Part shown: positions 1 through 64,000 of the stretch, piece after piece | Numbering within the stretch: position 1 is the first letter of the stretch | Layout of the letters: each line of letters starts with the position of its first letter | Source of the DNA: Lingula anatina | Lineage: Eukaryota; Animalia; Brachiopoda | Direction of reading: 5' to 3' | DNA length: 64,000 bases | NCBI GenBank assembly: GCA_051362555.1 | Contig: CM120642.1 | Location: 23,002,001-23,066,000 of the forward strand | Translations under genes and position numbers: made by a program | The notes under the pieces: model-generated | Told to the model about the DNA's origin: nothing | Databases searched by the model: none | The model's input: the letters and a program-made list of their open reading frames with translations, nothing else

Positions 1-1
1 A

Positions 2-361
2 AGACGTGTTGTTGAGAATTCATTTGGGATCCTGGGAAACAGGTTCAGAGTATTCCTAACTCCAATAAATTTGAATCCTGACAAGGTCACCAACCTAATT
101 CTAGCTGCCTGTTGTTTACACAACTATATGGTCGACAAGAACAAGCACACATACCTAAATGTTCTTGATGTTGAAACTGGTGAAAGACACGAAATTGCAG
201 GGGGAGTATGGAGATATGATAAACAGTTGATTGGAATACAACCTGCACAGGGTCGTAATGCAACAAATGATGCAAAAAGACAGAGAGAACTATTAACATC
301 ATACTTTTCATCTGAATATGGCGCTGTTCCATGGCAAGAAAAATTATTGGGACTTGAGTGA
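2..361 (+). CDS. PIF/Harbinger transposase, C-terminal part (HARBI1-like DDE nuclease); 5' end outside window
   Basis: Frame from base 2 reads RRVVENSFGILGNRFRVFLTPINLNPDKVTNLILAACCLHNY...GAVPWQ, matching the Harbinger catalytic-E motif (RxxVENxFG) and the ACxxLHN motif. Confidence 0.9.
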   Translation, partial: RRVVENSFGILGNRFRVFLTPINLNPDKVTNLILAACCLHNYMVDKNKHTYLNVLDVETGERHEIAGGVWRYDKQLIGIQPAQGRNATNDAKRQRELLTSYFSSEYGAVPWQEKLLGLE

Positions 362-1998
362 ATAAAGGACTTGAGTGAATAAAGGTTGAAACCAATTATT
401 GTAAACAAGCATCACAAGGAGAATGTTATTTTGTAATTTGCAACTTCATGTTCAGTGAGTTAAATTTTTGAATTTGACCCTAAAGAATGTTTGTTTTGAA
501 TGTGGTGTTTCTCCAAAAAACTTTCTGATTCACACATTGTTTGTTTTGAATGTGGTGTTTCTCCAAAAAAAACTTTCTGATTTATACATATACTTGTATC
601 CTATTGGTTAAGGACTATTGTTATATCTATGTTTTGATATTCAAGCTTTTTTTTAAAAAATGTGAGACATGTTTGTATATACTGTCCATACTCCTATAAT
701 AAACAATGGGTCAGAAGAATGAATTCTGTGCTTTTGAATGAAAAAAAAAATCTGTTGTACAGAAGTTGGAATACCATCTAGAATGGATAAATGCTGTTGC
801 CTTGGTTATTAAAAATTAATAGTAGTTTTAAATATATTAGTTTGAAGGACTGATGTATCAATGGGAATACATAAATATCTAAGTATCATTTAGCATGTGT
901 AAAATTAAGATGTATATGAACAGGCATAAGACTTTGATGAAAGTATGTGAATTACATTGGTTTTTGACAAGGTTGACAAATAATTTGCAAAGGAATGCAC
1001 AGTAAAAATTTTAATATTGAGATGTTGAACTTTTATATAATAGTTGAAAGTTACAAAGTTGCAGTTTTTGATGTTGAATTTTTATATTTAAATAATAGTT
1101 AATTTGAGTTCCAAGGTTGCTAGAAAGGTACGAGGTAAGTTGGCAATGTAACTTTTGATAACTTACAATGCTGTATATATTTTTGGTCTTGTACATATAT
1201 GAAAATGGGCATAAGAATATGATAAAAGTATATGTATGACATCTATTATGTACATGGAATGACTATTTGACAATGTTGGCACAAATAACTGGTAAACAAT
1301 ATGTTAGAAAAGCATCAGTTGCTTAAATGTGTAGTGTTCGTACCCTCAAGGCATAGCTGAAAGGGGCTTTCTGTTGATTTGAATGTAGCACATAAAGTAA
1401 TTGATATCGTGTGTGGAATCCTGCATAAATTCCACATTGTGTAGACACTGTTAATCAACATGTTATTATCTAATTTGCAGCTAACCTGTATACATAAATA
1501 TTATTTTCTGTAGAGGCCCATAGGTAGGCCTATGCCTGGGACAGATACATATCACCTGTTAATATTGCACAACAAATAGTATGTAAATAAGTAGCAGCCA
1601 CATGTACACATAGATTCCCTGTAGATAATCTGTGTATAACTTGAAGCTTGTCCATAATAAATACACTTTTTGATCTGAGACTGAAGATGTGAGGTGTTCT
1701 GTTATGCTTCTCTGTGCACGTAAAGTGGAAGACTGAGTCATGTCGGAGCCCATAGATTAGTTTATTCGTTAATGGAAATTGATACACTGAAATTCAGTAC
1801 AGTTATAAATTAAAGTTAAAGTCATTTTAGACGGTTCACAACAGTGTGCTAGAAATTTGGGGATTTATAGTTAAAGATGTTAATCTTCTCATCAGTTACA
1901 GAATAAAAATAATGCATCAGAGTCCATTTTTTTACTCAACATGACCCTTACTGTACTTGGTACCCCTGATTGTGAAACAGCAAATAGTGCAGGCATAT

Positions 1999-2970
1999 TG
2001 TAACGATTGATGAACTTGTAGCCCTGAGATTCCATAAAATGGGAAACAACTCGCTGCTGATATCACTCAATAACAGGAAGTTATGTAATGTAATTAAAAT
2101 GATTCATTTACTGTAATTGGAGGCCAATTTACGATTATTTTAATTAATTGAAATGGACTTCGAGATCTGTTGTACTTATAATTGCCATTAAGGACACCAT
2201 TATTTGGGCGGCTGAACTTTAGTAGTTGAGGAACTGAAGAATGCCTTAAATTTACTCACAATCAAATATGGCACACGCCCATATAAAAGGAGTGTAACAG
2301 TAGCATGCGGCAGTCAGATACTTCCAGTATCAGGCTCACCACACCTCTCAGTGGCGAAGCTCTGTAGTTACTAGAAGATTCTCTCGACCTGCACGGTAGT
2401 ACGCCGATGAGGCTAACCGAGGTGTGCTATAACTGCAATAGAGAGATTTTACTTTCAGCCGAGACGACCCGCCAGCCGAAAGGACTTTCTCGTCGGGGAT
2501 TCCAGCTGAGCCGGGCCTCCAGCCGAGACGACTTTACTGCCGGGGATTCCAGCTGAGCCGAGCCGAGCCTCCAGCCGAGAAGACCTTCCTGCCGGGGATT
2601 CCAGCTGAGCCGGGCCTCCAGCTGAGATGACCTTCCTGCCAGGGATTCCAGCTGAGCCGGGCCTCCAGCCGAGACGACTTTCCTGCCGGGGATTACAGCT
2701 GAGATGGGTTTCCAGCAGAGACAATCTTCCTGCCGGGGATCTCAGCCAGCTGAGACTACTGTCCTGCCAGGTTCCTATCCGAGACGACCTGCCAGCCAGC
2801 CGGGTTCCTAGCTGAGACAGCCAGGTATGCAGTAGATACAGCCGAGCACAGACAGTGGTGATCCAGCTTTTTCTGAGGGCCGAGTTAAGTCACCGTGCCC
2901 GCCACTTACCATAAATACAGAGAGCCGGACTTGTATTTATAGGGAGAGACACTAGGGAGAGCACGCTACA
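1999..2970 (+). mobile_element. Solo LTR (Gypsy-like), 972 bp
   Basis: TGTAACG...CGCTACA termini (6/7 inverted match), 4-bp TSD ATAT at 1995-1998 and 2971-2974, TATAAAA at 2282, no coding sequence. Confidence 0.75.
2456..2820. repeat. GC-rich ~47-bp minisatellite inside the solo LTR
   Basis: Repeated GCCGAGACGAC...CCGGGGATTCCAGCTGAGCCGGGCCTCCA units at ~2522, 2574, 2621, 2668, with degenerate flanking copies. Confidence 0.9.
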
Positions 2971-3021
2971 ATATTATATAATTGTGTTTATATTATTATA
3001 CATAAAGAAGAATCTACTTAC

Positions 3022-3659
3022 ATTGTCCAGATTAGATATTGATGGCCTAATTGAAATGTACTGTTCAAGAAATCCATCTTGTCTTTTTGGCTTCTTCACT
3101 AGGCTTTGGCTTCTTTGCCTTTGTGTAGCTGTTACGAAGGGATCTGATTTTGGCTTTCACCAAAGAAGCTGAAAATGTAAATAGTATAACATTTAGCAAA
3201 AAAAAAAAAAAAAAAAGAAGAAAAGAAAAATTTTGGAGGGGCAGGTAGGCCTAAAAAGGTGTCAGTTCAGGAAAATCCCCTTTTTAAAATAGTTTATATT
3301 TTTTTATAGGCTTATCTTTTTAAAATTTAAACAGTTTGACATTAAAATGCTTGAAAATCATTCATTGTTTGACGTGCACGCTGAGGCTATGCCTAATGCA
3401 TTGAACGAGAGCGTGATTGAATTTTAATTTTTATTCAAACAACAAGAACTTGAAAAAGACAACAGACATGCTGAAGCCTAGCAATTTCCTCACCGGTTTG
3501 TTCCAGTTGATTTGCTATCTTTTCAATGGCAAGGTCACGTTTATCTTTATCTTTAAAGTCAGAAGACCTTATGTCATACAAGCATGGATGTTCTTGCCAT
3601 ATATCAACAAACTTGTCTTCCAATATGGCCTCAGACACGACCTCATTGGGGGCTGCCAT
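3022..3659 (-). pseudogene. MADF (Myb/SANT-like) DNA-binding partner gene of Harbinger; exons 3659-3494 and ~3168-3022, frameshifted in exon 2
   Basis: MAAPNEVVSEAILEDKFVDIWQEHPCLYDIRSSDFKDKDKR..., GTGAG donor at 3493, TTTCAG acceptor. Exon 2 reads SLVKAKIRSLRNSYTK, then DKMDFL and IRPSISNL in shifted frames, then a GTAAGT donor. Confidence 0.8.
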
Positions 3660-3898
3660 TTTTGTCTGTTTCCGGCTACCAGCACATGCGCACTGTTGGC
3701 ATGGCGTGAGCAATCGGCACTTGCACCCCGCACACGCTGAGACATTTGCCTCAAGAGACCAAAAAAATCAAACACGTGAGAAATTTTGCTCAGCCGCGCG
3801 AGAGGCAAAAATCTCACCAAAATACCCCCGCACACGATGAAAAAACGGCGCAGTGCAAGTGGCGCGCGCCAAATGCTCACCATGTGCGGGCCCCTTTA

Positions 3899-4412
3899 TT
3901 ATCCGTGGATGGCGCGTTAAGTGATGACGTCATTGCAAAATAACACAAAGATGTTACTGCAGTCGGTCTTAGGGTTTATGTCATAAATTGTGACCTACTT
4001 TTACCGGAACACTTTACAGTAATCCGACCTTGACACTTTGGCAGCATGTATGATTAAGTCCAGCAACATGTATGATGCTGACATTAAAAACGTGACTGGG
4101 AGGCTGCTGTCAAGGGCCAATGAACTCTGGCAGCATGTAGCCAGTAGTGACAACAGGACTACTCCTACTAAAACTAACTTTGCTACTGACATATCCACAT
4201 CCAGTTCCAGTCGGTCAACTGACAGTGCAAGCACTTTTTGGAAGTTTGCACCGAGTAGAGCAGAATCAAAGTCTAACTTGAAGACAGAGTCAGACTCGAA
4301 CTCGAGGGTAAGCAAATTTCTATCAATCAATCATGTCTGCTGACTAAAAAACTTTTTTATTTAAAGAACAATTATGTTGTCAGTTTAAAGCCATTGCCCA
4401 TCATTACCCGGT
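3899..4412. repeat. Unclassified ~500-bp interspersed repeat, copy 1
   Basis: Collinear direct-orientation similarity with 25820-26342 (e.g. GTCGGTCTTAGGGTTTATGTC, ACATATCCACATCCAGTTCCAGTCGGTCAA). Confidence 0.85.
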
Positions 4413-4998
4413 ACTATGTAGCCTATATTCCAAAAAAGGAATCAAATTGACTATTGCCTAGCTAAAGGCCTAATTAACTAACTTTTAGGCCTACTATGCT
4501 AGGCTAATAAAGCCATGAAGCAAGGGCAAATAGCCATATAATAGGCTAATGCCTACCTAGCCTAGCTACATGTACATGTACTGGTACATGTGCTTATTGA
4601 CTAACTAGGCCTAGGCTATTATACTTGATTTGTGATAGGCCTTACATATATAGCCCGATTAAGGCAAGATGGGCTATTTGTAAAGTGGGCTAGTGTAGCT
4701 GAGGTTTATGTTAAAGCTTGCAGCCTTTTTCTCATGAATGAACCTGCCAACTTTTTGTAGGGTGATCAGCAGCAGCAATCTGCACCAGTCCTAGGCCTAT
4801 CACGACAACAACTACAGCAAAGAAGGAGAAGTAGACCGCACAATCCATATGAAAATGAAGAGCTGTGTAAGTCTGGTAAGAAAATATGAATAATGTATTA
4901 CTCATTTCGATTGCATACTTTTATTACCTTTATTCCAAACTGGAATTACCACACATCTGCTGAGACCTATGATCATATATATATATATATATATATAT

Positions 4999-7123
4999 CT
5001 GTCATTCTTTGCTAGTGGTTACAAAATGTTGAATTTGACCGAAAATTTCAAACTTTCTCTGGGAAGCTGTAATTTTGCGATGTGATAGCTACACCATCAC
5101 AGTTTATCATTTCATAAAAAGGGAAACAGCAGCTGCCCTTTTTAGGGCACACAGGAGAGTTGAACAGCTATACCCACCAAATCCAAGACGCGTTACCCTG
5201 GGTAATATATTTTGCACAAACTAATGAAAGTCTAATGGAATGTTTTCAGTTTTAGTTTAAATCATAAGGGGGTGTTGTCTCAATGCTTCAAAACTGGTTT
5301 TGAAGAATTTAATCCACATTTCATAATTAATAAAAATGGTGAATATGTGGGTCATGGTAACGTTATTGACGCGGGTCGAAAACTTTTTATAATCATGTAA
5401 ATAATAACAATATTTTTGCTATTATCCATACACACTTCATTCATGAGGGGCACACCACTTTCACATGCTTTTAAAATGGAATTGACAAACACAGAGGAAT
5501 AATTCACATATTTTATTTACTGTAACTCTGTCATATGGGACACACACTGAACAAAGTTGATCTAAAGAATGTTCCAGATTGTAGTTTTTTATCAGAACTA
5601 TTATTTTTTTATTATTATTTTAACACAATAAAGTTCAGTTAAATACAAAATTTAACAAAATGAAGTTCATTGTAACACAAAGTTCATAATTATAACATTC
5701 TTCCTGACATGAAGACCAATGGTGATATCTGTTCTGTGCTCACTAAGGCATCCACTCTTCGGATTCTGAAAAAAAATCACACAAAGAATCTGTTAACTCT
5801 GATAACGAACAATGGATAACCTAAGATCACAAATAGTTTATTGCTTATTCAAACAAAGTACAGTGCATTATGAGTGGCAAACACGCATTACTGAGACACA
5901 TTTTCTTCACCCATTTTCGGTGCTTCATTGCGTAACGTAAGTGTTGCTAGTAATCCATTATTGCTGTTTTTACAGACGGTTAAATTTTAAACGCACGGAA
6001 TACAGTGTAGCAGCTTAATTTAAGACAAAACTAAAAAAAAGTAATTCAATTTCGATGATTGAGTTTTCGAGAACAAGAGAACATGAATACGGTATCACCG
6101 CGTCACCATGTTCAATATGACCTTTAGTCCCCCATGTGAAACAGACGCAAAACGAAAGTTCAGACGAAGTCACCCTACTTATAGAATGGTAAAAATCAAT
6201 CGGTACACAAATATGTTGAAACAATTGAAGAAAAATGAAACGAAACTCATTATTTCTCACCTTCATACAAAGAAGATCCCAATAAACAATCCTGTGACGG
6301 TTAAATCGAGGGAATTACACCTGTGCCCTGCATCCTATCTCGACAGCGTCATTGCGTTATGCGTTATCAGAATGGGCCACCCGCCAGTTTGAGCTGGTTT
6401 TTTTAGTGTGCAAAAGAAGCCATTCGTGTGTAAGACGTCATCAGTTAGTGAGTATGGAAGAAGATCGCTATCGATGTATAATTTTCACGCGGCATTTTAA
6501 AGTCGTCTGATAAAAATCGATCTCTGAAGTTTCAGCGTTGCGAACGTTATATTGGGACGCGGTGAAGAAAAATCGACCTTGCTGAGCAATAAATGTGAAA
6601 TTCTTAAGAAAACTGATATTATCTTGGATTTCGTGACACAAACTAACCGACATACTACTTTGGACGATTGAACAGTTTTAATACGGAAAGATAGGATTAG
6701 ATGAAATTTTCATCGGGGTGGGACACCGCATGTATCGTAAGTTAAGCTAATTTTGTGATCATTTTTCAGTGACTTCAAATAAATTTTTATTTAAATAACA
6801 ATTTGCACATTCTGTTTATTATATCTTCTTGCAGTAGATGTATTTCCTGCTTCAATAATCCATTCAAACCCTAAACAAACTGTTCTTAAATAGAGGTAGG
6901 GTCAAAATTCCACAAAAAAGGACGCCATTTTGAGGGTTATTTCGATATATTTTCTGCTTTTTCTATTTTTTTGCTTTTATAACAACATCCTCCTTGCTCA
7001 TGCAGCTTCTTTGATTTGTTATTGAAACATACACAACGATGTCATGAGAATTTGGTTGGCTATCTAAATTTAAATAACATTCTTGTTATGGCCCCCCTGC
7101 AGTGCACCACTAGCAAAGAATGA

Positions 7124-7126
<3 letters not shown>
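4999..7126. mobile_element. Non-autonomous TIR DNA transposon inserted in a (TA)n microsatellite
   Basis: Left CTGTCATTCTTTGCTAGTGGT and right ACCACTAGCAAAGAATGACTG form a 21-bp TIR with 1 mismatch. (TA)n directly flanks both ends. No long ORF. Confidence 0.8.
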
Positions 7127-7196
<70 letters not shown>

Positions 7197-8325
7197 CAGA
7201 AAAAGTGAAAACATTCACAAAAGCAATAATTGTCCTTAATGAAATACATGTAGATTGTAGTCCAACAGGTGAATATAGGGAAGTTTGGCGTAGACAAACG
7301 ATGTTTTATGGCAACGGTTAACTTAATTGATTTCATGGGCCGTTGCGAACTTTCATCAGCGGGGGGAAACGGCATCTGGTATTACCAGGTTAGGAGCGTA
7401 AACAAGGTATTGGCATCTGGAATTCACTGTATTAAGCTCCTTAAAATTTATCTGTCCATCGGGGAGACCCGGCAGCTTTGAAGCGTCACTTTTGCTGAAA
7501 TTTGCAGCACTAAATCCGGGACTCTCTTTTAGGCACGCACTGCCGCATTTATTCAGTAAATTCTCTGCGGAAAGCATAGCATTCAAGATTGATTATACAA
7601 GTTGCGCCTCGCTGGAAATTTTTTCGTTCCTGCCACCTTCCCCGTCTCCTCCTTCATGCAGTTATTCACAAATGATAAACATGGATTCATAAATTCAATA
7701 TATTTGAAAAGTAAAATTATTTGCTATGTTTAATAATTATGTATTTATGTTGGGCGTTAACGGGAGTCACCCTAACAATTTTATGAAAAGGAGTAAAAGA
7801 GCGGAGCGTAACAGATTGTGAAATGCGTACCGACATACCATGGGCCCAGAGGCCCAACTGCTCCATGATAAGTTCTGAAAGAGAAATCTGTACACAGGGA
7901 AATGTCCGTAATACATCCTCTACATAATTAAAGGTGGGAAATTTTAAAAAGCGCCAAAGAAGACTGAAAAATGTTTAGCCCCAGTGTCCCCACTTCCCTC
8001 GACTTCTAGACACCAGACTAAATCTATCCCTTTGCACGCCCAGGTAGACACTTAACTTAAAGATAAGATTTGGGGGAATCAGTTTATTGAGTTGGCGCTT
8101 CTTTTACAAGACCAATCGACTTTGTTGCCCCAACCCGGTGATCCCCTCCCCTTAGCCATGGAGACACATAATGGCCAGTTAACTCTGGTAGTTTCTCAAG
8201 GTAAAAAACCTCAGATCTCTTCCCTCAGTGTGTGGACCACTGCTTTCCATACTTTTTATGTCTATTTACAGATTGAAGTATCCTCACGAGTTTCCTAATT
8301 TGTTGAAATATGCAGAGGACATTAA

Positions 8326-9525
8326 CTCATTGTCCCCTACCGCCGTCATTTGCCGTCGATGTTTTCCAGTTTCTATCCCGAGCGTCGTCATTTGACGTCG
8401 TAATATTAATAGTACCCCTTCCCGACTGCCGTCGTATGACGGCATCCAATATGGCGCCCCCCTTGCCTAGCGACTTCATATGACGGCATGAGAAAGAAAC
8501 TACGATTGGTAAGTTTTAAATAGCTTGTTTTGTGATTGGTTGTTGGTTTTCTTTTAGCCAATAAAAATTAGAATACCATAGTACATAATGTAAACATTAT
8601 ACGGGCCGCGGGAGATACGCACATGGAGGAAATACAAAGAATTTTTGAGGAGAGCTCTGGGTCTGAATTTTCTGGATTTAATAGTGAAAGCGAGTCTGAC
8701 AGCGATGATTTTAGCGATATTTCTTTGAATAACACCACAAATACAGAGTCTTTTGATGAAATAGATAACAGTAGTGAAGATTTTAGAAGAAATCAATGGA
8801 AAAACGATCTAGTAGGGGTGGATAAAGAGCCTTTCTGTGGCGAGGAGCCTGGATGCACACACGAACTGACAGGTGACAAAGATGAACTAGATTTTTTTAA
8901 ACTGTTTTTCTCTGATGAGATACTGAATATTTTGGTTGAAAATACCAATTTATATGCAGCATATAAAGGCGCCAATGACTCCAAGTGGAGAGAAATTTCA
9001 CTGCCGGAACTAAAAGCATGGCTTGGGATCAGGGTTGCCATGAGTATCTTGTACCTGCCACGCTACGACCAGTACTGGTCAAATGATTACCTTTTAGGTA
9101 ATCTTTTCATACCAACAGTGATGACCAGGGACAGGTTTGACAAGATTCAGCAGTATTTTCATGCAAACAAAACATGGGGGGGAGATCTCCCAGACAGAGG
9201 GGAACCTGACCATGACAGACTGTTGCATGTTAGGCCCATTCTTGACATATTAAATCAAAAATGCCTTCAAAATTATAATCCACACCAAAACACCAGTGTG
9301 GATGAAGGTATGATTGCATTCAGGGGACGACTAGGCTTTCGCCAATATTTACCAGCCAAGCCTACAAAATATGGGATAAAAGTTTGGGTGAGAGCAGACC
9401 CTGAAAATGGTTACCTAAATGAATTCCAGGTAAGTTTAATCTAGTATTTTGATCACACAGTTAGTTTAAATAATTACTAGTATGCTTGCAAAACTTAATA
9501 AGTGCTATGGGTGTTTTAAATTTTT

Positions 9526-9577
<52 letters not shown>

Positions 9578-11495
9578 AGAATAGAAACAAGACTATGATG
9601 TTCCAAGTGAGTGCAAGTTTATTATTATTATTTATTATTATTATTTTTTTTTTTACAGATTTACACTGGTAGACAAGGAAATCGAGGTCAGCCCGAGATT
9701 GGTTTAGGTGCCAGAGTTGTACTAGACCTCTGTGAAAACATCAGTGGCGTCAACCATATTGTTAATATGGACAATTATTTCTCTAGTCCACAGTTATTTG
9801 AAGAGTTGCTGGATATGAATATCTATGCCAGGGGGACAGTGAGGTCCAACAGGAGGGGTTATCCCAGCAACCTTCTTCCAAATAACTGCGTTAAGGTTCA
9901 AGGGGAGAACAGAATGGTACAGAAAGGAGAAATGATAGCAGTGGCATGGAAGGACAAGAAAGTTATACATTTCCTTTCCACTGCAGAGGATCCAGCATCT
10001 GCAATTGGCTACACAAACAGAAAGCAGAAAACTGGAGAAATTCTGCGAGTTTCTTGTCCGGTGACAGTCTCAGAGTATAATGCCTACATGAATGGAGTGG
10101 ACAGGGCAGATCAACTACGAAATGAGTACTGCACCTACAGAACCTCAAAGAAATGGTGGCTCTATGTTTTCTGGTTTCTGTTTGATGTAGCCAAATGCAA
10201 TGCCTTCATCTGTATGAAAGAGTCACAGAACCACATCCTTCAATCAAAATCTGGAAGGGTTTTGCCTCGTACTCTGATGGATTTTACCATGAATTTATCC
10301 AAGAGGCTCATCGGAACATATCGCAACGGTCGGAAGAGAAAACTTACCTCAAATGTAGACCCCCAGGGCACAAGTCACTTACCTCGGAAAACTGTGAAGG
10401 CAGGTAGATGTAGGCAGTGCAGCAAAAATGGACAAAGAAGGGAGTCCAGGGTACAGAGCTCTGGTTGCAGTGTCAGCCCGTGTATTGACTGTTTTGAACC
10501 ATATCATCAACATCTGTAACTATGTCACCTTTATTTCACATGTGCCAAATTAATTTTATTTTTATAATCTCTTGAACTGAACATGTAGAATGTCTTGAAC
10601 TTGAACATGTAGAACTTTAACATGTAGAATGTTGGTACATGTATTGAATACATTTTATCAAATACTAGTATTTTATTTTCTTCTATAAATTTGCGGGTAA
10701 TTTGTATCTGCTCATTGCTCACTGTAAGTAGTCAGTATATACTTAAAGAAAATATTAAATATAGTTTTTATAGTCACAGTTTTTGTAGTCATAACATATA
10801 TAGTGTAGCTTTTTTGTGTCTACACAATGTACATGCTCATTAAATGCTCATGTTTTATATCATATATTAAGTTTTCTTTTCAGTATTGATTATAAAAACA
10901 ATATTTATACTTATATATTTAGAAAATTGCATTTTTACTATTGTTTATCAATCCTTTGTGCCAATTATTTTATATTTGACAGTGTGTTTATTTTAGTTAT
11001 AAAAGTCAGATAACCTCAACAGTATTCGTTGTGAGATTTGTGGTGCTAACTGCATTATGAATTAGAAACTTTTATTGTTATCTGGTGCTCATGTTTGAAT
11101 TATATTTTGTAGAATTTTATTAAGTCTCTACTTTGATACTTAATGATATATTCTCAACAAGTATTACATTTTACATAGATTTAATAAACATTTTTTTACT
11201 TATATTCATTGTTTTGTATTACAGATCAAATACTTCAGACTTGATCTTCTTCATTCAATAAATAACAAAATCCTAAATATGTTCAGTTATAAAGAATTTT
11301 AAATTAAACAAATTTCATGTCTTATAAAGCCCAACAAAATGAAATAAACAAAACAACAGTGATTGAGGGCAGCCATATTGGATTTCCTTAGGGATATGGG
11401 AGAGTGCAGACAGTGGCGCCACCACCTGGTGGTGGCCAGATTTGGTATTAATGGCTGTAGGGCATAGAGCAGTATTCACTACAGGGGACAATGAG
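8326..11495 (+). mobile_element. Full-length piggyBac transposon, 3170 bp
   Basis: Perfect 13-bp TIR CTCATTGTCCCCT / AGGGGACAATGAG, TTAA TSD at 8322-8325 and 11496-11499, subterminal CGTC-N4-GACG palindromes at 8385-8490. Confidence 0.95.
8623..10519 (+). CDS. piggyBac transposase (PGBD4-like), 2 exons 8623-9429 + 9659-10519, 555 aa
   Basis: Catalytic DDD in SVDEGM, NMDNYFSS and MNGVDRADQ; KPTKYGIK motif; C-terminal Cys-rich domain; phase-0 GTAAGT...TTACAG intron joins EFQ|IYTG. Confidence 0.93.
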
Positions 11496-11992
11496 TTAAA
11501 GTTTTGGCGGGTCTTAGGGGGGACTGGCTGGCGTACGACCGCACATACAGAAGTAACAAGGAGAGGTCAGGTGACCCCTGGCAAGATATTAATTGGGACT
11601 TGTGGAATAGAGCACTTCTCAACTCCCGCCCCCAATTTAGCCCTCAACACCGCCCCAGAGCCTTAAATAAATACTCAAAGCACAGGCAGCCCTTTCGTAA
11701 GTATTTCCCAGCAGGGGTATGCTTCAAGTTTCATTCAGGAGGGACCTGCTCTGGGAACTGTGGTTATGCCCACAGATGCTATGTCTGTTCAGGTTCCCAC
11801 TCAGCCGCAAAATGCAGGGCTAACACTAATCATCAAGAGGGCGGACTACCTCTCGCCCAGTCAACTCTGCCCTCCCAGCTAGAACCACCAAGACCCCCAC
11901 CTCAAACTCACAAAGTTCTCAAAACGCCAGTAGACCCTAATAAACTGAATAGTTATTTGTCTGGCTACCCTGCATTGTTAAGACGTAAGTAA

Positions 11993-12892
11993 GTGGCGGG
12001 TTTTAGAGTAGGTTTTAGGCTAGGCCACATTCAATATTCTTCTTCTGCTTGTAATCATAGGTCTGCCTTGGACAGGCCCGAAGTCGTGGATCAAAAATTG
12101 TCTTCCGAACTTAATCTAGGTAGATTAGCTGGTCCTTTCAATTTAAAACCTTTTTCCCATTTGGCCATATCGCCCATAGGTCTACATCCAAAGAAAGATC
12201 CTGGCAAATTCAGACTCATTCATGACCTGTCTTTTCCCCCCGAGGGTCAATCGGTCAATGATAGTATTGATAAAGAATTTTCCTCGGTGCAGTACCACAA
12301 TATAGAGAAAGCAATAGAACTTATCAATAAGTCTGGTCGATCTTCATGGCTGGCTAAGACGGATGTAGAATTGGCTTTTAGAATTCTCATGGTCCACCTT
12401 CCTGATCAACACTTGCTTGGTTTCACGTGGAGAGGTCAGTTTTACTTTGACACTCATCTGCCAATGGGTTGCTCCTCCTCATGTAAGATATTTGAGATGT
12501 TTAGCACTTCCCTCCAATGGATTGCAGAAACGAAACTTAAGGCTCATTCTATGGTTCATATCCTTGACGATTTTCTTTTTATAGCCCCCACCTTTGAGAA
12601 ATGTCAAAAGGATCTTAATAATTTTTTGTCGTTCTGTCAGGACATAGGTGTGCCTATTGCAGCTGAGAAGACTTACGGCAGTAGTAAAATGCTGCCATTT
12701 GCAGGCATTGAACTGGACACTGAACTGATGGAAGCTCGACTCCCTGAGGATAAGGTTTCCAAATGCAGGTCCCTTATACATGACTTTCTTGGTCGGTCTA
12801 AGGTTACCCTGAATCAATTACAGTCTCTTTTAGGGCTTCTTAATTTCATGTGTTCAGTAATTTTACCAGGTAGGGCTTTTCTCCGCAGATAG
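11993..12892 (+). pseudogene. Reverse transcriptase of DIRS-like element A (truncated before RNase H)
   Basis: PKKDPGKFRLIHDLSFP, KTDVELAFR, LPMGCSSSC, HILDDFLF, FAGIELDT, PGRAFLRR. Confidence 0.92.
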
Positions 12893-14035
12893 ACATAAAA
12901 GGATAGACATAAAAGGACTTATCAAAAACCACTTGTGGAAAGAAAAAGTGAAGCTGCCATGTGGTGGATCAAAAGATGATTTACAAGAAGTATTGTTAAG
13001 GTAAGAATATTTCACAAATATTTTAGCTTAAATCAAATGGTTAATTACATTATCATCTTAACCAACCACAGATAAATCTCATTTTGTGCTTACTGATGGA
13101 ATGTTGTATGTAATAACATTTCAGTTACTTTTATGTAGATAGCCCTACATAGGCTTAGTCATTATCTAGAATTTGGCATACCTGTACTGATAAATAAAGA
13201 TTATTGCATGCCCATAATCTGATTTATCAAGCTAAGATTTTACCCGAGTCTTTTCTTACAGCTGCCTCTGTAAATAACATTATGTCATCCATTTGACCTT
13301 CTGGCACTATTAGCAAATCGTGCTGCGGGTTTGAATCATGTGGGGAGAATGACAGAGACGACGCATCTTGCACACTTCCCGAAGACACTCTTTGACTTAC
13401 AGCTGAGCCGTATGGACGGACAAAGCCAAGCGCTAAAATAGAAGTCAACCCTGTAAAACATCACTTCTGATCAAGGGTAAGTTACTGCCTTCGTTTATTC
13501 ATTTTACGCTCTTTCACGAGCTATACGTCGTCATACGGCTCTTATTAGCTACAGCACGAATAGCATGAGTTACATGAGTTTCGCTGGTTCATATGTATGA
13601 ATCCCCCTTTACACACCCTTGGTAATAGATACAACTAAATACATTTTTATTTCTTTAATGACAAACTTAGGAAACAAAGAAGATGGCCCCATTAGTTATA
13701 ACCTCTGATAAAATGGTTAGTTTCTATATATTCTACAAATCAAAGTGGTTCAAACTGGCAGACTCCTAAATAATTAGCTGCCATAGACTAATTGACACAA
13801 TAAGAGTCTTATAGTTAGGTTTTACTCGTACAGACAGTTACGAATGAATACTGCTTTTCATGGAGTACTATATGCAATTCCCTCTCTCCTTCTACCACCA
13901 AGAGTCAAGAGAAAACCTTCAAAATTATTATGGCTGCATCCTGCACCGGACAACATGGCGCCTCAGGATCTGCTCAACAACTCACTTTTATCTCTATACT
14001 GCAAGGTTCTTCCCCCCCCCCCCCCTCTTTATACC

Positions 14036-14610
14036 ATGATCTTTATTTGGGGTTGCATGCCTTTTAGTTTCATCAATACGGAAATTATGATAGCTGGTCA
14101 GTCTTGTTAGAAGATTAGAACATGAAGCCCCCCCTCCAAACCTCCATCCAGCAGGGTTCAATGTCCACTTCTTTGGCAAAAGTGGGGCTCGATTGGACCA
14201 CTTCCTGTCCAGTAATGACTTCCTGGATTAAGTCCAACACATGAACCTCATTCTCTTTCAAATGGGTGGAAACGATGGAAGAGGCTCCCCCTTTGATGTG
14301 CAACAAATTATAAGCAACCTATGCATTCAGGACATTAATCCCAATTTTGAAATTTTCTGGGGACTCCTATTTCGATCTTCACCCAGCTGTGGGTATCTCC
14401 CAACGAAGGCAGACCAGGACAGGCATAATGAGTGTGTCAGGTGACTGAATAAGACAGGAAACTTTCAAAGGCCAAGCTAAGGTCCACTTCCTTCGGCATG
14501 TGGATGCCACTAAACAATGGGAGAACAACTTATGTCAAGACGGGGTCCACATGAATGAGTTAGACACTTGTATGTTATGGCGATCTTTCCGAGGTGCCAT
14601 ACTCACCACA
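14036..14610 (+). pseudogene. SGNH/GDSL hydrolase domain of a Ngaro/DIRS-type element (degenerate)
   Basis: Ordered blocks IFIWG..SFI, FFGKSGAR, LILFQMGGND, LCQDGVHMN across frameshifts and stops. Confidence 0.7.
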
Positions 14611-14839
14611 AAAAGTAAGTGGCTAAAGCAATGCACACAAGTAGGCTGTAGCACATGGCCTAATCACATGGATGCAACCATACTTAGCAACTTATGCAAA
14701 TGAGTAGCTTAAGTTTATGATGTACAATCAACAACTGATGCAATCTCAAGCAAAGAGGACAAACCTGATGCTTACCTTCCTCAAGCTGGAAAAAAAGAGG
14801 AAGGTCAAATTACTATGACTTTCTCCCCCGCCCACAAAT

Positions 14840-16015
14840 CAAATGACTTATCACGCCTACAATGGTGCCAGGCATGGCAAATTTTTACTGCCATTTATCT
14901 CCAAAAATTTCCCTCACAGGCCATCCCCCTTTCTATTTATGCTCACAGAGTTATAACCCTCTTACCCACACGATGAGAAATTCCGTCTCAAAAGGGCCAG
15001 TGAGATGATAAAATGGGAAGAGGAGGATCCAGTAACTTATGGACACTCTTTAGGTTTTAATTTAAATAAAGAATTTTTGTCTCCAATCCCAAGAAACATG
15101 CAAAAATTTCAACAAAGGCAAATGTTAATACTGTAAGTGCAGATCTGTGCACAAATGCCTGCTCTGTGGCAGAGACTACCCCTTCATAATACCATATCAG
15201 GGTGAGCTAACTCACTCTTCCCCTCCAAAATCTCGGGAACCTGAGTTCTATGAAAAATTAAAAGAAAAAATAGACACAGAAATTAAAGCAGGACGTATAG
15301 CGGGCCCATTCTCTACATCCCCACTCCCCTTTTTCGTCACGTCCCCAGTTTATGTTGTCCCCAAAAGGACCCCAGGAAAGTTCCGCTTCATACATAATCT
15401 TTCTTCCCCAAAACACTACTCCATCAATGATGGCACTGAGGACAAATTTGCAGCAGTTTCCTACGCCAATGTCTCTGATGCCATCCAAATCTATAGGAAA
15501 AGATGCCTACCTGGCTAAAACAGATATCCAGAACACATTAAGGGTTCTCCCAATTCACAAAAACTACTACTTTTCTATTGAATTTTTCCCTAAAATCACA
15601 GTACTATTTTGCATTCCAGTTGTCAAAAATTTGAAACCTTTAGTTCAGCCATAGAATGGAAAGCTAAAAACAAGTTTCCGATACCTGATCCTACACTTGC
15701 TTGACGATTTCCTCATCCTGGCCCTAACCAAACAAGAATGTCAAAAACGACTCACAGACCTTTGTCAGCTTATAGGGGTACCATTAGCCCCAGAAAAAAC
15801 TACTTCCCCAGCTACTGTAATATCCTTCACAGGTATAGAACTGGATACCTCATTCCAAGAGGCCCGACTGCCCCCAGAAAAAATTAAAAATTGCTGAGAA
15901 CTAGTCCATGCCCACGTATCCAAAAAGAAAATAACACTGTATGATCTCCAATCAATCAACGGCCTTTTAAAATTCCTACTGCTTTATTATCCCGGTTGGG
16001 AGGGCCTTTTTAAGG
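14840..16015 (+). pseudogene. DIRS-like element B: degenerate gag + RT
   Basis: WCQAWQIFTAIY...HDEKFRLK (gag); GRIAGPF, VPKRTPGKFRFIHNLS, LAKTDIQ, LLDDFLI, FTGIELDT, GRAFLR with multiple frameshifts. Confidence 0.88.
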
Positions 16016-16975
16016 ATGAAGTACAAAGTCAACTGACCAGTTACTTTCAGAAAGGTTAAAAACATTAAGAAGAACATATTTGATCAACTTTTTGATCAAT
16101 GTATAGTAGTAAGCCCTTTTTCTTGTAAGTATGAAAGTAGTTGATTTTTTTTTTGAAAGAGTATGTTTAATTTTTGAAAGTTTTAATTAGCATTATAGGA
16201 ACTGCTGCTGCTGAACCTTTAACTTCAAGATTGACACAGGATGTTATTTCTAATGCTTCTTGCTTTATTCTCATATGTGTTTTGGTTTTTCAGGTGAGGG
16301 CAGCTCTGAGAAACAGGCTGGAGAGGGATCACCTCTCTGCCTGAATTTCAGGTTTTGGCACAATCCCTAAAGAAACAGATTTTGGACAGTTGGCGCACTC
16401 CTTTTATTTGAGGAACCCCAACAGAAAGGTATGCCAAAGAAGTATGCCAAAGATGATTGAGATCTGTAGACTGTAAAGGACTAAAATGAGTAAATGCAAA
16501 GACTGGAAAATAAATTTTGTCCAAACCTTTGTTATGTCATTACTGAATTTACTCCTCAAAACATCTAAAACAAGACAATTTAGTGTCACATAAAATGTAA
16601 AAAAAAATTAGTTCTAAATACCCTAAAATGCACCAAACTGCACCTCGATTTAAAAAATTTTCCAGGGGATCCCAATTAGCATTACAGACATCAAACCTGT
16701 ACACTCACTACTGTAAGGCAAATTACATTGTTTATTTACTAATATGCAACATAGTAACTGCGTCAAAACCTAACATTTTTTTTTTGCTAAAGAAAATTAT
16801 AAAATGCTAACAGATTTTCAAAGTCTTTAGCAGGTTTTGCTAAAAGAAATTAGGACTAGGGGGAGCCCAGCCTTCAGCTGATGTATATGGATTGTGGTTG
16901 CTATCCTTATCATGTACCAACTGCAGTGGAAACACTCTTCAAGGAATGGGTGAGCAATACTATAAGAATAGTTTC

Positions 16976-17305
16976 AGCATACCAAGGTGCTAATGACACT
17001 AAGTGGAAAGAAGTGACACTACCTGAGCTTAAAGCATGGCTTGGAATCAGGGTGGCCATGAATATTTTACACCTGCCACATTACGACCAGTACTGGTCAA
17101 ACAATAACCTTATAGGTTAATTTTTATTCCTACAGTAATGACAAGAGACAGATTTGACAAAATACAACTTTCCATGCAAACAGGACTTGGGGAGATGACA
17201 TCCCAGTCAGAGGGAAACCTGAACATGATAAGCTGTTTTATGTCAGACCCATTTTGGAAATTATAAATCAAAAATGCATTCAAAATTACAAACCACACCA
17301 AAATG
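16976..17305 (+). pseudogene. piggyBac transposase fragment related to the 8.6-kb copy
   Basis: AYQGANDTKWKEVTLPELKAWLGIRVAM...YDQYWS...TVMTRDRFDKIQ...NYKPHQN aligns with 8958-9290. Confidence 0.9.
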
Positions 17306-17327
17306 CCATGCTTTATTTAATATTCAG

Positions 17328-18210
17328 GCACAGTTGCATATGAAAAGTTGCAAGACCTGGTGTTGTCCAACAGATTATTGAAGGATGTGAGAAAATTGAG
17401 TCCACGCGAGCACACATCTTCTTTAGAGGTGTATCATGCTGTGGTGAACCACTTCGCTCCTAAAATGATTGGCTTTTCATACCATGGCATGCAGAGCAGG
17501 TAAAAACTTTCAGTTGTAAACCAATTCTTGCGTGAAATGCATGTAATTATGGCATTCGTTTTTAGATAAATCATTAAGAATGTTGAGAACACTGAACATT
17601 GTAATTGTATACAATGAAAATTTTCACCTTCATCTTCCAACATTATGTGTAAAATTTTAGGTATCTTGGCATAATATTGACAATCTTTAAATGTTTTTTA
17701 TTTTCCCGGAAGGTTGATTTTAGCTGCTTTGCATTACAATGAAAATGGCAACAGAGAGGTAGCATACACCAAAGATGGGGACAAAAGAACGAGTGTCATC
17801 TTCCCAAAGTACAAAAAAGGGGAAATCAGTGTGCAAGATATATATATGTTGGTTGCACGTTTGGTATGTACTGGTATTAAAATGCAGCTAGTAGAAACTT
17901 CACTGCAAGTACATATATACATGCAGATCACTAATAGGGCTCAATCATATTGCTTTAACAAGTCATCCATAAACTTGGATATGCTCTTAAGAATTTAGTC
18001 CATTACAATATTTTAGTTCTTATTTTAATAACTTTAAAATACATCTGTTTAGGTTATGTACACCGACTACTGGAATGTCTGGTCAAGTCCATCGAAGAAA
18101 AATCCATTGACAAGTCTCTGGTGGGAAAAGCGCCACCTCCTTTGGCATCTCAGTACAAGAGACCAAGGCTTTCTGAGATTCAGACTTTATCTCGGTTTAA
18201 TAAGTGAGGA
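17328..18210 (+). pseudogene. Kolobok-like transposase 3' exons (17328-17499, ~17713-17840, ~18053-18210)
   Basis: HTSSLEVYHAVVNHFAPKMIGFSYHGMQSR|LILAALHYNENGNRE...FPKYKKGE...APPPLASQYKRP..SRF with GT-AG introns. Superfamily assigned from recalled motifs. Confidence 0.65.
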
Positions 18211-19579
18211 AAGGGCAATTGTCAATTGCAAGCAAAGATGACAAGCTTTGTATGTTAGCAGGACAGTACTAGGTCTGTTGGCATTACTTGGAGAAGTAAA
18301 ATTTCTTTTATGGTGCTGAGTACTAGGTCTGTTGGCATTACTTGGAGAAGTAAAATTTCTTTTATGGTGCTTTTGTTGGGATCAGTGCAGACAGTTGTTC
18401 ACAAGCTTCCAAGTATGACAGGTTAATTTGACAGTTCTCTATACTTCTGTATCAGTGCATTTTAGATTTGTCAATTCTTACATCACATAAATGTGCCATA
18501 CTTTCGACCAAACAGCTGACGCAACTGCAGGGTGGCCTCATTCTCGACTGTTTCTAGCCTTCTTCCAATTCGCAGTTTTTACAGGTGAGAATCTGTGCAT
18601 TGAATGTGCTATAAATAGGTCATTAGTGCACGTATTGAAGTTGCGCTTTCGGCGGGTCGTATTTAAGAAAAACACTATCGGACTACGTAAAAAAACGTAT
18701 GTACTTCCGTCCTTCTTTAAAAAAAAAAAAAAAAAAAACAGGCTGCATATATTGCTGCATTAAAAACTGTTTATTGTTTACACTGTGCCACTATGTGTCT
18801 GTGATATTGTTGTAAAGAATTTTTTTTTTTACCAGATACTTTCTACATTCTTATTGTGTGTTGTACTTGATCAAACAATATTAGAACTACCATTTGATAG
18901 GGCCAAATTTTGTTAAATGTAATATCCAAATGTCATCAGAATGCGCCAAATGGCCTCTAAAAATCCAAATTTTCTTGGGAATGACCCCCTAACCCCCAAC
19001 AGCAAAGAAGGGGGGGGGGCATATCCCCCAATGGATTCAGCATTTGCATCACTTCCCATCTTGAACAAGAACATGGAAGGAAGAATAGAGGCAGGGATCG
19101 ACGAATCTATAGCAGAAGAGTAGAGAATACCCATATTAAGGGAGGGAAATGGCAGTCCTGATAATACTAGGTTGAAATATGTGACTCTACGCTGGGCATT
19201 TGACAAATTCAGAAGGAACTCTTGTATCCAGATTTAGCAGTGTGCGCTGTAGTTCTTGTGTACGACTAAGGATTATTTGCAGAAGAAGATTCTGACATGA
19301 CATTCCTTGGGACAGACAGCGAATACTGTAAAGACGACACACACATAATGCAAGCATTAAAGTGCAACTTGGTAGGTGTTTTTTCCCATATTTTAAGTTC
19401 CAGACATCTAACACGATGTTTATCAAAACAAATGAACTTAAAATGAATGCTCACAAATTCCCCAATCAATGTCAATTGAGCGTGCAGCGCTTTCCTGCGA
19501 AATATTTGTGACATCATGAGAGGAACCCCTCAGACAGGGCCCCGCTTAGATAACTTGTCAGTTCTAAGACACAGTAAAC

Positions 19580-19824
19580 ATGGTGAAACATTGCATTGTC
19601 GGGGGGTGCTCGAACACAAGTGAAAATGAAGGTATTTCAATTTACACATTTCCAAAAGACCTAGCAGTAGCCTAGAAGTGGAAAAAGTTTGTCAATTTAA
19701 CAAGAGTATGGGACTTAGACATGAAAGTAGCTGTAGCAAACAACTCTGCTATCTGTAGCGCGCATTTCGAGGAGGAGTGTTTCAACAAAGGACAACAAAT
19801 GAAGATTCTGCTTGGTTTTGCTCA
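19580..19824 (+). pseudogene. THAP zinc-finger first exon of a DNA transposon gene
   Basis: MVKHCIVGGCSN...FPKD...*KW...ICSAHFEEECF, internal stop, GTAAGT donor at 19825. Confidence 0.88.
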
Positions 19825-19901
19825 GTAAGTTCATAGTTTTGGTCATTTTTATCTTAATCTAACACTCTCGTTTGAGACTTGTAACATTTTAAATTTTCTA
19901 C

Positions 19902-20210
19902 GTGTGAAGGACTGGGAGACACAAGCAAATGTCTCACCATCGAGACCATGAGAAGCGGGCGTGTGTTAATACAAGATGCATGGGATTTTAACAATTGGGC
20001 AGTGACATCTAACATGCATGTTAGTTTCCTTTATGTTAGCAGTGACCAATGTGGTGAAAATTCAAGAGAGCTAGAACAGATAAAACTCAAACCCATAAAG
20101 AGTACCATGAGAATCCATTCCGTGGCGGGTTTGGAAGGGTCAAAGATCAAAGTAAGGGACATTAGCTGTTACTTTAAGGACTGTTTGACAGATAACTCAT
20201 GCGACAACTT
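19902..20210 (+). pseudogene. Sola2-like transposase 3' fragment (duplicate of ~27386-27690)
   Basis: CEGLGDTSK...IQDAWDFNNWA...LKPIKSTMRIHSV...SCYFKDC; near-identical to the copy at 27.4 kb. Confidence 0.65.
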
Positions 20211-21064
20211 GGGGTTGTCAACTGTAAGAGGCCAAAATTGGAACAGCAGCCACAATGTTCTTTGTGTGGTGTCCAAATGCAGGAACACCAGAGGTACAGG
20301 AAGAAGTCTTGGTGATCTGCTGCAAAGTGGTCCCCAGCTAGAACGGGAGCCCAGGCTGCCAGAGAGACTGTTCTTTTGCAGTGTGCAGTCTCCTTGAGCA
20401 GGCAGACTGCAAAGGGGGCTGCAATTTTCACAGGGGACTACAAACGAAACTGAAATAACGGATATTTTCAACATTGGGCCAATGTATGCAATTTGTCTTT
20501 TGATTTTGTATTTTCCAATAATATACTGATGCACCAGGATCAATAAATTATGATATTTTAGGCACAAAGAAAAACTGCAGAACCTAACATGAAGAGGTCC
20601 AGCTCGCTGGACAATTTGATGACAGTACATCTGTTATCCAAACCTATAAGGCAGTTCAATCCTGATGCAGCAATTGATGATTGGTTTTCTGCAGGCGTCC
20701 TACATTCAGAGATGGCTTAACTAAGAAAAGCAGAAAATTGTAGGCCATTGCTACCTCTAGTACCAGTCAGGAACATGAAACTGATGCAGTTGAAGAGAAT
20801 GATGAAGAAAATTTTATTAATCACAATGAATTGGATGATGACGATGATGATGATGCAGATTTTGATAAAGGTTTTGGGGATGATGATGATGAGATGATGG
20901 ATGAGGACAAAATTTACGAAAAGCTAAAGGAACTAACTGGGGTTTATTTTTTTTTTAATGTGAATAAACCTTGATGAATTTTAGAGAATTGGGTTGATTT
21001 CAATTATTTTAAATAGTTTCAAAATAAAGACATGAAATTTAACTTTATTTGCTTTATTTTACTT

Positions 21065-24000
21065 GCGCACTTTAATAATAATTTTAAAACAAGGCAGCAA
21101 AGCTGTTAAATGTACAGACAAAAAGCAGACAATAACAATGCACAAAATAGGCTACTGTCAATTCTGATGCAAAAGCACATTATGCTTCACTGCAAATTCA
21201 ACATCAAATTATAATTATGCTCAACAGGTAATACCAATGTAAGTAAAAAATGTGTAACAAGCATAAGGATTCAGGCCCATGGGAGTTCAAGTTCACACTT
21301 TGAAAATCCAGAATGAGAAAAATGAAAATTTCACACAAAACTGCATCAATTCAATAATAAATGATAACCCAATTAAGCTGGCTTTCTAATTTTGAACTGC
21401 ATGCCAATCATAAAAATCATACTTGTAAGTTGAAAATAATAATAAGTAATAGTTTTCTTTTCATAATGTTTGTAGTAGCAGTGCAAAAAGATTTTTGTCA
21501 ATTATGATGTAACATTACATAATAAATTACAGAATAATTATCACCAATTTTTGATTATTAACTATAAATAGCATGGACATGTAGACAATTTGATTACCAT
21601 CCGGCGTCATGTCCCTGGGAGCTTGGAGTCCCACAATGAATATGCCAACATGATAAAAATGAATATTTCACTATAATGTATAACTTCCAGAAAAAGAAGC
21701 CAATTAGACTATTTTTCCAATTGAGCTGCATTTTAGTCCTGTGTTTCTTTTTTGAAAGTTTGACAATCATAAGTAACATGGTTTTCCCATAATGGTCATA
21801 ATGGCAGCAGCACCGAAAATTGTGTTTTCTTCTATTTTGATGCAATATTACATAATGTTTAACAGCATAATGACCATTAATGTTTAATAATAAAATATTA
21901 GAATCATTGATATTCAGAAAATGTGACTAGCAAAGGTCTTCAGGACCATGGAACTTCAAAGTCATACCTCAATTGAAAATGCCAATAAGTGAAAAATTAA
22001 ATTTTCACAAAAAACTGTTTAACTGCCAGAAAAATTTACCAAATAGACTGCATTGCTCACTGAAGCTTTATTTAAGTCCCATGTTTCTTTCCTGTAAGTC
22101 TGAGAACAGTAAGTGATATGGTTTTCCTTAAATGGTCATCATGGGAGCAGTGCCCAAAATAGGGGTTTCTTCAAATTTTGATGCAAAATTACATAATGTT
22201 TAACAGCATAATGACCATAAAGTTTAATTATAAAATATTAGTATCATGGATATTCAGAAAATGTGACTAGCAAAGGTCTTCAGGACCATGGAACTTCAAA
22301 GTCACACCTTGAAAATGCCAATATGTGAAAAATTTAATTTTCACAAAAAACTGTTTAACTGCCAGAAAAATTTACCAAACAGACTGCATTGCCTAATCAA
22401 ACTGTATCTTAGTCCCATGTTTCTTTCCTGTAAGTTTGAGAACAGTAAGTGACATGGTTTTCCTTAAATGGTCATCATGGGAGCAGTGTCCAAAATAGGG
22501 GTTTCTTCAAATTTTGATGCAATATAACATAATGTTTAACAGCATAATGACCATTAATGTTTAATAATAAAATATTAGACTCATTGATATTCAGAAAATG
22601 TGACTAGCAAAGGTCTTCAGGACCATGGAACTTCAAAGTCACACCTTGAAAATGCCAATATGTGAAAATTTTAATTTTCACAAAAAACTGTTTAACTGCC
22701 AGAAAAATTTACCAAACAGACTGCATTGCCTAATCAAACTGTATCTTAGTCCCATGTTTCTTTCCTGTAAGTTTGAGAACAGTAAGTGACATGGTTTTCC
22801 TTAAATGGTCATCATGGGAGCAGTGTCCAAAATAGGGGTTTCTTCAAATTTTGATGCAATATTACATAATGTTTAACAGCATAATGACCATTAATGTTTA
22901 ATAATAAAATATTAGAATCATGGATATTCAGAAAATGTGACTAGCAAAGGTCTTCAGGACCATGGAACTTCAAAGTCACACCTTGAAAATGCCAATATGT
23001 GAAAAATTTAATTTTCACAAAAAACTGTTTAACTGCCAGAAAGAATTACCAAACAGACTGCATTGCCTAATCAAACTGTATCTTAGTCCCATGTTTCTTT
23101 CCTGTAAGTTTGAGAACAGTAAGTGACATGGTTTTCCTTAAATGGTCATCATGGGAGCAGTGCCCAAAATAGGGGTTTCTTCAAATTTTGATGCAACATT
23201 ACACAATGTTTAACAGCATAATGACCATTAATGTTTAATAATAATTTATTAGTATCATGGATATTCAGAAAATGTGACTAGCAAAGGTCTTCAGGACCAT
23301 GGAACTTCAAAGTCACACCTTGAAAATGCCAATATGTGAAAAATTTAATTTTCACAAAAAACTGTTTAACTGCCAGAAAGAATTACCAAACAGACTGCAT
23401 TGCCTAGTTAAACTGTATCTTAGTCCCATGTTTCTTTCCTGTAAGTTTGAGAACAGTAAGTGACATGGTTTTCCTTAAATGGTCATCATGGGAGCAGTGT
23501 CCAAAATAGGGGTTTCTTCAAATTTTGACGCAATATTACATAATGTTTAACAGGATAATAACCATCAATTTTTAATAATAAAATATTAGTATCATGGATA
23601 TTCAGAAAATGTGACAAGCAAATGTCTTCAGGCCCATGGAACTTCAAAGTCACACCTTGAAAATGCCAAAATGTAAACAAGACAGCACTGTCCTGAAATG
23701 TGTTTTTTTCCATTTTTAACAATTGTTTAACATATAACAAAATTAACAGTTTACTAGTTTACTGCCATTTTTATATGATCAACTAAGCAAATTGATGACA
23801 TGGGAAAAATATCAATAGAACAGTGTTTAATGTCCAATTTCCTCCATTCTGAGTTTCTGAACATAGTGAATGAATTAATCTGACAAACTGCAATGATATG
23901 AGTTTTTTTTCCATCTTTGAAACTCTATTATACAATACATGATAACAAGTTTACCATCATTTTTACATAATCAACTAACAATGTTGTAAAGTTGCAGGAA

Positions 24001-24612
24001 ATGTCAAACAAACACTTTTACATATCTTATTAGTTAAATAATGAGACTGTTAACATGCCTATGAATTGAATCTGAGGAAATGTGAAAAAACAGCATTACT
24101 TATAAAATAATGACCCGATTATGCTGATTTTCGAACTTGACCTGCGTTTTAGTAAGATTGATTACTCCTGTGAGTTTCATGACAACAGGCCTATCGTTTT
24201 TCCTTGAAATGTGTTAACAATGTTGCATATATATGCTAAAAAGTGAAAAAACAGCATAACTACTATAATAGTGGCCCGATCATGCCAATTTTCGAACTTG
24301 ACCTGCGTTTTAGTAAGACTGATTACTCCTGTGAGTTTCATGACAACAGGCCTATCGGTTTTCCTTAAAATGTGTTAACAGGGTTGCACATATGCTGAAA
24401 AGTGAAAAAACAGCATAACTTCTACAATAATGGCCCGATCATGCTGATTTTCGAACTTGACCTGCGTTTTATGAATATTCATCAGCTCTGTAAATATAAA
24501 GCCAAAAAGTAAAACTGCCCTCCACTTATCGTGTTAACAAGGAAAGTGCATCGGCGACGACAGACGCAGGTGATGGCAATATGTACAGACACATCTGTGT
24601 CTGTACATAAAA
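21065..24612 (-). mobile_element. Helentron-associated (HINE/DINE-like) non-autonomous element carrying 160-bp and 337-bp tandem arrays
   Basis: Terminal hairpin TGTACAGACAC-ATCT-GTGTCTGTACA beside an A/T run, (GTC)-type microsatellite, three ~160-bp monomers (24131, 24292, 24451). Homologous to 62200-63308 and inverted at 30388-31582. Confidence 0.7.
21700..23672. repeat. Tandem array, 337-bp unit, ~6 copies
   Basis: Anchor ATTTTGATGCAA recurs at ~21841, 22182, 22518, 22855, 23192 and 23529; inner copies nearly identical. Confidence 0.95.
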
Positions 24613-24770
24613 ATGAAATTGCCAAGTATGCTTAAACCATCCACCCCTTTTCTATTCTTTTATAATTGGACCAGTGCCCCAAGGCCTGGGACCACTACCT
24701 CCAGAGTCAACTGGTCCAAGTGGACCAGTGCTGAAAAATTCCCATTTCCCTCCCTGCATATAGATTTCAG

Positions 24771-25040
24771 GAGAAGCTGCAGCAGGGAAAACTAGTCTGG
24801 GAGCAAGTCTTTGATGTTTTTAAAGATGATTTTCCCAATATATGCAGATTGTTGGATCTTCTTGGCAGTTTGCCTGCTACAAGTGTACCATGTGAAGTAT
24901 CCTTTAGCCACTTAAAGCTGGTTAAAACAGAAAGGAGATATAGATTACTTCCCCAAACCCTTAACGATCTTCTAACCATTAAATTGGAAGGACCAGCTGT
25001 TGATAAATTTGACCCAATGAGAGCAATGAAAATGTGGTGG
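24771..25040 (+). pseudogene. hAT transposase C-terminal dimerisation exon (ZNF862-like)
   Basis: DFPNICRLLDLLGSLPATSVPCEVSFSHLKLVKTERRYRL...LNDLLTIKLEGP...FDP..A..MW, bounded by TTTCAG and GTAAGT. Confidence 0.88.
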
Positions 25041-25159
25041 GTAAGTAAACAAGCAGTTTAAATTATAACTCCTCTTCATGAACCCAGTAAAAAAGTTCAT
25101 TATGTATTTAGGTTTTCACTGACAGCTTCTTTATTATGGCAAATTTCTTTTATGATTAA

Positions 25160-25645
25160 GACTCCTGGCAAGAGAGCAGAGTATAAATTTAAAAGCAGGA
25201 GACGGGCGTCTCTAAACAGCTGCAACAGTTAGCGGGGAAGCTGTCATGGGCGTGCGCTATCATTCGAGGGGGTAGGGCTTACCTCCAGTGGATTTTAGAC
25301 ACACTAAGACCAATTAAGCAAGCAAAGCATAAAGCAAGATTAGATGAACAATTTCAAGGGGATATGGATTAGTGGACACAGTGCATATACAGTTTTTAAT
25401 TGTGAAGAGCTAATCATATCGCACAGAGAAACTGTCCACATGTACACTGATGCCTCAACCATAGGGGCTGGCATGGTCTGCGAAAATTATTGGGCTTATC
25501 TAGATTGGGACAGATGCCCACTTCGCCAGGGATTTTCACATTAACAGGAAGGAAACCAAAGCAGTGAGTGCTGCTATATTCAGATGGGCACCTACTTGGA
25601 TTAACAAATTGTCATCATTAATACCGACAACATGACTACTAGTAT
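25160..25645 (+). pseudogene. DIRS-like RT end / RNase H fragment
   Basis: GKLSWACAIIRGGRAYL...DMD*W...MYTDASTIGAG...HINRKETKAV...RWA..W...TDNMTT. Confidence 0.85.
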
Positions 25646-25819
25646 GGAACACCATTCACACAAAAAATCAGACTTGCAATTTAATAGCCAAATGACATTC
25701 TAACAGCCTACAAACAATCTAAGTGATAAAAAATCTAATAGCCAACTCATAAAATTTAACAGTGATAAAAATCTTACAGCCAACTTCTCTAATGCTAGAG
25801 GTCACTGCTGTCACGGGTC

Positions 25820-26342
25820 TATCCATGGACGGTGCGTAAAGTGATGACATCATAGCACAACACATAGCGGTCACTGCTGTCGGTCTTAGGGTTTATGTCG
25901 TAAATTGTAACCTACTTTTACAGGAACACTTTACGGTAATCCGACCTTGGCACTTTGGCAGCATGTATGACGCTGACATTAAAAACGTGACTGGGAGGCA
26001 GCTGTCAAGGGCCAATGTAACTCTGGCAGCGTGTAGCCAGTAGTGACGACAGGCCTACTCCTACTACAACTACCATTGCTACTGACATATCCACATCCAG
26101 TTCCAGTCGGTCAAGTGACAGTGCAAGTGTAATTGCCAAACACAGAGCTCTTTTTGGAAGTTCTCATCGAGTAGAGCAGAATCAAAGTCAAACTCGAAGA
26201 CGTAGTCAGAGTCAGACTCGAACTCAGGAAGGGGTAAGCCAATTTCTATCAATCTATCATGTCTGCTGACTTAAAAAATTTTGTCTTTGAAGAATAATAG
26301 TGTTGTCAGTTTAGAGCCATTGACCATCGTTACCTGGTACTT
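25820..26342. repeat. Unclassified ~500-bp interspersed repeat, copy 2
   Basis: Direct repeat of 3899-4412 with small indels. Confidence 0.85.
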
Positions 26343-26579
26343 TGAGGCCTACATTCCACAGTGCTAGTAATATTTAATTGTTCATTAAAATGCTTAAATA
26401 TTAACGTTAAATGAGTATAACAAAACCTAACAACAAAGTACTCTTTTAGATAAAAGTTTATTTTTTATTTTTAATTAAGGGCACCTATTCCAGTCAATAG
26501 GGCACCTATTCCAGTCAATATTAAGGTGTTTTTTATATAATACACATTTTTCAATTTTAGCAATCCATCTATTGCTACA

Positions 26580-27690
26580 ACTCTCAAATTCGGGCTTACA
26601 TACTTCACCAAATTCACGTGCAAGAATAAGGCAGAGATTTCAGCTAAAAAAATATACAGTTGACTTCCTTTATCAGTCGCCACACATACTTGTGTACCAA
26701 ACATCAAAATGTTGCGCTTCTCGCTAGAGCATTGAAAGCGACAGGAATACATGTCCCCCAGAATCCAGAACACTTTACAAAAGAAGACCATGTAATGGAA
26801 AAGGTAAGAGAAAACATGCCATTTCAGATTAAATTGCATCAGTGGAAGAGAGTAGCAGTGGAAGATAAAGGCAAAAAAATATATCACCAAAATTGTTGAA
26901 AACACATACGACAAGACTGCATTCCTCCAGTTATTTCAGACACAGGTAGATGATTTCCGTGGACACGTATTGCGTGTTGTAACGCAGTATGAAGAAATCC
27001 AGTGTTTGAAAAATAACCTTCACCCAAACCATGTCATTGTGCAAATGGACTTTGCAGAATACTATACTTGCAAATCGCTAGAAGTGCAGAGCACATATTT
27101 CAATCAAACCACCATTACCCTTCACCTGATCACTATGTATCATATTGGAGAGTAGGGTCAGATGAAATCCCACACAAATCTTCCAGGGTTATATCCTTTA
27201 TTTATGATGTTATGCAGCACTTGAAAGCCATAGTCCCCAACCTATCAACCATGCACTTACTGGACAGACAGTCCTACAAGCTAATATTGCAACAAGCAAG
27301 TTTTTGATTTTGTTGCAAACCATGAGCAAATACATAGCGTAAAGGCCTTTGGGAACTATTTTGAATTGAGTCATGGCAAAAACCCGTGTGAAGGACTGGG
27401 GGACACAAGCAAATGTCTCACCGTCGAGACCATGAGAAGCGGGCACATGTTAATTCAAGATGCATGGGATTTTAACAATTGGGCAGTGACATCTAACATG
27501 CATGTTAGTTTCCTTTATGTTAGCAGTGACCAATGTGGTGAAAATTCAAGAGAGCTAGAACAGATAAAACTCAAACCCATAAAGAGTACCATGAGAATCC
27601 ATTCCATGGCGAGTTTGGGAGGGTCAAAGATCAAAGTAGGGGACACTAGCTGTTACTTTAAGGACTGTTTGACAGATAACTAATGCGACA
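26580..27690 (+). pseudogene. DDD transposase pseudogene, Sola2-like
   Basis: LCTKHQN, VQMDFAEYYTC..EVQSTYFNQ..ITLH, DSPTS*YCNK, NYFELSHGKNPCEGLGDTSK motifs with stops and frameshifts. Superfamily assigned from recalled motif pattern. Confidence 0.7.
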
Positions 27691-29519
27691 ACTTGGGGTT
27701 GTCAACTGTAAGAGACCAAAATTGGAACAGCAGCCACAATGTTCTTTGTGTGGTGTCCAAATGCAGGAACACCAGAGGTACAGGAAGAAGTCTTGGTGAT
27801 CTGCTGCAAAGAGGCCCCCAGCTAGAACGGGAGCCCAGGCTGCCAGAGAGACTGCTCTTTTGCAGTCTTGGGCTCCAGTGTGCAGTCTCCTTGAGCAGGC
27901 AGACTGCAAAGGGGACTACAAATGAAACTGAAATAACGGACATCTTCAACATTGGGCCAATGTATGCAATAAACAACCCTATAGTTATTTAAAAAGTGTT
28001 TCTCTTCACAACTGAGAAGCACATGTGCTAATCTTGACCTCAATCTTTTGATCAGTAACTTATAGTTATCAGGCTTAAAAGAAAACTTTTACTAAGAGCT
28101 TGTCAAAATTACTTTAAAATTGTTTGCGTTAAAAGCAATTTTCGGCTTTATCCTCCAAGCTATATACATTCATATATAATAAACATGTACTTCACCTATA
28201 AAAAATAACTTGCTCAATCAGGTCAAATAACTATACATAGCACAGTTTAAGCAGGCAGAACATATAACCGTTGAGCTGTTTCAAAAATCTTAGCCAGAAG
28301 CTAGGTTAGGAATGTTCTAAGGAAGAGGCAAGAAATTTGAAAACATTGATTTCTGGATTGAAAAAAAATGACTTTTTTTTTTGAAAATTAGAAAGAAAAA
28401 TAAAGAGATAAAGAGACAGGATAAGAAGTGAGCATGCAAGTCTTTTGATTTTGTATTTTCCAATAATTTACTGATGCACCAGGATCCATAGAACCTTGAA
28501 AAGTGTTCAACTTTAGCCCAGCACTTTGAATTCTGTTTGTGGTTTTAAAAAGTACTTGAAATTGCTATTAGGCTAGAAAAAGGTTTGCATTTAACCAATT
28601 TGGTCCTTGTCAAAATATTATTTCAAACTTTGTTGTTTTTGACATGAACATAGACAATAATTCACAGATGGGGTAAATACCTTTTTAAACATCAATCTTT
28701 TTTTTAGGAATGATTAAATAATGTACAGTAGGTTTCTCAATCTTCTGCTAATATGGGCTTTGCAGAAAATATACATATGTAAAATAATAAACCAAAGTAA
28801 ATAGTATTCTTTATTAACTTTATTTAAAGAGAGTAAACATGTTAAGCGTAAGCTTATCTTCCACATGACCCTCTGTTACCAGTCATTCAACAATACTGGC
28901 TCAGTTCCCTACTTCAACCTTTATATGCTGAATGCTAAGCAAGGAAACAGTAGGTACCATATTATGATGGCCTTTAGTATGACCCGGCCGGGGATTCCCA
29001 AACAAAAATACTTCCTTGCAACAAGCTAGTCACAAGCTTGTGGCAAGCTAGTTTTACCCTTCGCAAGCTTGTTACAAGCAAGTTGGAAGCTTGTGCATGC
29101 TTGCATGAGGCTAGAAAGGATTTCTGCAAGCTTGCAAGATACTTTTGCAAGTTTGCAGAATTGATCTGCAAGCTTGTGAAATACTCTGCAAGCTTGCAGC
29201 GGGCAATGAAGGCTTTCTGCAAGCTTGCATGATATTTTTGCAGGCTTGCAGAACACTCTGCAAGCTTGCAGTTGGTCAGGGAGGTTTTCTGCAAGCATGC
29301 AAGATATTTTTGCAAGCTTACAGAACACTATTCAAGCTTGTAATTAATAATTAAGCTTGTGATGACACTTTCTGCAAGCTTGCATGAATTTTTGCAAGCT
29401 AGGAAATCTGAACAAGCATCTGGGAATTTTAATTTCAGCAAACTTGGAGGTAAAATGTTAATATGATGAGCCTCTAGAAAGAGGTGAAAGTACTAGAGGA
29501 CCATATATTCTTTGATTTT

Positions 29520-29558
<39 letters not shown>

Positions 29559-29906
29559 AGGAAATTACTGGGCTTTCCTAAAATCTGAACAAATGGCCGG
29601 ACGAAAAATCCGGAATTTTCAGGGGTTTAATGAAACAGAAACAAAAAGATTGTTACAAAGTTTTACGATGCTTAAAATGTCATTTGAAACGTTATGATTT
29701 GTGTATAAGGTTTTATCTTAATCTTTTCATAGACCAGATAATTTACATATTAGAGTCTTTATTACATTACATGTACAGTTCACGGAAGAAATGACCGCAG
29801 CGCCACCTATGGCGCGTAGACAAAGCGCTCGTACGCATGCGCGGAAATGTCGTCTGCTCTAATCCGCTGCATCAAATTCAAACTGCGAGCTCGAGAATAC
29901 AAAAAA

Positions 29907-30090
29907 ATGGAAGAAAACACCGCGAATCTCTTTTGTTGGTTCGACTGGGATGACAATACAACTAGCGTCAACAGTATAAAAATTATCAAAGAACCGAGAA
30001 AAGGCTTTCTTGAATACAAAAAAGGTGACGAAGTTGTAGCAAAGCTACCGAAATTTGGACTGCGGAAAGGTGTCATCGTAGAAATTGGCG
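29907..30090 (+). pseudogene. Orphan first coding exon of the CACTA accessory gene (resembles N-termini of BEN-domain TE proteins)
   Basis: MEENTANLFCWFDWDDNTTSVNSIKIIKEPRK...GDEVVAKLPKFGLRKGVIVEIG followed by GTAAGT, preceded by a CpG-rich promoter-like patch. Downstream exons not seen. Confidence 0.5.
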
Positions 30091-30387
30091 GTAAGTTTTC
30101 CTTTGTTAAACAACATACATTTTTCTAATTTAATCGTCAGTTGAGAATACACCGATATTTTTTAGAAGTATTTTATGAATGAAGTTCAAAGAATTTTTTT
30201 TTCATGCTGAAACTAGTATTGTCTGTGAGCTTAAAATCGTCATTGAGGTAGAATGTAGGTCTCCTGCATTCCGTGCCGTCTTGAGAAACTGATAATGTAA
30301 TTTTGTTACTTATTGTTACTTATTGTTGCTTTCCAACACAGGTCCCAGATGGTCCTCTTCGTTGGACTCAATAACTTGACTTCCGGT

Positions 30388-31582
30388 TGTTTTCAAGGTG
30401 TGACTTTGAAGTTCCATGGGCCTGAAGACCTTAGCCAGTCACATTTTCTGAATACCTATGATACATATATTTTATCATTAAAAATTGGTAGTCATTATGC
30501 TGTCAAGCATTATGAAATATTGCGTCAAAATTGAAGAAAAGCCTATTTTAGGCACTGCCGCCATAGTGACCCTTAGAGGAAAACCATGCCACTTACTGTT
30601 CTCAAACTCTCAAACAAGAAAGAAACGTGATTAAAATACAACTTCAGTTGTAAATGCTGTCTGTTTTGGTATATTTTTCTGTAAGCTACACATTTTTAGT
30701 GCAAATTTAATTTCTCACATGTTGGCATTTTCAAGGTGTGATTTTGAATCTCCATGGGCTTGAAGGCCTTTGCTAGTCACATTTTCTGAATATCCATGCT
30801 GCTAATATTTTATTAACAATTGATGGTCATTTTGCTGTTAAGCATTATGTAATATTGCATCAAAATAGAATAAAATGCAATTTTGGGTGCTGCTGCCATG
30901 ATGACCATTATGGGAAAACCATGTTACTTATGATTGTCAAACTTATAAAAAAGAAACACAGGACTAAAATGCAGTCTGAGTTGGTAAAGCAGTCTAATTG
31001 GCTTCTTTTCCTGGAAGTTATACATTTTGATGAAATATTCATTTTTATTGTATTGGCATATTCATTGTGGGTCTCAGAGCTCCCAAGGGCATGAAGCGGA
31101 TTGGTAATCAAATTTTGTACATGTCCATGCTATTTATAGTCAATAATCAAAAATTGGTGATAATTATTTTGTAATTTATTATGTAATGTTACATCTTCTT
31201 TTTGCACTGCTACCACAAACATTATGAAGAGAAAACTGTGTTACTTATTATTATTTTTAACTTACAAGAATGATTTTTAGGATTAGCATGCAGCTCAAAT
31301 TAGAAAGCCAACTCAAGTGGGTAATATCATTTATTATTGAATTTATGCAATTTTGTGTGAAATTTTCATTTTCCTCATTCTGGCATTTTCAAAGTGTGAA
31401 CGAGAACTCTCGTTGGCCCTGAAGCCTTCTGCTTGTTACATATTTTACTTACATCGGTATTACCTGCTCAGCATAATTAGAATTTGATGTTGAATTTGCA
31501 GTGAAGCATATGTACTTTTGCATCAGAATTTACAGTTACTGAAGCCTATTTTGTGCATTGTTATTTTTTGCTTTTCTGTACA
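30388..31582 (+). mobile_element. HINE-family fragment (inverted, diverged copy of ~21110-22320) nested in the CACTA element
   Basis: TTTTCAAGGTGTGACTTTGAAGTTCCATGG and GAATTTGATGTTGAATTTGCAGTGAAGCAT are reverse complements of the 21-22 kb sequence. Confidence 0.85.
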
Positions 31583-31985
31583 TTACACTACTTAATAGAT
31601 TTACATGCTTGTATATATATTATATTACATTTTTTTTTTTAAATTTTCCTCATTGTTGGTAGATAAAGGGACACTTGCTTGTAATGTTATCCAGAAATTA
31701 ATCATTACACTACTTAATAGATTTATATGCTTGTATATATATTACATTTTTAAAAAATTTTCCTCATTGTTGGTAGATAAAGGGACACTTGCTTGTTATG
31801 TTATCCAGAAATTATTACACTACTTAATAGATGCTTGTATATATATTACATTTTTTTTCAATTTTTCTCATTGATGGTAAATAAAAGGAACACTTGCTTG
31901 TAATATTTTCCAGAAATTAATCACTACACTACTTAATAGATTTGTATGCTTGTATATATCAACTTTTTTTTTCAATTTTCCTTGT
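31582..31985. repeat. Tandem repeat, ~110-120-bp unit, ~3.5 copies
   Basis: TACACTACTTAATAGAT recurs at ~31584, 31706, 31816 and 31925. Confidence 0.85.
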
Positions 31986-33970
31986 TGTTAGTAATTCAAA
32001 TTACTATTCATTTTCTGTACAATAATCTAGATAATAGATGAGTGAAACCTCATACTCAGTAGTTATTTGTGTCAATTTTGTATGCAGTTAACCTTTAAAA
32101 TAGTTTCAGTGTGCTTGCAGTTAAGCTTTGTGCAAGCTTGCAGTTTTGCTTTCTGCAAGCTTGCAGTTTAGTTTGCCACAAGCTTGCAGTTTGGCTTGCT
32201 GCAAACTTGCGGTTTGACCTGTCGCAAGCTTGCAGTTTGGTCTGCTGCAAGCTTGTGGTTTTAGCTTGCCGCGAGGTTTCAATTACTAGCTCGTCGCGAG
32301 GTTCCAATTCCGAGCTTGCAAATTAAGCTTGCCGCAAGCTTGCAGTTTGGCTTGCTGCAAGCTTGCGGTTTGGCCTGTCGCAAGCTTGCAGTTTGGCCTG
32401 CTGCAAGCTTGCGGTTTTAGCTTGCCGCGAGGTTTCAATTACTAGCTCGTCGCGAGGTTCCAATTCCGAGCTTGCGAATCAAGCTTGCCGCAAGCTTGCA
32501 ATAGCAATGAATTGCAAGCTTGCCATTTTTGTTTGGGTTGAACCCACAACCTACTGCACCTGAGGCGAGCACTCTTCCATTTGAGCCATCTGGTCAGTAT
32601 GGAGAGAAATAAACCAATATGTTAGATAAATGGATCAGATAACATACATTTTATGATTTAAGGAAAATTTTGTACTTAGATTTGAACTTACATACTTTGG
32701 AAAAGATTATTACCAGATTTCTTTTGATAAATGTAATTATTGTTTGAATATATACATGTTTGAGTTGAAAAAAAAAGAAAAGAAAGATTTTTGCCAAATT
32801 TTATTTTGCTAAGCAAACTGCTAGGGAGAATGCAGAGTAGACTGCCAGAGGGGCTGCCAAGCAGACTGCTGGGGGGACTGGCAGCCCTGGCAATGCATTC
32901 CAAAAATGCAAATTAAGACTGCTAAGGGGACTTTCTCCATACTTAAGGATACCTGCAAAAGAGACTGCAGCCGGAGCAGGACCTCTAGGGAGACTGCAAA
33001 GCAGGCTCCATGGGGGACTGCAAAGGAAATGCTTTTGCAGCTGGGCCGGTCCACATCGAAAGGTCTGCGGGACAGGGCATTTAACAGCTACGAGGAATTT
33101 ACCAGGTAGGTGGATCTGTTGCTTAGTTAGTTTTGTAGTAATTTATTTGTCAGCTTTTTTATATTAAATTTCCAATGAAGCAGTACAAGAAAATTCACTG
33201 GTACTTTTTTGTGCACAGTAAATGAGTTGTGGTAATGCTCTGTATTATGTACAGACTCATCTCCCCCCCCTCTTCTAAACCTAGACGCATTCTCACCAGA
33301 TTGCTCAACATGAGATTTTTGCTAAGGTATTTCTGTCGTTTCCTCTATAGCCACTGGAAAGCATGCATCTTTGAGGTCAATCGATGCCATATAGCAGTTT
33401 TGTTTCATCATTCTGATAGCACTTAAAAGTGATTCCATTTAAAAATGTTTATATTCCACAAAGGTATTTAATTTACTCAAGTTCAAAATTAATCAATTTT
33501 TCTTTTCTCTCACAAAAATGTTTGATATAAATTCACCTTCCACATGTTCACAGTCAATAATAACTCCTTTCAAGACAGCTTTGAGATGTACCACCACAAG
33601 AGAAGTAGTGACATCGCTGGTGGGACGAGAAATGGCCTGTGATCAAAGAAAATTCAGGACGCTCTTATGACATTCATTTTTTCAGGACCCACGCTAATTT
33701 TTGATTGGAAATGTCAAGATCCCCCTCGAATTTTTGCTTAAACATTTCAACACCTCACACCTAGAAAATCTTAACCCAACCCCTTTTCCCCTTAAATAAT
33801 TACTAATATAATTTGTCATATCACATGTCATATCACAGGGTCCCACACATGGTTACAGTTTCTTGTTTTAAGAAAATGGCATCGAACGCAATGCACAAAT
33901 ATTGTCAAAATATTTACGAAATTTGAAAAGGCAGCAAAAGAGTGTTCCTGCAAAATTATTACAGAGGGAT

Positions 33971-34005
<35 letters not shown>

Positions 34006-35944
34006 GAAGCCAGTAATGCCCCCGACAGCTTAACGAGAAGACTCACACAAGGGAAATAATATGCATTGTCACTGTCTGACATTAGGCTAAACACAAAGAG
34101 GATGTTCCTGCAAAATTATTACAGAGGGAGGGCATATCTATATGCTCTATATTAATGAAGCCATTGTTGCCCCCAACCCTAGGGTTTAAAATTGGTTTGG
34201 GGAGAGAAAAACAGGCATCAATTTACAGGGGGTGATAAAATCCTTAAAAAAAAATTAAAATAAAACATGTGACCAAAATAGTTACATTTTTCTTAAGGTT
34301 TACTGACACAGTAACCTGTTGCTGTTATTAGATCTATAGATATTTATAACACCACCAGTAGCTGACTGTTTTATATACAATGAAGCAGCTTGATATAGGA
34401 AGGTGACGTAATGCCTGGGAGAGGGGGGGGGGAGGTGTCATGTTTGCCACTTTTTCATTGATTGAAATGAAACAAAGGTGGACATTACTCCAAAATTATC
34501 GTGCCGTCTATCTACAACATGAATTGTTACAGAAGATTTTTGAGAAGTAAAGTCAAAGGTTCAACTGAGCAAACAAAGTCAAATATTGGCCAGTGTTCTG
34601 CTCTCTCTCTGTCCTGAAAGTGAACGGTCAGACTGTGCATGGTAGCAGACCCAGTCCTGAAATGTCAGCTGTATCTTGGATGACACTAGAGAAATTTCTG
34701 GAAAAATGGACAACCTACAGTTATTTCCACTGGTTTGAATATAAATTTCTATACTGTTTGGATATATGCGTGCGGCAACTTTTATTAATTCAAGACATGC
34801 TGAAAATTTCCGGACGCCAGCCCTTGACTCACCAATCTGGGAGTTAGGCGGACTATAATTTTGGACTCACCTAGTGAAACTTTCTTACGAAATATTTAAT
34901 TTCTCAAACTCTGTAATTTCACCTGAAATAAAAAAAATAAAACAAGCCATTATCATCTTCACTCACTAAAAAACGATGGGGCAGCCATATTGAATAGAAA
35001 CGCAGTATATGGTAGGCATGCAGCATTTACTGTCAGCTGAATGGTCATAATTGAGGCACAGAAAACATGTGGTGTGCTATTTGTGTGAGGATGGAGGTTG
35101 CATGAAACTTATTTTTTTTCCGTCTACAATTACTCATGGAATAAACCTTCAAAATGACCAGTTCAGTAGTGTTTTTGAACCCTTAAACATGCATTGTAAT
35201 AAGTACTGGCGTATACTCCAGTTTCTGGTTGCTGCGGCCATGAATCTCTCGCTGTGAGAATCAGCAAGATCAGTTTGTTTGGGTAATAAAAGCACATGTG
35301 CGAGCATAGAAAATAATGGCATCGGCTGGAGGGTTAAATGTTTTATCGTTAAACGAGGATGAAATATATAAAATTGTGTCAATGTGGAGCGTAGAAGCAT
35401 TGAAGAAATATCTTAGAAGACGAGAGCTTTCAACAGTAGGAAAAAAAGAAATGTTAGTGGCCAAGGTAAGTCCAACGAAACACCTCTTATATTTGCTACT
35501 CAGGAAACTTAGTGCACTGAAATTTTAAGTAACTATCATTAATGAATTATGTGTGGTATTATTCCAACTTAGGTTAATATGTAAAACTGCTTAGCATAGA
35601 GTTACAGAACTCTGTATGTGAAATTTCAGAGTAAATTGTTTCTAATACCCTTTAATCCTAAAATTAGAATAATAAACTGCACATACCTACACTCGGCTAT
35701 CGATCAGCTATGGTAAAGACCCAATGATTTTCAAGCTTTGATTTAAGTAATTACAGACTATATTATGTATTTAACATTTTCTTAATACAAGTACAGCTCT
35801 TTATTACAGTGAAATACTACAAAGTCTCACAAATGGCTTGTATTTTTTAGGTTTATGCAGCTGCATTAGCCAATGTCCCAGTAACTAAATGTGCCACTGA
35901 AAGAGCTGAAGAAATTAGTAGGACATGTCAATCCTAGCTAGTGA

Positions 35945-38031
35945 TGTAGATTGCTTCGGCCCTTTCCCAGTAAGAAGAGGAAGATCTGAGTTAAAACATT
36001 ATGGGTGTATCTTCACCTGCCTCACGACACGAGCAATACACATAGAAATACTTGAGAGTCTTGACACAGACTCCTTCCTCAATGGACTCAGAAGGTTCAT
36101 AGCAAGATGAGGAGAGCCAAGGACGATCACCTCAGACAATGGAGGTAATTTCATAAGCGGAAATAAAGAATTGTCACGGGAGATGGATAAGAAAAAAATA
36201 ACTGGAAACCTTCTGAAAAAAGGAATCATTTGGAAATTCAATCCACCATTGTCAAGCCACATGGGTGGCATATGGGAAAGACAAATTCGAAACATAAGAA
36301 AGACGTTGACCTCTCTCATGCGAGAGCAGACACTGACCTACGAAACCTTGCACACCTTGATGTGTGAAGTCGAGGCAATATTGAACAATAGACCCATCAC
36401 TCCAGTCAGTGAAGATCCAAATGATCTGAAGGCACTAAAACCCGCTCAACTACTCATGCTGAATGATGGACCTCTCCTGCCTCCATGTGTTACAGAACAG
36501 AAGGACATTTACAGAAGACGCTGTCGCCAGGTACAATGCTTGGCAGACACCTTTTGGCGACGATGGACCAAACAATATTTGCCGGAATTACAACGTCGAA
36601 TGAAGTGGCACACAGCATCACCAAATCTGTCTGTAGGAGATTTGGTACTACTGGTGGAAGAAAATATGCCAAGGAATCTCTGGCCTTTGGGCAGAATAGT
36701 GCAAGTAAACCCAGGAGATGACGGACTTGTGCGTTCCGTCAAGTTAAAGACAAGATCAACAGTCTTAACATGACCAGTAACCAAGATAGTAGTATTGGAA
36801 GGGAAGCTTTACTAGTTTTAAATTTATGACAAATTTAATGGCGGGATTGTAACATTTTTATAATGTTAGAGTAGTTCAATTTAGTCAGTTACCCTTAGCT
36901 ACAAACACAGGCTATCAAGTCCAGGTATCAGATGTCCAGCAGCTGAGCTGGAGTGCTTAACCCACTTTAAGTGCAAATGGTCATCAAAAGCTAATCAATC
37001 AATTGTCAAAGATACGCGTTTTTGGGAGTAGAAGCAGTTCCACCCATTAGAGAAAAAATCCAACAATTTTACAAGTCAAAACAGATCATCTAAGTTTATC
37101 TTTATGAAAATTGAATAGGCAACGACACCAAGATACCAATATTTTATATCTTAATGAAATTTTAAAGGTATATTTTAATGATAGACAACTAACACCCTCA
37201 GTGCTTTGTTCTCTGAGCATGCCACATGGTTTAAACTGAACTTGCTTCTACAGATAAATTTTATGTACATTTCTACCTGATTTTCTTCTTATAAAGTGCA
37301 CATGATTAACATCAAAGGTTATATAATTATTACTTGTCACAGCATTTTCTAGAAAAGTTAGTAAAAAAGCAATTTAATTAGTTTATCAGGTTTTAAGTAG
37401 CATCATATTCATTTTCTTTTTAGATTGAAAGTTATTGTAAGTAGAATTAAATGTATGTTTGCTAAAGAACATATCTATTCTATAGGACAACTTAGAGAGA
37501 TTACGTGCACAAGGGCAAAAGGGTCCAAAGTTGTGAGTGTTAAACTGTATTTACTGGTTTATTTAGATTAGCGACATGTTATTAATATTCCATATTTTAT
37601 GTTACAAATATTATATTAGAATTAATTTCTTATATTTTGATATATTTCTATGTCACTACATTCATGGTGTGTTAAATGATTCAATTTAATTAACTGAGTA
37701 GTGTCATGTTACAAGTTGAGTGTTATTGTTTACTTTGAACCACTAGTAAGTGTAGGCTGTGTGTACAAATTGTCACATATAATATTCTCCAGTCAGTCTG
37801 AGTACAGTCAAGACGTGTTAGTTTAAGACAATGTAACAAGGTCAGAAAATTGGTTAGACATTTTATTTTTCTTTGATTTTTGTTTAATTATTTTATTATT
37901 TCAGATTCACGGTAATTTGGTATTAAAATACTTCGGTATTCTGGTACTACCTATCAGTGAATAAAGGTTCCATCATCTAGTTACATCATCTTGTTACGTC
38001 ATCATTTCGACAAATGCACGCAAACTCTACA
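35945..38031 (+). mobile_element. 5'-truncated BEL/Pao retrotransposon (integrase + 3' LTR) with 5-bp TSD AGTGA
   Basis: [47 protein letters not shown]...DDGLVRSV. TSD at 35940-35944 and 38032-38036. Confidence 0.9.
36848..38031 (+). repeat. BEL 3' LTR (~1184 bp)
   Basis: Starts TGTAAC after the purine-rich tract GGCGGGAT, AATAAA at 37960, ends TCTACA at the TSD. Confidence 0.8.
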
Positions 38032-38929
38032 AGTGATAGAGGATTCCAGACCCATTCATGGTGGATTCTTGGACAGGAGAACCAAAGAGCATCGGGTCAT
38101 GGCCTCCCATCACAATCTATGACATTTCTGAATTTTTAGAAGAACATGATGTAGCTATATCAAATGCCAGTTTAAGAAAATGTCTGTTGAGGGACTATAA
38201 AGAGCAGAAAGCTTACTCATACTTTGCCTCCAAATGAAACATTTCAATGTCCCAAATTCTACTATTATATTATTAAGAGCAAATATCACTGTCTCTCAAA
38301 GGCTAAATGACCCACCACACCAGGCCTGGATTGCAAGCAGTAAGGATGGCAAAATATTGAGGGCCTATTGTACAGGAGTGTAATTATGTGGCTGCCATTT
38401 TGTTTAAAGTAGAGTATGGGTGGAGATCTGGGCTATGCCAGCCAGCTTGTACATCCAAAGAATGTGTTTGACGAGCACCAAAGCAGTCAAAGGCCATCTT
38501 GACCCCAAAAAGAATACAAGATATGGCTTGGAAGTCTTCCTCTATGGCAAATAAAGGTATTGGCCATTGGTCAACTTATTAAATTCCCTTTGTGCTAACA
38601 GACAACAATGTGCCCTAACAAGAAGTGCCGAGGCAAAAGACTTTAAGCCGTGTCTAACACTGTTAACAATGAGAGACTGAAAGTGGAAGAGACAGCAATT
38701 GAAGAGGCACAAAGGCAGCTTAGGACCACTGGGTCTGCTAATTCTAGCAGGATAGACCATTACTTGGGATGGCTTGTCCTTCCTTTTGGGAAATATTTTA
38801 ATATTTTGTAAAGGTAAGAATTAGTGGACTTCATGTATATCTTTATTTTCATATTTACATTTAGAACAACTATGTCCTCAGGCAGATTCACATCCCACTC
38901 CCATCCCACCAGCTTGGTCACCAGCCAAC

Positions 38930-39285
38930 TTGCTGAAGACTTGAACTACACACTGCGGATAGCACTTGCAAAAAACACAGCAAGGATCTACTCCAAGACC
39001 AACTGACTATTAGCCAAATTCCAACAACAGACAGGTTTCAGTGCTTTCCCATCCAACCCAACAGGCACTTGACTTTGTTCACTCAATTCCTAAGTTCACG
39101 TTACAAGACATCCTCAATTAGAATGCATATATCAGCTCTAAGTTACAAATATAAAATGGCTAATATTCCCAACCCAACTGCCTCTTTCATTGTTAAGCAA
39201 ACCCTACAAGGTATGGATAGAAGAACCCCATCTATGGATACAAGGTCTCCAGTGACACTAGCAGTACTAGCCAGTCTTCGTTGTG
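38930..39285 (+). pseudogene. DIRS-type tyrosine recombinase N-terminal fragment
   Basis: ALAKNTARIY...LFTQFL..YKTSSIRMHISALSYKYKMANIPNPTASFIVKQTLQGMDRR...DTRSPVTLAVL. Confidence 0.8.
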
Positions 39286-39670
39286 GCATGAAATTGAGAT
39301 TTTTCTTTTATATAAAATGTACACATTAGCATGTCAATTCCTTTTTCTTTTTTCATAGATGTGTCACGAGGGGAGATTTCTCCACATCTGCCTCCAGGTG
39401 GCGCAGGCTGTCCAATCGTTGCATTGCTGTAATATCTTGCACAATGACTTAAATACCGACAACTTGATGGTCCAGATTCTATCACAGAAACATCACTTGT
39501 TTAGTCTTTTTGATAGAGAGAAAAGGGATATTATGTGATCTTGGAAGTTTTGTAATAATGTATTGGAAGAAGGTATCTTCTATTTAAAATGTATGCTGTA
39601 AGCATTTCTTTTTCTGTTTGATTCAGTAATAAATATTCTAATAATATTATCATTATAAATCTTATTTGCA

Positions 39671-40640
39671 GAACATCAAGACATGTGGAACAGTTGCCAG
39701 CAGGGTTGGCAGACTTGTTTTAGAGTTGCCAGAGGCCATACAGGAGGTGGCAAACAATAAGTTGGGACTGGCAGTAAAGGCATGCCTCCAATACAAGGCC
39801 AGTCAACAGCCAAGGGCTTGGGATACTAGATGCATGCTTGGAAAGTGCTATGATGAAAAGGAGTTTTTTTGGTGCTAATATATTTTAGAAAACACTTTAA
39901 TATGCAGACACCATACAAATATATTGATACTTTTGTTGTGAATGACTTTTCTGAAAAGAAAATAGCAACTTAATTACTGAAAAATGGACACTACATTTAT
40001 AACTAGAGGATCAGAGAGGCGATACCACCTCCAGATATTGTAACACTAGCTGAAGTAAGCACATTCATATTCCAATTCAATTATTGACTGCCAATTTACT
40101 CCTTTTCCTTATTGAGAAAAGTAGCCATATTAATTTCAGTTTCATAAATTTTCTTGAATTTATTTTGCTTCATTCTGTGATCAATTTACTAATGTTAACC
40201 ACCTTTTTTTCACTATCAGTTAAAAGAGGGAATTGTGAAAATAACAGATTTTGGTGTGTCAAGATTAAAGGAAAAACTGCGCAGTGAGGCCACCAAAAGA
40301 ACCACAGTAGGAGGGGGGGAAAGGACCTGGGACTCCCCTTTACAGGGCTCCAGAGCTGTGCAAGACCAGAAATTTAAAAGATCAACCATCCTGCGATATC
40401 TGGTCCCTGGGCTGCACCATCCTACATGTTTTAGTAGGACATGTGTGGCCTAAGGGATCAGATGAAGTTCAAATTTTAATGTTACAGCTTCAAGAAGAGT
40501 TGCCAGAGGCCATACAGAAGGTGGCGAACAATAAGTTGGGACTGGCAGTAAAGGCATGCCTCCAATACAAGGCCAGTCAACGGCCAAGTGCTTGGGATAT
40601 TAGATGCATGCTTGGAAAGTGCTATGATAAAAAGGAATTT
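39671..40640 (+). pseudogene. Fragments of a second, different protein kinase (C-lobe end duplicated)
   Basis: VKITDFGVSRL at 40235. ELPEAIQ..ANNKLGLAVKACLQYKASQRPSA occurs at 39722-39878 and 40497-40640, with the 3' flank also duplicated. Confidence 0.7.
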
Positions 40641-40765
40641 TTTGGTGCTAAAATATTTTAGAAACCACTTATTATATGCAGACACTGTACACATGTATTG
40701 ACACCTTTGTTATGAATGAATTTTCTGAAAAGAAAATATCTATTACTGAAAAATGGACACTACAG

Positions 40766-41360
40766 TGTCGTGTATGTATGTAGCTTAGGCTTAAAGTCAC
40801 TATCAAGTCACGCATGCCCATAACAGTGTATGGAGTTTAAGGAATAAAGTGTGGAAGCGGACAGTTCGGTGTTACGTTTTCCTTAGGCTTGGAGCCTGTA
40901 TTTAATGATAAATATCCTCTCAAGGGTACATAAATTGGGACAAGGATAAACACAAGACCGTTAAGCAAAGGGAACATGGGGTTCCAGCCATTGGATTGTG
41001 TTGAAATGGCAAATGTTGGCACATGGTGTAAATGGTGGATTCGCGCCTTAACCTTGTATGCAGACAGCAAGGGAGTTACACTTGCCGGCCAGAAGAAAGC
41101 CCTGCTACTGCCTTCAGCAGGATTATGGATGCAGGATATTTATTTCACACTGCCTGAAGAGCAGAAAGCTGAAGGGGAAACGGAGTATGACACGATGGTC
41201 AGAATTTTAAAGGATTATTTTACTCTGCAAGTGAATGTTTCATATGAGCGACACGTGTTCAAGAATATGGAACAAGTATGACTGAAATTTTGCTCATTAA
41301 TTGAGAGTACAGGCAGAAACGTAAATGGACATATCAGGGACCAGATAATAGAAAAATATT
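40766..41360 (+). mobile_element. Gypsy retrotransposon relic (probable short LTR + gag fragment 40976-41281)
   Basis: W..WIRALTLYADSKGVT..QKKALLL..AG..MQDIYFTL...LKDYF..QVNVSYERHVF is typical Gypsy gag; TG-starting segment with AATAAA upstream. Confidence 0.8.
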
Positions 41361-41991
41361 CGTCAAATTATCTGCAAAAAAGCTGTTAAGATGCACTAAG
41401 ATCAACAGAATTGAAACATTTTGGGAATTGAAGCATATTATTCCATCATTTTAAGCATACGCCGTGCCTTTATAGTCCAAACGCCAGACTGTCAGCAAAT
41501 CAGATAATACTATAGAAAAGGAACGTTTGCAAATAAACCCCCAAAATAAGCCTTGCAGTATTTTATTTCTATCTTTTAATATAGTTAGTTTTCCTGATTT
41601 CAGCTGTCTATGATATGCAGAGCCACTTTTAAATAATCGTTTAAAAATAGTCCAAGCACTACTAGGAAGATATGTTTTACATAATCAAAATGCACGAAAG
41701 TCCAGGATAATGTGTTCCATTTTTTGTATCGTTAAGTGTTTTATTTGCAAGGTAAACATGTCGTACCCATGCAATGGCATTACACACCGCATTGTAATAT
41801 GTAGGCACATCGCAGAGAGTTCAGGCAATGACGTCACAACTGGGTAATTACCCCGAACAATTAGGCTAACGCTTACAGTGGGTAAAACTTAATGGGCAGG
41901 TCTAGAGAGAAGAGGGGGGTCAGATTTTATTGAATTTAGGTCCACAGAATGTTGTATTCCCCTTTAATGACACACGTCCTCTCGAGGTTAC

Positions 41992-42320
41992 AACTAGAGG
42001 ATCAGAGAGGCAACACCGCCTCCGGATAATGTAACAACAGCTGGATTAAGCGCATTCATATGGAAAACCAAAAAAGGGACACCACCACCAGTGTTGTGCT
42101 TGACAAGCCATTATTAAATGCAATTAACTCAAAATATGCAAAAAAGGGAAAAACAGCATATCTGTAAAAATGGTCCAATCAAGCTGATTTTAAAATTGTC
42201 CTTTATTTTTTTCACTCCTGTGATCACTCCTGTGATTTTCAAGACAATGGGCCTATCAGTTTTCCTTGAAATGTGTTATCAGTGTTGCATATATGCTGAA
42301 AAAAGGGAAAAACCAGGGGC
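41992..42320. mobile_element. Second HINE-like family (also at ~40001-40230)
   Basis: Shared head AACTAGAGGATCAGAGAGGC..ACC.CCTCC.GATA.TGTAACA at 40001 and 41992, followed by a monomer resembling the 160-bp unit. Confidence 0.6.
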
Positions 42321-45300
42321 AAAACTGGACATATTTGAAGATATGAGGGGCAGTTTAAAAAATATGAAGCGCAGAAAATATGCAAAGTGCAGTTCACTAT
42401 TTGTAACAGTGATGTATATCATTAACATGCATACAAAGATTTCTGAACAAATCCCAACATTGAGAGATATGAATACCCACTTCCGCATAAGATTCCTCAA
42501 ACTGAAACTTGGTCTTATCTCATTGATATGTCTACTACACTACATAATCCATGAACTTACAGAATTAAAACTTAATAAAGTACATCTAAAAATTGCCTTT
42601 GAATTTACCAAAGGAAAAAAATTAATTGTCAGTGTATAGATCGCTGCTGACATAGTTCACAATTCGTAACACCAATAAATTATAGTGCAGGCCACTGTAC
42701 TTGTAACGTTACATCTGTTGTGTGATCAAATAACTTTTTATAGGTTTTTGAACTGAGCATTTACTTACAAAATGTGAACAATTTTCTTTCATAATAATAT
42801 TTTCACTATTTGCACTTTAATCAAAATTCTTAAAGCAGTCTTGCTATTAAGCTTTCTAGTTACCATTCTCACATATGATGCAGGTCTGGTTTCACAAAAT
42901 AACATAACTTTCACTGTGTAATTACAGTGTCTATGCAAGTTTACACTAGCACCCATAATATTTGTAGCTCATAATTCGATTTCTGCAGATAAAATATCAA
43001 GTAACACTAAGCACATAGCAATTATACATTCTACTACATAAAATGAAAATACACACACACAAGAAGGTGTAAATTCAAAATCTGCAACTTTTGACATTCA
43101 CATATCATAAGTGAACAGGGGGTGGGGGGTGGGGGGAGAGAAGGCTCTGACAAACCTTGCCTGAATTCTCAACAACTTGCAAGTTCAGTCACAACTAGGA
43201 AGCCAGGCTTGTCCCAGGTGGGAAACTCCTGTCTGTGAGTAAATGATGGTGGTGGTACAGCATTCTTCTCCTCTGTATCAGTGGTATTAGAGATGGGTGA
43301 TGTCTAGGAGTAATTGTCATGTCTATCTATATTCAGCCTCCCTTCAACCAGCTGTAAAAAGAGTAAGAACATGATTATATGTGCTAATTTCTGAGAAAAA
43401 TCAGCTTTACATGAGAGAGACAGAGAGTCAATCATAAAACATCTTAAATAATACATGGTTATAAAGTTTAATAATGATCAACACGTGCTATTACAGCAAA
43501 CAAAGAAATCAAATGTCTTAAACATTTCATTTTAAAAGTAATTCTTCTCTGTTGAAAAAGTATCATTAGAATTTGATTAGATATGTCTGAGAAAGTTCGA
43601 TAGGAAATGGCCCCATCAGTAAACTCGTTAGCGTATGAGAGTGCGTAATTACGCGTTGTTTTGCTGTTTTTACGCATTGGCTGGAGCCCCAGCGCGTACG
43701 AATACGCACACCTTTGGCTTTGAAGATCGGCGAGGTTGACCAGTCCGTTGACTGTTAGGTCAGACTCATGTTGAAAATGTCATAATTGATTCCCAAGTGT
43801 CTCATTTTTTTCTTAAGATATTTGAATTACCCGACTAAAACATGCTTCTTCTTTCACTGACCCGCAGAGGATGACGTAATCTTCTCTGATTGGTCATAAT
43901 ATGCAAGTTTTAGGTCAAAGCACGTGTGCCTCTCTTTAGTATAAACAAGGTATGAACAACGATGAAATGATCGTTTTTTTATTCACATAATTGTTCAACA
44001 TTTTAATTGAGCAACCATACGTTGAGGACCAATTTAAATCACTCGCCCAGACCAAATACTTTAGGCCAGCAACCCTTGTGACTTTTGTAGTTTTAGTCGT
44101 CAGAATAAATTTTTATTCGCATTTGACGAGCGGGCGACCGGGAATTTCCAGCTCTGCTGATTACCAGTGATGACAAAATGACGAGAAAAAGGAAAAGCAA
44201 AGGAAAAAAACAACAGTCAATAAAAAGGTTTTGTCATGCAAGGTAGGCAAAGTTATTTACTATAGATTTCAGAGTCCGACATACCTACTTGCGATGGTTG
44301 CGTTTCGCAACTAGTTTTATCAACCGGGCAACTAAAATTTAGCTGGTAGTTGCCCGGAAACGCAAGTGACTTTCGGCTGTTCACTTGCCCGGAAAATTTG
44401 AAGTGTAAAATTTATTATCACAGACAAAATAGATTGTTTATTATTGGCAGTCATTTGCCGGTTGGAAACAAAGTGGTTTGCAGCAACCGGCTAGCTCCAG
44501 ATTTGGCCAGCTTAGAAAACAGTTGAACTTGAAGTGCTGCGCTAACAAACATAAATAAAAATTATCTTTCAACAAACTGTGAAATAATATTTCTAGTTAT
44601 TATTTACAAATTGAAAGCAAAGGTTTAATTTTTATAAACAATTTAGTAAAACTTAAAAACGACGGGTGCCTAATGTTCCCGACTTGACCTACTTTTTGTC
44701 GGCATCAATTTTAGGGAGAAACACTAGGAAGAGTAAGAAGTGTGAACATTTTGATTGATTAAAATGGCTAAATATGTAAATTTTGTGTCCCTTCTCAAAT
44801 AGTATACTAAAAAATGCTTGTTTGACAGAGACGGATACTGGGTGACTACTTGTCAGTGTCCAGACATTTTGGCGCCGTTCTCTATCTCTCCCTCTCCCAA
44901 CTATTACAGAGCGCTTGTTTGACCTAGTTTTTTTAAAAACTTTACTAAGGAAGCAGTTAGGCCAGGAGCATTTTTAAATCTCAGTCAAGAATAGATTGTA
45001 AATTTTTGGCTATGAAGTGCAGTCGTACTTGTTGTATTTTGATTGTTTCTGTGGTAATTTAAAAGCAATGTAAAATCTCTAATAAATTACATGTTATATT
45101 TTCACCCCCCCCCCCCCCCCACTGATTTACTAGGTAGCACCAGTTACTTTTACTCTAGTCAAAGAAACACAGTATCTAGTCGTGACCTATGCGTGACCTG
45201 TCCATTTTGTTTTTGTTTTCTTTTTGTTAAATTGCAATAATAAAAGATTTTGGATAAAAGGATAGTGGGTTATTGTTATGAAAGTGAACTGTGTGATTGC

Positions 45301-45434
45301 ATGATTATTAATACACAAAATTACACCTTGATGAGCATTTTTTAATTTTACCCCTTCATTTTGAAAATTACCCCTTCTTTTTTTGGGCAAGGGGTACGGT
45401 ACTCCCTTAGAAAAATCCTACCGAGTGCACTGCC

Positions 45435-45570
45435 CCATTCAGAATGGATGATCCAAGTACTTTCTGATTCCTGGGGAGACCATCAGGAATTGGGGGCATC
45501 CCTTTTGGTCTGTGGTCGACCATATTAAGTCAGCCGATCAAAAAATACTTGGATCATCCATTCTGAATGG
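45435..45570. mobile_element. Small MITE / foldback
   Basis: Perfect 25-bp inverted repeat CCATTCAGAATGGATGATCCAAGTA / TACTTGGATCATCCATTCTGAATGG. Confidence 0.75.
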
Positions 45571-45799
45571 CCCCCGTGACAGAAAATAGACAATACCCAT
45601 CATAACCAGAAAAGTGAACAGTGTAGATATGGGTTTTATTTTCACTTCACTTCAATTAAGGTTTTGTTTTGAAACAGTTTCGCTTTTTATTTTAATCACA
45701 GACACAGGTAGAACTGTTGAGAGAAGAGTAGAGAGGGGGGATTACAGATAGATGTAGAGAATTCATGAGAATGAAATCAATTATACCCTTCAACTTTTT

Positions 45800-47750
45800 A
45801 ATGAATATAAACAGAGGTCAAAAAGGTTACACCAATGTGCCTGGAGCCTTCTACAAACCATTTGATGATGACATAAAGTTATATATCCTGTCAGCCAAAT
45901 TCATCAGACAGGATGTACACTGCTTGTGGCAGTAAACTTCAATCACTAGCTGCTGATGGTCCAAGTCTGATAAATATGCATACAGATACCTGTAAACAAA
46001 GAAGACATGGGCATGCTTTCGATCTGAATAAAAGTATAAAACTGCACTTACTGTATGACAAGCAGAAAGTAGTCTGCCAAATCCTCCATGTAATACTCTG
46101 GCAGTATAAGAAATAACATTGGCACATCTTGAGGAAGGGGCAATGAGATCCTAAAACATATTTGTTTTTATTCACCAACAGAAATTGGTAAAATTAAGTC
46201 TTTTTAAAAGACTGGATTACAATTAAAAGTCTTTAAAAAAACAAAATTTAATGTTTTTAAGACATTTTCATTGTAACTAGATAAGTTTACAAAGTAAACA
46301 TGGGTACTGACGTTGTCAAACAGAGAGGTTGTGAAAGAAAGTTCAGAGGAAAGGCATACAAGTGAACACATACGCACACATGCAAGCACATAGACATACC
46401 TTGCTTAGAACAAATCAGCCTGAAGTAGATATTGCATAAGACAGAACTGTAGCATGCTGACTAACAACAATTCTGGGAAACTGCGATACTAAGGGCACAT
46501 CTTGCCTTGCTGTAGTATCTGGAAATTTATTTTGTGTAAAATTCTAATATGTAATGGCAATGTCCCACTAAATTTGAACAAAACTGATTTCATCACCTTT
46601 TAAATCAACATTCTACATGCACTATCTGTAAACTACTGGAGAAAGCATATTTTTGTACCTAAAAAAATGAGCAATTTAATGGAAAAAAAATTAATACAAT
46701 GAATTATAAATTTGTAAGCAAATGCCAGAAAAATAATTTATTAAGCTATTACCATAAAATGACATCAAGGCTCTACAGTGCTTTTACTCGTTCTTAAGTT
46801 CTCCATCATTTTAATAAATCTCTTTTCATATAGTCCACTATCTGCAGCAATTTCCATTGCACTTCCTTGTTTTCCATCGTCTTCATCATGTGTGTGAACA
46901 GGAAGACGATGAGAGTGAAGTGACGAAATAACATTCTATCAGGAACTTGGCATCCTGCCAGATGTGTGATGTGTCCTTGTCTGAAATGTATATTTATTTC
47001 AATAATAACTATAAACGTGAATGCTTTTTCCTACATGCAGTTTGGCTATGGCATAGCAACAAACAAACAAACAAAAAAAAACGAGGCAAAATTTTCTACC
47101 AAAAACCATGGCTGCTAATAAATGAAAACTTGGTGCTAATCATACAAGCAAATGGCGAGCAGTTCGCTCTTTGTTCAGGACATTTATATTTACTGATTAG
47201 GTGAAATGAAATGAAAAGTTGCTCAAAGGTCAAATTCAAGACCACATTAGGATTGCCCATAATATGACTTCCCATTTTTTTTTTTTTTGTCTTAAAAGAC
47301 AAGCAGATGACAAAACGTCGAGGAAACCCTACACCCCTAAAATTTCAAGTAAAGCAATAACTATTTAATAAAACCCGAGTTCATGTGTGTACGTTTAATT
47401 TTATGTAATATCCTAGAAGACATGCATACGGCAACAACATGGCCCATCTCCCTACAACCCAGCCCAGACAAGACAATCGACACGAAGACTTAATTTTAAC
47501 AGCTAGTTCGTTACAAGCAAGGAAGTTATTTCCGTGAATTTTTACCTTTTCACAGCTCAGTATTTTACAGTTCTATCTCCGCTGATTTGATTCTCTACTG
47601 AATACTTCAAGTTTTCGTTGGGCACATTTCACTTCGCGCCAACCGCAAGGCCCCTGTGATCGCTACTCTCGAATACTCTCGTTCATATCTCGTTCAAGCA
47701 CCCCGAGTTTCAGCTTTCATATCAAGGGAAACTCGCCTCAATGACAGTTA
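45800..47750 (-). ncRNA. Putative spliced long non-coding transcript (exons ~47750-47546, 46980-46753, 46518-46400, 45989-?)
   Basis: Alternating consensus sites AAG|GTAAAA, TTTCAG|, ATG|GTAATA, TTCCAG|, AAG|GTATGT, TTTACAG| on the - strand. Only short ORFs in the exons. 3' end unknown. Confidence 0.5.
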
Positions 47751-47790
47751 CGCAATTTCTACGTTTTCGGTTAACTTATATAAAGTTATT
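47735..47790 (-). promoter_or_regulatory. Putative Pol II core promoter
   Basis: TATATAAG at 47782-47775, Inr-like TCATTG at 47744-47739, Myb-like TAACCG and TAACTG between them, CpG-richer first exon. Confidence 0.4.
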
Positions 47791-48490
47791 ATCATATTTG
47801 TAATTTTTATTATATTTATACGTTAATGAGTGCACTTTTTTGTTCACACACGGGATTTCTCAATGGCGGCAGGTGGTTGGCCAGTTTGTGTGTGTGTGTG
47901 GGGGGGGGGGGGGGGGGGGAGCATATGGGATCTAACCACGAAGTTCGAAATTAGGCGCTTCTGCAGTAGGCCTATCCGCACCACCACCACCACCACATAA
48001 CTGTTTGATATCCAACATCTTTTCTGTGTGGTGACTTTGAACAATGTTTCCGCTAATCAAATTAATCAGTTTGTCAATTTATTTATTAATTTAACGATGT
48101 TCTTTTTTTTTCAAGAGACTTTATGTTATCCAAATGTTTTGAGTGCTGCGGCCATCACTGGTGTGAACATTTGCTGTGATCTCATTGATCAAAGAGCTTG
48201 ACAGGTTAAATAGAAAAAAGAACTTTAAATTTTAAATATAAATTATAAATTTCCAAACTAATTTATCTGATTGGTAGATATTGATCGACACTACATTAAA
48301 TGACTGAAAAATGAGAGAGTTATAGGGCGGGGTAGGGATATACTTCAAAAGTACGCAATTTTTCTTTTTTATTGGGGAGGGGGGGAGGGGGCGCTGAAGG
48401 GCCCTGAAAAATTTTGGTATTTTAGAGGGCGAAAGGTGCCATTTGGTACGGTTTAGAACTATGATTCTAATTTCAGGAGGGGACCATTGG

Positions 48491-48664
48491 CAGGCCCGTA
48501 GCCAGCAATTTCAAAAGGGGGGTTCTTTTTCTGAAAAAGTGGACCTTTTCCCATAAAAACTTAATGTAGGCCCTACCTAGATCAAATTTTACCCAAAGTG
48601 GACCTTTTCCCAGCAAAAGGGGCGGTTCTTTCGAACCCCCCGAACCCCCCTGGCTACGGGCCTG
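48491..48664. mobile_element. MITE with CAGGCCCGTAGCC TIR and 5-bp TSD (hAT5-like), copy 1, nested in another MITE
   Basis: TSD ATTGG on both sides; related host MITE copies show a single ATTGG at the empty site (~49214, ~52430). Confidence 0.85.
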
Positions 48665-48987
48665 ATTGGTGTGATTTTTTTTTTCAGAAATCGAAGGGGA
48701 GTCAGGACCCCTGGCACCCCCCCAAATCCGCCACTGATGTAGGCCTATGGGTGCAAACCTGTACGTGATTTTTGCGTGTGTGACTGATAGCCCCATAGGC
48801 CCATTGGCCCTTTGTTTTCAAACAATAAATCTGCTGAAGTAGCGCTAGCTTTTAAACTACAGACTGTAGAACTCAATATTCAATATTGAATAATAATACC
48901 TAGTTCTAAATATGATAATACCTCATGATCTTGCGTGTATTGCACAGATAGAATAATTTTCTGGTTTTGATGATAATGCAGTTATTA

Positions 48988-49302
48988 AGGGGCGGATCCA
49001 GGACTATTTGAAGTAGGGATCCATTTTTTTTAGGAGTGACAGGCCTCGGATGCGAAGCCGACCCTCGCCCCCTCCTCCATCCCCCTTGACGTGGGGTTCG
49101 GAGCCCGCTGAAGGGCACCGAAAAAAATTGGTATTTTAGAGGGCGAACGGTGCCATTTGCTACGGTCCAGAGCTTTGATAAGCTAGTCAAAATTCTAATA
49201 TCAAGAGAGCAGTATTGGTGTGATTTATTTTTCAGAAACCGAAAGGGGGGGGGGGGGGGGGCAGGACCCCCCTGACACCCCCTAGCCTTAAACACGCCAC
49301 TG
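48988..49302. mobile_element. hAT-like MITE (AGGGGCGGATCCAG...CGCCACTG); further copies at ~48325-48735 and 52227-52510
   Basis: Degenerate TIRs; shared internals ACAGGCCTCGGATGCGAAGCCGACC and AGCTAGTCAAAATTCTAAT. Confidence 0.7.
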
Positions 49303-51049
49303 CTTAGACTGCAGTGTTTTGCCTGTGCTGCGGTCTCGGCCTCATTGTGACGGCTAGCACAAAATTCATGCGTTGTGCTGGTTGTGCTTACGCAAGGCAG
49401 GAAACGTCTCAAAAAGTTTTTACGTCGACCACTTTGTGCTTCAAAAAAAAAAAAAAAAAAAAAAATAGAAGAACCAATCCGTCCCTTCCCCTTAACGTAA
49501 AAAAAGTGGGCAGGAGGCTTTTAAAACACCATTCTTTTTATAGCCCGCGCTCCGACTGCCTTGGGCAGCCGTAGGGGTGTGAAGAAGGGGCCTTCCCCAA
49601 AAATATTTTGAATTATGCCATTCATGTTGTGATTTTGTAAACCAAATATTGGTCTTGACCGCCTTATATAAATAAAATTAACAAACCTAGGCGGGACTAG
49701 TCTCTATAGTAGACAGCGTATGGAATATTGCTCTCTACAAAAATTGCCCCGTTCCTAAGAAGACTCGTTAATGTCTACCATTAAAGATCAGTTCAATAAA
49801 AAATGGAACGACTTTTTATATCAACCCTGTATCAATTTATGATTCCCCATCGAGTAACTTCTGAATCATTCTTACGTATATAGAGATTAAAAGAGAGAGA
49901 GAGAGAGAGGTTGAACAATAAGAATGGAAGTACAGTATACGGCATTTCGGTACTGAGTTTACTTGTGAATGACACTTAAATCGGGGCTTAAGTAAGTTCA
50001 GTATGTGTGGGTATTTTTACCGAGGAAAAAACTTCATTTTTAGTGTCACTTGCGGTATGAAACATTAATATACTGCATATTATGAATATTAACTGCAAAA
50101 AGCATGCCAGGAAATCTATTACGTTATACGTAATATGCGCCTTCGGAGAAAAAATTCATAGAATGTGCAAAATGAGGCAAAGCAAAGATGCTGTTGTTAA
50201 TGCTGAATTAATTTTGTTTTTACTTGAAAATAGAATAAAATAAATTAAATAAAAGAGTAAAATATTAAAACGGCGAAGCAACCATTTCATATATAATGAA
50301 AAGATAATATTTTACCAATTGAACGAACAACTTCAATAAATTAAACCAAATTCCAAGTCTTTCATTAAACCAGCCCGACTTATTCCACTATTAGTTTATT
50401 AATTTTAATTTTCACACGTTATTGAAATCTGGAGTTTTTTATACTTATGAAGTACTAACAATATATCGCAGATTAAAGCTAGAAAGATTATTAACGCATT
50501 GCGTAAAATTGTTTTCAATTTTAATTTGGCAGTTTTAGTTGTGTAGTTTATTTAAAAACAACAAATTTACACACGCTCCTGTCAATATACAGCGACGGGC
50601 TACTTATTGCCCCGGCCCATTATAAGGAACGAACAAAACCGGTTATTTTTAATTTTACCTGGCCACTAACATCATTATCTCGACATTTTTTCTCTCCGTA
50701 GCTCATGAGAAAAAGGCAAAAGAACATGAATATGATTAAAGAAATATGTTCAGTTCGTATACGAAGTTCCGATTTCGTACGAGCACCAAAGAAAGGGTCA
50801 TATATAGTCATTTTTCATCATATCCAGAAAAAGAATGACAACTTATTTTTAGTACAATTAAAACACTGGTGAAAGAACCCGGGACTCTTTCACGTTGTTA
50901 AATTTCAGTCTCTCGGTTGAAATAAAGAAACCGACGTTTTTTAGCGCGCTGCAAAAAAAAAAAAAAAAGAAAATAAAACAAAATGCCCCCTACCTCCAGA
51001 ATGTTACGACATGTATTGTTATAGACAGGTATGAATCAAATTCAAACAG

Positions 51050-51420
51050 GCTAATTCAACTTTGATAGAAGCTGCCAAGCGTACACGAATGACAGTTTTT
51101 TAGACAAACGTCAAACACAATTAACACGCTTCTCTCCGAACATGTAAAAACTCCAATATCCTTTGATTGACAAGATGCCAATCAAACTCATTAGTTTTTG
51201 ATAGTTGCTGTCAAGTAATAACAGCTTGATTGGCAGGTTATATAAACAAACGTCAATCACAATCATTACAGAGTGGATCACTATAGTCGTCGAACATGTT
51301 TAGTTCAAGATTCCTACATCCTTTGATTGACAAGGTGCCAATCAAATTCAGTTAGTTTTCATAATTGCTGTCAAGTAATAACAGCTTGATTGGCAGGTTA
51401 TATAAACAAACGTCAATCAT
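51050..51420. repeat. Tandem repeat, ~160-bp period, ~2.5 copies
   Basis: TCCTTTGATTGACAAG.TGCCAATCAAA...ACAAACGTCAATCA at ~51159 and ~51319. Confidence 0.8.
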
Positions 51421-51811
51421 CGCGCACTGTGATTTCTCTCGCTGTGAAACAGTGAGTACGCCGAAAGAGAGCGCTAAAATCTGAAGTTAGTATTTAACTT
51501 GCAAAATATTTCAAGAGAATATATACAACATGTTTCCCAAACTAGTTCCCTTTCTGAACTTCAGCGTGTCTAATACGACACTCTAGATTACAAACTATTT
51601 TGCAAAAAGAAGAATTTAGCAAAAGAAACCAATTTAAAAACAGATGCAAGTAAAGAAATATGACATTTGACGTTATTCTGGACGTAGCGCATGGGTCATT
51701 TCAAAATTAGTGTATGTACCCCAGTATGTGCGTGGAAGAAGGAAGATAAATGTTTTTGCATTATGTGTGGAATATTGACAGATTCTTTTACTGTCAAATT
51801 ACTACTGCAAA

Positions 51812-51814
51812 AAA

Positions 51815-51865
<51 letters not shown>

Positions 51866-51916
51866 AAATAAATAAATAAATTGATTAATTAAAATAAATA
51901 AATAAATAAATAAATA
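51812..51916. repeat. (AAAT)n microsatellite
   Basis: Directly visible. Confidence 0.95.
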
Positions 51917-52623
51917 GAATGATACTACTTCATCTTCATTAAATGTGACATTTATAAATTCGTGTTATGATTGAGGTAAGTGGTTTCATTTTTGCGGGGC
52001 TAAATGTTAGGAAGGACTTTTGATAATAAGTGGATGGGAAACAAAAATATAAATGTAAACAAAAATATTACTATCTTATTTAACAACCAAACCGCTACTT
52101 CGCTCTTGTAACTATTTTGTTAGTTTATTTTACTGCAGTAAAACATGGATAAAAAAGTTCAAAACGCCCTCACAGTGCCGTTGTTTTTGCCACTCCAGCT
52201 GCTGGGGCTAGGTGAAGGGGCGAGGGCAGGGGTGGATTCAGGATTATTAGAAGGGGGGGCGGAACGACAGGCCTCGGATGCGAAGCCGACCATCGCCCCC
52301 TTGGTGTGGGCTTGGGGCTTGCTCAACGGCCCCGACAAAAAAGTGGTGTTTTGGAGAGCAAACAGTGTCCTTTAGTACGGTTTAGAACTATGATTTAGCT
52401 AGTCAAAATTCTAATTTCAAGAGGGGAATATTGGTCTGATATATTTTTCAGAAACCGAAGGGGGGTGGGGGGCCAGGACCCCCCTGACTCCGACTCTAAA
52501 TCCGCCGCTGGTTATGAATGGCGTAAACAGGAAACGCACCATCATAGCTTTTGGTTTCAATAAAGTGTGAAGCACAAGATCTATGGAGTTTATTTTTCTT
52601 TATTTTCAAGATATAATGACCCT

Positions 52624-52806
52624 CAGGCCCGTAACCAGCAATTTCAAAGGGGACGGGATCCTTTTCTGAAAAAAAAGGAACCTATTAGCTTTTTACCATG
52701 AAACCTTGGTGTAGGCCTACTTACATCAAATTTTACCTAGAGGGGACCATTTCCCGACAAAGGGTGGTTCGCTTGAATCCCCCAAGCCCCCTTGACTACA
52801 GGCCTG
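52624..52806. mobile_element. hAT5-like MITE copy 2
   Basis: CAGGCCCGTAACCA...TGACTACAGGCCTG; TSD ACCCT/ACTCT (1 mismatch). Confidence 0.75.
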
Positions 52807-52923
52807 ACTCTTGTCGCTTGCGCACAATTTGATGTTTTTATTCGGAGAACAAAGCATCCGTATACACGAAGTAGGGAAAATCACTGCAGAAAAAAATGCT
52901 GTCAACGGCATAGACCGTTTACA

Positions 52924-53090
52924 CCGGTGTGACAGGAATGGAAGTTCTCTAGGAACGGTAGTCCGTTCCCCTTTACTTTGTACAGGTGACATTCGCCCCA
53001 TATACTAACCTCAATACTAGTATAAGACTAACCCGAACCCGATGGGACCCCGGATTTCCACTCCAAGGACTACCATTCCTGTCACACCGG
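52924..53090. mobile_element. MITE with 18-bp inverted repeat
   Basis: CCGGTGTGACAGGAATGG / CCATTCCTGTCACACCGG. Confidence 0.7.
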
Positions 53091-54305
53091 GCATCACCGG
53101 TATCACAAACAAACAAACAAAAAATAATAATAATCACAGCCCCATTGCTTCCTATACATGTAACATCACTTTCTATCTCCTTCTTTCGAATTAATGTCGT
53201 TCATTTGATACCTACAGCCTTCATTTTCAAGAATTAAATATTTTTATTAGCATAGTGCCGGGTGAAACAGCATTCTTTACATCACTCATAAATATTCATA
53301 ATCGTGATTTGTTTTCATAATGTTACGTTGGAATAGGTGAATAACAATCTTGATTAAGATTTTGAACGTTCATTGCAGCCAATGAGAGACAGATACACAA
53401 AGAGCAGATATATTGCCAATTTACTGGAGAACGTGGCCTGGGAATGCACATCGGTCACTGACCATGCAGTCTGTCGAAGCAAAGTTTTCGCCAGAAAACA
53501 TTGTGAAGGACTTTAAAATCCCTGTACGCATTTATGAGAGTGTGAAACATGCATAAAGTTTTATAAGAGTTATGTAAATATTATGATTAATTAAAGTTTA
53601 ATAAAATGCTAATGGTATCTTAAACCTTTCGTTGTGTGTGTTTCCTTTGTGTTAATTCTTTGTTGCGTTATTTTAATTCACGTATGTGTCGTCAATGCTA
53701 TCCAAAATGCCTTTTGTTCGTAGTTTGAAGTCTACGAGACGTTTAATAACGCGTAAAACAGAAAGAGATGGAGTTAACAAGAGCACCAAAAGTCTCCTGA
53801 ATGTTCAACTCTGTCGGCTCTGAAAAGAACTAAGACACTTTTACTTCAAAGTTACAGTTTTTGATTGTTTAGGCGCGCTCGTAAAGCTTACTCTGCTGAA
53901 GATGATAGACGAAAGCAATACATGCCATGGGTATATTTTTTAGTTTCTTACAACTATATAATAAGGGCCAGCGGCTGTTTATAACACAGGTGAAGGAACT
54001 GGTCCCGCCTTCGTGCATCAACATCACTTTGATACTTCAATCCCAAAAGCAGAGTCACGATATTTTAAATGTCAGTGTCTGACCTCCATTCGACAGTGGT
54101 ATCCACTTCCGTTTTTTTTCTTTTTCTTCCTCCTTCCCTCCTGAATTCCTTCAAACTCCTTTATCCCTCTGTCAGTTTGTCCATCTTTCGCCATTACTTA
54201 CACCCTCCCTACCGTCTGTTTGTCCATCGGCCACTCCCTCCTATGGTCTATGTGTGTCCGACTGTCCGTCTGTCTGTCTGTCTGTCTGTCCGCCTGACCG
54301 TCCGT

Positions 54306-55972
54306 CTATCCCCTGAGGCTCTTGTACCTCAGCAGAAGCCTCTTTTCTGCTTCGCCCAGTGGTGTCCGACAAACGGGCTCTTCCCTCGTGCACCCTTCAA
54401 CCAGATTGTCCAGGTCGTCGTAGAGTCCAGTGCTGTGTTGGACGTCTCGTAGCACGACACCGACACTGTAGATGTCAGATGAGATAGATGTAGGCTCCCC
54501 TCTCCTCACCTCTGGGGCCAGCCAGGTGACCCTGCCCTCTCTGACATCGTCAGGGTCTATGTGGTAGGCGTTGTACTGGCCTACTTGAGTGGCATTTCCA
54601 AAATCTATCACAAAGACTCTGAACATGTGATGGTTCTGTGAGAGTATCTGGACCATCATGTTGTCTGTCTTTAAGTCGTTGTGCAAGATGTTACTGCAAT
54701 GCAACGACTTGATGGCCCTCACCACCTGGAGGCAGATGTGGAGGAAATCTACCCTAGTGACGCACCTGTGGAAAAAGATAAAAAATAAATAAATGAATTG
54801 ACGTGCTAATATATAACTTTTGTATTAAGGAAAAATATCGATTTAATGCTATGAAAAAATCATTTTTGATCAGAAATAAGAAGACAATTAAATGAATATA
54901 TTACAAAAATATAAATATAAATAATTAATGTAGAAATAAATGTAAATTGAAACACGAATATATCCAAAGAATAAAGAAATTATAATTCAAACCTATGGAA
55001 ACAACTGTCGGTTGTCCACTTTTCCAAAAACTTTTCCAGCGTTGTCCCGGGTACAGCTGACATAACAAGACCAGGTCTGCTGCCTCCCACAACCTGGCCG
55101 TACACTTTCGGGACGCAGCTGAGATCGTTGAGAGACAGCAGAACACTGGCCTCGTGTGCTAAATCCATGAAGCTGCCGTCCCTGAAAAATTTCACGGCAG
55201 CGTTTCGGGGCTTGCCGCCGTCGATGGGCTGGTAGAGATGCAATGACACTTCTCCAAAGGCCCCGCAACCTAGAACCGATGTTCCGCCTGGCCCTCCGAG
55301 TGGACGAAGGTTGGAAAGAGGGATATCACTAAGGAAAAGACACCTGCGTGGGGTTTCAGAACGGCAAGGATGTCGAGGATTTTCCACTCGGGAGGGTGTC
55401 CACGTTTTCCAGACTTCTCTGCATGGAGTCCAAGTCCTCCAAAAAGAACTTTGGGTTTGGTTTGCCCTTGCCTCCCAGGAGCTGTGACTTGTTTCATATA
55501 GACGGGACTGGTGAAAATAGTCCCGTTCATGCAGCGACCCAAGACCGATTTCTTGGTTTCCCCTTGCCTCCCGGGAGCTGGAGCTTGTCTCATATAGACG
55601 GGACTTGTGAAAATAGTCCCGTTCACACAGTGACCCAAGACCGATTTCTGTATCTATTGGGTCCGTTTTCCCTTCTCGAGGGGGCTTACGCTGGGTGAAT
55701 GAAAAACAACAGAAATCATATATATATATATAATTTTTGGGAAAGAAAATTAAGGCTCACGTTTGTAAATGATAGAAAATGTTTTTATTTTTTGTACATA
55801 CATATTAACACGTACTCACGCTGAGAAGAGAGTCGAGATGAAGACGAGCTTACTATACGGGCAACGAATCGGGGAACCTTTAATCTAGGCTGCCTTTTAA
55901 CTTTTGTACATATATTACCTCGTGAGCGCTGCAAGGCTGTCCATAAACAGTATAGTATTGGCCAGAGCTCAT
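54306..55972 (-). CDS. Protein kinase, non-RD (HND) type; exons 55972-55919, 55690-54993, 54765-54306; 403 aa
   Basis: Phase-compatible GT-AG introns (54+698+460 nt). GCGAFG, AAVK, HE, HNDLKTDN, IDFG, APE and DIYSVG all present; two ~30-aa N-terminal repeats. Exon 1 is the least certain part. Confidence 0.85.
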
Positions 55973-57346
55973 TATTATTGGCAACACTTTGGAAACAAAA
56001 TACAAGGTGGCAGACCCCCTTAGAACCTGCAAAGCGAAAGGAAATAGGTTGCAGTGCAATTATGCAGTTGTCAAATATCATTCATATTTCAATATCAGAT
56101 TTCAAAACTATACATATTTAAAAAATAGATTTCGCAAAATAAATAAAAGAAATGAGAAGTTGTATGCAATATCTTAAAAGAACATGATAGAAAGGTCATT
56201 GCATTACGTTTTGCCCGTCACACGACCAAGTAATTAGCTCCTAAATTTTGACAAATACACTTGATTGTTTTAACATTTAAATGGTATTATCTAATGCTTT
56301 ATTGATATGTATTAAATGTTGATTTCATTTTTCGGGAAGAAATTTGCATCTTCCGTCCCTAATGTTGGGCAACGCGAAACAGATTGCCTCTCGAATTTTG
56401 CACAGGTCTCAATGACTAGAATGTCTAATAATAGAAAGAATATGTGTATATTTTGGATACTACTGAAAGAAAACTTACCTTTTCATTTAAAAAAGTAGAT
56501 AAATCCTTTATCTTATCGCGGAATACGATAAAGCGAGCCATCTTGATCCTCGTCAAGAGTTCAATGAAGACGTCTTCATGACAACAGCGGGTGACGTCAT
56601 ATTACACTTATGACAAACAACTTGCGTTGTGACGTCACAATAAGGTTGTGACTGCAGCTCTTTATAGTCTTCCCCTGTATATTTATTGTTATTTTCATGC
56701 TGATTTTCGGGGTTGTGGTGAAAAAAATTAATACTTTGATAAGGACACCCGACTCTACCAAAGTATTATTTAGATGAAAGCTGATAGTTCTAAATCTGGT
56801 GCGGAAATAAAAGATCAAGCGTGCATGACAAAGTGTTATTTATTACTGCCGATTTTACAGGGTACACACCCACTTCGCAGTTAGCATTAATTTTTGTGAC
56901 TAAAAAAATCGAGAGATTCTGCTCTATTTTAATATATCATATCGAAATATTAGATCAAATCTATACCAAATTGGAAATATCATGCAATAATAAATGGAGC
57001 TGATTTGCACCCCCCCCCCCTCCCTTAGTAGCTTGCTGACAGTGGGCAGTTAAAAACGGCAATTATTGACAACACAATACTTTGAAATGCACAGCAATAT
57101 TGGACTTTATGGTGTTAAACGACGAAAAAGATAAAACATCGATGTACATCAATTGTTACCTCATTTTATCTAAAAAGTACAGCTTATTTTACTTTAAACC
57201 TACCATGTTTATTTTAACTCCTATCAATTCATCCACTTATTGTTATTATGTCAGTAGTATTTTTGTTCACTTCTCAATTCAACTGCTTTAAGTATCAAGA
57301 AATAAATATTATTAACCTTTTTTTGCTAATTATACATCGTCCATAA

Positions 57347-57561
57347 GACCCCATTTCCAGAGATTAGATCGATCTACTTTAGATCGACCTAACTCCCTGG
57401 GGGTTCACGCTAAATAGCTGTCAGCCGGGCGGACACGAAAGTTAATAACCCCCTTACAGCTTGTAGTAGGCGGGACGGACATTTAAGCCGGATTATCTGA
57501 CAGTAATCTAGTGAGACTCCCCGTGGGGATAGATCGATCTAAAAGCTCTGGGAATACAGCC
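57347..57561. mobile_element. Degenerate Harbinger-type MITE
   Basis: TTCCAGAG..TAGATCGATCTA versus TAGATCGATCTA..CTCTGGGAA; TAA on both flanks. Confidence 0.5.
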
Positions 57562-58744
57562 TAAGAGAAGAACTCGTTTATTCAACAGCTGTGCAAAATT
57601 ACAACGGGTATTATAAAACTAGCACAGCAGTCTTTCATACATCTATCACAAGCATACACAACAACGATTTTTTCTCATTAGGCCCTATACCCTGTATTTT
57701 GTTGAGGTTGATAAACAATATGTGTTCTAAGCATGCACGTGATCAGTTATAGGGGGCCTACAACTACTAATTATAATAGGATAGAACGGAGATAAAATAT
57801 GGAGTTGTTCAGAATTTACTGCGTGATAACAACACTGATTATAAAATGAGGTCATAGTTTTGTTTACAGCCGACAACGAAGCATTTTTCTTTCGCTTTTG
57901 CTAGTCACTTCCTGGTTAGCATTTAAGCGCATTCTAGTCATCGGGGATATTGACAGAGACGACAGACTATATTAAGGTAGGTGTAGTCTATGGTTTTAAA
58001 CCGGTATGTACATGGTTAAAGAAAGGGCAATATATAAACAACATCCATAAAGCAGGCTAAATGCGCGACAACATCTCCGTGAGCGTCCAGTGTTGCGGTT
58101 GGGGTCGGGGTGGGTGGGTGTGGGAGGGGAAGGATTAGCTTAAATTGGTATCAGCGCATTATCTCTCTCTCTCTCTCTTTTCTCTACTCTTGTGCAAATA
58201 AATACCATCCATTTCTCCACATACTACCGATTAGCGTAATACATTTTATCAAAGTGTTCGGCAGCAGACCGATTTTATGAACCGATTAGGTGAAATGATG
58301 GACTTTAAACTTAATCAAAAGCACGTACTGTAACAGATGGCATAGAGAAGGAGTTATCAATATTGCACTGATATAGAGGGTCCATATCAGTCAAACAAGT
58401 TCCAAACTATTAAAATGTGCTTTTTATTGTTTACGTCAGTTCTAGCGACATTTATCTTCCATGTGATATATATTCATGTAGACAATATTTGGAGCGATGA
58501 CAGATTTAATTATGCCATGCCTTCCTTTGAGACAAGCGTCTATTATGAACTCATGCATTTTCATACACCTTTGTCTTAGTGCTGTGGTCTCTTTAGCCGT
58601 AAAAAGTAATAATGAACGAGCATTTTACAATATTTTAAAATTGAAAAATTCCTCTGCAGTTTTTTAACGTCTTGATCAGAAAGCCTTCCCTTATTTCTAG
58701 GATGATGATGCCATACACGTATACGCATAGGCACATATATGTTA

Positions 58745-58922
58745 CAGGCCCGTAGCCCCGGGGGGGGGGGGGGGGGGGGGGGGGGTTCGAAAGAACCTCC
58801 CTTTCGCTGGGAAAAGGTCCCGTCTGGGTAAAAATTTATCTAGGCACATGAAGGTTTCATGGTAAAAGGTCCACTTTTTCAGAAAAAGAACTCCCCTTTT
58901 GAAATTGCTGGCTACGGGCCTG
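58745..58922. mobile_element. hAT5-like MITE copy 3 (opposite orientation)
   Basis: CAGGCCCGTAGCC / GGCTACGGGCCTG; perfect TSD TGTTA. Confidence 0.88.
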
Positions 58923-59231
58923 TGTTAAGACTATTTTACTTTGCCAATTTATCAAAGCACTGACAAACAATGATGTTCATTGGAAAAATAATTGTGCATT
59001 AAACGACGACGTTTGACAATTGATTTCCGGTCATGCGCCTATTTAAATTACGTTATCTACGCCGATTGATTTTCAAGAGTCCGCTAGTAAAAACCTGAGT
59101 AATTACTGTGTCTAGTTGCGATGGCCAATTTTTGCTTTGTCAATCGATTGCATCTCTCTTTCAGCTTGTCACGGACATATCTTTAAAATGGACTAAATAC
59201 ACATGTAAACGGGAATGTGCAACTCAGAAAC

Positions 59232-60479
59232 ATGCCACTTCCGAACACGAGCACCATTTTGGCGGGAGCTTGGGATGGCATCCCGTTAAAGAACGTATGC
59301 ATGGCCATTGAGAACGACGCTGCTTTGTACCAGAACTTAACAGGTGACCCGTTGTATATTTTTGCAGAACATCTGAGGTATTATGGCAGACCCACCATCT
59401 ATATCCTTGGCCTCGTCTTCAACACTTTGGCGATAGCTGTGTTTTGCCGGAAATCACTGAGACGCACGACGACATGTATGTTCATGATCAGCGTTGCAAT
59501 CTTTGATACGATGAATCTAGTGAACGGTTTCTTTTTCTGGATTCAGTATGATTTGAATGCTAAGACCATGACTAGAAGTAGATTTTTATGCAAACTGGTG
59601 GTATTCACGCTTTACTTTGCTCCGGAAGCAAGTGCCATCTTGCTTTCTGCGATGAGCATTGAGAGGTATATAAAAATTCGCTTTCCCATTATGGCTAGAA
59701 AAATATGTTCAGTGACCAAAATCAGAGTCACCATAGTTTCCATAGTAACGGTTCTCTTGCTGATAAACCTACCAGTTTTATTTGCCGAAATCTACTTCAA
59801 GCTTCCACAATGTCGTGACTATATTTGCTGGAATATATTCCACAACAGTCCCCGGTACATCACTCACGAAAGGAGGATCACCGCGTATTTTGTCGACGTG
59901 CATAAATGGGTGGCCGCCGCTATTTACTTTGTCATCCCAACTGCCACACTCCTAATTTTTAACACTCTGATCATGCTACAAGTGAGAAAAATCAACAAGG
60001 AAAGCTCACGTATGACAAGGAACACGTCAATGAAGAGCCAAATTACAAACATGTTGCTGGTCGTCACGTTTTCATTTCTAATCATGACGACCGGTTATAA
60101 CACAATTCAAACCGGCATCGTGGATATATGGGAAGAAACTGGCACTGACTCGGAGGCCGAAATATCTTTGGTTTTTACTTTATTTACTTTACTCTTTTAC
60201 TTGAACCATGCGTCAAACTTCTTCCTCTATTGCCTTAGTGGACCCAAATACCGACAAGTGCTGAAGCAGATGATGTTGCCATGTCTGCGTTGCTGCCTGG
60301 CCCGCACGCAAAGCCAAAGGCAACCTGAGAGCGATACAGTTGCCTCCCAGAAAACAGTTACGTCAACTGTGTCTGAAAGCACGGACAGTGAAACAAGTGC
60401 CACGACCGGTCTCAAGTTTAAGGGACGTTACTATGGAAGCATGAACCCAGCTTCTGCTTCACGATCTTATCATTGCTGA
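59232..60479 (+). CDS. Rhodopsin-class GPCR, FMRFamide/sex-peptide-receptor-like orphan group, 415 aa, intronless ORF
   Basis: Seven hydrophobic segments, GxxxN in TM1, AxxD in TM2, CK and SIERY in TM3, P in TM4/5, LNHASNFFLY in TM7, N-glycosylation sequons NTS/NLT; splice acceptor at 59164 upstream of the ATG. Confidence 0.93.
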   Translation: MPLPNTSTILAGAWDGIPLKNVCMAIENDAALYQNLTGDPLYIFAEHLRYYGRPTIYILGLVFNTLAIAVFCRKSLRRTTTCMFMISVAIFDTMNLVNGFFFWIQYDLNAKTMTRSRFLCKLVVFTLYFAPEASAILLSAMSIERYIKIRFPIMARKICSVTKIRVTIVSIVTVLLLINLPVLFAEIYFKLPQCRDYICWNIFHNSPRYITHERRITAYFVDVHKWVAAAIYFVIPTATLLIFNTLIMLQVRKINKESSRMTRNTSMKSQITNMLLVVTFSFLIMTTGYNTIQTGIVDIWEETGTDSEAEISLVFTLFTLLFYLNHASNFFLYCLSGPKYRQVLKQMMLPCLRCCLARTQSQRQPESDTVASQKTVTSTVSESTDSETSATTGLKFKGRYYGSMNPASASRSYHC

Positions 60480-62199
60480 GGATAAGCAGTGCTTTTTGAT
60501 CATATTTTTAACTGATGAATGCCATGAATTAATGTTGCCAACAGTTGGTTAGTCGGAGAAAATTCGATTAGTATGAATTTTCTCAGAAAAATTGTGCACC
60601 TTTAAAACTTGTGCTGGATATTGCATCACATTACTAACGCTGCTCACATTTTTTTTCTGATGAGAGAGAGAAATCGGTGTGAAACCTGGATTTGCAGTTA
60701 TCAGATAAACGAATTATTTAGTTTGTCAATAAATCCTGTCACTGTTGAAAATAAGAAACTGACAACAACAGCATAACATCCTTTAATCAACTTTTATTTT
60801 CAACTAAGGAACAATGTGGATGAAAATGACCACTACAGGCTATTCCAGGACCATGACCACTAGGTCAATCTCACTTATAAGTGGCTGTACAGTCATCAGG
60901 GCAGCCACACTTTAACATACCGAATTATTGTAAATTAACTAAAATTAATGTGTAAGTACTTACAACAAGAAAAACGCTTTTATTTAATACATATAGACAT
61001 CTATTTAAACAGTAATAATTAAAACAAAAGGTGAAATTGCTGAATATGCCATAAAAAGATGAAGTTTGCTGATATTTATACATTTCTTCTAGTTGTGAAA
61101 CATCAAGCCTACGGGCAGATAGTCTCTTGCTGGGCAAGCTCACCAATCTAAAGGTGCTGGGTAATGTTAATTGAGCCCAATGTCCTATAAATGCATCCAG
61201 GTGGTGTTAACAAACATGTACAGTAAGTTTTTTAATCTACTTTCTATTTTGTGTCAATTGCTTGACAAAGTGACCTAATAAATATTTCAGTTAGGTCAAG
61301 AGAAGTAAACACCCTTTACAAGTTAAACTGCGTATAAAGGTGCTCGGGGCTTGTGAGATGATTTTTCCGTTTATTACTTTTGATGAGCAACACGGCAAAC
61401 AGTGTAACATCATCACCGCGAGATTTACTGGATTTGTCTTAACAGTCAGCAAAGTCACATTATGTAACACTCAAGCTGCCTGCTGTCCCCACAATAATTA
61501 AATCTTATAAAAATACCATACGCTTGTATGACACACCTTTTTTTGTTTGTTGAGTGATTCATTTTAGAAGAAAAATATTCAATAACCCTCAAATTAATAA
61601 CCCACAGTTGCATGAGGTAAGCAATAAGACATTCACCTGACATGTTTAGATAAAACGAGCAACCTATTTTGGTAAAATTTAAAATGCCAGTGTTGACCCA
61701 CAATTTCTTAGAAGTGCTAAGAAGCGTTTCACGTCTACATTTCATTTATCTTAGTGCAAAGACACCAGCACTTATTGGGTTAAATTCCATCACTTATCTT
61801 TTACTCAGGATGGTAACCAATAGCAGTGGATAGATTTTAAATTCATCAGCTGCCAACTACATCTTAGGCTGTAATAATCAATTACCTGGCCTACAAAATT
61901 TAAATTAATAGCGATTTTACAACATTATGTAAATTCTAAAAGTAAGTAAAAATATTTTTACAAACTAACCATTGTGAAAATACCACTTAAAATTATCAAA
62001 ACTGATAAAAGCACCGCTGTACATTATGATTCACATATATTAACAGTATAAAAAGCAATATTACAATGTAAATACAATTGTGGCATCAACTTCTTAGCTT
62101 TGTGATTTTCACATCTCTATTAACAAATCTGTACACATGGAATAAATGGATGAACCCTGCAAACCTGCCACTGAACTAAAACTGCTGGCAAAAATTGAC

Positions 62200-63308
62200 A
62201 AAAATAAATAAAAATTAAACAAGGCAGCAAAGCTGTCAAATGTACAGACAAAAAGCAGGAAATAACTATGCACAAAATAGGCTACTGCCAATTCTGATGC
62301 AAAAGTACATAAAGTTAAACTGCAAATTCAACATCAAATTTTAACAAGACATCACTGTTCTGAAATGGGTTTATTTCCATTTTTAACACTTTTTTAACAT
62401 AAAACAAAATGAACAGTTTACTGCCATTTTTATATGATCAACTAAGAAAATTGATGAGATTGGAAAAATATCAATATAACAGTGTTAAATGTCCAATTTC
62501 CTCCATTCTAAGATTCTGAACATAGTGGATGATTGAATCTGACAAACTGCAATGATATGAGTTTATTTCCATTTGTGACACTTTATTACACAATACACGA
62601 TAAAAAGTTTACCATCATTTTTACATAATCAACTAACAATGTTGTAAAGATGCAGGAAATGTCAAACAAACACTTAAATGTATCTTATTAGTAAAATAAT
62701 AAGACTGTTAACATGCCTAAGAATTGAATCTGAGGAAATGTGAAAAAACAGCATAACTTGTAAAATAATAGCCCGATTATGCTGATTTTCGAACTTGACC
62801 TGCGTTTTAGTAAGATTGACCACTCCTGTGAGTTTAATGACAATTGGCCTATCGGTTTTTCTTATATTGTGTTTACAGTGTTGCACATATGCTGAAAAAA
62901 AGGAAAAAACAGCATAACTACTAAAATAGTGGCCCAACCATGCCGATTTTCCAACTTGACCTGCGTTTTAGTAAGATTGATTACTCTTGTGAGTTTCATG
63001 ACAACAGGCCTATCGGTTTTCCTTAAAATGTGTTTACAGGGTTGCATATATGCTGAAAAGTGATAAAACAGCATAACTTCTACAATAATGGCCCAATCAT
63101 GCTGATTTTCGAACTTGACCTGCGTTTTATGAATATTCATCAGCTCTGTAAATATAAAACCAAAAAATAAAACTGTGTTCCACTTATCGTGTTTACAGTG
63201 AAAGTGCACGGCGACGGCATTGCCATCGGCATCGGCATCGGCGACGACGGCGACGACAGACGCAGGTGATGGCAATATGTACAGACACATCTGTGTCTGT
63301 ACATAAAA
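62200..63308 (-). mobile_element. HINE-family copy lacking the 337-bp array
   Basis: Same terminal hairpin, longer GGCATC/GAC microsatellite, 160-bp monomers at 62789, 62950 and 63109. Matches 21090-21210 joined directly to 23677-24612. Confidence 0.85.
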
Positions 63309-64000
63309 AGCACCCTGCCAGATCCAGGTGCCTCTACATATACCCTGTACTAAAACATTAAAAAACTATTTTATGATGACCAGTTATGTGAGATTATACA
63401 AGTATACATTATGGTTTTATTAGATGGAATTAAATTCAGTAACTAGATTTGAGAAACCTCAAACAAACTCAAGTGTTTAGTATGTCAAAAATGTCAAGTC
63501 AAAACTGTCATACGAAGCATCACAAAGCTACATTATAAAAGATGACCACAGTTCTAAAGAGAGCACTGTGCTTTCAGTACATCAAGTGAAGATTACAGTC
63601 AGAGGAATAATATGCAACAACATTCCTACAGCTGATAATATATGCATCATTTTGACCTTCTTCTATACAAAAAAGGGTTTGTCTTCAAATAAAGAATACA
63701 TTATTTAAGATACCAGAGAAAAGGTTTAGTTTTTACAAATGTCCATAATGTGCCAACTGGGATAAACTGATCACACCCAAAAACACAATTATACTTAACT
63801 ACAACTACCACAATCTTTCAGCAGCCTCTTTTTACCCTAATATAACCTCATCCTTGACATTTTATTACTTACACAGTCTTTGTTTAAAAATCCATCCTGA
63901 ACTTTTGATTTTTTCAAAAAAAAAAAAAAAAAAAAAAAAATTATGACCATTTAAAAAACATGCTGAACTTGAGGAAGATATAAGACTCTCACATATGCAC

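Follow-up and report, generated by a model that had tools for sequence, protein, structure and literature searches.

Transposon and pseudogene relics at the locus

The window, that is, the whole 64,000-nucleotide stretch of Lingula anatina DNA that was analysed, carries in its left 43 kb a stack of relics of mixed ages, nested at several levels and including one complete piggyBac, and to the right of it the exons of a spliced - strand RNA (Table 1). Flanking genes showed 98-99% identity, in accord with L. anatina-type DNA. Recognised relic or repeat made up ~52% of 1-43.35 kb. Right of the promoter of the RNA, Pfam found no transposon match among the window ORFs.

Table 1. Coding relics, repeats and exons of the boundary RNA, from left to right.
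Feature	Positions	Strand	Evidence and remarks
Harbinger-type transposase, 3' end	2-361	+	Pfam DDE_Tnp_4, E 6.6e-5
MADF gene, two exons	3068-3767	-	Pfam MADF, E 1.5e-8 and 0.0041; only - relic
DIRS A (presumed label)	8056-12889	+	RVT_1, E 2.5e-11; gag-like frame split by piggyBac, then reverse transcriptase
Complete piggyBac	8326-11495	+	Pfam DDE_Tnp_1_7, E 2.4e-42 and 1.6e-35
DIRS B relic, broken gag-like and RT pieces	14232-16056	+	tblastx
Second piggyBac fragment	16975-17303	+	Pfam; 79% identical to first piggyBac
Transposase, three exons	17327-18204	+	Homolog search, tblastn; 17 relatives at 59-75% identity
THAP domain relic	19570-19825	+	Pfam, E 4.3e-4; tblastn, E 2e-8
Partial duplicate of 26.9-28.0 kb relic	19901-20492	+	91.6% over 605 bp
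Non-coding repeat with 337-bp and 161-bp tandem arrays	21074-24613		Repeat comparison
hAT dimerisation domain relic	24735-25058	+	Pfam, E 1.1e-9
DIRS RT end/RNase H-like relic	25193-25632	+	tblastx to DIRS A, 50% over 24 aa, E 3.5e-5
Transposase-like relic ('Sola', presumed label)	26856-27970	+	Atlas 0.97 to unnamed eukaryotic clusters, low recognition score
Kinase copy, pieces 34,588-34,790 and 39,286-39,517	34588-39517	+	Similarity to 54.6-55.2 kb; tblastn
SAP(-SWIM) gene relic, broken by BEL fragment	35334-38470	+	Pfam SAP, E 2.6e-7; SWIM part by eye
BEL/Pao-type integrase end fragment	35922-36790	+	Pfam DUF5641, E 2.1e-28; PHROG transposase, E 2.8e-4
Tyrosine-recombinase N-terminal relic	38818-39280	+	Atlas 0.95; Phage_int_SAM_1 on 26% of members
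Second kinase relic and local duplicate	39722-40764	+	Pfam Pkinase, E 5.7e-10; duplicate 90%
Gag-like relic, putative	40934-41451	+	By eye; final coding relic before exons
Exon 3	42330-43351	-	Continues without splicing to 42,330 or further; AATAAA at 42,202, possibly a poly(A) signal
Minor alternative exon	46052-46235	-	Joint 43351/46052, CT..AC, 3, 2 and 2 reads; right end approximate
Exon 2, 228 nt	46753-46980	-	Joints 46980/47546 and 43351/46753, both CT..AC
Exon 1	47546-47750	-	CpG-rich; 5' end ~47,700-47,750, not base-resolved

The MADF gene is convergent with the Harbinger-type transposase and both probably belong to one element. The element at 8056-12889, presumably DIRS by its motifs, has a gag piece matching the DIRS B gag (E 9e-5), and the two reverse transcriptases are 35-50% identical (tblastx, E 2.6e-54). 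The 3,170-bp piggyBac nested in it has perfect 13-bp terminal inverted repeats with flanking TTAA on each side and encodes an unbroken 555-aa two-exon ORF. The sequence-only reading had described the relics as short, diverse and nested; nesting was borne out, and not every relic is short, this piggyBac being complete. The three-exon transposase is presumably Kolobok-like; its mollusc relatives bear THAP (PF05485) or PF20700, and IMG/VR contained no relative of 17681-17830.

Several family names should be read as presumed. For CACTA exon, Gypsy gag, SWIM, Sola and Kolobok the searches gave no naming match, and these labels are presumed from motifs; the BEL label is likewise presumed, and the RNase H label was assigned by eye. 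The Sola, CACTA, SWIM, gag, RNase H and recombinase relics were left unnamed by Pfam (E up to 3, 30 ORFs) and by PHROGs (25 ORFs). A homolog search with 26856-27152 returned nothing, and the gag-like relic had no Pfam, PHROG or credible PDB match (two PDB matches, E 1.5). What had been counted as two Sola relics is a single duplication, and the three kinase pieces derive from two copies. The first two pieces are 73% and 79% identical, introns included, to the kinase gene at 54.6-55.2 kb and lie 4,496 bp apart, compared with 86 bp in that intact neighbour; judged by sequence, they are one genomic copy of it, split by 4.5 kb of nested insertions. The non-coding repeat recurs inverted at 30,390-31,584 (21.1-22.3 vs 30.4-31.6 kb, 85%) and again beyond the candidate cluster, at 62.2-63.3 kb. 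The shared orientation of the coding relics does not extend to this family, which is present both ways round.

Direction of the coding relics

Pfam was run on 557 of the 562 stop-to-stop ORFs of at least 45 aa, five inside the 337-bp array being omitted. Between 1 and 43 kb, transposon or kinase ORFs numbered 11 on the + strand and two on the - strand, both of the latter being exons of the one MADF gene. Ten weak matches to unrelated families (E 4e-4 to 0.01, sub-cut-off; seven + and three -) were treated as noise. Further + relics were backed by homolog search, tblastn, tblastx or Atlas, namely the 17.3-18.2 kb transposase, DIRS B, the DIRS gag, the 25.2 kb RT end, the 34.6 kb kinase piece, the tyrosine-recombinase N-terminus and, weakly, the 26.9 kb relic. 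Inspection by eye of the - strand ORFs of at least 42 aa in 12.8-43.4 kb, two repeat arrays omitted, gave no additional relic.

The + strand bias was thereby confirmed in direction. The count of 18:1 (p=8e-5) proposed from the sequence fell, after duplicates and split elements had been merged, to 15 + coding relics with tool-supported direction against the MADF gene alone (sign test p=5.2e-4, not corrected for choice of window or boundary). Counted as independent units, 14 lie on the + strand, in addition to the Harbinger element with its transposase on + and MADF on -. The core supported by Pfam alone was 9:0 (p=0.0039, likewise uncorrected). ORF length (stop-to-stop, +:-) was biased only from at least 120 aa (10:3; 7:0 at 160 aa, 25:18 at 100 aa).

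Such a shared direction might reflect chance, duplication within the locus and the scan having picked an extreme window; a short lncRNA of ~1.6 kb, with its end close to 42.2 kb, would then adjoin a transposon graveyard by coincidence. Values of p from 1e-3 to 4e-3 are expected often when very many windows are scanned, and duplicates or split copies account for several relics; however, the bias outlasts merging of the duplicates. Together with the evidence on the boundary RNA given below, this makes coincidence a poor explanation, to which we assign a low probability.

A spliced RNA at the right edge

Six RNA-seq runs (poly(A) libraries, chosen by species label) were mapped. A spliced - strand RNA starting at ~47.7 kb was detected in three of them, all from one study, and runs X16, X17 and X19 had zero junction reads for it. 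Exons 1 and 2 were joined by 26, 15 and 22 reads (63 across the three runs) and exons 2 and 3 by 43, 14 and 21 (78), with 0 in the opposite direction at either joint. All in-window splice sites of the RNA were canonical, and the donor at 46052 has a CAG/GTAAGT-type sequence. Exon 1 depth was 13.7, 5.9 and 14.1 in the bin 47538-47723 and 0.31, 0 and 0 in the next one; a motif scan placed a TATA-like TATATAA at 47,776-47,782. Along exon 3, depth decreased from ~44 to 12 and then 6, the opposite direction being 0 left of 43,073. The longest ATG-ORF in the first 1,465 nt of the RNA was 55 aa, eight short ATG-ORFs (25-55 aa) occupying its 5' 1.5 kb, and Rfam had 0 matches in the window.

Three other signals were rejected. 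The depth drop at 43,118 was treated as technical rather than as a splice or end, because a G-run and loose ends of poly-G occur at the same place; the joints 43118/45103, seemingly of the opposite strand, were G-run to C-run artefacts; and the 46151/46405 skip, having non-canonical ends and four inserted letters, was likely an allele difference.

A - strand promoter with non-coding exons at this edge had been proposed by the sequence-only reading, and the RNA aimed at the relics substantiates it. Its position and strand were foretold before read mapping and both matched, which speaks against coincidence. So does the CpG profile: its best change-point (47 kb; 0 of 2000 permutations equally strong) coincided with the start site and not with the relic edge at 41.5-43 kb. 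The CpG o/e was 1.46 at 47560-47800, with medians of 0.37 left and 0.77 right of the promoter. In a paired test, CpG loss did not differ significantly between inside and outside (11 vs 7, p 0.48). In favour of a short RNA that stops close to 42.2 kb are the - strand AATAAA at 42,202 and the depth past it of 1-4%.

Each read over exon 2 carried 6-9 differences from the window sequence, most of those listed being fixed in all three runs, so they could come from a diverged allele or paralogue. In addition, 24-29 reads per run joined 46980 to another upstream exon, which has no counterpart in the window when 3 mismatches in 20 are allowed. Both observations would suit an origin of the reads in a paralogous locus, the copy of promoter and exons here being silent or decayed. 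Against this, exon 1 and exon 3 reads had 0-1 other differences in the cleanest cases, every in-window splice site is canonical, and high polymorphism is expected, given 31-mer sharing of only 0.3-0.6 in the best DNA runs; a paralogous source is therefore considered very improbable.

Candidate read-through and a predicted uni-strand piRNA cluster

Left of exon 3, read mapping covered 29-43 kb. In X13, the summed depth over 16 non-repeat bins of 29.0-41.7 kb was 8.11 in the direction of the - strand RNA vs 0.95 in the other, i.e., ~36 vs 4 reads of one run, and reads of 94% identity on relics may stem from other copies. This apparent read-through amounts to 1-4% of the exon-3 level. X17, in which the spliced RNA was absent, had 2.23 vs 0.35 in the same direction. 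Three bins were omitted as multi-copy repeats; among them are those where signal in the opposite direction was strongest (14.7 and 6.6 at 30.3-31.7 kb), in non-expressing runs as well. The 5'-to-3' fall in coverage in poly(A) libraries is what a rapidly processed precursor would give. Poly(A) signals were not depleted on the - strand (AATAAA 51 on + and 63 on -; ATTAAA 32/53), and U1-type sites were not enriched on it (GTAAGT 32 on + and 14 on -, inflated by the 337-bp array).

We favour, at a probability of about 0.6, a uni-strand piRNA cluster arising by lncRNA read-through. A sample-restricted promoter at ~47.7 kb would produce the spliced non-coding - strand RNA, and low-level read-through would enter the 43-kb stack of antisense transposon and pseudogene relics, one RNA presumably spanning them. 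This RNA, expected to be expressed in the germline, would likely be cut into piRNAs by PIWI/Zucchini phasing, and the piRNAs would silence the transposon families of the relics; selection would therefore keep antisense insertions, and such selection, rather than insertion preference, may have made the bias.

Alternatively, an ordinary - strand gene or lncRNA might contain the relics in a long intron or in a 3' extension; sense insertions would be purged there for the damage that their splice and poly(A) signals do to the host RNA, with no piRNAs involved. In mammals, LINE and LTR elements within introns have an established antisense bias, DNA transposons having been excluded from that work (PMC3088655), and CpG depletion from the promoter onwards fits gene-body methylation of any long unit (PMC8330077, PMC8549274). 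Judged among the loose ends listed, a splice leaving the mapped stretch may also exist. On the other hand, no joint led from exon 3 into 29-43 kb, and no splice to a coding exon was seen there, in line with the sequence-only reading, for which an intron of a - strand protein-coding gene would have counted as a refutation. Exon 3 runs unspliced for >1 kb, the eight short ATG-ORFs make a poor coding-gene leader, the RNA's own introns (43.4-47.5 kb) contain no coding relic recognised by Pfam, and the near-complete bias spans unrelated DNA transposons and kinase pseudogene pieces. Purging within an ordinary transcript is regarded as less likely than a cluster, though of appreciable probability.

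Uni-strand clusters such as the one predicted here are a known type in slug and planarian. In slug, clusters are mostly uni-strand, with - strand piRNAs over + strand transposon fragments (PMC11615739). The clusters of Arion vulgaris and planarian share with this locus the lophotrochozoan setting, dense one-strand transposon fragments and RNA from the other strand; there piRNAs were sequenced and, in the part of the source available, precursor promoter and exons are not described, whereas here the precursor head is mapped and the piRNAs are predicted (PMC11615739). Mammalian pre-pachytene piC-DoG loci (Zim2, TMEM181) are likewise formed by a spliced host transcript reading through past its last exon into antisense transposons, but their cargo is LINE-1 and ERV, in contrast to DNA transposons, DIRS and kinase pseudogene pieces here (PMC11615739). 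The host RNA here also differs in being non-coding in the part read; as to a possible weak extension beyond a nearby poly(A) site, as in piC-DoG loci, the putative signal AATAAA lies at 42,202, with 1-4% depth past it.

The term 'flamenco-like' from the sequence-only reading suits the layout, as flamenco and flam-like clusters also have a single edge promoter, one strand and transposon fragments opposing transcription (PMC10643416). It does not suit the content, mostly DNA transposons and DIRS rather than env-gypsy: in flam-like clusters (227-1,085 kb for those cited) the bias is specific to Gypsy/ERV elements, with Gypsy/env elements driving it in follicle cells (PMC10643416), whereas one putative gag and one BEL-type piece occur among the ~15 units here, and no homology is implied. 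Slug uni-strand clusters and mammalian read-through clusters are closer models than flamenco (PMC11615739). The ~52% of recognised repeat, with Kolobok-like, hAT and complete piggyBac elements, resembles the Lymnaea stagnalis clusters, where transposons make up 59% of the sequence and there is enrichment of young elements and of the DNA transposons Kolobok and hAT (PMC6128900). In the main text of that paper on L. stagnalis and Crassostrea gigas the word 'strand' is absent, so direction bias is not comparable (PMC6128900). Both PIWI groups are reported in every lophotrochozoan phylum examined (PMC11114477).

The literature listings searched contained no brachiopod piRNA cluster. If piRNAs are confirmed, this would be a brachiopod piRNA source locus with mapped promoter and exons. 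If the favoured reading is true, a lophotrochozoan would join mammals under the 'spliced host RNA plus read-through' model, the locus would exemplify near-complete antisense capture in which DNA transposons and DIRS take the place of gypsy elements, and clusters would be predictable from raw sequence. The complete piggyBac offers a direct handle on the trap model through its polymorphism and a gain of piggyBac piRNAs in carriers.

A broader version is doubtful: a general-purpose brachiopod piRNA trap with a duplicated head, which has just captured the piggyBac and also regulates host kinase genes, a co-expressed paralogue sharing exon 2 marking a duplicated cluster-promoter family. Among the 21-mers of one kinase piece, 37 of 148 matched the neighbouring intact kinase with at most 2 mismatches.

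Direction and nesting of the relics

There were 562 stop-to-stop ORFs at least 45 aa long, and the Pfam scan covered all but the five within a 337-bp array (557 ORFs). On the + strand of the 1-43 kb region, 11 ORFs matched transposon or kinase families (DDE_Tnp_4, DDE_Tnp_1_7 three times, RVT_1, THAP, hAT dimerisation, SAP, DUF5641 and Pkinase twice), and two ORFs with a match, each MADF, were found on the - strand. Ten weak matches to unrelated families were excluded from the direction count. Right of the promoter (~47.7 kb), only a kinase and a GPCR were matched. No additional - strand relics were seen when the - strand ORFs were read by eye.

The merging of duplicates and split elements left 14 independent units on the + strand, plus Harbinger with one gene in each direction. 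The relic direction in these merged units was 15:1 (p = 5.2e-4, nominal, for one chosen window), and the Pfam-only core minus Harbinger gave 9:0 (p = 0.0039, also nominal and for one chosen window). The sequence-only reading, which described one-way + strand relics (18:1), was largely right: the bias was borne out after merging, with MADF on the - strand, and RNA support has been added. A non-coding repeat present in both orientations counts against a uniform direction. The labels Sola, Kolobok, CACTA, SWIM, Gypsy gag, BEL and DIRS are putative, assigned from motifs and not returned by a database. The proposed CACTA exon (29,820-30,125) is an open frame that stops at a splice donor, and it had no match in Pfam or PHROG.

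Recognised relics and repeats made up about 52% of the 1-43.35 kb region, and their nesting is real. A complete piggyBac with an open, two-exon ORF of 555 aa was inserted within the gag frame of DIRS A. The genomic copy of the neighbouring kinase was split into two pieces 4.5 kb apart, the spacer containing a recombinase piece and a SAP gene relic, itself broken by an integrase fragment.

Features of the relic stack, the boundary and the region to its right (window coordinates)
Feature	Position	Strand	Observation
GC-rich block	2,216-2,950		Between Harbinger transposase and MADF; TATA-like motif, 47-bp tandem array; may be a retroelement terminal repeat
Duplicated segment	3,900-4,432; 25,820-26,358		Same-direction copies, 81% identical, 22 kb apart; Ser/Thr-rich + strand frame
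CpG-rich patch	6,000-6,800		o/e about 1.0 over 6-8 kb, with CpG depletion around it; possible young insertion or internal promoter
piggyBac	8,326-11,495		Inverted ends of 13 bp without mismatch; flanked by TTAA at 8,322-8,325 and 11,496-11,499
DIRS B	14,232-16,056	+	tblastx against DIRS A
Three-exon transposase	17.3-18.2 kb	+	17 relatives, 59-75%
DIRS RT end	25.2 kb	+	tblastx against DIRS A
Relic	26.9 kb	+	Weakly supported
Degenerate tandem arrays	29,029-29,400; 32,090-32,500		21-23 bp units; GCAAGCTTGC palindromes abundant
ORF of 102 aa	29,820-30,125	+	Terminates at GT donor
Kinase piece	34.6 kb	+	Support beyond the Pfam scan
Recombinase N-terminus		+	Support beyond the Pfam scan
CpG-rich island	43,500-44,500		In intron 2; o/e 1.06; both-strand reads; motifs resembling CRE and CCAAT on visual reading; possible second promoter or dispersed repeat
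Intron	43,352-46,752	-	Canonical; 43, 14 and 21 reads (X13, X14, X15)
Minor intron	from 46,052		Canonical, minus-strand; 3, 2 and 2 reads (X13, X14, X15)
Intron	46,981-47,545	-	Canonical; 26, 15 and 22 reads (three runs, one study)
B-raf-like kinase	54,309-55,756	-	Two exons, intact-looking, divergent
GHSR-like GPCR	59,187-60,479	+	Rhodopsin family; small upstream exon 57,121-57,177
~175-bp element	48,491-48,664; 52,624-52,807; 58,744-58,923	both orientations	Three copies; terminal inverted repeats; ATTGG flanks at first copy

Spliced RNA at the boundary

RNA-seq reads were mapped over 29,001-49,000 (runs X13, X16, X17 and X19) and over 42,330-47,900 (X13, X14 and X15, from one study), with about 6% of reads sampled per run and 25% for X19. 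The first mate lay on the + strand in all junction reads, which fixed the library direction. The minus-strand promoter with non-coding exons predicted from sequence was confirmed as the start of a spliced minus-strand RNA at ~47.7 kb: coverage stopped at ~47,720-47,750, immediately downstream of a TATA-like motif, and the longest ATG-ORF in the 1,465 nt of joined exons was at most 55 aa. No junction reads of exons 1-3 were found in X16, X17 and X19. Exon 3 ran unspliced as far as at least 42,330, its depth falling from about 44 to 12 and then 6; the first drop is probably technical, as it occurs at a G-run.

Exon-2 reads were unusually divergent from the window sequence. At 46,942-46,980, each of the three expressing runs had 24-29 reads in which exon 2 was joined at its acceptor to an upstream exon that the window does not contain; left of 46,942, divergence was seen in 20-30 reads. 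This second read class is most simply a co-expressed paralogous RNA, and is probably either that or the product of a haplotype-specific first exon. That the reads are an artefact of a paralogue locus is highly improbable.

Apparent read-through and the candidate piRNA cluster

Read-through was counted from 29 kb rightwards. Over 29.0-41.7 kb in X13 (16 of 19 bins), summed depth was 8.11 on the minus strand vs 0.95 on the opposite one (about 36 vs 4 reads), equal to 1-4% of exon 3. The three omitted bins were multi-copy repeats present in all runs, two of them with strong opposite-direction signal. Since a minus-strand excess was also detected in X16 (1.11 vs 0.47) and X17 (2.23 vs 0.35), which gave no junction reads, part of the signal may come from other copies. 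A chance adjacency of the lncRNA and the relics is improbable.

The median CpG observed/expected ratio was 0.37 left of 47 kb (47 one-kb bins) vs 0.77 right of 48 kb (16 bins). The best change-point, at 47 kb, was equalled in 0 of 2000 permutations, adjacent bins not being independent. Because this step coincides with the RNA start site and not the relic edge, it suggests long-term methylation of a single long transcribed unit, gene-body methylation being described for invertebrates in PMC8330077 and PMC8549274. A piRNA precursor, a long gene and methylated repeats would each account for the step. A paired inside/outside CpG test was not significant, and poly(A) and U1 motif counts gave no helpful strand asymmetry. 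A long intron or lncRNA from which no piRNAs are made, backed by PMC3088655, would suit the CpG step as well. No splice from exon 3 into 29-43 kb was found; one to a site outside the mapped stretch may lie beyond the loose ends listed. This explanation is rather unlikely.

The most likely reading, at a probability of about 0.6, is that lncRNA read-through would yield piRNAs antisense to transposons and one-way insertions would be kept. A sample-restricted Pol II promoter gives the spliced lncRNA seen in the reads, and a fraction of its transcripts appears to continue through the relics. From known pathways we infer that phased piRNAs complementary to transposon mRNAs would be processed from this RNA, and that antisense insertions would be retained while sense ones were lost. 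The locus is a candidate uni-strand piRNA cluster, a type already known.

Flam-like clusters are defined by a Gypsy-driven strand bias (PMC10643416), which the Lingula locus does not show; the earlier flamenco-like label suits its layout and not its content. Slug and planarian clusters are for the most part uni-strand; one top slug cluster has exactly the strand layout of the Lingula locus, and mammalian read-through clusters share its spliced head (PMC11615739). Kolobok and hAT are enriched in Lymnaea clusters (PMC6128900), each lophotrochozoan phylum examined has both PIWI groups (PMC11114477), and piRNA loci >20 kb are absent from Capitella (PMC8915122). No brachiopod cluster was found in titles or abstract openings among the literature matches listed; supplements may contain one.

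Genes and repeats right of the promoter

The kinase and the GPCR were 99% and 98% identical, respectively, to Lingula anatina proteins with consecutive accessions, which marks the window as Lingula anatina-type DNA. The kinase, whose Lingula annotation is B-raf-like, carries a 96-bp tandem repeat upstream of its kinase domain, its best non-Lingula relatives are about 30-40% identical, and the two pieces of its genomic copy (73-79%) lie antisense in the candidate cluster. The GPCR, with a GHSR-like annotation, has five Lingula paralogues (34-37%). The ~175-bp element is a MITE family, and its reads were abundant in every RNA run.
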